NCBI GenBank assembly: GCA_963729625.1
Contig: CAVSOU010000008.1
Span: 1-64,000 of the forward strand
Direction: 5' to 3'
Source of the DNA: an uncultured bacterium
GTDB lineage: Bacteria > Chloroflexota > UBA5177 > JANWHV01
DNA: 64,000 nt
In this document: positions 1 through 64,000 of the stretch, one piece after another
Numbering within the stretch: the first letter of the stretch is position 1
How the letters are laid out: every line of letters starts with the position of its first letter
Translations under genes and position numbers: made by a program
The notes under the pieces: model-generated
What the model was told of the DNA's origin: nothing
What the model saw: only the letters and a program-made list of their open reading frames with translations
Database searches by the model: none

Positions 1-297
1 TGTGTTCGCCTGGATTTCGCAGGGCTGCCCTACCGGATCCCCGGCTTTCCCATGCAATATGGCAGGTATTCACAAAACTCAAGCTCGTGCCTTAGCAACG
101 GAGGCGGATTCGGTGTCGCGGGCAAAAGCAACGGTGGTCTCGGCCTGTATGGCGAGAGCGCCAACAATTGCGGCGTCTATGGCGTTAGCCATGACGGGAG
201 TACTGCACGTGTTTTCGGGACCAATGATGGCGGAGGTTCCGCTGGTGCGTTTCAAGGCGATGTTGAGTCCTTGTGCCCGTCCATTGGACCGTGGTAA
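1..297 (+). pseudogene. Fragment of Gly-rich (GVxG) repeat protein, possibly running in from the window edge
   Basis: Repeats GFGVAGKSN/GLGLYGES/GVYGVSHD/VFGTND/AGAFQGDV in the frame of ORF 52..297. Confidence 0.35.
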
Positions 298-341
298 GAC
301 CCAGATGCAACGAAGGAGACAAACGAGATGAGGGCTGCTCA

Positions 342-1517
342 ATGAAGAAGATCCGCACAGATCACGTGGTGGCATCGCTGGTTCTCGTCGGGACTTTGGT
401 CGCCAGTGCCGGCATTACGGGCTCGAGCGTGGCGGCGCCCAATACCGGCATGCCGCCGGGAACCGACGTCTTCCCCTCCTCGGCCTACGTTGCCCCCACG
501 GCGGCGGGGACCAAGCTCGGCGCGTACAACATCTCCCGCTTCGAGGAGATCGTCATCCTGGGCCTCAACGAGGGTGACCTGTCGGTCATCGATACGCACG
601 TGTCGCCGACGGTCGTCGACCACCAGTTCTACGGGCCCGGGTACCCGAGGAGCCGCGCAGGGATCAAGGCCCTCACAGCCGCGCTGCGTACTGGCTTTCC
701 CGACCTCCACGCCGTGCCCACCACACTCGTGGCCTCCAACGACGGCACCCAGACGTTCGCCATCATCGAGACGACCGGCACCAACACCGGCAGCTACCTC
801 GGCGTCCCTCCGACCCACCGCAAGGTCACCATCAACATTGAAGAGTCGGCGCTGTGGAAGGACGGCGTGATGGTGGAGCACTGGGGCGTGGTCGACAACA
901 TCGGCCTCCTGGCACAGATGGGGCTCTTCCCGCTCTCACTGTTCCCGAAATTCTCCGTCAAGTTGCTGGCCCCGCAGTACCAGCAGCAGTTGGCCCACCC
1001 GCCGACGCTCAACTATATCACCGCCACCACGCCGCAGGCCATGCTGGCGGCGGCCACGCGGTCGGTCAAGGCGGTGGCCCAGGGTGACATGTTCGCCGAT
1101 TCGGAGATCGTGGCCCCCAACTACGTCGACTACGAGTACTACGGGGAGGGGTATCCGTCGAAACCGTCCGTCGACAAGCACAAGTTGGCCATCGGCGTCA
1201 ACAAGACCGCCATCCCGAACCTGCATACGGCGATCCACGAGCTGCAGGCGATCGGCCCGCAGGTCTTCGGCATCTGCGAGGCTACGGGCACCAACACCGG
1301 GAATTTCATCACCGCACCAGCGACCGGCAAGACGATCGACTTCAACCTGTTCGAGTATTGGCACTTCAACGCGAAAGGTCAGGTCGACTGGCACAACGGC
1401 GTCGCCGACCTCTTCACTCTGATCTACGAGCTGGGCTTTGTGAACCCCGCCCAAGTCCCGACCTATAGCCCGAGCAAGGTCGACAAGCAGTACCTGCCGG
1501 AGTTGGCAAAGGGCTAA
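342..1517 (+). CDS. Secreted tandem SnoaL-like ester cyclase (two NTF2-fold domains)
   Basis: Signal-peptide-like N-terminus MKKIRTDHVVASLVLVG; two repeats of PDLH/PNLH...TGTNTG.(Y/F)...P(P/A)T.K....H(W/N)GV.D. Confidence 0.8.
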   Translation: MKKIRTDHVVASLVLVGTLVASAGITGSSVAAPNTGMPPGTDVFPSSAYVAPTAAGTKLGAYNISRFEEIVILGLNEGDLSVIDTHVSPTVVDHQFYGPGYPRSRAGIKALTAALRTGFPDLHAVPTTLVASNDGTQTFAIIETTGTNTGSYLGVPPTHRKVTINIEESALWKDGVMVEHWGVVDNIGLLAQMGLFPLSLFPKFSVKLLAPQYQQQLAHPPTLNYITATTPQAMLAAATRSVKAVAQGDMFADSEIVAPNYVDYEYYGEGYPSKPSVDKHKLAIGVNKTAIPNLHTAIHELQAIGPQVFGICEATGTNTGNFITAPATGKTIDFNLFEYWHFNAKGQVDWHNGVADLFTLIYELGFVNPAQVPTYSPSKVDKQYLPELAKG

Positions 1518-1554
1518 GCGAGCGCGGCTTCGGCTCCCTCAGCACCAGTGTTGC

Positions 1555-1596
1555 CCCTCCCACTATGGCGGTAGCGTGGCCTCCATAGTGGGAGGG
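1555..1596. terminator. 14-bp perfect hairpin (terminator or REP-like)
   Basis: CCCTCCCACTATGG...CCATAGTGGGAGGG, about 40 bp after the stop at 1517. Confidence 0.55.
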
Positions 1597-2297
1597 TCGG
1601 AATTCGTCCACTGAAACCGTCTCGTTTAAGAACAAGATGGTATCCAGTCGGGCCTGTCGGCTGGCAGAGGACCAGCAGGCGCGGGCGGAGTTGGCCGCCA
1701 GGTCACGCTTGCGTGCGGCCGGCGTCCGTGTGCCCGCCGAGGGATTTGCAAATCCCGCACGGGTTGCGCAGAGCGCTCTTTCTGCCGGCATCTTACGCGC
1801 CGCGCAGCGTCGAGGCGCTCCTGCCGATCTGCGGTGGGCAGAGCAGGCGTCCCGAGGCGCTGTTGCGAGCGACCAGTACGCGTGCCGCGCCGTTCCCTGA
1901 CAGCGCGAGCATGGAGGGTGCGTAGTTCGACCCATGTGCTGGCCTGATTGCTACGCGCATCAGGCTGTAGACTCGACTCTCCTCAGCGACCCACGTGAGG
2001 CCAGCATTCAGCCAATCGCGTGCTGGAGTTGAGGGTGTGGAGCGGATGGCACCAGTTCGACCATGCAACCCGTTCTTGGGAAAGCTGAGTACTCGCGACC
2101 CGGCACCTGCTGCTCGCGTGCGGCGTACATAGGCGATGTCGTCCTCGTCTCGCGACCAACGGCTGCGCCAGCGGCGTTCAAGGCCGTCGCGGCGTCTCTG
2201 CCATGATACCACCCGGCGTGGGCACGTACGCCGCAGCACATAGGGCCAGCGATACGCTCCTCTCCGCTCCTCCGCATCCAGCTCCGGCAAGGTCACC

Positions 2298-2409
2298 TTG
2301 GCAGAGCGACTTCTTCCTGCACGAGCGCGCCTCCACGGCCGACCACCGCGCACGACAGCACCAATGCCAGCAGCAGGCCTTCCTTCCTGCTGCGCGATGG
2401 GGTGTAGCA
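2298..2409 (-). repeat. comM: comM fragment A (leader plus about codons 1-25, start codon CTG, degenerate)
   Basis: Aligns to about 20317-20430; encodes LLALVLSCAVVGRGGALVQEEV versus MLAMVLSCAVVGLDGALVQVEV. Confidence 0.85.
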
Positions 2410-2487
2410 TAGGGAGGGGACTTCTTCGTCTTGGCGCGATGCAGAAGCCCGGGCGGACACAGACGGATTGAGATGCGCCCTCGGCCG

Positions 2488-2762
2488 TCAGCATTTACGC
2501 GAGACGTTCTCTATGTCTGTCGTTGTGCAGTTGCCCAGAAGGTGCAAAATCACTTTGGGCGGAGAGCCGTGACCACGCTTATGTCGCTGAAATCGGAGTC
2601 TTTGGTGACGATGGTTAAGTCATGCATCTGGGCGTACGACCACACCTCGAGATCCGTCACCCTGTCGAGAGCAATCACTTCGGTGTGGGTGGCCTCAGGG
2701 TAGAGATCCACCAATCGGCTCGCCAGTCTTGCCGACAGGTTGTGGTCGAACAGCAGTCTCAT
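2488..2762 (-). pseudogene. DUF5615 PIN-like toxin, frameshifted near 2572
   Basis: MRLLFDHNLS...IVTKDSDF, continuing in a shifted frame as HGSPPKVILHLLGNCTTTDIENV. Confidence 0.8.
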
Positions 2763-2815
2763 GCGCGAACGATGAGGTGGTGCGCCTCGCGATCTGCCGC
2801 ATAGCTCAGGCAATC
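2759..2815 (-). pseudogene. C-terminal remnant of DUF433 antitoxin
   Basis: DCLSYAADREAHHLIVRA* with ATGA overlap into the DUF5615 gene. Confidence 0.65.
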
Positions 2816-2943
2816 TGTAGCACGCCATGCGTTCGGCAATGCCGCCTGCGCTCCAGCGGAACTCGATTTGGCCCATTTTCGTTCACAGACCTATCCGCGA
2901 ACAGCCCCAGTGGTTCTCAGCGCTCTCCCCAATTCGCTTAGCA

Positions 2944-4113
2944 TCAATAGACGCATGCGTGTGCCTCATCCGAAAACGCACGCAACAACTGCGGCTCGGC
3001 CTCGAAGAAGTGGTCCGAGGGAGAAAGGATATACCCTCCATTGCCTCCCGCGGCCTCGAAGCATCGTCGTACCTCGGCTCTTGTGGCCTCGGGCGTACAT
3101 CCCACAAAGAAATGGAACTGATCGAACCCTCCGATCATGCACACCTTGTCGCCGATGCGGCGCTTAGCCTCGGCCAGATCGACGTCGGCCCCCATGCCTT
3201 CAGGCGTGAAGGTCTCCATGGCATCAGGCCGCATGGCAGCCACACGGTCCAGGAGCGGCATCATGCCGCCGCACGTGTGGTACACGACCCGTTGGCCGGC
3301 GCGGTGGAATTCACAGATAAGTTCGCTGTCGTAGGGTGCGACGAAGTCATCGAACAACTTGGGCGAGATAACGGTGGATGAAGCCGCGCCGCCACCAAGC
3401 TCGATCAGGTCGTAGCGCGCCCCCTTAAGAGACTCAATGTAGGTCTTCTTCTTGGCTCGCAAGATCCCCAGCAACGCGTGCACCCATGCCGGATCGTCAT
3501 ACGTGGCAAGGATGAGGCCTTGTATATCGAACACGCACGCGGCATCTTGCCAGCAACCCGCCTGGCCATACGAGATATCAAAGCCAGCGCCCGAGCCCCG
3601 TACCATGCCCCGCTCGCCGTAAGTGTCGGCTGTCTTGTTCACGGACTCGACGTCGCATGCCGGCACAGGCATGAACTCGGCAATGAGATCGATGTCTTCC
3701 TTGCGCTTGATCAAATACTCGGTCACCCACGTCGTATGCTCATTTGACTGCAGTACGGTGGTGAGCGTGCCCTTTGGTGTTACGTAGCGGTAGCGCGTGG
3801 TCGTGTGTTCGTGGCCGGGAATGTCTTCACTGTAGACGCGCCACTGGTCGCTCACAATACGTCGGACGGGGCCCAGCAAGGTCGCAATAGGTTCTGGATG
3901 CTCTGGATCGTGGTACTGGCCATCGGCCGGCTTGGTCGGCGCCGCCCAAATGATCGGATCAAGATCAAAATGGTCGAAGAAGTCCTGGGTCGACATGCCG
4001 CGCATCGTTGTGTCCAGGAACGACGTCATGACATGATGGGTAGTGACCGGCAGCCGGTCAAGCGTCTTCATATCCAGCGCCGACAAGAATCGCTGCTTCG
4101 ATGTCAGTTGCAT
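2944..4113 (-). CDS. Uroporphyrinogen decarboxylase/MtaA-like family protein (paralog 1)
   Basis: TSKQRFLSAL..DRLPV, ISPKLFDDFVAPY, YHTCGG, GGYILSPSDH; RBS GGAGG. Confidence 0.85.
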   Translation of the reverse strand: MQLTSKQRFLSALDMKTLDRLPVTTHHVMTSFLDTTMRGMSTQDFFDHFDLDPIIWAAPTKPADGQYHDPEHPEPIATLLGPVRRIVSDQWRVYSEDIPGHEHTTTRYRYVTPKGTLTTVLQSNEHTTWVTEYLIKRKEDIDLIAEFMPVPACDVESVNKTADTYGERGMVRGSGAGFDISYGQAGCWQDAACVFDIQGLILATYDDPAWVHALLGILRAKKKTYIESLKGARYDLIELGGGAASSTVISPKLFDDFVAPYDSELICEFHRAGQRVVYHTCGGMMPLLDRVAAMRPDAMETFTPEGMGADVDLAEAKRRIGDKVCMIGGFDQFHFFVGCTPEATRAEVRRCFEAAGGNGGYILSPSDHFFEAEPQLLRAFSDEAHACVY

Positions 4114-4632
4114 TCGTGTCCTCCCCTCGGTTCGGCAAATGACGTGTGGATATCCTAGCTCAGCCGCGTCGCGCGCCCATCGCGCAACCAGATCACCCAA
4201 CACTACTCACGCGCGATCGCGATGCAGCCGATGCCGCGCACCTTCGCGCTGCTCGGTGGTATTCCATACTGCAAAGCTTGAGGGCAGAGGCCGTCTCTTG
4301 CCTAAGTGCTCGACCATGGTCTTGGATCCTCCGTCATTGCTCGAGCAGAACTGTTGGCCCACGTCGCGGGTCGTCTAGAACGGACGTTTGCGTACGATCT
4401 TGAAGGTGTAGGCGTCGTCACACGGTCGCACGCCGGGACAGGAGATCGTCAGCCCGTCGGGCGTCTGCCGCCAGTCAAGATGTCCTTCGTTGCCTAGCAT
4501 CGACACCGAGTCGATTTCCGAACCATACAGAGCGCGGCGCCCCGTCAGCCTGGTGCCCGCCGACGTGATTGTAAGCTCACACGCGCCGGAGAGGCAACCT
4601 AACCGCGCAGGAAATCGAAAGGTTGGCTTGTC

Positions 4633-5466
4633 GTGCGCTTCTCGCTTTACTCGCCTATCGCGAAGCTTGCCAGCTACGTCCTCCTGATCCTGCTGGCGGC
4701 GGCGGTCATATTTCCGGCGCTATGGCTCTCGATCAGTGCCTTCAAGGACTCGTCCGAGATCTTCGCTCACCCATTCTCACTTATTGTGCATCCGGACGCG
4801 GATAACCTCGTGCAAGCGTGGCAGATGGCGCATTACGACCAGCTCTTTGTGAACAGTATTATCATCACCAGTTTGTCGGTGTGTGGCATTCTGGCGTTCG
4901 AGGGGGCGGCAGCTTACGCGTTTGCTCGTCTCGACTTTCCAGGCCGGAACGTGCTCTTCATCATCTTCATGATTGGACAGATGGTCCCCGCGCAAATGAT
5001 CCTTCTCCCATCGTTCGTTGAGATCTCCTGGATAGGGTTGACCGACACGAAGCTAGGACTGATTCTCCAATACCTGAGCTGGGCTCCCTTTGCTATCCTG
5101 TTCCTGCGTGCCAGCTTCGTGGCGGTGCCGGTGGAGATCGAGGAAGCCGCGATAATCGATGGGGCCGGGCGACTGGTCATCTTGGTCAGGATCATGCTGC
5201 CCATGACTAAGGCGGCTTTCGCCACCATCGCCACGGTCTACACGCTGTGGATCTGGAACGACTTCCTCTTCCCGTTGACCTACCTGCGGTCCGCCTCGAA
5301 CTTCACCGTTCCCCTAGGACTGGCGACATTCCAGGGCATGTTCACCACCTACTGGGGACAGCTGGTCGGAGCGATCTGCATAGCCATCTGGCCGCCTATG
5401 ATTCTATACATTTTGCTGAGCAAGCCGATCCAGTCCAGCCTTGCCAGCGGCGGCGTCAAACTCTAG
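4633..5466 (+). CDS. Carbohydrate ABC transporter permease (MalG-type)
   Basis: AYAFARLDFPGR, EAA motif EIEEAAIIDGAG, WNDFLFP. Confidence 0.9.
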   Translation: MRFSLYSPIAKLASYVLLILLAAAVIFPALWLSISAFKDSSEIFAHPFSLIVHPDADNLVQAWQMAHYDQLFVNSIIITSLSVCGILAFEGAAAYAFARLDFPGRNVLFIIFMIGQMVPAQMILLPSFVEISWIGLTDTKLGLILQYLSWAPFAILFLRASFVAVPVEIEEAAIIDGAGRLVILVRIMLPMTKAAFATIATVYTLWIWNDFLFPLTYLRSASNFTVPLGLATFQGMFTTYWGQLVGAICIAIWPPMILYILLSKPIQSSLASGGVKL

Positions 5467-5515
5467 CGCGTGGAGCATTGGCCGGCGCCTGTCAGGCGCT
5501 CTGGGGGAGATTGCG

Positions 5516-6733
5516 ATGAATGGGCGAGACCGCGTGCTCGCGGCGCTGAACCACGAAGAAACTGAACGAGTTCCTCTCGACCTTGGGGCGCACCGGTCAT
5601 CCGGAATAGCTGCTATCGCCTATCCTAAGCTGCGAGCGTATCTTGGCCTGCCCCAAAAGCCCGTCCGCGTCTACGACTTCGTCCAGCAACTCGCCGTAAT
5701 CGACGACGATGTCTTGGATCTCTTTGGCGCCGACGCCATCGAGATGGGGCGCGGTTTCGCCTTGGAGGAGAAGGACTGGAAGGAGTGGACGTTGCCCGAT
5801 GGGACGCCCTGCCAGATTCCGGCCTGGACCAACCCCGTGCGCGACGGCAAGAGATGGGTGGTACGCTCCAAGACCGGCAGATTGATCGGCCAGATGCCCG
5901 ACGGAGCATTGTACTTTGAGTCGTGCTATTACCCGTTCGCCGGTGAGAAGCCTGATCTCGATCATCTCGGCAGCGTCGAGGCAATCCTGTGGTCAACTCC
6001 GAGTCCGCCTGGCCCTCTGGGCGATGGCGCGGCCGGCGACGCGGCGCTCGTGGAGGGTGCCCGACTACTGCGCCAGCGAACCGACCGGGCCATTGTAGGG
6101 CTGTTTGGCGGGAATTTGCTGGAGTCTGGCCAGCTTTCGTTTCGACACGACATATTCATGACCATGCTGGCAGCCGAGCCCGAATACGTGCACTCCTATC
6201 TCGAGCGCTTGACCGAGCCGCACCTCGCCAACCTGGAGAAGTACCTCGGACTTGTTGGTCGCTACATCGACGTGATCCTGTTCGGCGACGATCTGGGCAT
6301 GCAGACCGGACCGCAGATCTCACCCAAGATGTACAGGGAGTTCTTCAAGCCCCGCCATACGCGGATGTGGAAGCGAGCGAAGGAGCTGGCCAACGTCAAG
6401 GTGCTGTTGCACTGTTCCGGCGGCGTTCGGCCGCTGCTTCCCGATCTCATCGAGGCAGGGCTGGACGCCATGAACCCCGTGCAGATCAGCTGTGCCGGCA
6501 TGGATGCCGCCGAGCTCAAGCGCGACTTCGGGAATGATCTCACGTTTTGGGGTGGTGGCTGCGACACGCGGTGGATCCTCGCGCATGGCACGCCCGCGGA
6601 GATTCGTAATCACGTAGGAATGCAGGTCGAGACCCTTCGTCCATGCGGTGGATTCGTGTTTCAGCAAGTGCACAATATTCTCGCGGACGTGCCGCCCGAG
6701 AATATCGTGGCCATGCTCGAAGCGGTCAACTAG
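5516..6733 (+). CDS. URO-D/MtaA-like family protein (paralog 2)
   Basis: GRDRVLAALNHEETERVPLD, GDDLGMQ, ISPKMYREFFKP, LHCSGG, GGFVFQQVHNI. Confidence 0.85.
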   Translation: MNGRDRVLAALNHEETERVPLDLGAHRSSGIAAIAYPKLRAYLGLPQKPVRVYDFVQQLAVIDDDVLDLFGADAIEMGRGFALEEKDWKEWTLPDGTPCQIPAWTNPVRDGKRWVVRSKTGRLIGQMPDGALYFESCYYPFAGEKPDLDHLGSVEAILWSTPSPPGPLGDGAAGDAALVEGARLLRQRTDRAIVGLFGGNLLESGQLSFRHDIFMTMLAAEPEYVHSYLERLTEPHLANLEKYLGLVGRYIDVILFGDDLGMQTGPQISPKMYREFFKPRHTRMWKRAKELANVKVLLHCSGGVRPLLPDLIEAGLDAMNPVQISCAGMDAAELKRDFGNDLTFWGGGCDTRWILAHGTPAEIRNHVGMQVETLRPCGGFVFQQVHNILADVPPENIVAMLEAVN

Positions 6734-6969
6734 ATGACCCGTGCCGAAGGATCTCGCCGGACCACTTCTGCCGCCCGCCTCACGATCGACGCTCGAGGCC
6801 GCTCGCTGCGTAGCCCTGATTGGTCATACCCAGGTCATTAGGTGGGGTTCTATCTGCCGTGCTTCGACCACCGCCGGGAACGGACCCGGCAGCGCTCCGG
6901 CCGGGTGTTCCAGCCTACGGACCGCCTTCTACAAGCAGTCGGTAGCTATCGGAAATCGGGAGTATTCGT

Positions 6970-8480
6970 ATGCAACAACCCTACGAACCCAACTGGCGAT
7001 CCCTGCGCGAACATCACACGCCCCAATGGCTCAAGGATGGGAAGTTCGGTATCTACACGCACTGGGGCGTCTACTCCGTACCGGCCTGCGGACCAAACGG
7101 CACGTGGTACCCCTACAACATGTACCACAAGAACAAGGCGCTCGGACACCCTTCCGGCGTGGCCGGAAACCCGCAGTATGACTTTCACGTTGCGCAGTAT
7201 GGCGGGCCCGAGGTATTCGGCTACAAGGACTTCATCCCCATGTTCACCGCCGAGAAGTTCGACCCGGATGAGTGGGCGGAACTGTTCAAGCAGGCAGGCG
7301 CCCGCTTCGCCGGCCCAGTCGGCGAGCACCACGACGGCTTCACCATGTGGGATACCAAACTGTCCGAGTGGAGCGCGGTCAGGATGGGGCCAAAGCGCGA
7401 CGTGGTGGGCCAGCTCGAGAGGGCCATCCGCGGCCTGGGGATGCGGTTCATGGTCGCCCTTCATCACGCGGAGAATTGGTGGTTCTACCCGCACTGGGTG
7501 AAGGAGTATGACACCGCCGACCCGCGGTATGCCGGCCTATACGGGCCGCCGCACAACGCGGCTGGCCCGATCGGGCCAGCCGCGTCGCGACCCCAGGAGC
7601 GCGGCGCCGTATTCACCCATGTCTGGCCATTCGAGGACCAGGATAAGCCGAGCGAGGAGTTCCTCGACCAGTGGAAAGCCAAGACCCTCGAGGTGATCGA
7701 TAGATACCGTCCTGACCTGATGTGGTGGGATTTTGCCCTGGAACGCGTTCAGGAGCGTTACAAGCTGGAGTACCTAGCCTACTACTACAACAGGGCCGCC
7801 GAATGGGGCAAGGAAGTGGTAGTCACCTACAAGTGGAACCATCTCGTCCCAGGCTCCGCAGTCATCGACCTTGAGCTGGGCCGGTTCAAGGATCAGACCT
7901 ACCATGACTGGATTACCGATACCTCGGTCGACAACCAGGGCGCCTGGTCCTTCGTGCAGGACGCTGCCTACAAGCCGGTGAGCGCGCTGATCCACCATTT
8001 GGTGGACAACGTGAGTAAGAACGGCTATCTGCTGCTCAACGTGGGTCCGCGCGCCGACGGCACGATCCCGGACGAGGCGAAGGAACGCCTGCGCGGGCTG
8101 GGCAGTGGCTGGCGGTCAACGGCGAAGCGATCTACGAGACGGCACCCTGGATGGTCTACGGCGAGGGGCCGACCCAGATGACCGCCGAAGGTGCGTTCAG
8201 CGAGGAGCAGGAGGTGGAGTACTCGGGCCAGGACATCCGCTTCACCACAAAGGATGGCGCGCTGTACGCGATCTGCCTCGGCTGGCCTGGCAGGCGGGTG
8301 ACCCTGGCATCCGTGGCACCGTTGCTGTACGAGTCGGAGATCCGCTCAGTGACCCTGCTGGGACACGAGGGCGCGCTTGCCTGGAGCCTGAGCCCGGAAG
8401 GGTTGACTATTGAGACACCGAACCAGCGGCCCTGCGACCATGCCTATGTGTTCAAGATCTCTCGCGGGAAGCCATTCTGA
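6970..8480 (+). CDS. Alpha-L-fucosidase (GH29), single frameshift near 8101
   Basis: KFGIYTHWGVYSVP, EHHDGF, DNVSKNGYLLLNVGP; continues as QWLAVNGEAIYET...DIRFT in ORF 8151..8480; shift lies at a G run. Confidence 0.9.
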
Positions 8481-8502
8481 GTGAGATATGGTCGCGTTCC
8501 GG

Positions 8503-8534
8503 CTCCTCCGGCCGGGCTATTCCTGCCGGAGGAG
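8503..8534 (+). terminator. Hairpin downstream of the fucosidase
   Basis: CTCCTCCGGC...GCCGGAGGAG 10-bp stem. Confidence 0.5.
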
Positions 8535-8559
8535 TATCGGTGGCAGGCGTGTATTCCTT

Positions 8560-8760
8560 CCCGCAGGTGCCCCACCAGCGCCGCCAGGTGCTCCACCGGG
8601 ATGATCGTCACACCCTCCACCAGGGCCGCTTCCTGCGCGTCCACCGCCGGCACGAACACGGTGGTGATGCCGTGCTCGCGCGCCAGGGCGACCATCGGCA
8701 GGATGCCGTTGGTGTGGCACAGCGTGCCGTCCAGTCCCAGCTCGCCCAGGAAGAGGCAGC
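8560..8760 (-). repeat. comM: comM fragment B (about codons 101-167)
   Basis: CLFLGELGLDGTLCHTNGILPMVALAREHGITTVFVPAVDAQEAALVEGVTIIPVEHLAALVGHLR, near-identical to 19891-20091. Confidence 0.92.
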
Positions 8761-8969
8761 GATCCACCCGCGCTACGCGCGTCCGTCACGCGTCGGGAAT
8801 GTAACAATGGTGCCGAAGTCACCGAAGTACGGGGCCTGGCCGGCACTTTGACGCGCGCCGGGCGCCCTACCGCGGCTATACTCGAATTCAAAGCTGAGAA
8901 TGCGGCGTGGGACTCGCGGAGTTAGATCAGCTGCATAGTGCTTGGCAGTTCTCGAAAGGAGACCTTGCC

Positions 8970-9983
8970 ATGGAATCTCGTGAGCGAGTCATCCGCGCAA
9001 TAGGTTTCTCCAAGCCGGATCGACCGCCAATCCAGCACGCCATCCTGCCCGCCGCCCAATATCATTACGGAGCCGCGCTGAAGCAAATCACCGACGCCGT
9101 GCCAGAGGACTTCGGCTGGGGGTTGTTGCCTGATCTGCCTGCCGAGAAGCTTCCACCGCTGTACAAAGAAGGAGAACAGCGAGACGAGTTCGGTACGCTC
9201 TGGAAGGTCACACATCAGGGTAGGTGCGGCATCCCCATCGACTATCCGATTGCTGCGGACTGGAGCAACTACGCAGACTATCGGTGGCCGACGTTCGGGG
9301 CCGGCGTGCCCAAGTATCGCCTCTATAGCGGGCACATGGAGGGAACGAGCGATTCATACTACGCGCGAGGCGCCTGGATCACTTTCTTCGAGCAACTTCA
9401 ACAACTGCACGGGTTCGAGGCGACCCTCGTGGATCTTGCAACGGATCGCCCTGAGATCTACCGTCTGCGCGACGACCTGCTGCGGTTCAACCTGGACTGG
9501 CTTGATCGATGGCTTGCACATGACTACCAGGGGCTGTATTTTGCGGACGATTGGGGTTCCCAGACAAGTCTGCTGATCTCACCGCGCATGTGGCGCACAT
9601 TCTTCAAGCCTGTCTACGCAGCCATGTTTTCCAAGGTCAAAAGAGCGGGCCTGCATGTCTGGTTTCACAGCGACGGCTACATTACCCCGATCTTGCCGGA
9701 TCTGCTCGAGCTCGGGGTCGACGTGCTAAACTGCGAGCATTCGGTGATGGGTCTCGAGAGCTTGAAGCCTTTTGTAGGCAAGATCTGCTTCCGCACGGAC
9801 CTTGACCGGCAGCACGTCCTGCCTTTCTTCAAGCCTGGCGACATAAAGCCATACATCTGGCATTTGTTCGAAAGTCTTGGCACCCCGGCTGGGGGGATCG
9901 TCGCATCCGGCGACGTCGACGAAGATGTGCCGCTCGCGAATATTGAGGCTATGTACCAGGCATTCCTCGATTTCCGCTATTGA
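8970..9983 (+). CDS. URO-D/MtaA-like family protein (paralog 3)
   Basis: SRERVIRAIGFSKPDRPP, ADDWGSQ, ISPRMWRTFFKP, FHSDG; RBS AAAGGAG. Confidence 0.85.
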   Translation: MESRERVIRAIGFSKPDRPPIQHAILPAAQYHYGAALKQITDAVPEDFGWGLLPDLPAEKLPPLYKEGEQRDEFGTLWKVTHQGRCGIPIDYPIAADWSNYADYRWPTFGAGVPKYRLYSGHMEGTSDSYYARGAWITFFEQLQQLHGFEATLVDLATDRPEIYRLRDDLLRFNLDWLDRWLAHDYQGLYFADDWGSQTSLLISPRMWRTFFKPVYAAMFSKVKRAGLHVWFHSDGYITPILPDLLELGVDVLNCEHSVMGLESLKPFVGKICFRTDLDRQHVLPFFKPGDIKPYIWHLFESLGTPAGGIVASGDVDEDVPLANIEAMYQAFLDFRY

Positions 9984-10192
9984 CTTACGCGGAGATCGCA
10001 ACGATTGAAGCACGACCAGCGCGAAGAGTGAGAAGCAGCTGTGTCGCGGGACCGCATCTCCTGTACTAGCAGCGTGACAGAGCAAGGAGGACCGCCCACG
10101 CGATCCGATGCTGTGCTTGCCGCGGCCCCATGTGTTCGGTTACGATGGCGCCAAGGCCAATTGCGGCCCGGCGACTGAAAGGACGTGACACG

Positions 10193-11224
10193 ATGGAGGC
10201 GAAACGGGCTCTCTGGAAGCGACGGTGTTTTCTGGCGGCTGCAGGCCTGCTGGTGGCAGGTCAAATCGCAACGAGTGTCGGTGTCGCTAGCGCCGGCGTG
10301 GCCAAATCTGTGAGCCCGCCGCTGACGGCGACGAAGGCCCTATGTATGGGGAAGACCTACAAGATCGGCTACGATGTCTTCTCGTCGACCCAGCCATTCG
10401 CGAACCTTGTCACCAAGGGGTTAAAGGATGCGGCGAAGCGCATCGGCTGCGTGACTGTGATCACGACGGTGGATAACCTGAACGGCCCCGTCGCTATTGC
10501 CAACATCAAGACGATGCTGAACGAAGGAGCGAACGCGATCGTCGACTTCCAGGTCCTGGCCCCCTACCAGCCTGCGATCGCCCGGGTCCTCAAGGACGCG
10601 AAGGTTCCCGGCGTTGCAGTCGTGGGAGCGGACCTGCCAGGCTATCCTTCCGTCGGCGCCGACAACTACGCCGCGGCGGTGAAGGACGGACAGGCACTTG
10701 CGGCGGCAGCAAAGAAGAAGTATCCAGGTGTCGTCCCGTACCTGGCGGTCGCTGCTGAGCCGACCTCTGGTGCGATCATCATGCAGCGCTACTACGGCGC
10801 CGTGGCTGGCGCCAAGATGGTGTACCCGACCCTGCCAAACAGCCACATCATCGAGGTCGTCAGTGATGGGACGGAGTCTGGCACGTACAACAATGCCGTG
10901 TCCGCCTTCTCCCGGGTTCCCTCGGGCGGCGTCGTGCTGACTACAGGCGTGAACGACGAGGTCTCGCACGGCATGTACAGCGCAGCCGTTGCGAGGAAGC
11001 TGACCTTCCTGGTCAACTCGTTCGGTGGAGATCCGTTCGGTCTGGACCAGGTCTGCAGGGACCGCACCCACTATGTCGGGGCGCTCTATCTTGAGCCGGA
11101 GAAGTGGGGCGAGTCCTCGCTCGTGATCGTTCTGCGCATGGCTAACAAGCAGCCGTACCCGAGCGCGGTCGGCATCCAGGGGACCGAGGTAACGGCGAGC
11201 AATCCAATCGCTGGTTGCAAGTAG
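10193..11224 (+). CDS. Sugar ABC transporter substrate-binding protein (RbsB-like)
   Basis: Signal peptide; VGADNYAA; periplasmic binding type I pattern; paralog of 14905..15996. Confidence 0.8.
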   Translation: MEAKRALWKRRCFLAAAGLLVAGQIATSVGVASAGVAKSVSPPLTATKALCMGKTYKIGYDVFSSTQPFANLVTKGLKDAAKRIGCVTVITTVDNLNGPVAIANIKTMLNEGANAIVDFQVLAPYQPAIARVLKDAKVPGVAVVGADLPGYPSVGADNYAAAVKDGQALAAAAKKKYPGVVPYLAVAAEPTSGAIIMQRYYGAVAGAKMVYPTLPNSHIIEVVSDGTESGTYNNAVSAFSRVPSGGVVLTTGVNDEVSHGMYSAAVARKLTFLVNSFGGDPFGLDQVCRDRTHYVGALYLEPEKWGESSLVIVLRMANKQPYPSAVGIQGTEVTASNPIAGCK

Positions 11225-11472
11225 GCGTGGCCTGCGACGAAGAGCAACGGGCGATACGCTCCCCTGCTCTCGGCTGTCGCATCAGGCAGTTGGGCCGAGA
11301 TCGTCCGAGTTGGAGAGCCACCCCCGGCGGTCTCGGCCTGCCCACGTCCCGGCATGGTCCCTGAGGTCCCGGCCGCGGGATCCCGGGAAGCCGCATCGCA
11401 CCGTTCTGCGGCGTCTGCTGGCGGGTGATGCGGTCAGCCCTGCTGGACGGGGTGCCGCGTGACAGCGGCACT

Positions 11473-12648
11473 TCAATACATCATGTGCTCGCGATAGGCC
11501 GCGAGTATGAACTGGTACGTGTCGTAGGTGACACTCGGCGGGATGGAGTGGTCCGAGGCGAAGATCAGCCGCGCGCCGCGTGCCTTCATGCCTTCGATGT
11601 ACGCGGCTATCTCGCGCCGGATGACCACTCGATCATTGGTCTCGAAGATCCGTGCGTCCAGGCCGCCGACGAAGGCCAGCTTATCGCCGTACTGCTCGGC
11701 GAAGGCAAACGGATCGTTGCCTTTCGCCTTGCGCTCCATTGGATTCAAGGCGTCGAAGCCCGCTTCCACGATCAGCGGCAGAGCCTGCACCTGACTGCCG
11801 CAACTGTGGAGCACGACCGGCACGTCGTAGCTGTGGATGAACGCCACGAGCTCGTGATAATAGGGAAAGATGAGCTCGCCCAACACTTTAGGTGAGGCGA
11901 ACAGGCCGTTCTTGTAGCCCAAATCCTCGGACATCCAGTAGCCATCGGGCTTGCCCACTTCCTCGAACAGGTAGCCGATATAACGCTTGTAGAAATCCGT
12001 GTACACACGGCAGTAATCATGGATCCAGTCCGGGTCAGTGAGGAGGCTGGTGTAGAGTGTCACGTCGCCCATGCTCTGGCGCATGTTCTCCCAGACGAAC
12101 TCCTGGCCGTAGAAGCACCACTTCTGATCTGCCCTGGCCTCGGCCAGTGCCTTGCGCGTCTGGTTCAGGTTGCCATACCGGCGCACATCCCACGCTTCCA
12201 GGTGAGGCCGGTAGTCGCGATCCCAGATCTCGCGCGAGGTCATGCGGAAGTCGATGTGCTCGGGCGTGCCCGATCGATGCTTCCAATACTTGAGTGCTGC
12301 CCCCGAGCCATTCCGCCTGATGTCCCAGTCCCCATGATCCTCGACAAGCTCCTCGTAGTCGCGGAGTGGATGCCAATCGAAGCGGCCGCCAACGTTGGCA
12401 AGGTCCCACCCTAGGTGCTGCCAGTACGGTACCAGTTCGTCGAACCAGCCAGCCTGCTCGACGTCGTCGTAGAAACCGTCATCGGGCCGCCAGTACTGCT
12501 CTTTGACCTCTCGAAACGCGCTGCGCACTGGGTAGCCCTGCGCAACCCAGGCTACGGTTGTTTCCGGCCAGGGGATGTCCCACACAGGCACACGTTCCGC
12601 TTGCTTGCCACGGATTAGCCGATCCGTAACGACCTGCGACGAGTCCAT
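11473..12648 (-). CDS. URO-D/MtaA-like family protein (paralog 4)
   Basis: ERVPVWD, EDLGYKNGLFASP, LHSCG, FVGGLD, IFASDHSIP. Confidence 0.85.
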   Translation of the reverse strand: MDSSQVVTDRLIRGKQAERVPVWDIPWPETTVAWVAQGYPVRSAFREVKEQYWRPDDGFYDDVEQAGWFDELVPYWQHLGWDLANVGGRFDWHPLRDYEELVEDHGDWDIRRNGSGAALKYWKHRSGTPEHIDFRMTSREIWDRDYRPHLEAWDVRRYGNLNQTRKALAEARADQKWCFYGQEFVWENMRQSMGDVTLYTSLLTDPDWIHDYCRVYTDFYKRYIGYLFEEVGKPDGYWMSEDLGYKNGLFASPKVLGELIFPYYHELVAFIHSYDVPVVLHSCGSQVQALPLIVEAGFDALNPMERKAKGNDPFAFAEQYGDKLAFVGGLDARIFETNDRVVIRREIAAYIEGMKARGARLIFASDHSIPPSVTYDTYQFILAAYREHMMY

Positions 12649-12836
12649 GCTCAACTGCCTTCCGCGCCGTGGGCGCAATCGCTGTCTGTGTTTGGCCTTG
12701 CGTGCACCCGTCGCTCGAGGATGCAACGCTCCCACGTGGAGTCTCCCTGGCTCGCCCGTAACAGGCGCCGCCGCCCAGTACGCTCCTCAACAAGGCCGAG
12801 TCGAACGCCCGTGCCGTATCCATAACCGCCCGCTGC

Positions 12837-13643
12837 CTAATGGCTCCCCTGTTCGATGGGCTCAGCGATATCGCGCTCAACCGCGACGCCAGTGATCCAT
12901 CGCACGAGCTCCTCGGGGGTGCTGTCCTCCCGCCGAAGGTTGCCGACCATCCTTCCACGCAGCAGTACGAGGATCCGGTCGGAAAGCTTGTGCACCTCCG
13001 GGAGGTTGTGGCTGACCAGAATAATGGCGACGTTCTTCTTCTTGACTTCGTTGATCAGGGCCTCGATTTTCCGCTGCTCGACAACGGCCAGCGCGGCGGT
13101 GGGCTCGTCGAGCAGCAAGACCTTTGATCCCCACCTCACCGCCCGGGCAACAGCCACCGCCTGACGTTGGCCACCGGACAGCAAGCCGCAACGAACGTTC
13201 ACATCGTCGATCTCAATGCCAAGAGAGGCGAGGGTGGTCTCCGCCTCCGCCGCCATCCTTGCCCTATCGAGCACGCGCAAACGGCCGAGCACACCTGCCC
13301 GGCGCGGCTCCCGTCCAAGGAAGATGTTCTCGGCGATGGTAAGCTCCGTCGCCAGCGCGAGGTCCTGGTAGACGACCTCGATGCCCCGCCGCCGCGACTC
13401 GCGCGGCGAATGGAATGCCACCTCATCTCCGTCAAGGAAGATGGCCCCTTCCATCGGTTGCAACGCTCCGCAGAGGATCTTCAACAGTGTTGACTTGCCG
13501 GCGCCGTTATCACCGACAAGACCAACGACCTCGCCGCCGCTTACCTCGATATTGACCGCCTGCAAGGCAGCAAGGCTCCCGTAGTAGTGGGAGATGTCGC
13601 GTGCCTCCAGAATAGCCTCGCTCCGGCCCATGACAGTCGTCAT
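12837..13643 (-). CDS. Sugar ABC transporter ATP-binding protein
   Basis: Walker A GDNGAGKST, LSGGQRQ, LLLDEPT. Confidence 0.93.
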   Translation of the reverse strand: MTTVMGRSEAILEARDISHYYGSLAALQAVNIEVSGGEVVGLVGDNGAGKSTLLKILCGALQPMEGAIFLDGDEVAFHSPRESRRRGIEVVYQDLALATELTIAENIFLGREPRRAGVLGRLRVLDRARMAAEAETTLASLGIEIDDVNVRCGLLSGGQRQAVAVARAVRWGSKVLLLDEPTAALAVVEQRKIEALINEVKKKNVAIILVSHNLPEVHKLSDRILVLLRGRMVGNLRREDSTPEELVRWITGVAVERDIAEPIEQGSH

Positions 13644-14671
13644 CTCTCCGCCCTACGGGCAAGCTGGTCGGTGAGCACGGCAAAGACGAGAAGGCTCCCA
13701 AGCACGATGTACTGCGTATAAACCGAGAGCGAGAGGAGGGCGAACCCATTCTGCACTATACCCAGGATTGCGACCGCGATCAGCGTGCCGACCAACGTTC
13801 CTCGCCCGCCATCGAGGCTAGCGCCGCCGAGAATGGCCGCCGTAATCACAGACAGAAGATACGGGTCGCCGATCTGAGGTGCCGACGAGGAGAGCTCGGA
13901 GGTCACGATAATGCCGGCGACCGCCGCGCTCAGCGATATCGTGACGAAGAGCACGATCCGCAAAGCATCCGCGCGGATGCCTGCGCGCACCGCGGCTTCG
14001 AGGTTGTTGCCGACCGCGTAGATGTGCCTGCCGAGAGCCGTCAGCCTGAGGACGGCGTACCCGGCGGCCCAAATCCCGAGAAAAATGAACACCGGCACTG
14101 GAACGGGCCCGACGGTGCCTGATCCGAGTGTGCCGAACCCACTTCCGCCGATGTAGACGGTCGAGCTGTTCGAGAGCACATACGCAATTCCCAGCGCCAC
14201 CGAGTACATGCCCAGCGTCACGACCAGCGAGTTGACCTTGAAATAGACGACGAGTGTGCCGTTCACAAGGCCGACGATGGCCGCCGCGAGCAGCGCGACC
14301 ACGGACGCATACCACGGGTTCAGGCCCTGCCCGACTAGCTGGCCGATCATGACGGACGTCAAGGCCATAACGCTCCCGATCGACACGTCGATCTCGCCCA
14401 TAATGATGACCGCCGTCTCGGCGACCGCCATTATGCCGAGCACGCTGACGACCCCGCCTGCAGTGGAGAGATTGTCCACGGTCAGGAAATAGGGCGAAGA
14501 CATCCACATCGCGACGAAGACCCCGGCGAGCACGATCAAGAGGCCTTGTCCCCGAATGCGCTGCACGAGCGTGCGCCGCCTTGCAAGCTGCGCTTCGCGG
14601 CGGCGAGCCTCGTCGGCCTGCACCACGGCGACGGGCTTCACCGCCGCACTACTACGATTGTGGGCCGCCAT
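13640..14671 (-). CDS. Sugar ABC transporter permease (RbsC-like)
   Basis: GEIDVSIGS, GRHIYAVGNN, AAILGGASLDGGRG. Confidence 0.92.
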   Translation of the reverse strand: MAAHNRSSAAVKPVAVVQADEARRREAQLARRRTLVQRIRGQGLLIVLAGVFVAMWMSSPYFLTVDNLSTAGGVVSVLGIMAVAETAVIIMGEIDVSIGSVMALTSVMIGQLVGQGLNPWYASVVALLAAAIVGLVNGTLVVYFKVNSLVVTLGMYSVALGIAYVLSNSSTVYIGGSGFGTLGSGTVGPVPVPVFIFLGIWAAGYAVLRLTALGRHIYAVGNNLEAAVRAGIRADALRIVLFVTISLSAAVAGIIVTSELSSSAPQIGDPYLLSVITAAILGGASLDGGRGTLVGTLIAVAILGIVQNGFALLSLSVYTQYIVLGSLLVFAVLTDQLARRAER

Positions 14672-14802
14672 TTATGGGGACAACCCCCTCTCTAACCATT
14701 ACCGTTTGCCGGATCATCATCGTCCACTTCTCGAAGCGGCGCTCTCGCCCAAAGCCCGGGAAGCCACGCAGCAGGAAACACATCGGGACAAATATGGGCG
14801 CC

Positions 14803-14834
14803 ATCGCCCGGGCTGACTCGTCAACCCGGGCGAT
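14803..14834. terminator. Intergenic hairpin between SBP and permease genes
   Basis: ATCGCCCGGG...CCCGGGCGAT stem. Confidence 0.45.
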
Positions 14835-14904
14835 CGAGGCCCTTCGACCTGACGGGACGGCCCTCCGGCCAGGGAGCGAACAGCGCGATGCTCCCGGTCT
14901 CAGA

Positions 14905-15996
14905 TCACTTGCAACCCGCGACCTTGCTGCTCGCCGTCACCTCATAGCCGGTGATGTTCGTCACATCCGGCACCGTCTGGCCGTTCATCTGCTCCATGAT
15001 CAGCGTGAGCAGCACAGGGCCCCATCCGTACGGATTGAGGTACCAGGCGCCGACGTAGTGCGTCGGGTAGCGGCAGACCTGGCTCAGCCCGAAGGAGTCC
15101 CCGCCATAGGAGTTGACGAGGAGGTTGGTGACGCCACGACCCAGCCCGGCTTTGAACATCCCTCCGAGATCCTCGTCGTTGACCGCCTGCATCAGGACGA
15201 CGGCGCCGTGGGGCACCCGGGACAGTGCCGACAGCGTGTTGTTGTACGCCATCGTGGCAGTCCCATCCTCGTTCACCTGGATGATGTGACTGGCAGGGAT
15301 AAGCGGATAGATCGCCTTGATCCCTGCGACAGCCCCGTAGTAGCGGGCTAGGACCGCTGCCCCGGACGTCGGCTCGGCTCCGCCCACGAAGTACGGGACC
15401 ATGCCGGGGAACCGCTTCTTCGCAACCCCAGCCATGTACATGGCGGCTTTCTTCTGGGTCTGGAACGGGTCCAGCCCGACCTGCGGGAAGCCTGGGAGCG
15501 TTGCGCCGACCACCGTCACCGCCGGGAGCTTCGCTTGCTTCAGGATCCTTGACATGGCCGGCTGGTAGGCCGCAAGAACCTGGAAGTCGACGAAACCATT
15601 GATCCCTTCATTGATCAGCGTGTGCAGGTTGGCGATCGCGGTCGGACCGCTCAGGTTGTCGACGGTCTTGAGCACAGTTGCGCAGCCGATACTCTTTGCC
15701 GAGTCGATGAGCCCGGTGCTCACGCTGACGGCGAAGGGCTGGCTTTCCGAGAACACGTCGTAGCCGATCTTGTAGTGTGCCTTCTTGCACAAAGCCTTCG
15801 TCGGCAAGGGCACATCCAGCGGCTCCACTGCGAGCTTCGAGAATACCGCTTGCTCCCTGAATGTGGGTGTGTACGGTGTATACGTCTTGTGCACCGATTG
15901 CGCCTGTACATGGCTGACCGCCGACGCAGGTACGGCAAGCGTGCTTCCGATTAGAATGCCCAGAGCCAGCGTCCGCAGAATCGTGAGTCGCTTCAT
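14905..15996 (-). CDS. Sugar ABC transporter substrate-binding protein
   Basis: Signal peptide MKRLTILRTLALG...AVPASA; shares YKIGYDVFS, TVDNL.GP, VDFQVLA, AEPTSGA and GCK* with 10193..11224. Confidence 0.85.
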   Translation of the reverse strand: MKRLTILRTLALGILIGSTLAVPASAVSHVQAQSVHKTYTPYTPTFREQAVFSKLAVEPLDVPLPTKALCKKAHYKIGYDVFSESQPFAVSVSTGLIDSAKSIGCATVLKTVDNLSGPTAIANLHTLINEGINGFVDFQVLAAYQPAMSRILKQAKLPAVTVVGATLPGFPQVGLDPFQTQKKAAMYMAGVAKKRFPGMVPYFVGGAEPTSGAAVLARYYGAVAGIKAIYPLIPASHIIQVNEDGTATMAYNNTLSALSRVPHGAVVLMQAVNDEDLGGMFKAGLGRGVTNLLVNSYGGDSFGLSQVCRYPTHYVGAWYLNPYGWGPVLLTLIMEQMNGQTVPDVTNITGYEVTASSKVAGCK

Positions 15997-16194
15997 TATG
16001 CTACCCCCAGGTAATCAAAGAAAAGCCTATTATCGTACGACAAGGCAACACAGTTGAACTCGGGTTGGCGCCTCCCTTCTCCGCGCAACTTGACGATGGC
16101 GCACCCCTATGAAGTGAAAAGCCCCGCAGGAGCCGATCTCGTCCCTGTGCCGGAGCAGACCGCGCCACCCGCAGAGCGTGACCACATATCGGCG

Positions 16195-16249
16195 GAAAGC
16201 TTACCACAAACTCGCCACCAACTCTACTACCGGTCAGGATCGCTGTCAA
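16195..16249 (-). promoter_or_regulatory. Sigma70-type promoter with downstream palindromic operator candidate
   Basis: TTGACA (16249-16244), 17-bp spacer, TAGAGT (16226-16221); near-palindrome GAAAGCTTAC at 16195-16204. Confidence 0.6.
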
Positions 16250-16344
16250 TACGGAGCCCATAAGTTTCCCCGGGTCGCTCGCGGACACGGCCGCGTTGAC
16301 AGGCCGCGACGCCGTGCCGTAGAGTGGTGGCGCATGGCACAATT

Positions 16345-16672
16345 GTGACGGTGCACAGGAAGATGGGCATTCTCGAGCGGATTCCGAGCCGGCGCAAGGT
16401 CTCGGTGAGTCGGTGGATCAACGTGCATGGGGCCGTCGCCAACGTGCGTGGGAGCTATGTCTTCTCCTACAAGCCCAGACCCGCTGTCTTTGCCGAAGTC
16501 AACTGGCACCGGGAGAGCCCGGCACGGTCTCGAAGCCGTGCTGGCCACGGCAAAGGCGCACGGCTGTAGTGTCGAACTGATCATGAGGGATATCAGTACC
16601 GTGCAGTACCAACCCCAGCGGCTGTGGGAGTGGGCGGCCACGGCGGCGGACGTGACCGAGGCGCCCGCCTGA
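16345..16672 (+). pseudogene. C-terminal remnant of a URO-D-related hypothetical protein, frameshifted
   Basis: VHRKMGILERIPSRRKVSVSRW...FSYKPRPAVFA, then GCSVELIMRDISTVQYQPQRLWEW* in another frame. Confidence 0.55.
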
Positions 16673-16727
16673 AAGGAATGATCATGACCATCGTAGCCTG
16701 GCCAGTAGTCGAAGTACGGGGCAAGTC

Positions 16728-17768
16728 GTGAATCCCCGCGATCGGGTCCTGGCGGCCTTCGCGCACGAGGAACCGGACCGGGTGCCCGCCTGGTGCGGCG
16801 CCTCGCCGGAGTTCATCGAGAAAGCCATGCGTGGGCTGATGCTCGACGAGACCGAGGCGTTGCTCGTGCGCTTCGGCGACGATTTCCGTCGCGTCTACGC
16901 CCGCTACGCTGGCCCGGACTACCCTCTTTCGCCGAACGCCACGCGGCGCACGGAGTTCGGCGTGGAGCGCGCCGGACTTCATGTTGGGCAACCGCTCAGC
17001 CATCCGCTGGCGCACGCCGACTTGCAAGCAATTCATGATTATCCCTGGCCGGACCCGTGGTGGATGGACGTGTCGTCGATCCGCGCCGACGCCTGCACCT
17101 GGAACAGGCAGTACGCTATCCTCGGCGGCGAATGGTCTCCGTTCTGGCACGACGCCATCGACCTGATGGGCATGGAGAATCTCCTGCTAGAGATGTACGA
17201 CCGGCCAGAAGTGGTCGACGCGCTGCTCGGGCACATCGTGGACTACTATGTGTGCGTCAACCAGCACATCCTTGACACCGCGCACGATGTGATCGACATC
17301 CTCTTCATCGGCAATGACTTTGGCTCGCAGATCGGACCGCTTATCGGCGAGGCCGCGTTCCGCCGCTTCATGGTTCCACACTTGCGGCGGCTCGCACGGC
17401 TCGGACATGATTATGGCCTGAAGGTGCTGATGCACTGCTGCGGCAACTTCGCGCCGTTGATTCCGGCCATGATCGAGCTGGGCCTGGATGGCCTGCAGGC
17501 GCTCCAGCCCTGCGGCCGCGGCATGGAGCCAGCCCGGCTCAAAGACGCGTATGGCCAGCAGCTGGTCTTCATGGGTTGCATCGATTCGCAGCACGTCTTG
17601 ATTGAGGGAACGCCGGCGTCGGTCTCGGCCAGGACCCGCGAGATCATGGCGATCATGAAGCCGGGCGGCGGGTACGTCCTCTCGGCGAGCCACGACTACA
17701 TCCTGGAGGAGACTCCAGTCGAGAACGTGCTGGCGATGTTCGACGTGGCTCGCGAATACGCACCCTGA
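16728..17768 (+). CDS. URO-D/MtaA-like family protein (paralog 5)
   Basis: PRDRVLAAFAHEEPDRVP, YPWPDP, GNDFGSQ, MHCCG, GGYVLSASHD. Confidence 0.87.
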   Translation: MNPRDRVLAAFAHEEPDRVPAWCGASPEFIEKAMRGLMLDETEALLVRFGDDFRRVYARYAGPDYPLSPNATRRTEFGVERAGLHVGQPLSHPLAHADLQAIHDYPWPDPWWMDVSSIRADACTWNRQYAILGGEWSPFWHDAIDLMGMENLLLEMYDRPEVVDALLGHIVDYYVCVNQHILDTAHDVIDILFIGNDFGSQIGPLIGEAAFRRFMVPHLRRLARLGHDYGLKVLMHCCGNFAPLIPAMIELGLDGLQALQPCGRGMEPARLKDAYGQQLVFMGCIDSQHVLIEGTPASVSARTREIMAIMKPGGGYVLSASHDYILEETPVENVLAMFDVAREYAP

Positions 17769-17915
17769 ACCCTGGTCGAGCCCAGATCCTCGGGAATCGG
17801 CTCACCAATGGACTGACGGGCCTCGATACACAGCCAGATCGCATCCTGGACAAGCGCCAGTGCTTCGGCTTCGGAATCGCCGGCCGCGTGTCACTCGGGA
17901 AGTGCCAGTAGGTCG
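17769..17915 (-). pseudogene. HicB-like antitoxin remnant with internal stop
   Basis: Manual translation DLLALPE*HAAGDSEAEALALVQDAIWLCIEARQSIGEPIPED fits the HicB pattern PxLPGC..xGxTxEEA...EAI...GEPIP. Confidence 0.7.
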
Positions 17916-17941
17916 CAATCCGGCGCAAGCGATCGCAGACA

Positions 17942-18102
17942 TGCGCCCATCTCAGACAAGGCGATCCGTCAGAGTCCGTTGCTTCGGCATCGGTGTGCGC
18001 TACCGCTCTGCCAACAACAGCAGCGAATTGCCATGCACATGAAGGCATACTCATGCGGTACTGAAAGCGTGAAGGCTAATCCTGTCCGATGGGCGATTGT
18101 GT
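17942..18102 (-). repeat. Conserved non-comM segment adjoining the comM break point (copy 1)
   Basis: Ungapped match to 26015-26141 and 26489-26525, about three-quarters identical by eye. Confidence 0.8.
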
Positions 18103-18381
18103 TCACAACATCAGCACGTTGTGACCGCCCGCCGCCGCCACCTCCAGCGCCCGCTTGACGTGCTCCTGCCCCCGCTCGGCAGCAAGGTCGGAGGCCACCG
18201 CAGGCTCCACGTCGAGGTCGAGTGCCAGCGGCTGGGCCGGCGCGATCGGAGCCTCGCCCCGCAGGTGCCCCACCAGTGCCGCCAGGTGCTCCACCGGGAT
18301 GATCGTCACCCCCTCCACCAGGGCCGCGTGCTGCGCGTCCACCGCCGGCACGAACACGGTGGTGATGCCGTGCTCCCGCGC
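18103..18381 (-). repeat. comM: comM fragment C (about codons 127-217) ending GHNVLML*
   Basis: AREHGITT...AAAGGHNVLML; only 2 mismatches seen against 21100-21356. Confidence 0.92.
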
Positions 18382-18450
18382 TGGGAACAGGCGCAGCCCG
18401 ACGGTGATCGCCCGCGGCACGTGCTGGTCCATGTACAGGGCATGCGGCAC
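18382..18450 (-). pseudogene. N-terminal stub of DUF5615 PIN-like toxin, fused in frame to comM fragment C
   Basis: GTG overlapping the DUF433 stop; VPHALYMDQHVPRAITVGLRL. Confidence 0.7.
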
Positions 18451-18764
18451 TAGCGCCCGACCCGTCCACGAAGACGGGCGTGCAGCGCGGGGGACGATAG
18501 CTGCTTCTGAAGATCCTCCGCCATGGCTTGGCGACGAGCGATATCCTGGTCCAACACACCCTGATGATCCCAGTAGTACGCCAGCGACGAGTAGATCTGG
18601 CCCAACGAGAGATAGGGGAACTGAAAATGTCGCTCCTCGGGGCTCCAACCATGGGCCGTCTGCGCCGTGACGAGTTCCACCACCTTCATCGTGGTGCCGG
18701 CGATGTGCGGCACGCCGTTTTCATCCATGACAATATGCTCGTAGCGCGATTCGACGAACGACAT
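18450..18764 (-). CDS. DUF433 domain antitoxin
   Basis: YEHIVMDENGVPHIAGTTMKVVEL...GWSPEE...PYLSLGQIYSSLAYYWDH; RBS AAGGAG. Confidence 0.85.
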   Translation of the reverse strand: MSFVESRYEHIVMDENGVPHIAGTTMKVVELVTAQTAHGWSPEERHFQFPYLSLGQIYSSLAYYWDHQGVLDQDIARRQAMAEDLQKQLSSPALHARLRGRVGR

Positions 18765-18874
18765 GGTTACGCTCCTTGGGAAGGAAACCGGATGCTTGGC
18801 TGGAGCAGCAGTGCGACACAAGGCTTGTAGTACCAGGTACAGCATACCAGGGCACTTGGCGCCCTGTGATAGCT

Positions 18875-20392
18875 CTACACCTGCTTGCGGGCCCGGTACT
18901 GCAGCGCTTCCGCCGCATGGATGGCCCTGATCTGCTCCGCTCCCGCCAGGTCGGCGATCGTCCGCGCCAGCTTCAGCGTGCGATGGTAGGCCCGTGCGCT
19001 CAGGTGCAGCTGCTGCATCGCCGACTTCAGCAGCCCCTGCGCCGCCTGGTCCGTCGTGCAGTACTTCCGTACCTCGCTCGGCCCCATGTCCGCATTGCTG
19101 ACCATGGCCGTGCCCGCAAACCGCGCCTGCTGCCGCTCCCGCGCTCCCTGCACCCGCGCCCGAACCGCCCGAGACGGCTCGCTCTCCCCTTGCCCCGTCA
19201 GCTTGTCGTACTGCACCCGCGGTACCTCGACGTGAATGTCGATGCGGTCCAGCAGCGGCCCGGACAGCCGGTGCTGGTACTTGGCGATGGTCGCCGGCGA
19301 ACACGTGCACTCCCGCACGCTGTCCCCCGCGTACCCGCACGGGCACGGGTTCATCGCGCCTACCAGCATGAACTTGGCCGGAAAGGTGACCGATCCGTTG
19401 ACCCGGCTGATGGTCACGGTGCCGTCCTCCAGCGGCTGGCGCAGCACCTCCAGCCCGGCCTGGCCGAACTCCGGCAGCTCGTCCAGAAACAGCACCCCGC
19501 GGTGCGCCAGCGAGATCTCGCCCGGCCGCGGCCAGCGCCCGCCCCCCACCAGCCCGGCGTTGCTGATCGTGTAGTGCGGTGCCCGAAACGGCCGCTCCCG
19601 CACCATCGGCTGGTCCGAGGAGAGCATCCCGGCCACCGAGAAGATCTTCGTCGCCTCCAGACTCTCCTCCGCCGTCATCCGCGGCAGAATACCCGGCAGC
19701 GCCCGCGCCAATAGCGTCTTGCCTGCTCCGGGCGCGCCGAACATCAGCACGTTGTGCCCGCCCGCCGCCGCTACTTCCAGCGCCCGCTTCACGTGCTCCT
19801 GCCCCCGCACAGCGGCGAAGTCGGAGGCCACCGCAGGCTCCACGTCCAGGTCGAGCGCCAGCGGCTCCGCCGCCGCGATCGGCCGGTCGCCCCGCAGGTG
19901 CCCCACCAGCGCCGCCAGATGCTCCACCGGGATGATCGTCACCCCCTCCACCAGCGCCGCTTCCTGCGCGTCCACCGCCGGCACGAACACGGTGGTGATG
20001 CCGTGCTCGCGCGCCAGGGCGACCATCGGCAGGATGCCATTGGTGTGGCGCAGTGCCCCATCCAGTCCCAGCTCGCCCAGGAACAGGCAGCCCGTGTCGT
20101 CGAAGACGATCTGCTCCATGGCCCGCAGCACGCCCACGGCCATCGGCAGGTCATAGGAGGGGCCTTCCTTCCGGATGTCTGCCGGGGCCAGATTGACCGT
20201 GATACGCTTGAGCGGAAACGCCAGGCCCGAATTCCTGATTGCAGCCCGCACCCGCTCCTTGGCCTCGTTTACCGCCGCGTCGGGCAGGCCGACGATGGTG
20301 AAGGCCGGTAAGCCGTTGGCGAGATCGACTTCCACCTGCACAAGCGCGCCGTCCAGGCCGACCACCGCGCACGACAGCACCATCGCCAGCAT
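18875..20392 (-). CDS. comM: ComM/YifB Mg-chelatase-like AAA+ ATPase (intact)
   Basis: IVGLPDAAVNEAKERVR, ITVNLAPA, Walker A GAPGAGKT, PFRAPH, LFLDELPEF, NPCPCG, SGPLLDRID, LKLARTIADL. Confidence 0.96.
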   Translation of the reverse strand: MLAMVLSCAVVGLDGALVQVEVDLANGLPAFTIVGLPDAAVNEAKERVRAAIRNSGLAFPLKRITVNLAPADIRKEGPSYDLPMAVGVLRAMEQIVFDDTGCLFLGELGLDGALRHTNGILPMVALAREHGITTVFVPAVDAQEAALVEGVTIIPVEHLAALVGHLRGDRPIAAAEPLALDLDVEPAVASDFAAVRGQEHVKRALEVAAAGGHNVLMFGAPGAGKTLLARALPGILPRMTAEESLEATKIFSVAGMLSSDQPMVRERPFRAPHYTISNAGLVGGGRWPRPGEISLAHRGVLFLDELPEFGQAGLEVLRQPLEDGTVTISRVNGSVTFPAKFMLVGAMNPCPCGYAGDSVRECTCSPATIAKYQHRLSGPLLDRIDIHVEVPRVQYDKLTGQGESEPSRAVRARVQGARERQQARFAGTAMVSNADMGPSEVRKYCTTDQAAQGLLKSAMQQLHLSARAYHRTLKLARTIADLAGAEQIRAIHAAEALQYRARKQV

Positions 20393-20434
20393 CAGGTCGC
20401 TTCCTCCCTGCTACGCGACGGAGTGTAGCACACC

Positions 20435-20749
20435 CTATTCCCGGCTGCGGAGGATCGTAGCGAGCACCCTCGGGTCGCGTCGGCCATGGAGCACGGCGAC
20501 CACCCACAGCGGCTTCTCATCAGGCGCGTAGGCGATGAGATAGTCGTACAGCCGCACGAAGCGCAAGGACTGCGACATCAGATCTGGACGTCGATGCCCC
20601 TGATGCGGAAAGGGGACGAGGTTCCGTATTCGCTCGAAGATCTCGTCCACCACCCGGTCCGCGGCGTCGGGGCCATCCGGTGCGATATAGGCGTGAATCT
20701 CGCGCAGATCCTGCAACACTCCAGGATGGAGCCCGTACCGCATCTTCAT
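20435..20749 (-). CDS. RelE/ParE family toxin
   Basis: QDLREIHAYIAPDGPDAADRV, FPHQGHRRPDL, YLIAY, VVAVLHGRRD. Confidence 0.9.
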   Translation of the reverse strand: MKMRYGLHPGVLQDLREIHAYIAPDGPDAADRVVDEIFERIRNLVPFPHQGHRRPDLMSQSLRFVRLYDYLIAYAPDEKPLWVVAVLHGRRDPRVLATILRSRE

Positions 20750-20994
20750 GCTGTGCGTGTACGCTTTGCCGCGAATTCACCTTTCAAGAGGGCATGGGCT
20801 TCTTCGCCATCAATGGGTTGGACTCTTCCACTCTTGAGGTCGTCGTAGCGGCGATCCAGCAGCTGGCGCACATCCGAAAGGGCCGCGAAGTACCCGGTCA
20901 TGGCTTCCGCGAAGAGCTCGTCTAGCGGGCGTCCGGTGTCGGTGACCCAGCGATCGATCTTGGCTTGCAGGTCGGCAGTGAGGTGTATTTCCAT
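20746..20994 (-). CDS. Antitoxin (ParD-like) of the RelE/ParE pair
   Basis: 82 aa, ATGA overlap with toxin, C-terminus DDLKSGRVQPIDGEEA; RBS GGAGG. Confidence 0.8.
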   Translation of the reverse strand: MEIHLTADLQAKIDRWVTDTGRPLDELFAEAMTGYFAALSDVRQLLDRRYDDLKSGRVQPIDGEEAHALLKGEFAAKRTRTA

Positions 20995-21096
20995 ATCCTG
21001 GTACCTCCACTCCACATCAATTTCTCTCCATCGTATTCTCTCCATCGTAGCACGGCACGTGCGGCTACGGCCTCTCGACGGTCCACAGGTACACTG

Positions 21097-21506
21097 CGCC
21101 CGCCCGCCGCCGCCACCTCCAGCGCCCGCTTCACGTGCTCCTGCCCCCGCTCGGCAGCAAGGTCGGAGGCCACCGCAGGCTCCACGTCGAGGTCGAGTGC
21201 CAGCGGCTGGGCCGGCGCGATCGGCGCCTCGCCCCGCAGGTGCCCCACCAGTGCCGCCAGGTGCTCCACCGGGATGATCGTCACCCCCTCCACCAGGGCC
21301 GCGTGCTGCGCGTCCACCGCCGGCACGAACACGGTGGTGATGCCGTGCTCCCGCGCCAGCGCTACCATCGGCAGGATGCCGTTGGTGTGGCGCAATGTGC
21401 CGTCCAGACCCAATTCACCCAGGAACAGGCTGCCCGTGTCGTCGAAGACGATCTGCTCCATGGCCCGCAGCACCCCCACGGCCATCGGCAGGTCGTAGGA
21501 CGGGCC
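21097..21506 (-). repeat. comM: comM fragment D (about codons 77-212)
   Basis: GPSYDLPMAVGVLRAMEQ...ALEVAAAGG, then diverges (RSVPV). Confidence 0.92.
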
Positions 21507-21726
21507 CTACGTCCAGAATTACCCATACCTGCTGCAACGGTCCGCAAATGATGGTCGGTGGGGGCGCGGCCCTGCACGAGTTGCAGTTATGTCGGATAGT
21601 TCCTATGGTCGCTGTCATCAGCGAAAATGGGTATCGAGACCGGTTCGGCTCACCCGGCAGCGAGTTGATTGCGCAGGGCACCCTAACGCCTGCTCACCAC
21701 TATCAAGCGCGTGCACCGTGCGTCTC

Positions 21727-22040
21727 CTAACCCCATTCGGTCAGCAATCGGCCCTCAGGAGAGAACTTCTGGATGTGATCCTTTGTGGCTACGTAGACGA
21801 CGCCCTGCTGGTCAACGGCGATACCCGTGGCAGCATTCTCGTCGCCGAATGGTCCGCTCTTCCATGCTATCAGCTGGCGCCCATCCGCTGATAGCTTGAC
21901 TACCCGACTTGCACCGGTGTCGGTAACGTACACGTTGCCGTGGCTGTCGACCGCGACGTCAATAGGTCTGCGGAATCGGCCTTCACCTCCCCACTGAGCG
22001 AGCAGGTGCCCGGAGGCAGAGTACACCAGAACGCGGTTGC
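21727..22040 (-). pseudogene. NHL-repeat protein fragment
   Basis: FRRPIDVAVDSHGNVYVTDTG, GIAVDQQGVVYVA, IQKFSPEGRLLTEWG; no clear N-terminus. Confidence 0.7.
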
Positions 22041-22223
22041 CACGCTAAGGCAAACTGTAGCGGGTGTACGCTACATGCCTCATATCGTACTTGAGAATGT
22101 GGTGCTACATTCGGTACGGTTCACAGTGGTGCCTAGGCGAAAACCAAAGGAGGGGTTGGACTCGACGGTAGGCTTTCCTGCGGAACCCGCCGTCGCCAGC
22201 GCCGGTCCCAGACACGACGGAGG

Positions 22224-23123
22224 TTGACTCGTATGCGGGGAACAACGGCACGTCGGCTATTGACTGTATCGGTGTTGGCAATCCCCCTGTCGCTTGCTGG
22301 TCAGAGTCACGCTCGTAGCTCAGTCGCGAGTCACCTGCGGTCGCCGATTGTTGCGAAGCGCGTCCACTCAACCGTGACGGGCGTGCAGAACATCTTCAAT
22401 AATATGAACATCGGAGGCGTGGGCAACGGCCCGACCTCTCCCACCGTCTTCACCATAGCTCGGCCATTTATGATCACGCTGATCATGGACTACCACTGGA
22501 ACAATGGGCGTGGCCAGCCGGGCGGCACCATTGCCCTGCGATCGGCGGGCGGCAGGGTCTACGGCCCTTGGAAGGTACTCACCAGTGGCGGTCAAGGCGG
22601 CGCACCGAACGTCACCTGGACTGCCCGGCCGTACGTGGTCATTCCGGCGGGGACCTATATGGTGATCGACTCGGCCCCAGCTACCTGGTCTCAGAACGCC
22701 GAGTCCGGGGGCAGGGGGTTCTCCATGGTCCAGGGGGCACCGGCCAATACGCCCAGGGTGAAGCCGACCGCCACACCTGCCGCCCCGCCGACCGCGATTC
22801 CGGCCCAGCGGTTGCATTTCTCTGCATCGGTATCGAAAAGCGTGGCCGAGAGCAACGCCGCCGTCCTCCGCATCGCCGGTTATCTCGATTCCGGGAAGCT
22901 GCAAGCCTTCGTCGACGCACTCTCGCTGCACGATCGCGCGCTCTTGGGGCATACGGTCCGCATGTCGGTCGAGACCGCCGCCAGGGTTGGTCGTGCCATG
23001 AGGATCGCGCGAGTAACCGCAGCGTCGGTGGATTTCGTCTTCTACAGTCTGATCGTCGACGGGACGACATACACCTTTGATACGATCAAGGAGGCAGGTT
23101 CGTGGAAACTAAACGAGTTCTAG
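22224..23123 (+). CDS. Secreted hypothetical protein (beta-rich domain, Pro/Thr linker, C-terminal domain)
   Basis: Signal-like N-terminus; YHWNNGRG, GTYMVIDS.PATWSQN; PTATPAAPPT linker. Confidence 0.7.
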   Translation: MTRMRGTTARRLLTVSVLAIPLSLAGQSHARSSVASHLRSPIVAKRVHSTVTGVQNIFNNMNIGGVGNGPTSPTVFTIARPFMITLIMDYHWNNGRGQPGGTIALRSAGGRVYGPWKVLTSGGQGGAPNVTWTARPYVVIPAGTYMVIDSAPATWSQNAESGGRGFSMVQGAPANTPRVKPTATPAAPPTAIPAQRLHFSASVSKSVAESNAAVLRIAGYLDSGKLQAFVDALSLHDRALLGHTVRMSVETAARVGRAMRIARVTAASVDFVFYSLIVDGTTYTFDTIKEAGSWKLNEF

Positions 23124-24640
23124 TCCTGTCCCCGTTCATCGCCCTGGTGCTTCTGCTGCCGGGACGGGCAGCCGCCTACGACGACGCGCTTGAGGGCGCC
23201 CCGCACGGCACGATCAACTCGCTGGCGATCAAGATGTTTGAAACGCATATCATGCCTGCCGACAAGTACCTCAAGACCGCCTCGCTCAACGGTTTTTCTA
23301 CGGCAGGTATCGCTTGGGACGCTTCCGACGGCAGCAGACTGACCCCTCCGGAAATCGCCGTGCAAAGGAGAAAACACCTGAAGGACTGGATAATTGACGG
23401 GGGTTATTCGGCAGATGAGCCGGAAGCAACGATGGCTCTCGCCCACTTCTATGATCCCAAGGCTCCCGCAGGGCAGCACTACCTCACCGATCAACAGTTT
23501 CTCGTAAACTTCGTGAGCCACTATAACAGCGAGTACGCTAATCCGGGCATCGATGCCGTGCAATGGGCGTTCCATGGCGAGAACTGGGGCACGGCCTTCG
23601 ATCAGAAGTATTCCTGGGCAGACGGGAAGGACTACCTCACACAAGCCCTCGCGAGTCCGGACGCGGGAAATGTGAACTATGGCCAGGCATGGCGCTCCCT
23701 GGGAGAGACGATGCACCTGATGGCGGACATGACCGTACCCGCGCATGTGCGGAATGACGGCCATGCCAAAGCATTGGGCGATCCAGATCCCTACGAGAGC
23801 AGCACGACGGGTAAGTTGGTCGCCGCCAATGCCGGGTACACGCCCGCGCCACTCGATTATGGCCAGAGTCCCGAGCAGCTGATGATCAGCGTAGCGGCCT
23901 ACGTGAACACCAACTTTCTCTCACAGGACACAATCCCGCTCCCGCCCGGCATCAGCAGCCCCTGGCACAAATACGCTCTGCCTTCCATCGACGGGCTGAC
24001 TCCGGATAGCAAAGGCTACCTGCACCGCACGATCAATGGCCGGGATATTCGCATAGCGAAAACCAGATCCCTTTGGTCGAAGCTGTTCGCTACCGGCCAG
24101 CAGTTGTATATGGTCGACAGCAACGTCGTCGACGACCAGCGGACAATCCTTGTACCGACCGCGATCAAGGCGGACGAGATGCTGGTGAGCAAGTTCCTGC
24201 CGCGCTTCAAGGTGACCGCTACGGTGGTTCCAGCCGAGAACGAGTACACCATGGTGGGTGGTATACGCGGCGTCTTTAGCGGCGAATGGCCGGCGATAGA
24301 CACGGCGAAGGTGCGCAACGGCGCCAGGATCATGATCACCGACGGCAAGACAGGTGGGATTACCAAGATCCAGGTCCAGCTCATCGATCCGTCAAAGGAC
24401 TTCAACTCGTTCAGCTATGGCTTCAAGGCGAAGCCCGGCGACAGCGTGAGGCTGGAATACGATCTCGGCGGTTATGTCGTGCGATCGAGCACGATCAAGC
24501 TTGCCGCAACCGACTGCCCCGACAACCTCGATCCCACGAGCCCGATGTACATACTTTGCCATCACAACCCGGGAACACCGGTCATCGAACCACCACCGGG
24601 GTCTATAGCCTCCCCGGTGCCGACGTCAAACCCTGGGTAG
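23102..24640 (+). CDS. Secreted Zn-dependent phospholipase C/P1-nuclease-like protein
   Basis: Signal peptide; HGTINSLAI, HFYDP, LGETMHLMADMTVPAHVRNDGH, DPYE. Confidence 0.7.
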   Translation: METKRVLVLSPFIALVLLLPGRAAAYDDALEGAPHGTINSLAIKMFETHIMPADKYLKTASLNGFSTAGIAWDASDGSRLTPPEIAVQRRKHLKDWIIDGGYSADEPEATMALAHFYDPKAPAGQHYLTDQQFLVNFVSHYNSEYANPGIDAVQWAFHGENWGTAFDQKYSWADGKDYLTQALASPDAGNVNYGQAWRSLGETMHLMADMTVPAHVRNDGHAKALGDPDPYESSTTGKLVAANAGYTPAPLDYGQSPEQLMISVAAYVNTNFLSQDTIPLPPGISSPWHKYALPSIDGLTPDSKGYLHRTINGRDIRIAKTRSLWSKLFATGQQLYMVDSNVVDDQRTILVPTAIKADEMLVSKFLPRFKVTATVVPAENEYTMVGGIRGVFSGEWPAIDTAKVRNGARIMITDGKTGGITKIQVQLIDPSKDFNSFSYGFKAKPGDSVRLEYDLGGYVVRSSTIKLAATDCPDNLDPTSPMYILCHHNPGTPVIEPPPGSIASPVPTSNPG

Positions 24641-24706
24641 GTGCGCCAGGTTGCGGTGCAGCGGCCTAGCCGGGGAGGCGCCCGGCGGTGTATGCTGCTC
24701 ACCGTG

Positions 24707-25447
24707 TCAACGCTGAAGCGCACCATCGATGACGGCGCGGATCACGGGACATGACGTGGTTGCAAGACCGAACTCCGGCGCGCGTAGCGCTCCCCCCATG
24801 AAGACATTTTCACGGCGAAACCGCATGTTGCTTTCCGAGGGCATGAGCGCCGCAAAATGAATCTCCGAAGCGCCACTTTCGCGCACGATCCGGGCCACGT
24901 TGCGCGGCGTAATTCCCCCACCCGGCATCACGATCAGGCGTGACCCGGCCCGACCAACAAGTTCGGTAATGACCGAGAGTCCTTCAAGCACGCTGTCTTC
25001 CTGTCCGGAGGTGAGAACGCGCTCCACGCCGAGGTCGACGAGCGTTTCGAGCGATTCGAAGGGATCTTTCGCCATATCAAACGCACGATGGAATGTGACG
25101 GCAAGCGGCCGCGCAGCATCGATCAGCAGCCTGCTTCGTGCCGCGTCGATCCGTCCATCCTCCGTCAGCAAACCGATCACCACGCCATCAGCGCCCTCGG
25201 CGCGCGCCGTCTGCACGTCGGTACGCATCACGGCAAATTCATCGTCGGAGTAGAGAAAATCGCCACCGCGAGGGCGTATCATCACATGCAGCCCGATGCC
25301 GTCAACCGAGCGCGCGCGCCGAATCAGGCCGACGCTCGGCGTCGTCCCACCCTCAAGCAGATTCGCACAGAGTTCAACCCGATGTGCTCCGGCTTCACGT
25401 GCGGCGCGAACACCTTCGGTAGAGTCGACACAGATCTCAAAACGCAT
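24707..25447 (-). CDS. cutC: Copper homeostasis protein CutC
   Basis: EICVDS, RVELC..L.EGGTTPS, MIRPRGGDF, TFHRAFD, RVLTSG. Confidence 0.93.
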   Translation of the reverse strand: MRFEICVDSTEGVRAAREAGAHRVELCANLLEGGTTPSVGLIRRARSVDGIGLHVMIRPRGGDFLYSDDEFAVMRTDVQTARAEGADGVVIGLLTEDGRIDAARSRLLIDAARPLAVTFHRAFDMAKDPFESLETLVDLGVERVLTSGQEDSVLEGLSVITELVGRAGSRLIVMPGGGITPRNVARIVRESGASEIHFAALMPSESNMRFRRENVFMGGALRAPEFGLATTSCPVIRAVIDGALQR

Positions 25448-25617
25448 GGGGACACCTCTCTTCGCTTTTCAATGGCGGCACACTATCCGCCCGATACACG
25501 CTGGACGGCGAGAATGATCAGCAGCAGACCGGCGAATGCGACGGCTAGCACGGCGCGAGGGACAGTTCCCCCGGAGTGGACGACGGCGAACACGGCGATC
25601 GCTAACAGCAGCACGCC

Positions 25618-25848
25618 TCATGGAGAGCCTGAGACCTCCACGGCGGCCGTGCCGGACTCTGCTCCTTCAATCTGGACCGGCCTCGTCAGCACGACCTGCT
25701 CTGTATACTGGCGCTGGCGCACTTGAATAGGCGCTCCAGGCTGGGCAACTTCAAGTGCCGCGCCAATAGTCGTGAGATCACCGGTGCCTGATGGGCAGAC
25801 CACGATGCACTTTCCCGCGTGCCTGCCATCCGCCACAGAATTGCTCAT
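25618..25848 (-). pseudogene. N-terminal stub of a parallel beta-helix (pectinesterase-like) protein
   Basis: IVVCPSGTGDLTTIGAALEVAQPGAPIQVR..QYTEQVVLTRPVQIEG, then stop. Confidence 0.55.
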
Positions 25849-26014
25849 GACCAAACTCGCTGACACTTCACCGAGCCGCGACCACCATCACGTGCCGGCA
25901 TGCAGATAGAGGACGCTCCGTCATCCAGTATGAACGAACTGGTGCCCGCCTGCTGTGTCCTTGCGTACATTTCATCGCATGTTCGTGCGCTCGACTCGGA
26001 GTTGCTGCAATACC

Positions 26015-26525
26015 TGCGCCCATGTCCGAGCAGGTGATCCGTCGGTATCCGCAGTCTCGGCAGCCCCGTGCGCTGCCATTTTGCCAACAACAGCAGCGAA
26101 TCACAATGCACTTGAAAGCATACTCATGTGATGCTGAAAGCTCACCGACAATACCGCCAATCCCAGCAATCCGAACGGTACGCATGTCAGGCCTCCACCT
26201 CCGTCGCCGCACCACCTTATAGAAAGGAGCCCCGGGCGTCCTCATCGATGCTCGCCTGCTTCGCCCAGCAAGGGCACGACGCCACGCTTGTCCTGCTGAC
26301 CCAGCCGTTGAACCGAGTCCTCGCCCACCACATCCTGCACGTCCGCGACCACTGCCTGCGTGCGCCGACGCGTCACACGAGCAAGCACCTTGATGGAATC
26401 TGGACGCTGATACTCCGCGTATGGCGCGCGCAGAGCTGCCAGCACCTGATCTCTTATGGACTCAACGGGCGCCGGACTGGCACCATCCAGCGTGAAGGCT
26501 CGTCCTGTCCGATGCGTGATTGTAT
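26015..26525 (-). repeat. Conserved non-comM segment (copy 2), split by 350 extra bp
   Basis: 26015-26141 and 26489-26525 match 17942-18102; AGC at both boundaries of the extra DNA. Confidence 0.75.
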
Positions 26526-27232
26526 TCACAACATCAGCACATTGTGCCCGCCCGCCGCCGCTACTTCCAGCGCCCGCTTCACGTGCTCCTGCCCCCGCAC
26601 AGCGGCGAAGTCGGAGGCCACCGCGGGCTCCACGTCCAGGTCGAGTGCCAGCGGCTGGGCCGGCGCGATCGGCCTTTCGCCCCGCAGGTGCCCCACCAGT
26701 GCCGCCAGGTGCTCCACTGGAATGATCGTCACCCCCTCCACCAGGGCCGCCTCCTGCGCGTCCACCGCCGGCACGAATACCGTGGTGATGCCGTGCTCGC
26801 GCGCCAGGGCGACCATCGGCAGAATGCCATTGGTGTGGCGCAGTGCCCCATCCAGTCCCAGCTCGCCCAGGAACAGGCTCCGGGGACCCTCGGGATGATC
26901 GTCGAAGACGACCTGCTCGCCGGCCCGCAACACCCCCACCGCCATCGGCAGGTCATAGGACGGGCCTTCCTTCCGGATGTCTGCCGGGGCCAGATTGACC
27001 GTGATGCGCTTGAGCGGAAACGCCAGGCCCGAATTCCTGATTGCAGCCCGCACCCGCTCCTTGGCCTCGTTGACCGCTGCATCGGGCAGGCCGACGATGG
27101 TGAAGGCAGGGAGACCGTTGGCCAGGTCTACCTCGACCTGCACGAGCGCGCCGTCCAGGCCGACCACCGCGCACGACAGCACCATCGCCAGTATCGGGTC
27201 GCTACCTCACTGCTGCGCGATGGGGTGTAGCA
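26526..27232 (-). pseudogene. comM: comM fragment E (leader plus codons 1-217, start codon ATA) ending GHNVLML*
   Basis: ORF 26526..27185 is near-identical to the ComM N-terminal half; small insertion HPEGPR; stops just before Walker A. Confidence 0.93.
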
Positions 27233-27309
27233 CAGGGCTGCTGCCCAGAGTGGGGGACTATACGGGCTTGACGGCCTTGGCAGCGCGATTGGGCGCAGGA
27301 ACGTTGGGG

Positions 27310-27526
27310 GCATCTCGGTCAGATCCAGAGGCGCTCTGCCCGACAGCAAGACGCAGAATTGCAGCTCCCCGCCCAACGCCGCGACGTAGGTGGCCACGGT
27401 GGCGACGCGAATGTCCGGATTGCTCTCGGTCTGGCGCACTCAGTCCGCGCTGACGCCTAGCCGCTCGGCCATCTGAGTCTCGCTCAGGCCAGCTGCGCGC
27501 CGCTGGCCGTCCCAATTCTCAGCCAT
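27310..27526 (-). pseudogene. HigA-like XRE antitoxin remnant with internal stop
   Basis: RRAAGLSETQMAERLGVSAD*VRQTESNPDIRVATVATYVAALGGEL. Confidence 0.72.
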
Positions 27527-27704
27527 CACGGCCGCGCGCCCGGCCCAGCACGGCCGCCATGCGCAAGAATCTCGGCCAAATCCCGCGCTAGTCCTGCGTA
27601 GGGCACCCAAACGGGCGATAGACGATCCCGGTGGACCACCCTAGAGTAGTGCCGATATGGGCCACCGCGCATGATGAACTTGAGCTTGTCAGGAGGATCT
27701 GACC

Positions 27705-28100
27705 ATGATGACCAGCGCGAAGACTACCTACGGCATCAGGATGACGGTCTCGGGGTTTGTCCGGCCTGAAGAAATGGTGACCGGATATGCTGCGCTTAAG
27801 CGGCTGGCCCGATCGGTCAGAAGCTATGCATTGCTCGTCGACAAACGTGAAGCGAAGCCATATTCTCCACAGACAGCCGCGATCGTGGAAGAGAACATGG
27901 CGTGGCTGGCATACAATGGCATGGGTCGGTGGGCGGTACTATGCCCCGACCAGATTACAGCAATGCAGACCTCCCGCCTCACGAGGAAGTCTGGAATCGC
28001 GGCTGCCGGCCGCTATTTTGGCGCCGATGATCCTGACTGGGAACGAAAAGCGTTGCAGTGGCTGGGGCATGGCACTGAGTCGGAGGACATGACGGCGTAA
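27705..28100 (+). CDS. Hypothetical protein, STAS/SEC14-like
   Basis: RBS AGGAGG; MTVSGFVRPEEM, LLVDKRE..P, NGMGRWAVL, AMQ..RL. Confidence 0.55.
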   Translation: MMTSAKTTYGIRMTVSGFVRPEEMVTGYAALKRLARSVRSYALLVDKREAKPYSPQTAAIVEENMAWLAYNGMGRWAVLCPDQITAMQTSRLTRKSGIAAAGRYFGADDPDWERKALQWLGHGTESEDMTA

Positions 28101-28159
28101 GACGCCAGCGCCGCACACGAGGGCAGGACAGGGGACGCAGTCTGAAATGGAGCTGGGCC

Positions 28160-28894
28160 ATGAGGATCCATCACGCTGAGTCCGAGAAGCAACTCGGCCT
28201 GCTTGCGGCGGCTGACGCCGCTGCCTCCATACGTCGCGCGCTGACCGAAAGGCACGTCGGACGCATCGTGCTTGCCACCGGTGCCTCGCAGTTCACCATG
28301 CTCTCGGCGCTGGTCGCACAGCCGGATATCGACTGGTCGAACGTGACTATGTTTCACCTTGACGAGTATCTCGGCTTGCCGCCAGGCCACCCCGCGAGCT
28401 TTCGACACTACTTGCAGCAGCGCTTCATCGGCAAGGCGCATCCTGGCAACGCCGTCCTGATCGATGCCGAGGCCGACCCAGCCGACGAATGCCGGCGCCT
28501 CGGCATGCTGGTTCGAGAGGCGCCAATCGATGCTGCCTTTGTCGGCATCGGGGAGAATGGCCATCTGGCCTTCAACGATCCTCCTGCCGATTTCCAGATC
28601 GACGACCCCTTCATCGTCGTGGATCTGGATGTGACATGCCGCACACAGCAGGTGGCAGAAGGGTGGTTCCCGACGCTTGCGGACGTGCCCGTGCGGGCCA
28701 TTTCCATGTCCATTCAGCAGATCCTCCGCGCACGGCAGATCTTCTGCGCGGTACCGGGCCCACGAAAGGCGGAAGCCGTGCGAGCCTGCGTGGAGGAAGA
28801 GGTATCACCCTGGCATCCGGCATCCATTCTGCGCCGGCATGCCAGTGTCGATCTGTACCTGGACCAGGCGAGCGCCGCGCTGCTCGGACGGTAG
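28160..28894 (+). CDS. nagB: Glucosamine-6-phosphate deaminase family protein
   Basis: LATGASQ, FHLDEYLGL, GIGENGHLAFNDP, PASILRRH. Confidence 0.88.
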   Translation: MRIHHAESEKQLGLLAAADAAASIRRALTERHVGRIVLATGASQFTMLSALVAQPDIDWSNVTMFHLDEYLGLPPGHPASFRHYLQQRFIGKAHPGNAVLIDAEADPADECRRLGMLVREAPIDAAFVGIGENGHLAFNDPPADFQIDDPFIVVDLDVTCRTQQVAEGWFPTLADVPVRAISMSIQQILRARQIFCAVPGPRKAEAVRACVEEEVSPWHPASILRRHASVDLYLDQASAALLGR

Positions 28895-29150
28895 CTGGGG
28901 CGGCGCGCATCCACCTGGACTGCGCGGCGGTTGCCGCCAATTCCTTATCGCTTCAACCAGAGTGCCGTGTACTGAGACAAACATCCTATTCACCTGTGGT
29001 ACGCAATCTGCTATAGTGACTGTAGTGAAGCAAATATGAGTTCACTCTGAGTGTATTCCCGGTGTGAAATCGCGCGGGGGCTTGCCGAGGGGCTGGGGCC
29101 ATCCGCCGTCGCTCGCGACCGCGATCGGGCGAGAGAAAGGAGGTACGAGG

Positions 29151-29390
29151 ATGTACCTCGTAAGCAGATTCCGCCGCGTTGGACTCGGTGGCGGTTCGTT
29201 TCAGCGCACGGCGTTCTCCCTCAGGGCTGGGAGCTCTCCGTCTATCAATCGTCCGCCGGAGCCGCAGCAAGAGAGCGCGGCATCCCCTCAGCTGCTGTGC
29301 CGCTGGGAAACGGAAGAGGGGCCGGCCGGAGATAGCGGCATGCAGACTCTCCGTGATCGGCTGTTCATGCACTGGATGCCTGTACACTGA
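29151..29390 (+). CDS. Small hypothetical protein
   Basis: Strong RBS AAAGGAGGT before ATG; upstream TGCTATAGT extended -10 near 29010. Confidence 0.4.
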   Translation: MYLVSRFRRVGLGGGSFQRTAFSLRAGSSPSINRPPEPQQESAASPQLLCRWETEEGPAGDSGMQTLRDRLFMHWMPVH

Positions 29391-29881
29391 GGACGGGTGT
29401 GCCTCGCACGACCAGGCGTGCAGCGCGGCGCCGGCACACCGTTGAAACTCCTGCGCCCCACGATCACCGCGCCGATTCGGTCGAATGAGTCGCCCGCGAC
29501 GTCATGGGAGCGTTCCCGATGCGCGCGGGCCAAGCCAGGAGCCTTGCCAATCGCCCACTGGCATCGGGCCGTCCGTCGATGAGCGAGGGCAAGCTGCCCA
29601 TGGACAGGATCGGCCCGCCGGCCGCGGTGAAGGGACGATGCCCACACGATGATAGGCTGGCCGGTTTCCACCAGTTCTCGCAGAGGAACGGCGTGATGAC
29701 GAGGGCCTGTTTTCGGCTCAGAGAGCACGAGGTCCGGCTTGAGGCTGTGCAGGAGCGGCACGGCGCTGGGCACATCGACGATCGCGGCAAGCACCATGAC
29801 GTCGGGCCGGTGTCGCAATCGCTGGGCAAGTGCGCCTCGCACTTGGTCGTGAGCCTCGATAATCAGCACGGGTAGAACCAT
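29288..29881 (-). pseudogene. Atypical receiver-domain protein, apparently truncated or chimeric
   Basis: VLIIEAHDQVRGALAQRL...KPDLVLSEPK is REC-like; distal IGAVIVGRRSF resembles DHFR/RibD family. Confidence 0.45.
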
Positions 29882-29930
29882 GATCGATCCTTCGGCGTCC
29901 CTGCAGCAGCTTCATGGCTTGTGGCCGCCC

Positions 29931-30167
29931 CTATGGAGCAGGTTGACGGCGGCGCCTTCGCCCGGAGTAGCCCGCTGTCGCGTAGGGAATGGCGTCGGCC
30001 CACATGCGCAGCAGACTCTGGCTTCCGCACCGTCCGCAGGTGAGCACAGCGCGTCGCGGCAACTCGAATGCCTCCTGTTGGCTCACGGGCCTGCTGGCTC
30101 GATCAGCGTGATGCATGAAGCTCCGACTGTTCGAGCAACTCAAGCACTCGAGCTGCGCTTTGTACAT
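29931..30167 (-). CDS. Small zinc-ribbon protein
   Basis: RBS GAGGAGG; CLSC and CGRCGS; basic tail RRRRR. Confidence 0.6.
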   Translation of the reverse strand: MYKAQLECLSCSNSRSFMHHADRASRPVSQQEAFELPRRAVLTCGRCGSQSLLRMWADAIPYATAGYSGRRRRRQPAP

Positions 30168-30773
30168 GCTCACCTGCTCCTCCTCATCCACTCGCTTGCT
30201 CGCACAGCCATGTCGCCGTGCACTATCCTTCGGAGATGGCCGCGCCGAGAATCCGCATTCTCTGCGGAAATACTCGCCCCGTCCGGGCGTCACCATGTCT
30301 GCCGGGTGCTGTCTCGCAGTATGCACGCGCCCGCTCCTCGTGTCAAGAATATGTGGATGGGGCTTCGCTCATGTCGGGCTTCGCTGGCGCTGGACCGCCA
30401 TTATAGGTGAGGATCCTCAGGGCAATTGTGGCCCAGATGCCACAGGCGGTTTGGTTGGGCGGGACTGGGGCCTGGCATCCTCCTGGCTGAAGGAGAGGGT
30501 GATGGGATGCCGTGTCAGCGCTGTCGGGCCGAGCGGTGCACCGAGGAGGGACACGACCGCGCGGGGCGTCAGGGCTTGCTGTACTGGCTGTAATTGCGGA
30601 CGCCTGGAGCGGAGCGCCGCAGCCGAACCGGCGACTTGACGGAGGCGAGCATGACGGGGCTGTAGCCACAGCCACTGCGAACACGCCGCTGCTGCGCGCC
30701 ATCTTCTTCCATCTCGTCGGCAACGCGAGCAGGTTGCCCACAACGCTCAGACGGCCCGTCCGGGCCGCAATCG

Positions 30774-30980
30774 TCAGCGGCACTTCCCGGTGCCCGCCAT
30801 CGTGACGATCACGCCGCTGTCCGCGAATACCTCACGGACCGTGGCACACTTGCGGTCCACGATGAACAGGTTTCCGTTGGGATCCACGGCGAAGCCAACC
30901 GGCCGGTTCAGGCAGGCAGAGAAGACCCGGACTCCGTTCCCGACGCGGCCAAGCGCGCCCTGCGTGGTGCCCGCGACACG
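30774..30980 (-). pseudogene. NHL-repeat remnant
   Basis: Manual translation RVAGTTQG...LNRPVGFAVDPNGNLFIVD...VREV...GVIVTMAGTG. Confidence 0.6.
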
Positions 30981-31998
30981 CCCGGCCTACTCCGCGGAAC
31001 GTGGCCACAGCCTCCGACGACTGCCGACCGGGTTACCGCAGCAACGTTCGTCCAACTCGGCGGTTGCGGTGTCAAATGGGTCATGCGCCTCCGACCAACC
31101 ATTCGCGCGCCTGCGGGACAGTGTCGGCGTAAACGCCGACGACACCCCTGATATCGCCGGACTGCTTCGCGGCCCACGTCGGCCAACGGGAAGATCGTGG
31201 TGGACCGCTGCCTGTAGGCCAGGCTGGGGTTTGGCAGCAGTGGGGTTTGGTGCCCGACTCGGACGCAGGACCACTACGAGCCTCGCCTCTCCGACGTGCG
31301 TGCAGGCAGGCGCTCGCCGACGGCAGCGCTGTGGAGTTCGAGGCGTGCTCCCAGCAGCGGCAACGCAGGTTGAGCGTGCGCGTGCGTCCGATGGGAGATC
31401 GCCTTGCGGCGTTTTGTCAGGACGTGAGATCCCAGCGGCGACGACAGCTGTGGCCCCGGGTTTAGAGAGATAAATCAGGTTATATTTGACTCAGGAAGGA
31501 TAACGGCGCATACTGAATACGCGTGATCAACTCCTCGGGCGTTCCACGCTGAGCAACGCAGTGCGGGTTCCCGCCGGCACTGTCCACCCAACGGTCACAA
31601 CCGGTACCGGCAGCTACAGTCGTTGGGATGACGCCTCGCTCCGTATTGCCGCGATCCCAGCCTCGTACCCGTCCGCCATGGCCGCCCATGGCTCGCTTCA
31701 CCCGACACGGAGCTTCCTGGATTCGCCCTTCCTTCTTGAGGAAATGGCCAATGCGGGAAGCAGCAGGCCTCCGGAAGGCTGCTCCTCGACGAGCTGGACG
31801 TCGGGTCAGTGTTGGGAAACTGGTTCCGACCCACGAGCATGTTCCGTGAGCGGTACGGACTGCTGCGGCCACTGAGACTGTGCCGCAACGGAAGGGATGG
31901 ACGAGGGCGTCGATCAAGGGAAGGTAGCGCGCGAGCTAGCACGCCGCCCGGCGAGGGCCGGGGGCAGCAAGCACGATCAGTGGAAGGACTAGAAAATC

Positions 31999-32271
31999 AT
32001 GGCCATGTTAGTTGTTCATCACCGGGTCAGAGACTATCGCGCCTGGCGAAAGGTATACGACGAGGTCGGACCGTTGCAGAAGGCAGCCGGGGTGACTGCC
32101 GAGAGCGTCTACCAGGCCAAGGACGACCCGAACAGCGTGCTGGTTCTGCACAGCTTCGCCACGATGGCCGCCGCTGAGGCGTTCGCCGCCAATCCGGCCT
32201 TGCGCGAGGCCATGCAGCATGGCGGGGTGGAAGGTGCACCGCGGGTGGAGTTCTTCGAGGCGGCTCCCTGA
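31999..32271 (+). CDS. Dimeric alpha/beta-barrel (ABM/cyclase-like) protein
   Basis: HHRVRDYRAWRKVYD, DDPNSVLVLHSF, LREAMQHGGVEGAP. Confidence 0.8.
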   Translation: MAMLVVHHRVRDYRAWRKVYDEVGPLQKAAGVTAESVYQAKDDPNSVLVLHSFATMAAAEAFAANPALREAMQHGGVEGAPRVEFFEAAP

Positions 32272-32388
32272 ACGTCGCACATGCTGTTTGACGTGCAGGA
32301 GTAGCCAGCCGTGTACTACTCGAGCCCAGAGCTCGGTTCGTGAGATGAGTCGCGGGTTCACCGTGACGGCACATGAGGAGGTCATTCC

Positions 32389-32823
32389 ATGGCAGCAGAA
32401 GACGAGGTCCGGCAAGCATCAAATCGATTCTACGCGGCGCTGAACAGTGGGACCTCTGGCGACGCCGGCCCGATGATGGCAATTTGGTCGCATGGCCCAG
32501 ACGTGACCACCATGCACCCGATCGGGAAGCGTGAGGTGGGCTGGGAACAGGTGCGGCCGGTGTGGGAGATGGCAGCCAACGCCTTCAGCGGGGGCAGGAT
32601 TCGGTTGAGCGACCAGCTGATCCGCGTGGGGACGGATTTGGCCTACGAGGTCGGTGTGGAGGAAGGTGAGGCTACGCTGGCCGGCGAGCACGTCTCGATC
32701 AGCCAGCGAGTGACCAACATCTACCGCCGTGAGGGTGGGGACTGGAAGATAGTTCACCACCATAGCGATGCCTCGCCGGCGATGAACGAACTGCTCAGCC
32801 GGCTCCAGCCGCCGCCACAGTAG
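32389..32823 (+). CDS. NTF2/SnoaL-like (DUF4440) protein
   Basis: FYAALN, HPIGKREVGWEQV, RVTNIYRREGGDWKIVHHH; RBS GAGGAGG. Confidence 0.85.
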   Translation: MAAEDEVRQASNRFYAALNSGTSGDAGPMMAIWSHGPDVTTMHPIGKREVGWEQVRPVWEMAANAFSGGRIRLSDQLIRVGTDLAYEVGVEEGEATLAGEHVSISQRVTNIYRREGGDWKIVHHHSDASPAMNELLSRLQPPPQ

Positions 32824-33019
32824 GAAACAGCTCGCCCAGACAAACCTAGTTGGTCAAGTGCGTTGCTCATAGCCATTGCCGCGGCGCTTGAGACCCAGGT
32901 CTTCAGGCTGCGGGTACCCACAAGAGTGGGTGTCCTCCGCGTGGACGATGACAACGAGACTGGCGGGCCCACCGAGGTCCCCAAACAAGAAAGGACGACA
33001 CGACATGCGATTCTCGCGA

Positions 33020-33384
33020 TATTCATTCACGTTGGTGACAAAGTGAACTGGGTGTCCGGCGGGGTGCTCTTTCACACGGTCAGCTTCGGCATCGATCCGC
33101 GCAAGACGCCGCTACTTATCCCGGTAGCGACCGGCCCCACCGGCCCGACTCTGGCGCTCAACCCGGTGATCAGCACGCCGGTCATGCCGGCCGGCGGCAT
33201 GTACACCGGAGGCGTGGCCAGCTCCGGCCTCGACCTGCAGGGTAATTACCTGAATCTGCCCGGCCAGAAATACGTGAAGGCTGCGTTTTCCCTGACCTTC
33301 GCCAAGGCCGGTACGTACACCTACAATTGCCTGGTTCATCCGGGCATGATAGGAACGATCACCGTGCTGCCGACAGGCCAGTAG
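33020..33384 (+). pseudogene. Cupredoxin/plastocyanin domain, apparently N-terminally truncated
   Basis: IHVGDKVNW...FHTVSF...GTYTYNCLVHPGMIGTITV (type 1 Cu ligands); no signal peptide. Confidence 0.7.
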
Positions 33385-33436
33385 CACGCGATAGAGCGAG
33401 CAGCGCACAGCCCTGCCGTTGAGCAGGGAGCAGTGT

Positions 33437-33469
33437 CGTGGGGCGCGGGCAACATGCCCGCGCCCCACG
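33437..33469 (+). terminator. 14-bp perfect GC hairpin
   Basis: CGTGGGGCGCGGGC-AACAT-GCCCGCGCCCCACG. Confidence 0.55.
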
Positions 33470-33490
33470 GAACACACAGGGGGATAACTG

Positions 33491-34108
33491 GTGAGCCTTC
33501 CACACCACCTGGATCGAAGTACGCGGCACCTTCGACCATCAAGCCACCTTCAGGCACCGATCGCGCCAGCCAGGGCTGCCCCATCGGGTCGCGCGCTACG
33601 CCGAGCGGCCGTGGCATGCCTCGTGCTCCTGGTGGCGCTCGGCCTTGTGGGCATTGGCGTCAGCGTCCATGGTCGGGCAGCAGCAAAGCCGGACCTTGGC
33701 GGCAAGCCGACGGCAACGACCGTTGATCCGGGCCTGATCCTGCGGCCCCAAACCGTTACCCAGTCGAAGCGGATCGGCGGCCTCTATCTTGAGATGACCA
33801 TGTCACCCCTCATACCAGGTATGAACCACTTCGCACTGCGGATCGATAACGGCAGTCAGCCCCTCGGTCAGGCAGCAGTTACCGCGACCGCAACCATGCT
33901 GGGCATGGTCATGAGCCCCCTCCACGTTACGTTCACGGCAGGCGCCGGTGGTCGTTACGCGGCCGTAGGCACGCTGCCGATGTTCGGCAACTGGCAAATC
34001 GCACTCACGGTCCGGCAGCCGCACGGCGGCACTGTAACTACACTCTTCTCTCTTTCGCTTAACCTTCCGCCGGGGCTTTTCGCGTCACCACAAACGAAGC
34101 GGAAATAG
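33491..34108 (+). CDS. Membrane-anchored YtkA/FixH-like protein
   Basis: One TM segment; SPLIPGMNHF, TMLGMVM, GRYAAVG.LPMFGNWQIAL. Confidence 0.65.
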   Translation: MSLPHHLDRSTRHLRPSSHLQAPIAPARAAPSGRALRRAAVACLVLLVALGLVGIGVSVHGRAAAKPDLGGKPTATTVDPGLILRPQTVTQSKRIGGLYLEMTMSPLIPGMNHFALRIDNGSQPLGQAAVTATATMLGMVMSPLHVTFTAGAGGRYAAVGTLPMFGNWQIALTVRQPHGGTVTTLFSLSLNLPPGLFASPQTKRK

Positions 34109-34827
34109 TCCATAACGACAGATTGTCTAACCCTATCGACTGCGCCGTTGCGCGGTCAGCCTGCGAAGCGCGCAGAGGTGCCGCTGCATCGCACCCGCTC
34201 AACTCGTCGCACGTTCCACGGGGAGCCACGCAGTACCGGCTTGCCGCGGGCACTTGCGCGATCTTCGAGAAGCACAACACGAAGCCTCCTGGGCCCGGCG
34301 CTATCACCTGATTGAGCAGCGTTCGCGGTTGCAGCCGCAGGCGAGCCTGCTGTGCGCAGCGGGTAGGCGCAACCCGGTGCATGGGTCTATCGCGCATCAG
34401 AGACAGCTGGCCCCAGCTCGTTGGGCAGGAATGCACGATATGCACCCAGGCATGACGAGCCGAGCCAGCCAGATCACCTGCCACATCACGACGCCATCGC
34501 TCCACGACGGCGAACGTGAGGTTGCATCTTCATGCATGAGCGGTTGTGGCGCTCCACAGTCGCGTCAGCCAGGAGGCAACTCTATGTGCCGTTGCGTCGT
34601 TACAGATCAGATGCTTACACACGCCGATCGGACACCCGAGCAACTCACGAGGCTCATCATCGGGGTGACTCGGGTGTTGACGGGCGGGTTGAGCGCAGAG
34701 TCTGCCAGCCGCCACTCGATGAGCTAGCGCCGGCTCAACCGATCTATACTGGCGCTGATAGTGGAAGCTTGTCGAGACCCGAGCCGGTGAGCTGGGTCTC
34801 GCCGGTCCAGTTGCGGGGAGGTTAACC

Positions 34828-37206
34828 ATGGCGCGGCGACTTGCTCTTCTGGTGAGTATCGTAGTTGGACTGCTCCCCGTGTTCGCCCTTCCCTCGCCGC
34901 GCGCAGCCGCGGAAGGCCGGAGTGGCGAGTCCGTGCCCACACTCCTCATCGGGAGTTGGTCGGCCGGGAGCGTCAGCGGGATCACCTTCCAGAATCCATT
35001 GACCGGCGAGTACGCGCCTCCTACCGGTGCCGGAGAGCGCTACACGTTCGCTGCCGACGGGCACTACGTCTATGGCGGCCTGTTGCAGACGTCGTTCTAT
35101 GGCTGCACCAGCGCTGTCTTCCTCTACGCTACAGGCCGCCTCGTCGCCGACAAGAACACTCTGACTCTCACACCGGACCAGAGCGCCGTGGTCAGCAAGG
35201 ATACGTGCAACAAGAAGAACAACTACACCAAACCGGGCTCGCTGGCGAAAGAGACGTACCGCTGGGCGCTCGATCAGTACCAGCGGGGCACGAAGCTGTG
35301 CTTGCAGCAGCGTGCCCCGAAGGCCGCGGCGCAGCCGAATTGTGAATTCTGGCTCGAGGGCTCGCCGCGGAGCAAGGCGACGGCAGTCAACGCGGGTACG
35401 GGGACGGCATTCTGGCACAACCGGTCGTCCGGCACCAGCCTCGATCTCTTCGGAGTCGGCTGCGGGAACACGCAAGACTGCGTGGCGGTAGGTTGGAAGC
35501 TGAACGCACAATTGGACGACGACACGGTTGCCCTGCACAGCGTAGACGGAGGCACTTCGTGGCTGCGCCAGTTGCGACTAGGAGGCGGCATCAAGCTGCG
35601 CGGCGCGAGCTGCGCGCAGGCTGGCACCTGTCTGGTAGTCGGCGACAGCGCTAGTTCGGGTGGGGTTGCCTTGCCGGTTGGTCATGGGACCGTGGTCTGG
35701 ACCGCGAATGCCCTGGGCGCCAATTCCGGGGCAATCCACGGCATCGGCTGTGCCGGCATGCGCGTGTGTGTTGCTGTTGGCCTCGACGGCGCCATGCTCA
35801 CCAGCGTGAACGGCGGAGCGAGTTGGACAGGCAGAAGGTCCAGTACCACCAAGACGCTTGCCGCGGTCAGCTGCCCAAGCGTGAGCTTGTGCGTGGTCGT
35901 GGGCGAGGCCGGCACCGTGCTCACCAGCACCGATGCTGGAAGCACTTGGACCAACCGTGTATCCGGTACCAGCGATGACCTTGACGGCGTGACCTGCCTG
36001 AGCAACAGCGTGTGCCTGGCCGTGGGCGGCGGTCGCATCCTGGCCAGCACCAACGCCGGAGCCAGCTGGAGCCCGCATAGCATGCCGCCCGGCACGTACG
36101 ACGCCCTGCAGACAGTCACCTGTTTCACCAGCAGCGGGTGTGTAGCGGTGGGCGAGAGCGGCGCCATCCTGGCCAGCGCCGACGGCGGCGCCACGTGGGC
36201 TACTCGCGCGTCGGGCACCAACAACAATTTGTACGGCGTGGCCTGTCCGAGCAGTACCAGATGCGTAGCGGTGGGTATGAACGGCACGGTCCTCGCCAGC
36301 GCCGACGGCGGCGCCACCTGGCATGCGGGGTCCTCAGGTACGACTCAGAGCCTGCGTGGTGTGAGCTGCGCAGGGCCAACCCGCTGTCTGGCCGTGGGCG
36401 ACGACGGCGCCATTCGATCCAGTATCGACGGCGGCGGCAGCTGGAGTAGCAGCTCCGCGGGTACCGACGACGCCTTCACTGCCGTCGCCTGCCCGAGCAC
36501 GACCGACTGCCTGGCAGCGACGCCACGCGGCGTGCTGACCACCACGGACGGCGGTGTCCGCTGGTCGATCTGGACGCCGGCCGCAAGCACGGCGCTCAAC
36601 GGGGTGAGCTGCCCGAGCACGACGAGCTGCGTGGCCGTAGGGTATTCCGGCGCGGAGGCGGCTGGGATCCTGACCAGCGTGGATAGCGGTCGCAGCTGGT
36701 CGAACCGGGCCACGAGCAGCGCGAGCACCCTGGAAGCCGTGAGCTGTCCCAGCGCACGAATTTGCGTGGCCGTGGGCAATGACGGCCTGGACCTTACCAG
36801 CGCCGATGGCGGCGTCACCTGGACGAGCCGGCATTCCGGGATCAAAGACACCTCACTGTATGGAGTGAGCTGCCCAAGCACGCGCGTCTGCATCGCGGTG
36901 GGCGGTGAGCTGAACGGTATCGTGCTGAGCAGCCACGACGGCGGAGTGACGTGGTCGACGTACGAGTCGTTTGACGACATCACACACGGGAGCGTCCTGT
37001 ACGGTGTCGGCTGCGCCAATCTGACTTTCTGCGTCGCGGTCGGCCAGTACGGCACCATCCTCACCACCGCGGACGGTGGCGAGCACTGGACCAGCCAGGT
37101 AGCGTCGGGCGGCAGCAAGACCACGACACTGAACGGCGTCACCTGCAGTCGTGGTGGCACCTGCCTTGCGGTCGGCACTGGTGGCGCGATCCTTCGCTTG
37201 AGCTGA
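34828..37206 (+). CDS. Secreted BNR/YCF48-like beta-propeller with 14 Cys-pair repeats
   Basis: Signal peptide; 14 repeats of GVSCx5CxAVG, most followed by SxDGGxTW. Confidence 0.88.
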   Translation: MARRLALLVSIVVGLLPVFALPSPRAAAEGRSGESVPTLLIGSWSAGSVSGITFQNPLTGEYAPPTGAGERYTFAADGHYVYGGLLQTSFYGCTSAVFLYATGRLVADKNTLTLTPDQSAVVSKDTCNKKNNYTKPGSLAKETYRWALDQYQRGTKLCLQQRAPKAAAQPNCEFWLEGSPRSKATAVNAGTGTAFWHNRSSGTSLDLFGVGCGNTQDCVAVGWKLNAQLDDDTVALHSVDGGTSWLRQLRLGGGIKLRGASCAQAGTCLVVGDSASSGGVALPVGHGTVVWTANALGANSGAIHGIGCAGMRVCVAVGLDGAMLTSVNGGASWTGRRSSTTKTLAAVSCPSVSLCVVVGEAGTVLTSTDAGSTWTNRVSGTSDDLDGVTCLSNSVCLAVGGGRILASTNAGASWSPHSMPPGTYDALQTVTCFTSSGCVAVGESGAILASADGGATWATRASGTNNNLYGVACPSSTRCVAVGMNGTVLASADGGATWHAGSSGTTQSLRGVSCAGPTRCLAVGDDGAIRSSIDGGGSWSSSSAGTDDAFTAVACPSTTDCLAATPRGVLTTTDGGVRWSIWTPAASTALNGVSCPSTTSCVAVGYSGAEAAGILTSVDSGRSWSNRATSSASTLEAVSCPSARICVAVGNDGLDLTSADGGVTWTSRHSGIKDTSLYGVSCPSTRVCIAVGGELNGIVLSSHDGGVTWSTYESFDDITHGSVLYGVGCANLTFCVAVGQYGTILTTADGGEHWTSQVASGGSKTTTLNGVTCSRGGTCLAVGTGGAILRLS

Positions 37207-37599
37207 GTCACTCGTTCGGGGCTACGTGGACGGACGAGCAACGGGTTGAGTCACGGGAAGCGCGCCGCCCATGGGCTGCGGTGCACGAGCGCTGTTCGTG
37301 CAGGCAGCTGAGTTGGCCCGCGGTATGGGCGATCGCGGATTGCTGGCCGACCTGCACGCCATGCTGCAAGCACATGGGGACTGGATGGAGTTGAGACAAT
37401 CGGATGGGAGCGCCGCCATAGCGCACGACGGCCGCGCGTCCCGCGCGCACGAGCCCGGGTGACGCAGCTCTCGCAGTGAGAGAGATCAGACGGCGGTATG
37501 CCGGGCAGTGGTATGCTCGGGGTCATGGCAGGTAGAACGCATGAGGACAGGAAACTCCTATCCATCCCCCTATTGGCGAAACAAAGGAGCGGAGAGAAG

Positions 37600-38031
37600 A
37601 TGGCGTCGACAAGCCGTCCGAATGGCGGGGCCGATTCAGCGAACATCACGAAGCGGATCCAAGAGCTGGGGGATTGGAGAGGAGAGACCCTCGCCCATGT
37701 CCGTCAGCTCATCCACGATGCCGACCCCGACATCCAGGAGGAGTGGAAATGGGTTAAAGAAAGCTCGCCGGGTACCCCCGTCTGGTCCCATGACGGAGGC
37801 ATCTGCACGGGGGAAACGTACAAGCAGGCGGTGAAGCTCACCTTCTTCCGCGGAGCCTCTCTCGAGGACCCGAACAAGATCTTCAATTCCAGCTTGGAAG
37901 GGAACGTGCGGCGAGCGATCGACTTCCACGAAGGAGAGAAGATCGACGAAGCTGCCTTCAAGCAGCTCATCCGCGCCGCGGTGGCAGCCAACTCCGCAGC
38001 GCTTGCTCAACGGGCAGCGAAGAAGAAGTGA
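37600..38031 (+). CDS. DUF1801 (YdhG-like) protein
   Basis: LGDWRGETL, EEWKW, PVWSHDGGICTGETYK, FNSSLEGNVRRAID. Confidence 0.88.
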   Translation: MASTSRPNGGADSANITKRIQELGDWRGETLAHVRQLIHDADPDIQEEWKWVKESSPGTPVWSHDGGICTGETYKQAVKLTFFRGASLEDPNKIFNSSLEGNVRRAIDFHEGEKIDEAAFKQLIRAAVAANSAALAQRAAKKK

Positions 38032-38094
38032 GCCCTTGGGCTCGCCCGTTAACAGGCAGATCATGCCTTCTCGCACACGCGATATTTAGCCTGT

Positions 38095-38113
38095 TTAGGT
38101 GCTTGAAACCTAG
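38095..38113. promoter_or_regulatory. Candidate DtxR/IdeR/MntR-type operator
   Basis: TTAGGT-N7-ACCTAG, a 19-bp near-palindrome in an AT-rich patch. Confidence 0.35.
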
Positions 38114-38211
38114 AATTCTATTCTTTATCCTGAAGTATGAGTGGGTGAATGTTGTCGGCATGGTTGCCTTGAGTGCGCGCCTCTACTATCGGTTCGATCG
38201 GGGGATCAGGG

Positions 38212-38820
38212 ATGGCAGACCAGGCTCAGGCCGTGGCGATGGGCATCGGCATTGACGCGCGGCCACGTTCGACCATCCAGATCGTGCCGGTCAAGGGACT
38301 TCCTATCGTCGTGGCAATCATCATCGGGCTGATAGCGTCCATCGCGACCGATTCGCGGTGGGCGCTCACGTTCTATCACGTGGCGGGCGGGGGCCTGTGG
38401 ACGGGGATCGACCTCTTTGTCGGGCTCGTCATCGGGCCGATCATCGGCCGCATGTCCATACCGTCCCGGGCCGAGTTCTCGGCGCGGTTCATGCCGATGA
38501 TGGTGCTGATCATGCCGACACTCGTGATCATGACCCTCGCGTCAGGTTTCCAGCTGGCTATCGATCTCGGCAACCTCGCCTCTTCAAGCCCGAACCACGG
38601 TTGGTTGATCGGGTCGTTCGTCGTGGTCGGCGTCATGGCCACAATCGCCCTTGGACTTCTGGAGCCGGCTAATATCGCCGTGCTGTTCGAGATGAACAAA
38701 CCGCATCCCAACGGCAGGATCATCGGCACGCTCATGCGCCGGTTCATCTACACTGCCGGCGTCACCGGCACCATGCAGGTAGCGACGCTCGTGATCATGA
38801 CGCGCGTGGCATCGCAATGA
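38212..38820 (+). CDS. Multi-pass membrane protein
   Basis: About 5 hydrophobic segments; HVAGGGLWTGIDLFVG. Confidence 0.75.
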   Translation: MADQAQAVAMGIGIDARPRSTIQIVPVKGLPIVVAIIIGLIASIATDSRWALTFYHVAGGGLWTGIDLFVGLVIGPIIGRMSIPSRAEFSARFMPMMVLIMPTLVIMTLASGFQLAIDLGNLASSSPNHGWLIGSFVVVGVMATIALGLLEPANIAVLFEMNKPHPNGRIIGTLMRRFIYTAGVTGTMQVATLVIMTRVASQ

Positions 38821-39233
38821 GCGCGGTCTCCCAGAGTCCTGTCGCTCCGCCGGTTGCCCAGCTGGCCGGCGCTTCCCTGGCCCTGGTGGTCGTCGGGGGC
38901 ATCATCATGGCGTCCTCGTTTCCGGGCCAACCTTCGCTCGCTGCTCCCATCGGGCTTCTCGTGCTGAGCGCCCTGCTACTGGCCACCAGTATCGCCCTCC
39001 TCGCCCGGCATCGTGGATTTGCCTGGCACACATTCTTCCTCGTGGCAAAGTGGGCGCTGCTCGCCTACGCGGTGTCCGCGGGGATGATCGAGTATTCCTT
39101 CGTGCATAACCACACCAGTGGCGCGCCGCTGTTGGTACTCACGCTGATGCTGATCCTGTTCGCGGCCAACGTGCCGTTGCTCATCAGCTTCACGGTTGCG
39201 CGGTACCAGACGGGACTGGACGCGGATCGCTAG
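38817..39233 (+). CDS. Small 4-TM membrane protein
   Basis: ATGA-coupled to the upstream gene; four hydrophobic segments. Confidence 0.75.
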   Translation: MSAVSQSPVAPPVAQLAGASLALVVVGGIIMASSFPGQPSLAAPIGLLVLSALLLATSIALLARHRGFAWHTFFLVAKWALLAYAVSAGMIEYSFVHNHTSGAPLLVLTLMLILFAANVPLLISFTVARYQTGLDADR

Positions 39234-39326
39234 GGCGCCGTCGAGACCAATTGACGCACTGCCGGAACCGCCACGTGGTCGTCACCGGCGTGTGAACTCC
39301 CGTGCAGTGTGCCGGTCGAGCCCGCT

Positions 39327-39947
39327 CTATCGCGGCCGAGCCATGGGCTGCCGGATTACCGTCTTGAGTTTCGAGGGTTCCGTGCGGCGAGGATCGCCAA
39401 GGTAGATCTCGTGGTGCTTGCCCGTCAGGACATAGCCGCGGTCGTGAATGAAATCGTGCAACCGCCGGATCGTGGGCCCTTCGTCCTTATACGGTCCGTA
39501 GTACAGGATCTGGGCGCACAGGCCCTCATGGAATGCTTCAAAGCGCATGCGCGGCAGCGCGGGCAGCGGCTTCTTCTTTCCAGCTGCCTGCATCGCGGCC
39601 GTGACGGCCTCGCGCGTCACCACTGGCGGCTGCATGATCATCGCGGTCCACCGCCACTGGTCGGGCCGAGCGGCCGTGAAGTCAGGGTTGTCCGCGCCCC
39701 ACCAGAGTGCCTCCAGCGGCAGGACGCTGTAGTCCGAGGAGGCGTCGGTCTTCTTGATCTCGAACTTGAGTGTGTAGGCCACGGCATACAGGGCGCCAAT
39801 TGCATCGGCAAAGGCCTGCGACGTGTCTGGATATCCCTCCCCGTCGATCATGAGGTAGTTCATGGGCGGAAGATCCACAATGGAGAAGTCCTTGGCCGAT
39901 GGTTGGTAGAGATCCTTGAGCTCGCGCTTGAAATCGGTCGCCGGCAT
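39327..39947 (-). CDS. GyrI-like small-molecule-binding domain protein
   Basis: DFKRELKDLYQP, YLMIDGEG.P, PLEALWW, GKHHEIYLGDPRRT. Confidence 0.9.
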   Translation of the reverse strand: MPATDFKRELKDLYQPSAKDFSIVDLPPMNYLMIDGEGYPDTSQAFADAIGALYAVAYTLKFEIKKTDASSDYSVLPLEALWWGADNPDFTAARPDQWRWTAMIMQPPVVTREAVTAAMQAAGKKKPLPALPRMRFEAFHEGLCAQILYYGPYKDEGPTIRRLHDFIHDRGYVLTGKHHEIYLGDPRRTEPSKLKTVIRQPMARPR

Positions 39948-40121
39948 ACTCTACTCCTTTTCTCGCCTAGTCAAGCAGGGAACTGCTCTTCGCCAACCCT
40001 GAACATGGCTGCCACGCTCGGTTCTGGGCATCAGTACAGCTCTTCGCACCTACCCTACTCCATCCCGTGAGGGGAAAGTCAAGAGCCCTGGTGGAATCAA
40101 CGCTGCAACATCACCCGGCGG

Positions 40122-41567
40122 CTAGCCCTGCGGAATATCGCTCATCGCCTGGTCGATGAGCGGATCGACGCCGGCAGAAAGCTGCTTGGCCGTGGCGGTA
40201 GCCTGCTGATCCGGAGCAACACCGATCTTGTCGATCAGCTCTCCGTTCGCTCCGAGCACGTGAAGCGCCGTGATTTCCAGCGCGCTTCCGTCGCTCAGAC
40301 TGTAAAAGTATGCTCCGGCCAGATCGCCGCTCGTACGACTGCCGACCAGCGTGCCCAATCGCAAGTCGCGGACGGCAGCCGCCACGAGTTCAGACGAAGA
40401 AGCGGACTCATTATCGGTCAGCACGACCAACGGCACACGCAAGAAGGGAACTGTGCTGCCTGTGCGCAGGGCAACGCGCTTGCCATTGCCATCCACTTCG
40501 TAGCCGACGACGGCATTGTGGGCAAAGGCGCCGAGAATCTGGACTGCCTGATCCTCCGCGCCACCGAGGTTACCGCGTTCGTCGAGCACCACGCCACGCA
40601 GCCCCGAACCCAGGTGCAGACCTTTGATCGCCGCGAAGGCACGTGCCGCGGCATCCGCACTGAACTCAAGAAGCCGGACATAGGCTATTCTGCTTCCCAC
40701 CACGCGAGCAGAAACCGGCTGCGTCACCATCAGCTTCGGATGCAATGAAACCGTGAAATGCGCCCGGGTGGAAGGGCGGAACACCGACAAGGAAACTGTA
40801 TCACCCATGTGCGGAACCTCCACCGAACCCAGCGCGGCCGTCTGCTGGCCATCTGTGATCGCAGGCTGACCATCCACCTGTTCGATAGTGTCGCCGGGTC
40901 GCAGGCCGGCGCCGGCCGCCGGAGTACTCGGCAGCACGTCGGTGATGAAGGTCGACGTGACCGTCGGCGTGACCGGCGAGGTGACGATCCCCAATGTCGG
41001 CGCAGGCGTGCCCGGGCTCAGCTCGCTGAGATAGATCTTCGTCTCGTCCGTGGACCAGTACGCAAGGTGACCGTCGTGCAGGCTCATGGCCATGCCGAAT
41101 AGCGCCAGCTCGGCCAGCGCCTGTTGGACACTCGCGGTCGACGGCAGGAGCGCGGCGATGGCCTCGTACTCATCGGCGAAGAGCTGCCAGTCGACGTCGC
41201 GATCGCCCAGCAGCGAGGGCAGGGCATATCCCTCCGTGCCGGAGGGTAGGGAGCCGGAAATCTCGTTCCACGCGCCTTGCAGAAGTGTGCGGTCATCCAC
41301 GCTCTTGCCCGTGATGTAGTGCCTCAAGATACAGCGATAGCCCTGCTCGACCACGGCGATGTCACTGCGGTGGCCGGTGAGCAGATCCTTCGGCGCGTCT
41401 AGCCGCTTGCACAGGGCAAGGGAAGCAGGCGCGGCACTGGCCGGCAGCGCCGACCCAGTACAGCAGAAGACAAGTGTCCAGACCAGCGCGCACATCAGGG
41501 ACGCGCGTGACCGCGTGAGGCTCGTGCGTCCGGTGCGCCCAGCCATTACCATGGAGCTCTCCTGCAT
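40122..41567 (-). CDS. S41 family C-terminal processing peptidase with PDZ domain
   Basis: LRPGDTIEQVDG, LDERGNLGG, SASSSE, LVGSRTSG, GVAPD. Confidence 0.85.
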   Translation of the reverse strand: MQESSMVMAGRTGRTSLTRSRASLMCALVWTLVFCCTGSALPASAAPASLALCKRLDAPKDLLTGHRSDIAVVEQGYRCILRHYITGKSVDDRTLLQGAWNEISGSLPSGTEGYALPSLLGDRDVDWQLFADEYEAIAALLPSTASVQQALAELALFGMAMSLHDGHLAYWSTDETKIYLSELSPGTPAPTLGIVTSPVTPTVTSTFITDVLPSTPAAGAGLRPGDTIEQVDGQPAITDGQQTAALGSVEVPHMGDTVSLSVFRPSTRAHFTVSLHPKLMVTQPVSARVVGSRIAYVRLLEFSADAAARAFAAIKGLHLGSGLRGVVLDERGNLGGAEDQAVQILGAFAHNAVVGYEVDGNGKRVALRTGSTVPFLRVPLVVLTDNESASSSELVAAAVRDLRLGTLVGSRTSGDLAGAYFYSLSDGSALEITALHVLGANGELIDKIGVAPDQQATATAKQLSAGVDPLIDQAMSDIPQG

Positions 41568-41910
41568 CGCGGCGATCGGTCTTCCTGATCGTAGAGTACT
41601 GCGTCCGCCGGCATAGAGCTTGCCGGCCCGTTCGCGCCGGCGTATCTGAATAGCGTGACCCCGTTGAAACCCGGGGCGGGCACTCCGGGGAGGCTCAGTG
41701 GCTGCCTAGCGGCGGTCATGTCGTGACTTCTGCGCACGCCAAGATGTGGGCAAAAATCAGGCCTTCAGGCCGGAATTTCCCTGTCGCTACGGGATGCCGC
41801 CAAGCTCGATCCGCCTGCGGCGCCCGGTCACCAAATGTAAGTGCGGCCCGTTGGCGCCGGCGTTTCTACACGTGCGCGGCTGGCTCCAGACCGCGGCGGT
41901 TGCTTCCTGG

Positions 41911-42130
41911 TCACTCGGGGGGACAGAGTCCCTGCATGAGGGTGGCGACAATATCTTTGGCGAAGCGGCCGTCTGCCTCGACGTCCGGCGCCTGGTCGAG
42001 AAACCGCATATTCATGGCCCGCTGCCGGCAGGCGCCCAGCAGCAGCGCCGCCGCGGCCTCCACGCTCGCGCCGGCACGGATGCGCCCCAGTCGCTGCTCG
42101 ATACGCAGGTAGGTCGCCAGTGTCTGCCTG
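41911..42130 (-). pseudogene. TetR-family C-terminal remnant
   Basis: Manual translation LATYLRIEQRLGRIRAGASVEAAAALLLGAC...FAKDIVATLMQGLCPPE*; HTH absent. Confidence 0.55.
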
Positions 42131-42271
42131 GGCCATCGCGGAATCTCGCGACGAGCGGGCCTCGCGCTCGATAGACTTCTTCGGCCCGATCACCAGCGCC
42201 GTGTGCGTCTTCTCTCTGGTTCTGGCACTGGTGCAGGGCAATGATGCCGACAAGGGTTGGACATTACCATT

Positions 42272-43493
42272 CTAGAGCTCGCGCAGCGTTGGCGAGAGCG
42301 TGGCCAGGGCCAGCGCATACACCAGGCACGTCGCGCCGCCCAGCGCGACCGTCATCTGGGCGCCAATCCTGCTTGCCAGAGCGCCGGCCCAAAGGCTGCC
42401 CACCGGCGAGACGCCCCACGAGGCGATGGTCCAGAGCGCCATCACTCGTCCGCGAACCTCCTCGTCGCTGAGCACTTGCAGAGCGGTATTCGCGACCGCG
42501 AAGAAGCTGACCATCCAGAATCCCACCACCGCCAGGGCCCCCATCGCCGGGAGGCGGGCCGGAATCAGGGCGAACACAATCAACGACAACGCGAAGGCCA
42601 CCTCAGTGCCGAGGATAATCATGCCTTTGCGCGGCACATTGCCGAGGCGCGCCGTCAGCAGTGCCCCGACAACCGCGCCACCCCCCATCGCCGCCAACAG
42701 CGCGCCGAGGTCGCCGGCGCTTCCGTGGTAGACGTTCTTGGCGAATACGGGCATCAGCATCAGGAATGGCATGCCGAAGACCGTATGCACGGTGGCCAGC
42801 ACCAGGGTGGATCTCGTTTCGGCTTGCCCGGCCGCGAACCGCATGCCGTCGGCTATGCTGCGCCATACGGCAACCTTGGCGGCCGAGAGAATGGCTTTGG
42901 GCCGGTTCATCAGCTGCCAGCGCCCCCACTACCGCCAGGAAACTGAGGCCGTTCAGCGTGAAGCAGCCCGCGATTCCGATCAGCGCGATCAGTGCGCCGG
43001 CCACGGCAGGCCCGACCACGCGGGCAACGTTGAATTGGGCGGAGTTCAGCGCGATGGCATTCATCAGGCTGGATTTCGGTACCAGATCGCCGACGAACGA
43101 CTGCCAGGCCGGAGAGCTGAGGGCGGAGGCAATGCCGATGAGCAGCACAAGGATTAACAACCAGCCGGTGTTGATGGCGTGAATCGCCGTCAAGAACGCC
43201 ATGATCAGGGTGAGGATCATCAACACCGACTGTGCCGCCATCAGCAATGTGCGACGGTCGAATCGATCGGCCATAACGCCGCCGAAGATCGACAGCGTCA
43301 GCACCGGCAGGTTTCCCACGGCGTTGACCATGCCCAGCAGAAAGGCCGAGTTCGTGATCTGGAGGATCAGCCAGCCCTGGGCAACGGCCTGCAGCCAGGT
43401 GCCCATATTGGAGACCAGGGCGCCGGACCACAGCAGCCGGAAGTCGCGCGACTCCAGGGCAATCAGTCCGGCAGGCCACCTACGGCTCCGCAC
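42272..43493 (-). CDS. MFS transporter, frameshift near 42916
   Basis: RDFRLLWSG, GGVMADRFDRR, NAIALNS..FNVARVVGPA; continues in ORF 42272..42910 with RGRVMAL. Confidence 0.88.
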
Positions 43494-43627
43494 GACTTAT
43501 CCCGGCCCCGGTGCAAGACGCTTCATGACAGCTCCGGTAGTCCACGGACATCAGGTGCCATCGTCGCTGGTAGGCCTTATGTTCTCAGTGTATAGATCTC
43601 GCCGCGGCAATTGGGGCAGCACAAGCT

Positions 43628-45220
43628 TCAACTGCTCGAGAAGTCCTCGATGCCCAGGCTTCGTCGCAGTGCCGGGTAGTCTACTTTGGCGTTATGCCGT
43701 CGGTCGACGGGCAGAGTCCGGACGATCCGCACGTCGTCGACGTGCGCCCACGGCACGCATCGCACGATGGTATCCGACTCCGGCGCCCGGGCGTGCAAAC
43801 GCGGCTCGATTACGAGAATGCGCCTGTCGAGGTGAGACACCAGCGCGCAGCGGTGTACGCCGGGCATTCGCGCGACGGCGCACTCGACAGTGAAGGGGTC
43901 GAGCGTGCCGCGCGTATCCTGGATGCGGGCGGCGCAGCGGCCGGCCAGCCAGAGCCGGCCCGTGCCGTCCAGGTACCCGGCGTCGCCGGTTCGATGCCAG
44001 ACCACGCCCTCAACCCGGAACTTGGTTTCCTCATCGCCCATGCCGTGCAGATAGCCCGGCAGGACGTGCCTGCCGCTCACGACGATCTCGCCTATGCCGA
44101 GGGGCGGCAGGCACCGGTCGGCGAATGCGGCCGCCGTGTACGCGGAGATGGGCCTGCCCCAGGTATCGGGGAGAATGCGCAACGCGATCTCCGGGACCGG
44201 GCATCCGGCAGGCAACCCCTTGCCCGCGTAGACTGCCGCGATGTCCTGCGCGCTCATGTCCGCACAGGACACCGTGCTGATGGGCTCGGCTTCAGTCGAC
44301 CCATAGACCGCGATTGCCCTGCCGTTCGGGGTTATCGCCTGCATCCCCGCGAGCACGTTCGGCAGAACCGGGCCGCCGCCGGCGAAAGCAGCCCGCACCC
44401 GCGGCAGCGAAATGCGGTGTTCGCCGCAGTATTCAATCAACCGCTCCCAGAGCGCGGGCGAGGCGCCGATACGGGTTGTCCCGTGTTTCAGGAGAAGGGC
44501 AATCAAGGGCGCGGCGTGGGCACGGCCCGGATACCGCAAGTCCACATTCGGGATCAAGCACGTGGCGCCGGAAGCCAGCTCTGCCAGGACGAAGACGGGC
44601 ATGGTCATCAGACTGATATCGCCCGGTGCCGCGCCCAGGTTCCGGGCCAGCGCCTCGTGCTGCGCCAGAAGCATTCCGTGGGTGCGCACCGTCCCCTTCG
44701 CCTGACCAGTGCTGCCGCTTGTGAACGTGATCAGTGCCGGTGTGTCGTGCTCAGCCGGCTCGATCGTCGCCTGGGGTGGAAGGCTGGCCGCCGCCGACCA
44801 GCGAGCCGCGCCGGGCAGCCATGGTCCGGTGACGAAGCAGTGAGGGATACGCCGTACAGAAGGCACGGCGAGCCTCAGCACGTGCGCCTTCGCGCAGGCG
44901 ATCAGCCCTCGGGGGCGCGCCAGCGCACAACATCGCTCGATATGGCCGCGACCCGCCGAGGGGTCCAGCACCATTGCCACCAGGCCGAGGCGGAAGATGG
45001 CAAGAAACGCGACATAGAGCTCAGCAGACATCGGCTGCAACACGAGTATTGTGTCGCCACGCCGCAGGCCGGATCGCGCCAGCATCGTCGCCGCCCGTGC
45101 CGCGGCGTCTTCGAGCTCTCGATAGGTGGTTACGCGTTCCCGGCCGCGCCGCCTGTCGACGAGAGCGGGCGCATCCGGCCTGGCCCGAGCTTGAAGCTGC
45201 AGCAATGTGGCGACGTTCAT
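43628..45220 (-). CDS. AMP-binding enzyme (OleC-like)
   Basis: FTSGSTGQAKG, YGSTEAEP, WHRTGDAG, PVDRRHNAKVD. Confidence 0.9.
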   Translation of the reverse strand: MNVATLLQLQARARPDAPALVDRRRGRERVTTYRELEDAAARAATMLARSGLRRGDTILVLQPMSAELYVAFLAIFRLGLVAMVLDPSAGRGHIERCCALARPRGLIACAKAHVLRLAVPSVRRIPHCFVTGPWLPGAARWSAAASLPPQATIEPAEHDTPALITFTSGSTGQAKGTVRTHGMLLAQHEALARNLGAAPGDISLMTMPVFVLAELASGATCLIPNVDLRYPGRAHAAPLIALLLKHGTTRIGASPALWERLIEYCGEHRISLPRVRAAFAGGGPVLPNVLAGMQAITPNGRAIAVYGSTEAEPISTVSCADMSAQDIAAVYAGKGLPAGCPVPEIALRILPDTWGRPISAYTAAAFADRCLPPLGIGEIVVSGRHVLPGYLHGMGDEETKFRVEGVVWHRTGDAGYLDGTGRLWLAGRCAARIQDTRGTLDPFTVECAVARMPGVHRCALVSHLDRRILVIEPRLHARAPESDTIVRCVPWAHVDDVRIVRTLPVDRRHNAKVDYPALRRSLGIEDFSSS

Positions 45221-46246
45221 GAGGGCGCCTCCAGACGACGCGCAAACAGGGCATATTGCCGGATGATCCGTGTCTGGTAGCGGCTGCTGCTGCGAAGCGA
45301 CCCGTTCCGCTCGTGCAGGAGCGCGTGCACCACTCGGGTGTAGCCGAGCTGACGCACATGCTCCAGAGTGACTGAGCCGAGCAGGGCGCCGAGACCGCGC
45401 AAGCGAGCGTCCGGCAGCACGGCAAGAGTCTTGACCACGACGGTATCGACACGCTCGCCTCGTCGGGCCTGGCAGAGATCCGGAACGGCAAAGATGAAAC
45501 CGGCGGTGCGGTCCTCGTGCTCGGCGATCAGCGCCAGCTCGGGCCGAATGTACGGCTTGATCGGCATGTACTGATCTGCGAACTCCTGTTCGTCGATCGG
45601 GCTGTAGAGGAAGTTGCCGGCAAAGCTCGCCTTGACCACCTGATAGATTTGTCCAAGCTCGGCGGCGAAGCGCTCAATATCCAACATGCGGATGCGCACG
45701 CCTCGCGCGGCGAGCGAGCGCGCGATGGCTGGTAGCCGGGGGTCGCCTTCGCCCATCCGCGTGTCCAGAAGCGAGTAGTACCGCGCCAGCGGCGTGAAGC
45801 CGGCATCCGCGAAATAGCATGGGTATGTGTCCGGAGTGTCCGGCTCGAGGAAGAATGGCGGCTCGACGCCGCGTTCGGTGACCAGGCGGTACTTTCTGTG
45901 CGTGCTGCCGTCCATCGGGCCCACGGCAAGAGCGCAGCCCTCGGCGGCAAGCCTGTTGCTCGCCGCCAGCAAGAGCGCCCGCGAAGCGCCGGCGTCATTT
46001 GCTTCGTAATGGCCGATGAGCCCCACGCGGACTGCCCGATTCTGTTCCCGGCGCTACCGCGGGGTACCGAGGCGTGTCGGTCCACCACAGCGAGCAGCGG
46101 GCCGCGGCCGAGATGACACCCGTGACAAGAAGGTGTGCATCGGCGCCGTCACGCGCAGTGGACGTTCGATCCATCTGGGGCAAACCGGCGACAGCGCAGA
46201 AACGGGCCGTCTCGACCGAGCTTTCTAGAGCAAGGGTGGCGTGCAT
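45217..46246 (-). CDS. GNAT-like N-acyltransferase, frameshift near 46040
   Basis: RBS AGGAGG at MHATLA; ARCSLWW, then GLIGHYEA, VGPMDGST...YRLV, KTLAV.P...GLG. Confidence 0.75.
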
Positions 46247-47175
46247 GGCATCCTCCTGCTGGAAACCAGGCGGCCAGGAGTCTGTACTGGCCGCCACATC
46301 CTGCCCTGGCGCCGGCATGTTGCAGGCTCCAGAGATCTGCCGGATCGCGTACCCAGTTTGGGCGCGCGAATCATCCGCGGCCATTGCTTCCGTTCGTGGC
46401 GGCATGGCATGGTCAGCAGCCGGTAGCTGATTATCGAAAGCAGCAGCGCGCCCAGCAGCATGGCCGCGTCGCCCTCGACGCTCAAAGCGAGACCGGCTCG
46501 CAGAACCGGGTAGCCGATCAGCGGCACGGTGATGTTGTCCAGGCCGTACGGCGAGAGCGCCTCGACAGGCGTCAGCAGCAGCGCCAGAATCAACGCGAGC
46601 AGCACTGCCGCGCTTGGGTTGCAGGCGGGGGCAAGCAGCAGGGGGATCAGGGCGCTGAGAGCGGCGACGGCGAAGAAGGCCAGCGACCCTTCCAGGCTCT
46701 TTTCCGAAGCAATGCGCCGGAAGCGCCGGCGACCATGCTCCGTTCCTACGATGGCCGCCGCGCTGTCCGCGAAGGTGAGAATCAAGAGCGGGACGCAGTA
46801 CAGCAGCGTGCACCGTGCCGAGAGCGTGAAGAGCACGAGCGCGGCAACAGGGAGGCACACTTCGCCGAGCGAGCCCCGGTTTACCGCGAAGAGGACGGTC
46901 CCCAGTCCGGCGCGCAAGGCACGCATGTGTTTGAGCGCGATCAGCGCTGGAATGGTGACTCCTGCCAGTACCAGGACAGGCCAGAGCTCGCCGAACAACC
47001 AGGGGAAGCCCAGCACAATCAGGCCAGCTCCCACGTGGAAGAGTTTTCGCGCCGGTTCCGGCTGCAGAGCACGGCTGTGCTGCGCCAGTCGCACGCCGCC
47101 GAGCAGCCCGCCAAGAAGGAGCAGCACTGCGACCATGCCTACCAGGGGATGAACGGCGACATGCAGGCCCATCAA
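46225..47175 (-). CDS. Phytol/dolichol kinase-like (cytidylyltransferase family) membrane protein
   Basis: ARKLFHVG, ADSAAAIVG, KSLEGSLAFF, EALSPYGLDN. Confidence 0.82.
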   Translation of the reverse strand: MMGLHVAVHPLVGMVAVLLLLGGLLGGVRLAQHSRALQPEPARKLFHVGAGLIVLGFPWLFGELWPVLVLAGVTIPALIALKHMRALRAGLGTVLFAVNRGSLGEVCLPVAALVLFTLSARCTLLYCVPLLILTFADSAAAIVGTEHGRRRFRRIASEKSLEGSLAFFAVAALSALIPLLLAPACNPSAAVLLALILALLLTPVEALSPYGLDNITVPLIGYPVLRAGLALSVEGDAAMLLGALLLSIISYRLLTMPCRHERKQWPRMIRAPKLGTRSGRSLEPATCRRQGRMWRPVQTPGRLVSSRRMPCTPPLL

Positions 47176-48311
47176 GCCACCTCCTCGATCACGAATCGGC
47201 GGTAGAAGAACACTTTGTCCTGGCCGTGCAGCCGCTCGGCAAGCTCGTCCAGGGACAAGAGTTGCTCGGCCAGGCGACAGGGGCGGCTGCGCGGGACGAG
47301 CATGTTCCAGTACGCGAGCCGCGCACCGCCACGCGCCGCTCGTACAAGCCGATCCAGCACCACGCCATGCTCCTGCTCCGACATGTATTCAAACACGTCG
47401 CTCAGGTTGAAGCGGTCAATACTCGCCGGCTCGGCCGCGCTCAGGAACTCCTCCAGAGACTGGCAACGCCATTCAAGGCGGTCGAGATTGGCGCGAATAG
47501 CGTCGAAGTTCTCAGGGCGCAGCGCGTATGGGAGCGTGGTGCCGTGCATGCCGGTGAGAATCCAGTGAAGGTAGGGATTCGTGGCCGGGTCCTGCTCGAC
47601 CAACGCGTGCCGCACCTGTGCCAGCAGGTGCGTGGACACGCGGTCCGTGGCATGACGGAAGAACTCGGGGTCGCGGCCCAGCCGAGCCATGACGGGCTGC
47701 GAAAAGAACAGGCGGAAGAAGAGGCGCCAGCGGGCTGTATCCCATCCCCGCGCATAGGATTCCCGCCGTTCTGTCGCGGTACCGCCGCGCAGCAGGCGCT
47801 CGACGCAGGCTCGATCGTGCACGAGCGGCAAGATCAGGCGTCGAAACAGCGTCAGGTAGCGCTCGAATCGTCCCGCCGATCCGATGCCGCTGGCGATCAG
47901 CGCCGGAGTCGCATCCCAGAAGGCGCGCGTGCCGGGAGACAGCGCGGCACGGCATCGCCGGTACAGATCGGCGCGGCGTCCACTGGCAACCGAGCCGACG
48001 AGCTCAAGCAATTCCGCGTGCCGGAGCGTGCGGTACGCCGCGACGCGCAATTCCAGACAGGCAAGCTGCGGCCTGCTGACGTCCAGCGCGATCACGTGGG
48101 CCGGGCTTTTGCTCAGGAGGGCGAGCGTGTTGTCGCCGGCAGAGGCGATGGACAGGCACACCTGGCCTGGTCGTACGCTGAGCGCGGACAGCAGTACATC
48201 TGCATCTTCCCAGCACTGCGCATAGCGGATCTGGCTGAAGTCCACGAGCTGCACGGCAGCGCTCGGCGATGAAGTACCTGCGGCGGAGCGGGTCCTGGAT
48301 GTGCTACACAT
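47172..48311 (-). CDS. DUF3419/BtaA-family SAM-dependent transferase
   Basis: IRYAQCWED, SIASAGDN, GRFERY, FNLSDVFEYM, RLAYWN. Confidence 0.85.
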   Translation of the reverse strand: MCSTSRTRSAAGTSSPSAAVQLVDFSQIRYAQCWEDADVLLSALSVRPGQVCLSIASAGDNTLALLSKSPAHVIALDVSRPQLACLELRVAAYRTLRHAELLELVGSVASGRRADLYRRCRAALSPGTRAFWDATPALIASGIGSAGRFERYLTLFRRLILPLVHDRACVERLLRGGTATERRESYARGWDTARWRLFFRLFFSQPVMARLGRDPEFFRHATDRVSTHLLAQVRHALVEQDPATNPYLHWILTGMHGTTLPYALRPENFDAIRANLDRLEWRCQSLEEFLSAAEPASIDRFNLSDVFEYMSEQEHGVVLDRLVRAARGGARLAYWNMLVPRSRPCRLAEQLLSLDELAERLHGQDKVFFYRRFVIEEVA

Positions 48312-50962
48312 GGGCAGTCTCCATCGACTCATCGACCATGGGGGACGAGGTTCGCGTGACCAGGAGCGTTACTCGGCCGGAGGTACCATCCATCTCCACC
48401 CAGTCGCCGTCATGGATCCAGCTTGTCGCGGCACGAAGCCCAACCACGGTCGGAACGCCTAGCTCACGGGCGACGATCGCCGCATGTGAGAGCAGCCCGC
48501 CATGTTCCACCACGACGCCCGCGCTGGCTGGAAACAGGATAATCCAACCGGGATCGGTGTGCCTGGCCACCAGGATGTCGCCCAGCTGCACCGAGGCCTG
48601 CACGGGATCGAGGATCACGCGCGCTCGCCCTCGCACGATGCCTGGACAGCAACCGGTTCCTGTGCGGGAATCGCCCGCGGGCTCCGGCACCGGCGCCGAG
48701 CCCAGAAACGTATTGCCGCTGTGTACACAGCCCCGCGTCTCAAACCTGTCGGCGGGCGGGTCTTCCTGGCGATAGCGCCCGAACTCCGCTTTGCGCAGCG
48801 CCACAAGCCCGCGGAGATCGGTGGTGGTCGCTGTCCCCGCGATGGTGCCCAGAACCTCGGACAGCTCGAGATAGAAGACGTCTCGAGCATTGTCGAGCAG
48901 TCCGTCCGCCTGGAATCGCCGGCCGATCTCGACGAAGAGGAGGCGTGCCCGGCCAAAGACACGCGTGCGCTCAAATCGCAGATTCTCGCGGTCGCGGATC
49001 CGACCTCGGGCGTTCTTGAGCACCCAGGTGAAGATCGCGCGACGCATTGGGTGCCATCGCAGGGCACTTCGCGCTGCCTGTTCGGCGGCGCCACGGGTCC
49101 CATTTCGCATAGGGTCGATCTGTCTGCTCGCGGCAAGGCGTCCGACCGATCGCAGCAGGATGAGCGGGTCGTCGGTCAGCGTGGGGCTTTCCAGCTTCAG
49201 CTCGTCAAGGCAGCGATCGGCGAAGCGCTCCAGGTAGGCCTGATACTGGACGCGGAACTCAGGCGCATCGTCCGTTGCGGCCTTGATTGCGGGGAGCGAT
49301 CCGGCGCACAAAGCCTCGGCCAGCCCGGGTTGCCGGGTGGCGGTTCGCGCCATGTCCCGCATACGCCTGGCCGGTTCGGTGGAGATCGTGCCACTTTCGC
49401 CGCACAGCAGATCGTTCTGTAGAGTGCCGGTCTCATCGTGGCACCAATGCGCCGCAAGACTGCGGAGCAGGCCGAAGAAGATCATCGTGAACAGATCGTT
49501 GAGCAGCGGCGTGTCCCAGCGGCGAATCAGGCTCCGTTCCAGCTCGCGGTAGCATCCGGCAAGCTCATCCGCACGGAGGCAGCGCGGATCGGGCTGATCG
49601 TTCAGTGTCCGTTCGATATGCCTGTGAAAATGCCGGATGCGGCGAGGGAGAAGGGCATACCCTGCCAGCAGACTGCCGAGAGCCACCGGCAGCCGCAGCC
49701 CATCGCGCACGCGACGGCCGAAGGAGGCCGTCTCAAGCTCGGCCACGATCTCAGGCGGCAGGCCTTCGCGCACGCCCATCATGCCTTCCATGAAGCGGCG
49801 GTTGACCGCGAACCCAGGCAAGAGTGCCAGCAGGCGATACCAGCTCAGCAGGTTGTAGTAGATGCGGCCGCGAACCAGGCCGAGCATGTGCCCGAATGTA
49901 TTGTCGTGGCCGTCGATAGCGGCCGGCGCCGCGTGCAGCACCTGGCAGAGCCGGCGATAGACGTGCTCGTAGGCATGCAGCGCGAACGTGAAGGTCAGCG
50001 GCGTGGTCACGCCGCTGTAGCTCTCGGCGATATTGCTGTTGTCCCAGAGTATGCGCTCGCCGTCTGGATCGGCCAGGCCTGCCAGGGACGTGATTGGTCG
50101 CGCCTGGAGCAGCCAGAGCCGGCCGCTCTCGATTGCCCATTCGATATCCTGAGGCCGGCCGGCGACGTCTGCCGCCCGGCGCGCGAGCATCGCCACGGCA
50201 CGAGCCTGGTCATCGGACAACGCGGGCGAATGCGCCTGTGCCGGGTTGACAGGTACAGCGCCTACCTCCGTCTATCGTGCAGTGTGCTGGATCGGGCGCG
50301 ATGCTCGTCACACGGGACGACTGAGCGACAATGCGACCATGGCGATCGATAGATAAGCGGTCGGCGTCGCTCGAGCCCGTAGCCAACGCAGCGCCCAGAC
50401 CCGACACGGCTTCGACTATCGCAATACCCCGCCGCCCGCTGACCGGATCGGCGCTGAAGGCTACGCCGGCGAATTCTGCATCGACCATGCGTTGAATCAA
50501 GACCGCCGGCATGCGCCCCGGCCCGTCGAGGCTGCACTCAGCACGGTAACGCCGTACGCGCTCGCTCATGCCCGACTGCCACACTCCGGCAACGCAACTG
50601 GGAACGTCAGATGCTGACACCGAGAGGAAGCTGTCATACTGTCCGGCAAAGGAATGCTGTGCGCCATCCTCGTCTGTCGCGGACGAGCGGACCGCGACCG
50701 GCTCGCCTTGCGGACTGAGTGTGGCGAGTGCGCCGCGCAGTTCTTCGAGAACTTCGTCACACGGCAGCACGGCGAGTTCGGCTGTGTTGGCGGCACGATC
50801 TGGCGTTTGGACGGCCACCCACGATACGCTGAACGCCTCGGGCACCAGCACAAACCAGCTCGGCACGGGGAGACCATGCACCTGCATGACCGCCAGCGCG
50901 GCCGCTTTCGCGCCAAGTTGATGCTCTCCCGTTGCTTCACCCGGTCGAACGATGTACTTCAT
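48304..50962 (-). CDS. PEP/pyruvate-binding plus PEP-utilising phosphohistidine-swivel enzyme, frameshift near 50270
   Basis: VAVRSSATDEDG..SFAGQ, DIEWA, LQARPIT, TDPGW, GGLLSHAAIVARELGVP. Confidence 0.87.
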
Positions 50963-51031
50963 CGGTGTCTCCCCCAATGTGGTTCGCGACGCCGTCAAAA
51001 CCTGTCGAAACGAATCCCCGTACTGATGGCG

Positions 51032-51979
51032 CTAGAGACGCCAGAGCATGGGAACGGTACCGAGACCGAGATAGATGAGCAGGGCCCAGAACCCGGACAG
51101 TGTGGACAGCTGGGTGGCCGCTCTGGTGATCGGCCGGCGCATGAAGTGCACGGCGCGCAGCGCGGCGCCAGGAACGAATACTGCGCAGACGACAGCGGCT
51201 GGCAAGGGAAAACCGACCTGAAAGCCTGCAGCAATGGCAGCCGCCGCAGTGACCACGAGCGTGGCTAGCCAGATGTAGGCCGCGCGGGCGCTTCCCCATA
51301 GGGCGGTGTAGGTCTGAACGCCGCGCTCCTCGTCCTGCGGGGCACGAATCTTGCGCCCTATCTCCAGCACAAAGCCGTTGCAAAAACTCATCAGCAGCAG
51401 AAATAGCAGGCCGCGCGCCGGCGCGGCGCCCGCCACGCGCCAATCGCACGCGCTGCAGTAGAGGTCGACCAGCGGCAGAATCAGCATGTGCGTCCACATG
51501 TAGGTGACGGGGCGTGCCTTGAGCCATGCGCGGGCGAAGAACTCGCAGCTCATCAATGTGAGATAGAGCCAGACGATGGCGAGCAGCGGCAGCAATGCCG
51601 GGGAGAGCCAGAACGCGAGCGCAGCCTGCGCAATCGCGGCTGCAAACGCCAGGCAGCCCAGCTCACGCAGACTGATGAGCCCGCGCGGCACTGGACGATA
51701 CGGCCGGTAGAGTGCGTCCTCCTCACGATCCTTGAACTCATCGGCGATGCGCAGCTGTAGGAAGAACAGAAAGGCAGTGGCGAATGCCACGAATAGCGCC
51801 CTGGCACCGGGTAGCTGGACGTGATCGGGGGTTCGCAGCTGGACAGAGAACCCGACCGTGGCGCTGCTGAAAGCGGCGATCAGCAGGCCGTGGCTTACCA
51901 GCGGAAAGCGCTCCCGCTGATAGGTCCACCAGCGTGAGGCCCACGCACGAGCGTTCGCGGGGTACACATGCGCGGCGAT
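51032..51979 (-). CDS. UbiA-like prenyltransferase family membrane protein
   Basis: WWTYQRERFP, LRIADEFKD.EED..YRPYRPVPRG, EIGRK; the codon after the RBS is ATC (alternative GTG at 51967). Confidence 0.8.
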   Translation of the reverse strand: MAAHVYPANARAWASRWWTYQRERFPLVSHGLLIAAFSSATVGFSVQLRTPDHVQLPGARALFVAFATAFLFFLQLRIADEFKDREEDALYRPYRPVPRGLISLRELGCLAFAAAIAQAALAFWLSPALLPLLAIVWLYLTLMSCEFFARAWLKARPVTYMWTHMLILPLVDLYCSACDWRVAGAAPARGLLFLLLMSFCNGFVLEIGRKIRAPQDEERGVQTYTALWGSARAAYIWLATLVVTAAAAIAAGFQVGFPLPAAVVCAVFVPGAALRAVHFMRRPITRAATQLSTLSGFWALLIYLGLGTVPMLWRL

Positions 51980-52315
51980 CGCCTTTTCCTCCCTGCCCGA
52001 ACAACTGGTCCTGCGAAACGCGGTGCCGGGACATCCGCCCCACGCAAAGGGGGATCGCGTCCGGCTCTGAGCCCATACTAGAACCGCCAACGCTCTACGA
52101 GACAGGCCAGGAGCTCTACAGAACTCTCGAACGAGCTCAACAAAACTCTCAGGCTGGCCTGACCGAGCCGTTCGACGAGGGCGCCGCGCTGGCGCAGTAC
52201 AGCGAGCGCGCCGAGCTTGTGCTTGCCGGAGGCAAAGTAGAGCCGACTCGAACAGCTGCGGGCGACTGTGCTTCACGGGAACCGCTGCGCCGCATGCGCA
52301 GCGCATTGTTGCGCG

Positions 52316-52726
52316 CTACGCGCCCGTGGGCGGTTGCAGCGCCGGTACGACGTCGGTGGCGGCGAAGTCCGTGCCCTTATAGAGAAGCGGTTCATCCGCG
52401 TCTTTGGCCAAGGCATACGCGAAGCAATCGCCGAAGTTCAGTTGCGCGGGGTGCCCGCTGCCCTTACCGAAATCGCGGTAGGCTTGACGTGCCAGGCGCG
52501 CCTGTATTTCCGTGACCGGTTCCAGGGTAATGCCTGCTTCCCGGAGCAGATCATCGTAGCGGCGACTGGCAATCGGATCGCGACTGCCGTCGATGACCGC
52601 GGCGGCCTCCACGAAGTTGGCTGTCGACAGGCGGGAATGCTCCGCAGCCGCAAGGGCCGTGGCCAGAATCAGGGCGTCGGGCTCGGCGCGAAGTATGGCA
52701 ATAAGGGCGGATGTATCGACGATCAT
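52316..52726 (-). CDS. vapC: VapC PIN-domain toxin
   Basis: [32 protein letters not shown]. Confidence 0.93.
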
Positions 52727-52977
52727 CTGGGCAGGCCGTGCTCGTCATACAGCAAGTCGGAATGATCCACGGTGCGATAGGCCTCGGTCAGGTGACTTGC
52801 GCAGTCGTTGCCGATAGCGACGAGGCGCGCGGCGCGATCGCTCAGCCTTCCGCGGCGAACGCGATCGAGACGCTCGCGAAGGGCAATCGTGACCGCGGTC
52901 GTTTGGCTCTCGCCGGTGAGCTCGGCAAGAGTGCGCGCCAATCGATGCGCCTCTTCATTCTTGATATTCATGCTCAT
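52723..52977 (-). CDS. vapB: VapB antitoxin
   Basis: [30 protein letters not shown]; ATGA overlap. Confidence 0.9.
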
Positions 52978-53149
52978 GATGCTAGATACCTACCTCTCTT
53001 CTCTACCATTCTACCATAGCTGCATCGCCTCTTGGGCCCTTGGCGTTGAGCGAGATGACTTGAGACATGACGTTGTAGCGCGTGCGAGCGTTTTCTGCCC
53101 GCCTTGCGGGACAGGAGGCCGTGGAAGGCGATAGCATGAGTGGCAATAG

Positions 53150-54616
<1,467 letters not shown>

Positions 54617-54623
54617 TGCCGTA

Positions 54624-55442
54624 TTACACGGCGTGGTAGGGTGAGCCCGGCAAGCGCAAGCCGTGCAAACGGCGCACAATAGCGCCGAGCGATTCGTCGC
54701 CCTGTCGCCACCAGGTGTACAGGGTGACGAGCGCCCCGGATGCCAGTACGACACCAACGGCGCCCAGTACATCCAAGATGTAGTGGTTGCCGGTGATAAT
54801 GACCACCAAGATCATGACAATAGGATAGGCCAGGGCTGCTAGTCGAAGCAGGAGCGGCCTGACGGCCCATGCCAGCGTCAATCCGACGATCAACGCCCAT
54901 GCCACGTGCACACTCGGCATCGCCGCGTATTCGTTGAAACCGACCTTCAGCCCCCTGGCCCCGCCAAATACGGCATCCAGAAAGTGATACGGATGGCCGT
55001 CGTAGCGTAAGCCACTGGCCAGGCGCGGCGGAGCCAAAGGAAAGCTTTCGTACAGCAACACCGCGAACGTGTTGGTCACCAAGAAGATGTTGCGGAGGAA
55101 CGAGAACAGCGCACGCCGGCGCAGGAAGACCCAAACGGCAAATGCGAGGGTGAACAACACGTGGCCCTGGCCGTAGACCATATCCACTACCATCGTCACC
55201 TGCGTCCAGCCGATGGTGACGCCAAAGAGCGAGTGGCTATGCGCGAAGAAGGACTGGATTCCAGGCTCGATCCAAAGGTCGTGGTTGGCCTCGAAGTTCG
55301 CCACGTGCAGGGCGTTCGCCAGCCCGATGTTGGCATTGGTACGAGGGACCAGCGCGTGCGCGAAATCGTCGGTCAGCTCGACAGCAGTAACCAACAGAAG
55401 GTTGGCGAGGAGATACATCCAATCTCGCCACGTCGTTCGCAT
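54624..55442 (-). CDS. PAP2_3 (Aur1/IPC synthase-like) membrane protein
   Basis: PLAPPR, NEYAAMPSVHVAWA, TGNHYILD. Confidence 0.85.
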   Translation of the reverse strand: MRTTWRDWMYLLANLLLVTAVELTDDFAHALVPRTNANIGLANALHVANFEANHDLWIEPGIQSFFAHSHSLFGVTIGWTQVTMVVDMVYGQGHVLFTLAFAVWVFLRRRALFSFLRNIFLVTNTFAVLLYESFPLAPPRLASGLRYDGHPYHFLDAVFGGARGLKVGFNEYAAMPSVHVAWALIVGLTLAWAVRPLLLRLAALAYPIVMILVVIITGNHYILDVLGAVGVVLASGALVTLYTWWRQGDESLGAIVRRLHGLRLPGSPYHAV

Positions 55443-56228
55443 GCTGCGAAACGGACCACGGACTTGGTCACGGCGGTTCCGCTGACGAATATAGCTACTT
55501 GTGCTTTGGCAGCGTGTCGCCACTGGCCGGCCTCTTCCACCTGAGCCTCATAGCGTCGAGTACCTGGATAGTAAAGGTATCCGAAACTGCGGTCAATACC
55601 TTCACATCGGCGTTCGCGTTCATCTGTAGTTCATGATGCCTTGAAAAGTGCCTTCTTGGGAAGACCACAGACCCGATCGTCGGCTAATTGTTCCCAATTT
55701 GTCACTCGCGCCCACCGCTGCTCTATGCACCCGGCAGCCTCACCCGGTCGCACGCAGCCGCTAGCCGCTCAAGCATGCTGATGAATGACACGAGCGCGGC
55801 GTCGAGACGTGCCGACTGGCGTCAGCTGGAGGCGCGACCCGGCCCAGGATGCCGAAGCGCCGTCCGGCGCAACGGCGGCCTGGTCGGCGAGAATACTGCT
55901 GATCCTGAACTGGGTCGACAGTCTGCCGTGGCCGAGCGGCGCTGCTCGGGCTGCGCAGGCAATTGACAGACGCAGATAAGTCCTATAATATCATAATGTC
56001 TTGCGAGGAGTTCCTGGAGTGTTCGGCCCGGCGCAAGCGGAATCGTCATCTTGACGGAACTCCGGCGGGTGGTGGGCGGTGCCAATCACGGCGAGCAGCA
56101 AGGCGGGGCAGAAGGTAGATGCCTCGGACGCGTACCGGCAGATGCGGTAGGATGCACGTACAGGTTGGCAGAGGCCAACCGCACAAGCAGGTCGCGAACA
56201 CTCTCCACGAGGGTGCTGGTAGCATGGT

Positions 56229-57338
56229 ATGGTGACGTATTGTCCTTCATGTCGCGCCTCGGTGCATATGGGCGCGCTCTTTTGTTCAGCCTGCGGGTCC
56301 GGGTTGGCATGTGCCAATAGGCCGGCACAACCGCAGACACGCAACAGGCGCCGGACAGATCACGCCTTGCTTCCCGGGATGTTGCTTGGCACGCGCTACC
56401 GTATCGAGGCGCCCCTGGCTTGCGGCGCGATGGGCGCCGTCTGGCGTGCGCGTGACGAGCGCCTGCATGGACGGCTCTGCGCGGTGAAGAGCCTGCTGCT
56501 CGAGCCCTCCACCCCGGAGGATGAGCGCGAGCACCTTGCCTGGTTTCAGCGCGAAATGGCCGTGCTCTCGCAACTCAGCCACCCCTCGATCTGCAACATC
56601 CTCGACGTGGTGTCCGAACGTGGAACCACGCACCACATGGTGATGGAATTCGTCGAAGGAAAGACCCTTGCCCAGGAAGTGGCGGAGCATGGCAGTCCCG
56701 GCATGAACGAATCCACCGTGTTGCCGTGGGCCCGCGAGCTTGCCGATGCGCTTGCCTATCTCCACGCGCACGTGCCACAAGTGATCTTCCGTGATCTCAA
56801 GCCGGCGAATGTGATGCTGCGGCCGGATGGCCATCTGACACTGATCGACTTCGGGATCGCGCGGTTCAGGCAGGCGGTGACGGGGACTGCCATCGGCACC
56901 GGCGGCTATGCGGCACCGGAACAGTACCAGGGCCTCGCGTTGCCGCAGTCTGATATCTACGGGCTGTCCGCCACGCTGCACCATGTGCTCACCGGTCGAA
57001 ACCCACAGCTCTACCCGCCTTTTACCTTCCCGCTCGTGCGAAACCTGGCGCCGGCGGTCAGCGCCACGGTTGAAGCGGCGATCGCGCGTGCTCTCTGCAT
57101 GCGGCCCGCCGATCGCTTCACATCTGTCACGGAGTTCTGGCGCGCTCTCGACAGCGGTGTCCAGGCGCCCGTCTCTGCGCGCCATGCAGGGCAGCATCTG
57201 GCGGCCGCTTCCGCGAGCGCTCCATCGTACGAAGATCCCGCCGCGCAGCGTGTGCTGCAGCGCCGCTCATCGCGCGCAGGCGGGCGGAGCTCGTCTATCT
57301 ATAGTGTCCAGTGGGCGCCGCTGCCGCCCTCGACCTGA
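56229..57338 (+). CDS. Ser/Thr protein kinase with N-terminal zinc ribbon
   Basis: CPSC..CSACG; GAMGAV, AVK, FRDLKPAN, DFG, YAAPEQ. Confidence 0.88.
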   Translation: MVTYCPSCRASVHMGALFCSACGSGLACANRPAQPQTRNRRRTDHALLPGMLLGTRYRIEAPLACGAMGAVWRARDERLHGRLCAVKSLLLEPSTPEDEREHLAWFQREMAVLSQLSHPSICNILDVVSERGTTHHMVMEFVEGKTLAQEVAEHGSPGMNESTVLPWARELADALAYLHAHVPQVIFRDLKPANVMLRPDGHLTLIDFGIARFRQAVTGTAIGTGGYAAPEQYQGLALPQSDIYGLSATLHHVLTGRNPQLYPPFTFPLVRNLAPAVSATVEAAIARALCMRPADRFTSVTEFWRALDSGVQAPVSARHAGQHLAAASASAPSYEDPAAQRVLQRRSSRAGGRSSSIYSVQWAPLPPST

Positions 57339-57376
57339 TCGGACTATCCCCTAATTCCGGGAGCCACGTGGTGCTG

Positions 57377-59110
57377 TTAGGTGAGGAACACCTCCTCTTG
57401 CGCCTTCAGCATCGCCCGGTATAGCCCATCGCGCGCGCTGAGCTGAGCATGAGTGCCGCGCTCCACCACGCGCCCGCGATCGAGCACCACGATCTCCGCC
57501 ATGCGCTCCATGGCGATCAGCCGGTGTGTGATCACCAGCACGGCGCGGTCCTGCGTCCGAGCGTGAATGGCTGCCAGCAGTTGCTCCTCCGTGTCGGGGT
57601 CGAGATTCGCCGTCGCTTCATCGAGGATGAGGATAGGCGCCTCTTTGAGCACCGCGCGCGCCACGGCAAGTCGTTGCCGCTCGCCGCCCGACAGCGTGAG
57701 GCCCTGCTCGCCCACCCAACCGTCGAGGCCGCCTGCCAGCGACGCTGGGAGATCGCCGAGCTGCGCGACGGCCAGCGCGTCGATGAGCTGGTCGTTCGAG
57801 GCGTCGGACCGACCGACAAGGAGATTGTTGCGCAGGGTGTCGGTGAACAGCACCGTGTCCTGACTGACCACCGCGAAGGCGCCACGCAGATCTTCGAGCC
57901 GGTAGGAGCTTACTGGTGAGCCGCCGGCAAACACGGTGCCGGCATCAGCCTCCCAGAATCGAAGCGCCAGACCGGCGAGCGTGCTCTTCCCGGCGCCGCT
58001 CTGGCCGACGACCGCGGTCCACCGGCCCGGCTCAACCCGGAGACTGACATCGTCGAGCACTAGGCCCTCCGCTCGGTCGTAGGAGAAGCAAACATGTTCG
58101 AAGCTCAGCGACGGCTTGCCGGGCATTGCCGCCGGCTGCCGCGGGTCGCGAATCACGGGCTCGGCATTGGCTACGTCGAGCAGGCGATGCGCGGCGGTGA
58201 GCCCTCGCCCCAACGTGGCGAAGGCGACGCCCAATGGCTGTACCGCCTCGAAGCCGGCCAGCATGAGCAGGATGAGGAATCCGAGATACACGCCGCCAAT
58301 GCGGCCGGCATCGACCTGTGGAATGGCAAGCGCGAGGACCGTCACCACCGACAGGGTAGTCAGAGCCGCTCCGAGCGCGCCCTGGAAACCACCGATGCGC
58401 GCCTGCCGCAACTGCAGCCGTCCGGCCTTCTGTTCTATCTTGGCGAGACGCTCCGCGTGGTCGGCGCCGCGGCCGCAGTTGAGCAGATCGGGCATTCCCT
58501 GGATCCCCTCGATCGTGCGGTCGTACAGGGCGCTGCGCGTCGCCAGGTGCTGCTCCCCCAGTCCGCGAGCGCACCAAAGGGCCAGAGCGGGAACGCCCAC
58601 GCCCGCGGCCAGCAGGAACAGTGCCGCGCTGAGCGCCAGGACCGGGCTGAAGAGCGCGAACACGGCAGTGATGGCGCAAAAGGAGCAGGCGGCGACCGCT
58701 ACCGGCGAGAAGATGCGCAGGTAGAGATGCTGCAGCTCGTCCAGATCGGCGGTCAGGCGGACAAGCAGATCGCCGCTGCCATGCCCCACGATCGCTGCAG
58801 GCACCAAAGGCGCGAGACGGCTGAAGAGCCAAACCCGCAGATCGGCCAGGAGGCTCAGCGCGGTACGGTGGGAGACCAGTCGCTCACCGTAGCGGAGCAA
58901 CGCTCTGCCAACGCCCAATACGCGCACCGCGTACATCGGAAAGGCCAAAGTCTCCAGCAGCGGCCTCAACGATGCGGCCGCCACAAGATACCCGGCGATT
59001 GCCAGCAGGCCCACGTTGGCGGCCAATGCCGCGCAGCTGAGGGCGAGCGCCAGCGCTATCTGTCGTCCGTGCGGCCGGATCGCGCGCGCAAGTCTCTCCG
59101 ACACGCTCAT
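57377..59110 (-). CDS. cydC: Thiol reductant ABC exporter subunit CydC
   Basis: VRVLGVGRALLRYGERLVSH, GQSGAGKST, LSGGERQR. Confidence 0.92.
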   Translation of the reverse strand: MSVSERLARAIRPHGRQIALALALSCAALAANVGLLAIAGYLVAAASLRPLLETLAFPMYAVRVLGVGRALLRYGERLVSHRTALSLLADLRVWLFSRLAPLVPAAIVGHGSGDLLVRLTADLDELQHLYLRIFSPVAVAACSFCAITAVFALFSPVLALSAALFLLAAGVGVPALALWCARGLGEQHLATRSALYDRTIEGIQGMPDLLNCGRGADHAERLAKIEQKAGRLQLRQARIGGFQGALGAALTTLSVVTVLALAIPQVDAGRIGGVYLGFLILLMLAGFEAVQPLGVAFATLGRGLTAAHRLLDVANAEPVIRDPRQPAAMPGKPSLSFEHVCFSYDRAEGLVLDDVSLRVEPGRWTAVVGQSGAGKSTLAGLALRFWEADAGTVFAGGSPVSSYRLEDLRGAFAVVSQDTVLFTDTLRNNLLVGRSDASNDQLIDALAVAQLGDLPASLAGGLDGWVGEQGLTLSGGERQRLAVARAVLKEAPILILDEATANLDPDTEEQLLAAIHARTQDRAVLVITHRLIAMERMAEIVVLDRGRVVERGTHAQLSARDGLYRAMLKAQEEVFLT

Positions 59111-60837
59111 ACCGCAACCCCACCGCGAGGAGAGACCAGCCGACTATAGAGCCCGCCGCACGCCAGCAACGATGCGTGCGTGCCGCTCTCGGCAATGCGG
59201 CCGCCGTCGAGCACCACGATCTTTTCCGCCGTATAGACGGTGTTGAGACGGTGGGCCACGATCAGAACCGTGCGATTCTGCATCAGTCGCGCCAGAGCCG
59301 AGCGAATCAGTGTCTCACTGAGCGGATCGAGACTCGACGTTGGCTCGTCGAGCACCAGGATCGGAGCATCCTGGAGGAACGCGCGAGCAATGGCAATGCG
59401 CTGCATTTCACCGCCCGAGAGGCGCGATCCGCGTTCGCCGACCGGCGTGTCGTACCCGCATGGCAGCCGGGCTATGAACTCCGCGGCCCCCGCGAGGTCA
59501 GCCGCCTGTTCGACCTCCTCCCGAGACGCTCGCGGCCTGCCGAGACAAATGTTGTCTCGAAGGGTACCGGCGAAGAGGTACGGGCGCTGCGGCACCACAG
59601 CGAGCTGCTTGCGCCAACTGCCGACAGAGAGCGAATCGATCGGCGTGTCTTCGACCGTGATCCGGCCTGAGTCGGGATTCTGGTAGCGCAGAAGAAGGTT
59701 GACGAGCGTGGTCTTACCCGAGCCACTTTTGCCGACGAGGGCCGTGCGCGCGCCGGCCGGCAGGGTGAGATCGACACCCGACAGCGCGGGCTTCTCACCA
59801 CCGGGGTAGGTATAGTGAATGCTCTCGAAGGAGATCGCCGGCGGTCGCGTGGCAGGCACGACCCCTGGCACGACAGGCGCCTGATTCGGCTCGCGCACGG
59901 CCAGGATCGCTTGTACGCGCGCGGCGGCCGCGGCGCCCTCCATCGCCGCGTGGCGATGCAGGCCAAGCTCGCGCAATGGGCGGTAGAACTCCGGCGTGAG
60001 CATCAGCACAAAGAAGGCGCGCTCGAAGGAGATGCCGCCCGAGATCAGTCGGATGCCGAGCGTCACAGCGATCAGCGCGATGGCGCCGGCAGTGATGAAC
60101 TCCAGCACCAGGCTGGAGAGAAACGCATAGCGCAGCGTCTGCAGCGTCTTGTCTCGATAGTCGCGCCCAATGCGTTGAAGGCGGGCACGCTCCCCGGCTG
60201 TCCGGCCGAAGGTAATCAGCGTCGCCAGGCCCTGCAACGCCTCGAGCATGTGGGCGTGCATGCGCGCGAGCGCCGTCCACTGGGCCCGCACATGGCTCTC
60301 CGCATAGCTGCCGACAAGGATCATAAGAAAGGGCAGGATGGGTGCGGTTGCCAGCAGCACCACTCCGCTGATCCAATCCTGCGTCCATACGGCTGTGGCA
60401 ATGAGCAGCGGCGCGATCACGCTCAGCAGCATCTGCGGCATATATCGGCCAACATAGGGCTCGATACGCTCGATGCCCTCCGTGGCCGTAGCCACCAGGT
60501 TGCCGGTTCGCTCACCGCGCAGGTAACTCGGCCCAAGCCGGAGAAGATGGCCGAACAATCGCGCGCGAAGGGCTGCTTTGCTCCGCAGGGCCGCGTGTTG
60601 GGCGGCGATCTCTCGCCCGAAGACCGCGCCCGCCTGCAGGACCGCGAGGGCAGCCACAAGCGCAAGCGTGGCCCCGGCTGCCTGCAGGCGCTCGTGATGC
60701 TGGAACACGTCGCCGGCAACACGGGCGATGAGAGCCATCTGGGCAATAGTAACGGCAGTCGCCAGTATCGAAAACGCGACGGCAAGAGCAAGCGTACGGA
60801 GGGGCACCTCCAGTAGAGCAAGGCGCACGCGCGGCAT
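59107..60837 (-). CDS. cydD: Thiol reductant ABC exporter subunit CydD
   Basis: TLRYAFLSSLVLE, PEFYRPLRELG..HA, GKSGSGKT, LSGGE. Confidence 0.92.
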   Translation of the reverse strand: MPRVRLALLEVPLRTLALAVAFSILATAVTIAQMALIARVAGDVFQHHERLQAAGATLALVAALAVLQAGAVFGREIAAQHAALRSKAALRARLFGHLLRLGPSYLRGERTGNLVATATEGIERIEPYVGRYMPQMLLSVIAPLLIATAVWTQDWISGVVLLATAPILPFLMILVGSYAESHVRAQWTALARMHAHMLEALQGLATLITFGRTAGERARLQRIGRDYRDKTLQTLRYAFLSSLVLEFITAGAIALIAVTLGIRLISGGISFERAFFVLMLTPEFYRPLRELGLHRHAAMEGAAAAARVQAILAVREPNQAPVVPGVVPATRPPAISFESIHYTYPGGEKPALSGVDLTLPAGARTALVGKSGSGKTTLVNLLLRYQNPDSGRITVEDTPIDSLSVGSWRKQLAVVPQRPYLFAGTLRDNICLGRPRASREEVEQAADLAGAAEFIARLPCGYDTPVGERGSRLSGGEMQRIAIARAFLQDAPILVLDEPTSSLDPLSETLIRSALARLMQNRTVLIVAHRLNTVYTAEKIVVLDGGRIAESGTHASLLACGGLYSRLVSPRGGVAV

Positions 60838-61297
60838 CGCCTAAAGGCCCTTCCTGTTCAGTCGACGTGCACGGGTCGCCTTTGCAAGCGGTGCGCCCCT
60901 GCATAGTGCTCCAGCCGTTGCACCACGGTACTCGCACTGAGCGTGCCGCGCAACCTCCTCCGATCGCCGGCGGCATAGGGCAACAGGCATGGCCCCACAT
61001 GACGGGTCTTGCTCGTCACGCAACGGACAGCGCACCCAGAAGCTATCTAGGCTCCGATGTACAGTGTAGCGCAGGGCTGAAGTCCGTCGTAGACAGGCTC
61101 GATGTGACCGGCAGAAGCTAGATGAGAGCCGCCGCTCCGGTTCCGGTTTTGGCCAAGCAGGAGGATGTCGCCCACCGGCTCCATGCGTTCCGATCACCGC
61201 AGGATGTGGGGCGGCCAACCTTCCGCCGGCGACCTTCGCGCCGCTGCTTTTACTCGCTTGCCAACCCAACTCGCGGCGATCACGTCACCTTGTGACC

Positions 61298-62452
61298 CTA
61301 AATCTGGCGCCCTGGCAAGGACAGAACCGGGCCCTGCGCGTACCGACGCAGCACCTCCTCGTCGAGTGTGACACCAAGTCCGGGTATCTCGGGTACGCGT
61401 ACCGTACCGTCCGATTCCAGCCTAAACGGATCGGCGATCAGATCGCGAGCAAGGGGCGAATCACTTACCGTGAATTCTGCCAGCTGTCCGTGCGGCATGG
61501 CGGCGACGAAGTGCAGGGAGGCAGCAGTGAGAATGCCGGTGGAGAAGGCATGCGGCACGCACATGAGATTGCGTCCAAAGGCATATTGAGCGACCCTCAT
61601 AGCCTGCGTCAGTCCGCCGGCGCGGGAGACATCGGGTTGCAGGACACCGACATGCCCCTCTTCAGCGAGAGTGACCAAACCGGAGTAGGTCGTCTCCTGT
61701 TCGCCGGCGGCGATACGCATGTCCACGGCATCAGCCAGCCTAGCATATCCGACCAGGTCGTCGGGCGGGAGCGGCTCTTCGAGCCAGAACAGATCGTAGG
61801 GCTCGAACTGGCGCGCCATCTTGATGGCGTGCGGAGCATCCCACACGAGGCCGATATCGATCATCAAATCCTTGTCTCCGGCCGCCTCGCGTGCGGCCTG
61901 CACGAGCTCCAGGTCGAGCCGCTCAGACACGCGCCCTAGAGGGCCCCAGCCAAGCTTGACAGCCGAGTAGCCTTGCTGGACATGCAGCGTGACGAGTTCA
62001 CGTGTCTCCGCCAACGTATGCGGCATGATCGCGCTTGCGTATACTCGTACGCGGTTGCGGTATGAGCCGCCAAGGAGTCTGTGCACTGGCTGACCGACGG
62101 CCTGGCCCATAATATCCCACAGAGCCATGTCGACACCGGCAATTGCCTGAAACGCGGCGCCGGAGCGGCCAAAATATATCGTGCCTTCCACCATCGCCTG
62201 CCATAACATTTGCACGTCCAGGGGGTCCCTCCCGAGGAGAATGGAGCGCAGCCCACGTGCCTGCAGGTGGCTTGGGGGTGCCTCAACTATCGCTTTTGCT
62301 ACCAACGGCGACGAGTCAACCTCACCCAGGCCGACCAGCCCTTCGTCGGTATGTACGCGGATGATCAGCGCGTCTTGGGTGCCATCAGAGCGTTCTGTGT
62401 CTACTTCGGGCAATCGCAATGCGATTGCTTCCACCTCGGTTATCCGCATCAT
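61298..62452 (-). CDS. Mandelate racemase/muconate lactonizing enzyme family protein
   Basis: VHTDEGLVGLGE, DMALWDI.G, WLEEP, AAGE, QPD, PGLG. Confidence 0.9.
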   Translation of the reverse strand: MMRITEVEAIALRLPEVDTERSDGTQDALIIRVHTDEGLVGLGEVDSSPLVAKAIVEAPPSHLQARGLRSILLGRDPLDVQMLWQAMVEGTIYFGRSGAAFQAIAGVDMALWDIMGQAVGQPVHRLLGGSYRNRVRVYASAIMPHTLAETRELVTLHVQQGYSAVKLGWGPLGRVSERLDLELVQAAREAAGDKDLMIDIGLVWDAPHAIKMARQFEPYDLFWLEEPLPPDDLVGYARLADAVDMRIAAGEQETTYSGLVTLAEEGHVGVLQPDVSRAGGLTQAMRVAQYAFGRNLMCVPHAFSTGILTAASLHFVAAMPHGQLAEFTVSDSPLARDLIADPFRLESDGTVRVPEIPGLGVTLDEEVLRRYAQGPVLSLPGRQI

Positions 62453-62548
62453 GATCCTCCTCACGCTAGTAGCGCCGAATGAGATACCGCATGGCAGCAC
62501 GACGCAGAGTGGCAGGTGCTGCCGAGCGCTCCGCCAGGAGAGTCGCGC

Positions 62549-63307
62549 CTATCGGGTCAGGATTGCCCGGAGGAACTCCTGTGTTCGCGGCTGTTGCGGC
62601 ATCGTGAACAAAGCATCCGGCAACCCCTCCTCGACGATAAGTCCAGAATCCATAAAGACGACTCTATCAGCCACTTGGCGCGCGAAATTCATCTCATGTG
62701 TAACAACAATCATTGTCATACCTCGGTCGGCCAACTGACGCATGACATCCAGCACCTCGTGCACCAACTCAGGATCGAGCGCGCTCGTAACTTCGTCAAA
62801 AAGCATCGCTTTCGGATGCATGGCCAGGGCCCGCGCAATGGCGACTCGCTGTTGCTGGCCACCCGAAAGTTGCTCAGGATATTGATCGGCCTGTTCGGAC
62901 AACCCTACTTGCTTCAAGAGGTCCCTGGCTATCTGCTCGGCCTCCTGTCGTGCAAGACCCTTCACATGAACCGGCGCTTCCATTACGTTCTTGAGCGCGG
63001 TGAGGTGTGGAAACAGGTTGAAGTGCTGAAACACCATACCTACTTTTTCACGCATCGCCACGATCCGCTTGGCGGAATACTGCTTCAAACGCCCGTTGAC
63101 CTCATCGCGATAGGCAAGTTCTCCCTCTATGAAGATGCGACCGCGCTCCGGTATCTCCAGGTAGTTGATGCAGCGCAGCAGGGTTGACTTGCCGCTGCCG
63201 GAAGGCCCGATCACACAGACGACTTCCCCCTGGCCGACTTCCATCGAAACTCCTCTGAGCACGTGGTTCGCCTTAAAGGACTTATGGATTTCTTCTAGCC
63301 GGATCAT
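62549..63307 (-). CDS. Polar amino acid ABC transporter ATP-binding protein
   Basis: [37 protein letters not shown]. Confidence 0.93.
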
Positions 63308-63437
63308 GTGTTCCCCGCTTCGAACTTCAGCCACACTTCGGCGATCACGGCACAATCGCCTTCCGGAAACTCAATCCTGACCGACAGTCCACCTGCTTGG
63401 CCCGCCAGAAGGCCGCACAGAAAACACTGCTGCCGCA

Positions 63438-64000
63438 CTAGGCCGGCCCGGCGGCTGGGCGCGTCGCAATAGGCCGCTTCCTAGTCCTGCTATATCCGCT
63501 CTTGGAGATCCGCTCCAAGTAGCGCACGAACAGGCTTGCCGGATAGCCGCAAGCAAAGTACAGAACGAGAACCATCGTGTAGATAGTGAAGTAGTTGTAT
63601 GTGTGAGCGGCGATGATTTGGCCGCTGAACAACAACTCCTGGATGGTAATCACAGAGGCGATCGACGTGTCTTTGAACAAGGAAATGAAGTAGTTTCCCA
63701 GGGCGGGGATCACAATGCGGATCGCCTGTGGAAGCACGATGCGGCGCATCGCCAGCGATGACCGCATGCCCAAAGCAGCAGCCGCATCGGTTTGCCCCTT
63801 TGGCACTGCCTGTATACCGGCCCGGTACACTTCCGACATATAGGCTGAGTAGTTAAGTGTTAGTCCTACAACCCCGGCGACGAAGGGAGTGAATTGCACA
63901 CCAAAATAGGGCAGGACGTAGTAGATGTAGATGAGTTGCACCAGAAGTGGCGTGCCACGAATGATCTCGACGTACGCACCAATGACGAAGCGTAACGCCT
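63438..64000 (-). CDS. Amino acid ABC transporter permease (5' end beyond the window)
   Basis: RGTPLLVQL, SAYMSEVYRAGI, PQAIR, KDTS. Confidence 0.9.
   Translation of the reverse strand, partial: ALRFVIGAYVEIIRGTPLLVQLIYIYYVLPYFGVQFTPFVAGVVGLTLNYSAYMSEVYRAGIQAVPKGQTDAAAALGMRSSLAMRRIVLPQAIRIVIPALGNYFISLFKDTSIASVITIQELLFSGQIIAAHTYNYFTIYTMVLVLYFACGYPASLFVRYLERISKSGYSRTRKRPIATRPAAGPA

Follow-up and report, generated by a model that had tools for sequence, protein, structure and literature searches.

Truncated comM copies and toxin-antitoxin genes around an intact comM look like scars of repeated insertion at a favoured landing site

Layout of the comM region and its gene content

We analyzed 64,000 nucleotides of DNA from an uncultured bacterium of the Chloroflexota, referred to here as the window, which corresponds to the first 64 kb of contig C8. 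Contig C8 starts and the presumably neighboring contig C7 stops inside an array of comM pieces, which thus sits at contig ends. The features of the array are as follows, with junction types x and y denoting the flank found at the end of a piece:

2298–2409, minus strand: relic A, comM from position -37 to aa 24, 88.3% identity over 77 bp
2550–2876, minus strand: DUF5615 ORF (PIN-like, toxin-type), Pfam 2.7e-20
2944–17768, no strand assigned: cargo around relic B, with five URO-D-like paralogs, sugar ABC transporter parts and an alpha-L-fucosidase
8560–8760, minus strand: relic B, comM aa 102–167, 95.0% identity, between cargo genes
17939–18106, minus strand: remnant of a type-x flank after relic C, homologous to the flank of relic E
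18107–18381, minus strand: relic C, comM aa 127–218, 91.3% identity, junction type x
about 18573–18719, minus strand: DUF433 fragment (TA antitoxin-type), 5.9e-7, domain positions 9–56 of 56
18875–20392, minus strand: intact comM, 505 aa, matching the TIGR00368/YifB profile
18875–20432, minus strand: intact comM with its 40-bp upstream stretch
20435–20749, minus strand: ParE toxin, Pfam ParE_toxin 1.3e-16
20746–21045, minus strand: antitoxin-like ORF upstream of ParE, with sub-threshold matches to Unstab_antitox (2.9e-4) and RelB-like (0.0056)
21095–21517, minus strand: relic D, comM aa 77–215, 90.3% identity, junction type y
21727–25447, no strand assigned: cargo between relics E and D, with an NHL-repeat fragment, two unassigned plus-strand ORFs (299 and 512 aa) and CutC
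25618–26529, minus strand: type-x flank after relic E, with small ORFs of 95, 125 and 82 aa
26530–27234, minus strand: relic E, comM from position -40 to aa 218, 91.9% DNA identity over 665 bp, junction type x
last 2.3 kb of contig C7, co-oriented: three further comM pieces, aa 197–216, 110–150 and 150–216

The intact gene matches TIGR00368 with 586.7 bits against a cut-off of 362.4 over model positions 1–499 of 499, and its Walker A codons can be read directly in the sequence; such a full-length match including Walker A identifies a Mg-chelatase-like AAA+ ATPase of the ComM/YifB type. The 40-bp stretch 5’ of the gene is shared with relics E and A and with comM of two related genomes, G001 and G003. 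Six co-oriented comM pieces had been described for the window in a first-pass annotation, which our mapping confirmed and extended by the three pieces on contig C7. In total the genome contains eight partial pieces (five in the window, three on C7) and one intact copy, all in the same orientation. For the eight partial pieces this has a chance probability of about 0.004, a rough figure, as are the other chance figures, because the pieces are interdependent. Upstream of intact comM are relics E and D, while relics C, B and A and probably the three pieces on C7 are found downstream. All eight derive from aa 1–218, so that the 5’ part of comM is found in nine places and the 3’ part in one. The earlier statement that partial copies come from the region 5’ of Walker A therefore holds genome-wide, except for a 63-bp copy of the last codons on contig C13 (86% identical). 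The left ends of the pieces are scattered over codons 1, 77, 102, 110, 127, 150 and 197.

Relic E retains an open frame of 219 codons, with a stop just beyond the junction, and matches Pfam ChlI (8e-46). The three small ORFs of its flank had no family in Pfam, NCBIfam or PHROGs and are of low recognition. The 299- and 512-aa cargo ORFs likewise had no family in Pfam, PHROGs or NCBIfam and fell into atlas clusters named only “hypothetical protein”. In the cargo around relic B the alpha-L-fucosidase is split into two overlapping ORFs.

Toxin-antitoxin (TA) parts are frequent next to comM pieces, most of them being remnants. Only two complete pairs are present, each with adjacent toxin and antitoxin genes and family matches as in type II systems: the ParE pair (20435–21045), which is co-oriented with comM and ends 43 bp upstream of its start, and an RHH-PIN pair on C7 (RHH 6.9e-9, PIN 1.5e-12), accompanied by a truncated second RHH copy. 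DUF5615, 141 bp upstream of relic A, and DUF433, between the comM stop codon and relic C, are single parts. With these two pairs and two remnants, all but two of the nine pieces have a TA gene or remnant no more than 200 bp away: D, intact comM, C and A in the window (4/6) and all three on C7. The first-pass annotation had counted five of the six window pieces; no verified TA part was found within 200 bp of E or B, nor inside the largest inter-relic segments (E–D and C–B). A HigA-like remnant upstream of E and a HicB remnant after C had also been proposed, and neither gained family support, as both were without a match in Pfam (E≤1), NCBIfam (E≤0.1) and PHROGs (E≤0.01). The same searches at the same thresholds returned nothing for a separate DUF433 gene upstream of DUF5615, so that of the proposed DUF433-DUF5615 modules only the DUF5615 ORF and the DUF433 fragment near C stood. 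The suggested enrichment itself was borne out: three of 35 genome-wide PIN, ParE and DUF433 matches fall within 200 bp of a comM piece where 0.06 are expected (Poisson P roughly 3.5e-5).

The antitoxin of the ParE cassette has many metagenomic relatives, mostly paired with ParE, and comM sequence was absent from all 80 metagenomic loci holding such relatives. ParE of this genome is 29% identical to ParE of G003 and the two antitoxins do not align, which suggests that ParE pairs reached the comM -40 boundary independently in the two genomes.

An ORF family scan and searches with Pfam Recombinase and Phage_integrase detected no recombinase or recombinase remnant in the array, and no transposition or integration genes were found among the ORFs scanned. 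The nearest recombinase domains of the tyrosine and serine types lie at distances of about 140 kb and 240 kb, respectively. An IntI-type tyrosine recombinase with attI was not found by the array, none of the eight Phage_integrase matches of the genome lying within about 140 kb.

Shared end point and divergence of the pieces

Five of the eight partial pieces end within nt 637–654 of comM, a stretch of about 17 nt that immediately precedes the Walker A codons. At this end point comM is joined to three flanks that bear no relation to each other: E and C have x, D has y and both C7 copies have Y. The x flanks of E and C are homologous over their first 41 bp (within an alignment of 91% identity, 88% for the 41 bp alone) and over a further 130 bp at 78%; this similarity has z = 14 and was not matched in any of 500 shuffles. 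Together with a junction in the relative G006 there are four junction types within 17 nt of a 1518-nt gene, for which we estimate a rough chance of 1e-5. The overlap of relics C and D, 257 bp in all, shows 99.2% identity, and two C7 units share a 308-bp repeat, consisting of a comM end and a TA start, at 97%.

We also determined the divergence of the pieces. Compared with intact comM, relics E, D, C, B and the C7a piece show dS of 0.16–0.31 and dN/dS of 0.09–0.21 (0.22 and 0.11 for E), while orthologues give dN/dS of 0.08–0.11 (intact comM versus G001) and 0.08–0.16 (versus G003). Synonymous and non-synonymous changes on their own branches number 17:6, 14:8, 10:5, 4:2 and 10:4, and E, D, C and B retain 92–97% amino-acid identity to intact ComM. 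As the differences are mainly synonymous, the pieces derive from several once-functional alleles of other lineages and are not local duplicates. They represent at least five alleles besides the intact one, which diverged under constraint. The ratios of 2:7 for A and 6:9 for the middle C7 piece mark these two relics as old and decaying.

Two roles suggested earlier for the comM 5’ half can be judged from these data. That of a replacement fragment fits the pieces upstream of intact comM, which are diverged, once-functional alleles. A role as decoy target is unlikely because all relics that end at the junction are missing the 3’ portion of the site.

comM in related genomes

While the absence of a recombinase from the window, already pointed out in the first-pass annotation, is correct, large serine recombinases directly adjoin truncated comM in relatives. 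In G006, comM aa 1–218 abuts a 621-aa protein with Resolvase, Recombinase and Zn-ribbon domains on the reverse strand and an HTH_17 gene. The break lies within 2 nt of junction x; the link is positional only, the element-side arm of G006 being similar to neither x, y nor Y. In G286, a complete genome on a single contig, comM aa 1–351 borders directly on a large serine recombinase of 528 aa, with the second comM piece 231 kb distant.

An intact comM followed by co-oriented partial copies also occurs in G001, G013, G037 and G058. The assembly of G001 comprises 20 contigs, that of G058 a single one. In G001, which belongs to the same genus, the downstream relics reach into the 3’ half, covering about aa 172–443 with an internal gap and aa 293–383. 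The gapped relic lacks aa 206–282, exactly the region of the Walker-A site, which would fit an insertion at this site followed by deletion. Pieces of the comM 3’ end are present in G058, G037, G013, G007 and G012; G013 shows comM, MNT-HepT and then a copy of comM aa 388–502. Relatives, two complete genomes among them, thus show 3’-half trails or a split comM. The 5’-half bias pointed out earlier is specific to this genome and no property of a system.

A 4.4-kb cargo block between the comM relics of G001 is 90% identical to DNA elsewhere in the genome studied here. The cargo is not syntenic with G001, but this is uninformative as a control region on contig C10 is equally scattered.

Interpretation and comparison with known systems

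In the reading that we consider somewhat more likely than not, comM is an integration hotspot and the region is a scar array without a recombinase, in which comM was kept or restored and the TA genes represent surviving cargo. Foreign DNA would repeatedly have entered at a single position directly before the Walker A codons, in the way that elements with large serine recombinases use comM in relatives, and a serine recombinase may have made the junctions seen here. By partial duplication or allele replacement comM would have been kept or restored: it would not be left broken because the incoming DNA brought a comM segment of another lineage, and since this segment would be replaced at each event, the displaced older segment would stay as a truncated, co-oriented relic. 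The inserted elements would then erode, leaving junction-side survivors enriched for TA modules; these are typical cargo of small elements and their deletion between direct repeats should be counter-selected, so that survival would be TA-biased. The probable order of events is a type-x element, whose comM segment would have begun at codon 77, and later the 1.3-kb ParE cassette, which may have carried a complete comM 5’ segment that restored the gene.

The relics on both sides of the gene weigh against the scar array, as simple 5’ replacement predicts relics only upstream, whereas relics C, B and A, and probably those on C7, are downstream. Our best guess is that these are displaced, 5’-truncated copies from 3’-replacing events as in G001, G058 and G013, which later suffered insertion at this same Walker-A site and were shortened by deletions. 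The scattered left ends require extra deletions or homology-driven events. Of the cassette-accretion system proposed earlier, the accretion of DNA around comM stands, while a dedicated system is not supported, given the missing recombinase, the TA parts that are mostly remnants and the 80 loci without comM.

Rearrangement by homology only would need no site-specific enzyme: small circles carrying a comM segment and cargo, arising by loop-out between comM repeats or by aberrant excision, would re-enter through any comM copy by a single (Campbell-type) crossover, in the same cell or after transfer. Each event would duplicate the shared segment, and the pieces would owe their common end point to a single founding junction or to a small number of them. 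A single crossover always yields two copies around the insert, as seen in G013 and for D, the ParE cassette and intact comM. The varying left ends, the near-identity of C and D and of the two C7 units, and relics on either side of intact comM are also accounted for. We nevertheless judge this unlikely, though with an appreciable chance of being right, because one founder cannot explain that the x, y and Y flanks and the G006 element all meet comM within 17 nt, and the 80 antitoxin loci give no sign of a travelling unit of TA genes and a comM piece. Local segmental duplication of comM with subsequent decay in place, to which the clustering and co-orientation might point, is disfavored and hardly credible, since the mostly synonymous differences indicate divergence under selection as working genes and each junction has a different flank.

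It is very unlikely that the array is a cassette system serving the host, with 5’ pieces as homology arms, spare parts or silent cassettes that capture DNA or vary ComM and with TA modules as stabilizers. Co-orientation, TA enrichment and the open frame of relic E would agree with such a system, and the 4.4-kb block in G001 indicates that DNA does get captured between comM pieces. However, mostly synonymous differences provide almost no protein variation, A and the middle C7 piece are decaying, no recombinase is present, and relatives hold other comM parts or a broken comM, the opposite of a conserved system. An assembly artefact, in which strain variants of one comM locus were chained or contigs mis-joined at shared comM, has an even more remote chance. 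The assembly (21 contigs, 87% complete, 5% contamination), the position of the array at the ends of C8 and C7 and mutual differences of 5–10%, typical of co-occurring strains, speak for it. Chained haplotypes should, however, repeat their neighbors, and apart from the x flanks of E and C and the two C7 units the flanks are unrelated. Moreover, the pieces are cut at both ends against non-comM DNA, which some real molecule must contain, and comparable layouts occur in independent assemblies, both single-contig (G058, G286) and fragmented (G001).

A further, quite improbable reading takes the array as the fossil record of a continuing contest over comM, with repeated hits before Walker A, each repaired from a related lineage. 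Such hits would cripple transformation-mediated curing, and the TA modules at the junctions would insure the elements against curing. The constrained alleles, five or more in number, would then count successive rounds of disruption and repair, and the 1.3-kb unit of ParE pair and complete comM 5’ segment might be a repair patch or a self-restoring insertion.

On balance, the array looks like the scars of repeated foreign-DNA insertion at a favored landing site and not like a new kind of machine. According to the prevailing view, mobile elements break comM in order to escape removal by transformation. In this lineage of Chloroflexota comM is intact, yet ringed by fragments that represent no fewer than five further alleles and are truncated at a single conserved position. 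Several more genomes of the phylum, complete ones included, have comM trails or a split comM. Published work describes comM as a recurrent, position-specific target of mobile elements across distant bacteria, and elements such as AbaR-type islands as leaving comM interrupted, which is read as blocking transformation (Croucher et al. 2016, PMC4774983; PMC12378983). An island of this kind would be expected to leave an interrupted gene with one 5’ and one 3’ part and to bring transposition or integration genes, whereas here, in a member of the Chloroflexota, intact comM persists among the scars and the ORFs scanned include no transposition or integrase genes. If the array is real, the hotspot is not confined to the diderm pathogens in which it was described, and disruption can be followed by restoration, which bears on the role of ComM for or against mobile elements. 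In these genomes comM fragments mark variable, horizontally acquired regions and probably give rise to contig breaks.

TA cassettes in chromosomal superintegrons have been reported to hinder deletion between repeats. The array resembles them in having TA modules among co-oriented repeats, where they would penalize loop-out deletions, and differs in that the repeats are comM coding fragments, only two TA pairs are complete and no integron integrase is present. Stacking at one site is also known from the accretion of ICEs with cis-mobilizable elements and from composite SCC at rlmH. There, too, recombinase-less elements flanked by attachment-site repeats stack at one site; in those arrays the att sites are short and remain intact, and growth proceeds from one end of the target gene, unlike the long gene fragments with eroded ends seen here. 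The accretion concept is cited in the paper on tandem ssrA islands of Dehalococcoides, which describes a serine recombinase on the reverse strand by attL and 15 of 31 islands without an integration module, read as cis-mobilizable or fixed remnants (McMurdie et al. 2011, PMC3146451). These islands belong to the same phylum, have non-core cargo and, as in the array here, have co-oriented target-gene repeats as their boundaries (PMC3146451); their reverse-strand large serine recombinase by the target is matched at comM in G006 and G286. A common crossover position in the target is likewise present in our array. In Dehalococcoides the islands target a small RNA gene at its 3’ end, with a 20-bp repeat and all repeats downstream (PMC3146451). 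In the array, by contrast, no island keeps a recombinase, and the intact target does not stand at one end with repeats on one side only; the site lies in the middle of a protein gene, TA modules are found at the junctions, and the repeats are 70–700 bp pieces of different alleles on both sides.

Intact comM and its partial copies

Assembly G000 comprises 5.4 Mb in 21 contigs, and the window takes up the first 64 kb of its contig C8. A whole-genome search detected one intact comM gene and eight partial pieces. The five co-oriented partial copies proposed for the window in the first-pass annotation were recovered by tblastn and blastn where they had been placed, and three further relics lie at the end of the neighbouring contig C7. 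The proposed origin of the partial copies from the 5' half was also borne out for this genome: 8/8 pieces derive from codons 1–218, and the 3' half of comM is present once.

comM and its relics in G000 (window relics located by tblastn and blastn with the intact gene, C7 relics by whole-genome search)
18875–20392, minus strand: intact comM/YifB, 505 aa; full-length TIGR00368 match at 586.7 bits (cut-off 362.4)
26530–27234, minus strand: relic E, comM –40 to codon 218
21095–21517, minus strand: relic D, comM codons 77–215
18107–18381, minus strand: relic C, comM codons 127–218
8560–8760, minus strand: relic B, comM codons 102–167
2298–2409, minus strand: relic A, comM –37 to codon 24
last 2.3 kb of C7, minus strand: three relics, codons 197–216, 110–150 and 150–216

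The end of C7 and the start of C8 probably fall inside one array; that the two contigs adjoin is unproven. Relic E retains an unbroken frame of 219 codons (26526–27185) covering the N-terminal ChlI/Lon-like domain and the linker, with a stop codon arising just beyond the junction. In the middle of the 26-kb contig C13 (locus L020, C13:7310–9230) the final codons of comM recur as a 63-bp copy with 86% identity, and a PIN_3 and HTH_17 pair lies about 1 kb away on the other strand. This copy may be another small comM relic near toxin-antitoxin (TA) genes.

Compared codon by codon with intact comM, relics E, D, C, B and C7a (one of the C7 relics C7a, C7mid and C7b) showed a dS of 0.16–0.31 and a dN/dS of 0.09–0.21, the latter being near the range of the intact gene against its orthologues (0.08–0.11 for G001, a genome of the same genus, and 0.08–0.16 for the relative G003). 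With G001 and G003 as outgroups for assigning differences to branches, the relic branches carried synonymous and non-synonymous changes in ratios of 17:6, 14:8, 10:5, 4:2 and 10:4. Since these changes are mostly synonymous, the pieces diverged as parts of working genes and therefore stem from other lineages, having been fragmented later. Simple local duplication is ruled out by this synonymous-biased divergence, and variation by silent cassettes was rejected for the same preponderance of synonymous differences. At least five alleles are represented (intact, E, C/D, B and C7a/b). A and C7mid, with ratios of 2:7 and 6:9, are older relics. Overall the divergence pattern points to a repeated horizontal input of comM segments. 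Relics C and D are 99.2% identical across their entire overlap, which is most simply read as gene conversion between neighbouring pieces. For the intact gene itself, separate origins of the 5' and 3' halves were not clearly indicated by dS in the comparisons with G001 and G003.

Junctions before Walker A and the recombinase question

Followed in the direction of comM, relics E and C break off behind the second base of codon 218, where mutually homologous flanks (type x) begin, with about 88% identity in the first 41 bp and 78% across a further 130 bp. Relic D exits about 10–17 nt before x into an unrelated flank (type y), and a third flank (type Y) begins about 6 nt ahead of x in both C7 copies that extend this far. 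The three junctions all fall immediately upstream of the Walker A codons. Upstream, the homology between comM copies ends about 40 bp before the start codon in every comparison. In the relative G006, comM codons 1–218 directly abut an oppositely oriented gene for a large serine recombinase (621 aa), accompanied by an HTH_17 gene; this break in comM lies at most 2 nt from junction x. Three unrelated flanks at one gene within 17 nt are unlike random deletion, for which we obtained a rough estimate of about 1e-5 when including G006. An exact-pattern scan of public genome contigs for junction x returned no matches, and the 24-nt sequence preceding Walker A, with up to 4 substitutions allowed, matched comM copies only.

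As already noticed at first pass, none of the scanned ORFs of the window array encodes a recombinase. A tblastn search of the array with the G006 recombinase yielded nothing below E = 1, and Recombinase or Phage_integrase domains are absent within about 140 kb of the array. In public genome contigs the relatives of this recombinase amounted to the G006 contig itself and one weak unrelated match. When the arm of the G006 element was compared with x, y and Y, 49 to 348 of 500 shuffles equalled or exceeded the observed score, none of the comparisons being significant. Because the arm is unlike these flanks, the recombinase link to G006 is positional only.

Toxin-antitoxin genes and cargo

Type y leads directly into an antitoxin-like ORF followed by a ParE toxin (Pfam, 1.3e-16), whose end lies 43 bp from the start of intact comM. 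On C7, type Y is followed by an RHH-PIN pair, comM codons 110–216 (with 658 bp intervening at codon 150), a repeat of the junction and a second RHH copy with 66/73 codons present. A DUF433 fragment is found between the comM stop codon and relic C, and a DUF5615 ORF 141 bp upstream of relic A. The suspected enrichment of TA genes at comM pieces is supported by the genome-wide count: three of the 35 TA domain hits (22 PIN, 6 ParE and 7 DUF433) are located within 200 bp of a piece, compared to 0.06 expected (P 3.5e-5). The remnants that had been called 'HigA-like' and 'HicB' found no backing, with 0 hits in Pfam, NCBIfam and PHROGs. Likewise the small ORFs of flank x and a pair of ORFs of 299 and 512 aa belong to no family in these three collections, and the atlas matches of all these ORFs are unnamed clusters only.

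Relatives of the ParE-cassette antitoxin number in the hundreds in metagenomes. Eighty metagenomic loci with such relatives (479 kb) contained neither comM sequence nor a relative of the G006 recombinase. The TA family counts as ordinary cargo rather than as a component of a travelling unit of TA plus comM piece. The remainder between the pieces is ordinary-looking cargo as well, consisting of five URO-D-like genes, sugar ABC transporter parts, a fucosidase, CutC and two unknown ORFs.

URO-D-like paralogues (n = 5), interleaved with sugar-type ABC transporter parts
2944–4203: URO-D-like
5441–6733: URO-D-like
8907–9983: URO-D-like
11473–12735: URO-D-like
16728–17768: URO-D-like

The closest G001 homologues of the five paralogues show 71–75% identity and reside on five different contigs or places. 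Whether the cargo could be called foreign by loss of synteny was also considered: its G001 homologues are scattered over many contigs, but synteny is uninformative here because homologues of a control region are equally scattered. The alpha-L-fucosidase is divided into two overlapping ORFs (catalytic domain 6970–8181, C-terminal domain 8151–8480), a probable frameshift from a pseudogene or a sequencing error. A PIN-domain ORF at 52316–52726 (minus strand) with a small upstream partner ORF at 52723–52977 looks like a further TA-like pair, with no relation to comM. Scanning 17.6–27.8 kb for promoters and terminators gave chance-level results.

comM in related genomes and a proposed history of the array

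A survey of 401 genomes of the phylum scored three candidates per genome, which is unable to count fragments; ten genomes were fully re-searched. Many genomes have a partial comM copy after or before the intact gene. The 5' bias is limited to G000; the comM pieces as such also occur in other genomes. In G001, whose comM is 92% identical, two relics are located downstream of the intact gene, one comprising codons 293–383 and the other codons 176–441 without codons 206–282, the Walker-A region. Between them lies a 4.4-kb block with two nucleotidyl-transferase-type genes (L013 12817–17243) that is 90% identical to C10:1306950–1311371 of G000. The usual identity between both genomes is 65–82%, well under this value, which suggests a recent transfer of the block. 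In G013 (L017 6379–8952) comM is followed by an MNT-HepT pair with overlapping stop and start codons and then by a second copy of codons 388–502. G007 (L018 10129–11209) has only codons 358–503 joined to an MNT-HepT pair, in G012 (L021 7135–7951) the 3' end of comM is joined to MNT-HepT, and in G011 (L012 763–1459) a HEPN-MNT pair comes after comM. An MNT-HepT or HEPN-MNT pair directly after comM is seen in one family of this class.

Co-oriented 3' pieces are situated 38 and 58 kb downstream of intact comM in G058, a single contig, and one piece 14 kb downstream in G037; no recombinase was found among the scanned island ORFs of both. In G286, also a single contig (L029/L030, C1:2502591–2734614), codons 1–351 adjoin a 528-aa large serine recombinase and a tyrosine integrase, and codons 317–503 follow 231 kb away with a 35-codon overlap and HTH genes nearby. 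The split gene looks like the result of a very large integrated element. G003 has a different ParE pair just upstream of comM in opposite orientation (toxin 29% identical, antitoxin unalignable). G203 has no intact comM gene; ten matches to comM fragments, some in either orientation, lie together within 15 kb of its contig C123. There were no comM matches in G002 and G004, two fragmented genomes of the same genus (83% and 90% complete).

In the best reading, comM is an integration hotspot and the array a recombinase-less set of scars left there, a variant of tandem island accretion and not a new system. In this phylum integrative elements would insert into comM, in at least some cases by means of a large serine recombinase, and one site used would be the conserved sequence just before Walker A. 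An intact gene beside a partial copy would be the trace of incoming DNA carrying a comM segment, by which the gene was rebuilt and the old segment displaced. For the upstream relics E and D we infer two steps. A type-x element with a comM segment from codon 77 would have entered, leaving E and a gene lacking the first 76 codons; subsequently the entry of a 1.3-kb unit, in which flank y and the ParE pair are joined to a complete 5' segment starting at –40, would have left D and rebuilt the present gene. The inserted elements would since have eroded, and TA modules are over-represented in the surviving sequence. TA modules are common cargo of small elements, and work on superintegrons suggests a cost to losing a live TA pair when direct repeats recombine and delete the DNA between them; the G007 remnant beside its pair is consistent with such protection of TA-adjacent DNA from deletion.

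Replacement of 5' segments places relics upstream only and does not explain the downstream position of C, B and A, nor that of the C7 pieces, which are probably downstream as well. These may be 5'-truncated copies displaced by events replacing the 3' part, as in G001, G013, G037 and G058. Such copies would have kept the Walker-A site, where a renewed hit (flanks x and Y) would have been followed by deletion of their 3' part, a course of events made plausible by the G001 relic that lacks exactly codons 206–282. We regard this account of the downstream relics as conjecture. The scattered left ends and the presence of relics on both sides of the intact gene are better accounted for by the main rival, a purely homology-driven shuffle of small circles, which on the other hand accounts less well for the clustered junctions. 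A chaining artefact of the assembly is argued against by mutually unrelated flanks, by pieces cut at both ends against non-comM DNA and by similar structures in separately assembled genomes, of which two are single contigs. Public reads from one study cover a small share of the stretch with unitigs of 170–340 bp at depth 2–3, none of those listed bridging a junction. Pending read support we take the array to be real and more extensive than first reported.

Our literature search found no account of comM-fragment arrays around an intact gene, nor of comM-targeted elements in Chloroflexota. The scar array, as we read it, would document, through several alleles, how comM was hit repeatedly and yet preserved, and would extend the comM hotspot to another phylum. 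Mobile elements have been described to strike comM repeatedly at an orthologous position (Croucher et al. 2016, PMC4774983; 2025 review, PMC12378983), and in the sections of both sources concerned with it the gene is always given as disrupted, in Proteobacteria. The closest structural analogue is that of McMurdie et al. 2011 (PMC3146451), which comes from the same phylum as G000.

Follow-up and report, generated by a model that had tools for sequence, protein, structure and literature searches.

The AbaR/Tn6022 islands of Acinetobacter have comM as their landing site, use a Tn7-type targeting protein and generate a 5-bp duplication. In staphylococci, SCC/SCCmec elements are inserted at rlmH (orfX) by Ccr serine recombinases and form arrays of stacked elements with repeated att-bearing pieces and recombinase-less cassettes; the repeats in these arrays are short and the target gene stays whole. 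It has been suggested that mobile elements disable transformation in order to avoid their own removal. The large serine recombinase (LSR) of Listeria phage A118 is said to insert the element inside a competence gene and to split this gene, reportedly as an active, reversible prophage, unlike the scars described here. The target of the A118 integrase is comK (PMC3556126), a gene different from and unrelated to comM. In Wolbachia phage WO, the serine recombinase sr1WO integrates into a magnesium chelatase gene, and pieces of this gene flank the prophage (PMC9203015, in its description of the integration). These are whole prophages with both gene halves, unlike the locus analysed here; as far as that description goes, the likeness lies in the target gene. 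The closest described systems are found in the survey of Durrant 2022 (PMC10083194): in its account of target genes, Mg-chelatase/ATP-dependent-protease homologues are the targets of 12.4% of the predicted site-specific LSRs, and at least three LSR clusters of supplementary file 3 have an attB of the form ...GGCGG(G/C)CACAA(T/C)CTGCTGATG(A/G)TCGG(T/C)CC.... In these entries, both the target gene and the stretch within it are the same as in the attB of the locus studied here, which differs from the clusters in containing only dead attL-type scars, with neither recombinase nor attR. LSR targeting of this comM stretch is already published, and the locus adds a decayed example from Chloroflexota.

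The window (the whole stretch of DNA that was analysed) comprises the first 64 kb of contig C8 (1.03 Mb), which belongs to a genome of 5.4 Mb in 21 contigs. It contains one intact comM gene, surrounded by five pieces of the comM 5' half which all lie on the strand of the gene and are termed A to E (Table 1). The closest named comM sequences are from Chloroflexota, with a Ktedonobacteraceae MAG (70%) as the top one. Two of the pieces, C and E, very probably represent attL-type junctions that were left by two separate insertions of related mobile elements by LSR. Three further 5' pieces are located at the end of contig C7, and comparison of the contig ends of C7 and C8 revealed no overlap. The inventory amounts to at least eight 5' pieces and one whole comM in the middle, and no comM 3' half was found in the genome. 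The sole extra 3' piece genome-wide (C13:7319-7381) covers the last 63 nt of the gene, is 85.7% identical and ends at the stop codon.

Table 1. Positions of comM, its fragments, the junctions and the neighbouring toxin-antitoxin genes in the window.
Feature	Position	Strand	Remarks
comM fragment A	2298-2414	-	-40 to nt 77; downstream of DUF5615 gene
comM fragment B	8560-8760	-	nt 302-502; att site not included
Element-end remnant at C	17939-18112	-	element-side (P') arm and ~170 bp related to E flank
Dyad in C	18103-18124		tcacaac-atcagcac-gttgtga, perfect 7/8/7
comM fragment C	18107-18381	-	comM nt 379-653
Predicted crossover of C	18113-18114	-	CT on gene strand, AG on +; mapped from five attL/attR pairs elsewhere
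comM-derived part of C	18115-18381	-	nt 379-645; 5' end joined to truncated DUF5615-type toxin gene
DUF433 gene and first 21 codons of DUF5615-type toxin gene	18382-18764	-	toxin gene cut off by C
Intact comM	18875-20392	-	505 aa
Unoccupied attB in intact comM	19722-19771 (approximate)	-	codons AAGGHNVLMFGAPGAG; centre 19746-19747
Intact-gene counterpart of dyad	19736-19757		gccgaac-atcagcac-gttgtgc
Antitoxin and ParE toxin pair	20435-21045	-	between D and promoter of intact comM
comM fragment D	21095-21517	-	nt 218 to ~637-640
Element-end remnant at E	26012-26535	-	includes 95-codon ORF starting at junction
E counterpart of dyad	26526-26547		tcacaac-atcagcac-attgtgc; arm positions matching 5/7
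comM fragment E	26530-27194	-	comM nt 1-653
Predicted crossover of E	26536-26537	-	mapped from five attL/attR pairs elsewhere
comM-derived part of E	26538-27234	-	40 bp upstream of start to gene nt 645

In this genome and two congeners, conservation of the comM unit begins 40 bp ahead of the start and extends as far as the stop codon, and in all three genomes of the genus with the gene the DNA outside this unit is unrelated on either side. The point at which homology starts, 40 bp upstream, coincides with an extended -10-like TGCTACAyT (20393-20432, 27195-27234 and 2373-2414 in the window; also in loci L002 and L003). In the congener G001, comM pieces likewise lie beside the intact gene. The intact comM was considered as a chimera joined at the att site; no sign of this was found, its 5' part (84.5%) and 3' part (86.2%) being about equally distant from the G001 orthologue. 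One sequencing run yielded a small number of short contigs that match 18352-20895 at 99% identity or more, with no joints and a depth too low for variants. A metagenome scan with fragment E revealed no strain-level relative (best match 81% identical), and of 80 metagenome loci judged by regular expression at the att site 60 were intact, one was broken and 19 were not recognised.

The anatomy of the two junctions was compared with the intact gene. A preceding sequence-only reading had drawn attention to the dyad in C and to its counterparts in E and in the intact gene; all three sequences are present, the one in C as a perfect 7/8/7 repeat. It had also proposed that C and E leave comM at the same base, after GHNVLM and before the Walker A box, with D ending close by, and both statements held against the intact gene: C and E depart from it after ...CTGATGTT, corresponding to comM nt 653 directly before the Walker A codons, and D leaves it at about nt 637-640. 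On the gene strand, C and E read ...GGHNVLM followed by L and a stop. Beyond this point they have a common foreign flank that begins with GTGAAyACAATC... and is about 88% alike over 41 bp, is then interrupted by a 350-bp indel and continues for a further 130 bp at 77.7%; the corresponding alignments are 18066-18381 with 26489-26804 (91%) and 17939-18068 with 26012-26141 (77.7%). No homologue of the 95-aa ORF at junction E exists outside this contig. In E as well as in C, the element arm (26526-26538 and 18103-18115) provides an in-frame TGA two codons after the Met. The reading frame of fragment E is open, its start codon now being ATA; to judge from this frame, the native promoter could still express a 219-residue N-terminal ComM fragment despite the ATA start.

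Between the comM parts of C and E there are 23 differences in 275 positions, 18 of them at third codon positions (p = 1e-5), and the comparison of the intact gene with its G001 orthologue shows the same bias (164 of 220). This distribution bears on the possibility that there was only a single insertion or truncation, the scar of which was duplicated within the locus, so that C and E are copies which then diverged by decay. Such a history would fit the identical break and the related flank of C and E, and the locus does hold duplicated pieces, C and D being identical at 258 of 262 positions at a distance of 2,975 bp. Decay in place, however, should spread the differences evenly over the codon positions, and the flank of C and E is more diverged (77.7-88%) than the comM part (91.6%). 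A duplicated random truncation, which the sequence-only reading had named as an alternative, is contradicted by the third-position bias, and we regard duplication of one scar as improbable. The bias instead indicates that C and E record separate hits; that the two insertions were independent events is what we infer from it.

Taken alone, the dyad is no more than expected by chance, since 11 perfect 7/8/7 dyads occur in the 64-kb window and about 6.5 per 64 kb are expected from the shuffled 1.03-Mb contig (105.7 in total). Moreover, the perfect dyad of C rests on two bases that are specific to C. Symmetry was therefore also counted over 14 positions to the left and to the right of the gene-strand CT at the centre and amounted to 10 in C, 9 in the intact gene and 7 in E; the contig background has a mean of 3.8, and values of 10 or more occur at 0.09% of the sampled positions.

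The surroundings of C and E were searched for a recombinase and for the missing partner sites. Pfam analysis of 43 ORFs covering 1-33 kb revealed toxin-antitoxin pairs, transporters, URO-D-like genes and a fucosidase, and no recombinase near C or E; tblastn with an LSR from another genome of the phylum (G006, see below) gave nothing near either junction. The nearest Recombinase-domain match is C8:267,748, about 200 kb past the end of the window, and the nearest Phage_integrase match is C8:169,594, about 105 kb past it. With no LSR near either of them, C and E are classified here as scars of LSR elements and not as working members. The sequence-only reading had noted that no matching attR is visible in the window; attR is absent from the whole genome as well, and neither a second copy of the element arm nor a free attP was found anywhere in it. 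Without recombinase and attR, the scars are no longer mobile, and the absence of attR from the genome also means that the crossover was not mappable directly in the window. The element arm of C and E was recovered only at C and E, both in the own genome (at most 7 mismatches in 30) and in 21 genomes of the class (at most 3 mismatches), and looser junction patterns likewise gave only C and E in the own genome. The exact C/E flank pattern had 0 matches in genome_contigs, and a hypothetical palindromic attP pattern had 0 matches in viral contigs. Searches with PHROGs, NCBIfam and PADLOC returned nothing for the ORFs beside E and the toxin-antitoxin genes.

The same junction was found in other genomes. 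A tblastn search of relatives with comM revealed fragments of comM aa 1-218 in G006 and G304, which represent different families of the phylum. These fragments end with GGHN(V/M)LM followed by GTG..., and a convergent LSR gene comes directly after; the LSR of G006 has the domains Resolvase, Recombinase and Zn_ribbon_recom, and G304 retains a C-terminal LSR piece that matches the G006 LSR at 1e-22. Both genomes were found by comM similarity alone, without the junction pattern. The unpublished genomes G018, G055, G175, G226 and G271 enter the tallies only. In genome_contigs, the G006 LSR matched only its own record and one weak sequence; in 401 genomes of the phylum it matched 23 places in 19 genomes, and only 3 of these 23 loci, one of them the G006 query locus, lie beside comM pieces. 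Two groups of apparently split genes were discarded on inspection: the "two-match" comM genes of family f35 are whole genes with a divergent linker, and the "split" in the comM of G161 is a run of N.

A degenerate junction pattern was then run against 185,579 species genomes and gave 101 matches, of which 80 loci were fetched. In 33 of the 80, a comM 5' part stops at the site. With even base composition, about 140 matches to the pattern would arise by chance, enough to explain the roughly 46 fetched loci without any comM. According to the record titles, the 33 loci belong to Alpha- and Betaproteobacteria, Chloroflexota, Planctomycetota, Gemmatimonadota, Elusimicrobia, Omnitrophota, Armatimonadota and others. 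Downstream DNA was sufficient at 28 of them: an LSR gene is present at the junction in eight, a small resolvase in one and a tyrosine integrase fragment beside an IS in one. The remaining 18 have no recombinase within 2.5 kb and carry cargo such as AbiE, restriction-modification genes, a reverse transcriptase or a STAND NTPase. The pattern fixes TGTG after ATGN in the element arm, so that the likeness of the first 9 element-arm bases among these loci exists by construction. Relatives show no scatter of break points at this site, and the earlier proposal that C and E are attL-like hybrids and that the intact gene carries attB is supported.

Two side observations were made among the pattern matches. 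L171, from the Patescibacteria group, contains a whole comM in which TGA stands for two of the Walker A glycines and is an accidental match; the genome fits a genetic code that reads TGA as glycine. In L143, L150 and L140, from other phyla, the att-like sequence is repeated at a distance of 48 to about 130 bp, with HNI(L/F)MLCTVY occurring twice, and these doubled copies may be a nearly empty tandem insertion.

Both comM halves are retained in five of the genomes from the pattern scan (G401-G405), and an LSR is present in every one of these complete elements. Four of the elements have sizes of 9.1, 13.7, 16.5 and 25.8 kb, and the fifth is split over two contigs. With the CT of the H-N-x-L-M Leu codon as the axis, 13-17 of 20 positions are mirror-symmetric in their element arms and 10-13 of 20 in their gene arms. 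The attL/attR identity runs of the five pairs are AACCTGCT, ACAATCTCCTGATGGT, TCCTGATG, CACAACATGCT and CTGATG, which have only CT in common: in G405 and G402 identity ends right after CT, and in G403 there is none to the left of it. The exchange must take place within the shared run; if all five elements use the same position, the crossover is at CT. Exchange at a central dinucleotide is characteristic of serine recombinases.

This position was transferred to C and E (Table 1). The CT is the exact centre of the 8-bp "spacer", and the dyad of C is made up of the inner half-sites of the attL-type hybrid, namely the comM-derived arm CACAAC (on the gene strand) and the element-derived arm GTTGTG. 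The likeness of C and E to the gene continues for 6 nt past the crossover, and this extra GATGTT is shared with the gene because the element arm resembles it. The element arm of C agrees with that of the 9-kb LSR element of G405 at 17 of 21 positions, the first 9 bases being fixed by the search pattern. What lifts the dyad above chance is the wider symmetry on the same axis, the recurrence in unrelated genomes and the coincidence of this axis with the mapped crossover. Two C7 fragments (C7:679388-679394 and 681080-681086) stop matching the gene exactly after CT, consistent with a dinucleotide crossover. The flank of the C7 fragments lacks the usual element arm; it contains a palindrome of 10 bp (CCATATATGG) and a gene for an RHH antitoxin.

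These results argue against the enzyme class that had been proposed from the dyad. The sequence-only reading had taken the dyad for the core site of a tyrosine recombinase, with inverted arms on either side of a 6-8-bp spacer. Its 7/8/7 layout is in keeping with such sites, and at the junction L176 a Phage_integrase fragment lies 50 bp away, next to the IS mentioned above. A tyrosine recombinase, however, requires an identical 6-8-bp overlap in both partners, and attL/attR identity in the five pairs overlaps in the central 2 bp only, so that the 8-bp spacer does not behave as an overlap region. Moreover, homologous junctions adjoin LSR genes at 8 of 28 loci and in 5 of 5 complete elements, as against a tyrosine integrase fragment at 1 of 28, and the window has no Phage_integrase match. 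An origin of the dyad as a tyrosine-recombinase core is highly improbable. Least probable of all is a Tn7-like, TnsD/TniQ-guided transposon insertion into comM or an unspecific deletion end point: the end points of A and B and the 5' ends of C and D are indeed arbitrary, but Pfam revealed no transposase or Tns-type genes in the ORFs scanned beside the window fragments or at the homologous junctions except the one IS (L176), the five complete elements lack the 5-bp target duplication by which AbaR/Tn6022 insertions are marked, and random truncation is excluded by the recurrence of one exact junction in 33 loci of many phyla.

We infer that an enzyme of the LSR class made C and E as well, and the following course of events is proposed for them. 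The LSR would recognise an imperfect palindrome in comM, about 40-50 bp long and coding for AAGGHNVLM-FGAPGAG. In both partners it would cut at the CT in the centre, within the Leu codon (comM nt 646-647), before rejoining them, and the insertion would split comM just before the Walker A box. The element arm (GAT-GTTGTGAAC...) mirrors the gene arm (...G(G/T)CACAAC-GTG) about CT, and this mirroring accounts for the dyad. Later the elements decayed, leaving at most 0.5 kb of each end, without recombinase or attR, and the intact comM, 1.4 kb from C, carries an empty copy of the target. Counting against this account, D, with its break near nt 637, and the C7 fragments, which have no GATGnTGTG arm, do not fit the junction type. 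The combination of a crossover at CT before Walker A with mirrored arms provides a rule for recognising scars without a recombinase.

The fragments also carry information on the history of the alleles. Differences from the intact gene fall on third codon positions in 35 of 46 cases for E, 26 of 41 for D, 17 of 24 for C, 8 of 10 for B and 15 of 22 for C7a, and this bias equals that of the G001 orthologue. It indicates that the fragments diverged as working genes and did not decay in place. The fragments are pieces of different alleles, 5-11% apart (18% for the short C7b piece). C and D, nearly identical in their comM parts, have different foreign flanks, and their likeness suggests either a recent gene conversion or a Campbell-type insertion in which one fragment recombined homologously with another. 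D breaks 9-10 nt before CT, and its flank contains CTGTGGAC, which is reminiscent of LSR element arms. The break of a comM fragment in G130 lies within a base or two of that of D; both D (21082-21100) and the G130 fragment (L089, ~6140) break at GGCGGG(C), and their flanks are unrelated.

One 5' and one 3' half are to be expected after an LSR insertion, and the pattern of the locus departs from this. A tentative explanation, which we consider possible but doubtful, is that serine-recombinase islands knocked out comM several times and that a working comM of a different allele was restored each time. Restoration could proceed by re-import from related strains, anchored on the 3' half; alternatively, the islands could themselves carry a comM 5' part (from the promoter to CT) and rebuild the target, in an accretion like that of SCC. 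Shuffling by recombination between fragments may have contributed as a further process. Repeated knockout and restoration would explain why four or five alleles are represented by at least eight 5' fragments, why there is no 3' half and why the intact gene is bounded by toxin-antitoxin genes. In the literature searched, no description of a target-rebuilding serine-recombinase element was found. Unlike those of SCC arrays, the repeats of this locus consist of up to 650 bp of the comM 5' half; they derive from distinct alleles and flank the intact gene on either side. Among these observations, only the accumulation of 5' fragments from different alleles may be new. Stacked alleles without a 3' half suggest that a gene required for natural transformation was lost and restored repeatedly; should this be confirmed, it would bear on the idea that mobile elements disable transformation.

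Toxin-antitoxin pairs occur at most fragment boundaries. At the comM fragment boundaries four kinds were noted: ParE, DUF433/DUF5615 twice and RHH/VapC twice. They are located at 20435-21045, 18382-18764 and 2550-2762 of the window and at 9138-9356 and 10408-11048 of L004 (C7 end). These pairs may be the deletion-resistant parts of dead islands. A 15-kb block was at one point thought to have been inserted between the DUF433 gene and its DUF5615 partner; this was dropped, as the two genes belong to different pairs.

Finally, a second cluster of comM break points was observed in relatives at about aa 335-365 (G190, G034, G210, G048, G339, G013, G007 and G012). It looks like the product of a different element class, one that overlaps or replaces the 3' part of the gene. 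In G190 (C44:91753-132606), 39 kb lie between comM aa 1-363 and aa 337-503; G034 has 12 comM pieces, mostly from about aa 347 to 503, and several genomes have extra comM 3' pieces beside an intact gene.
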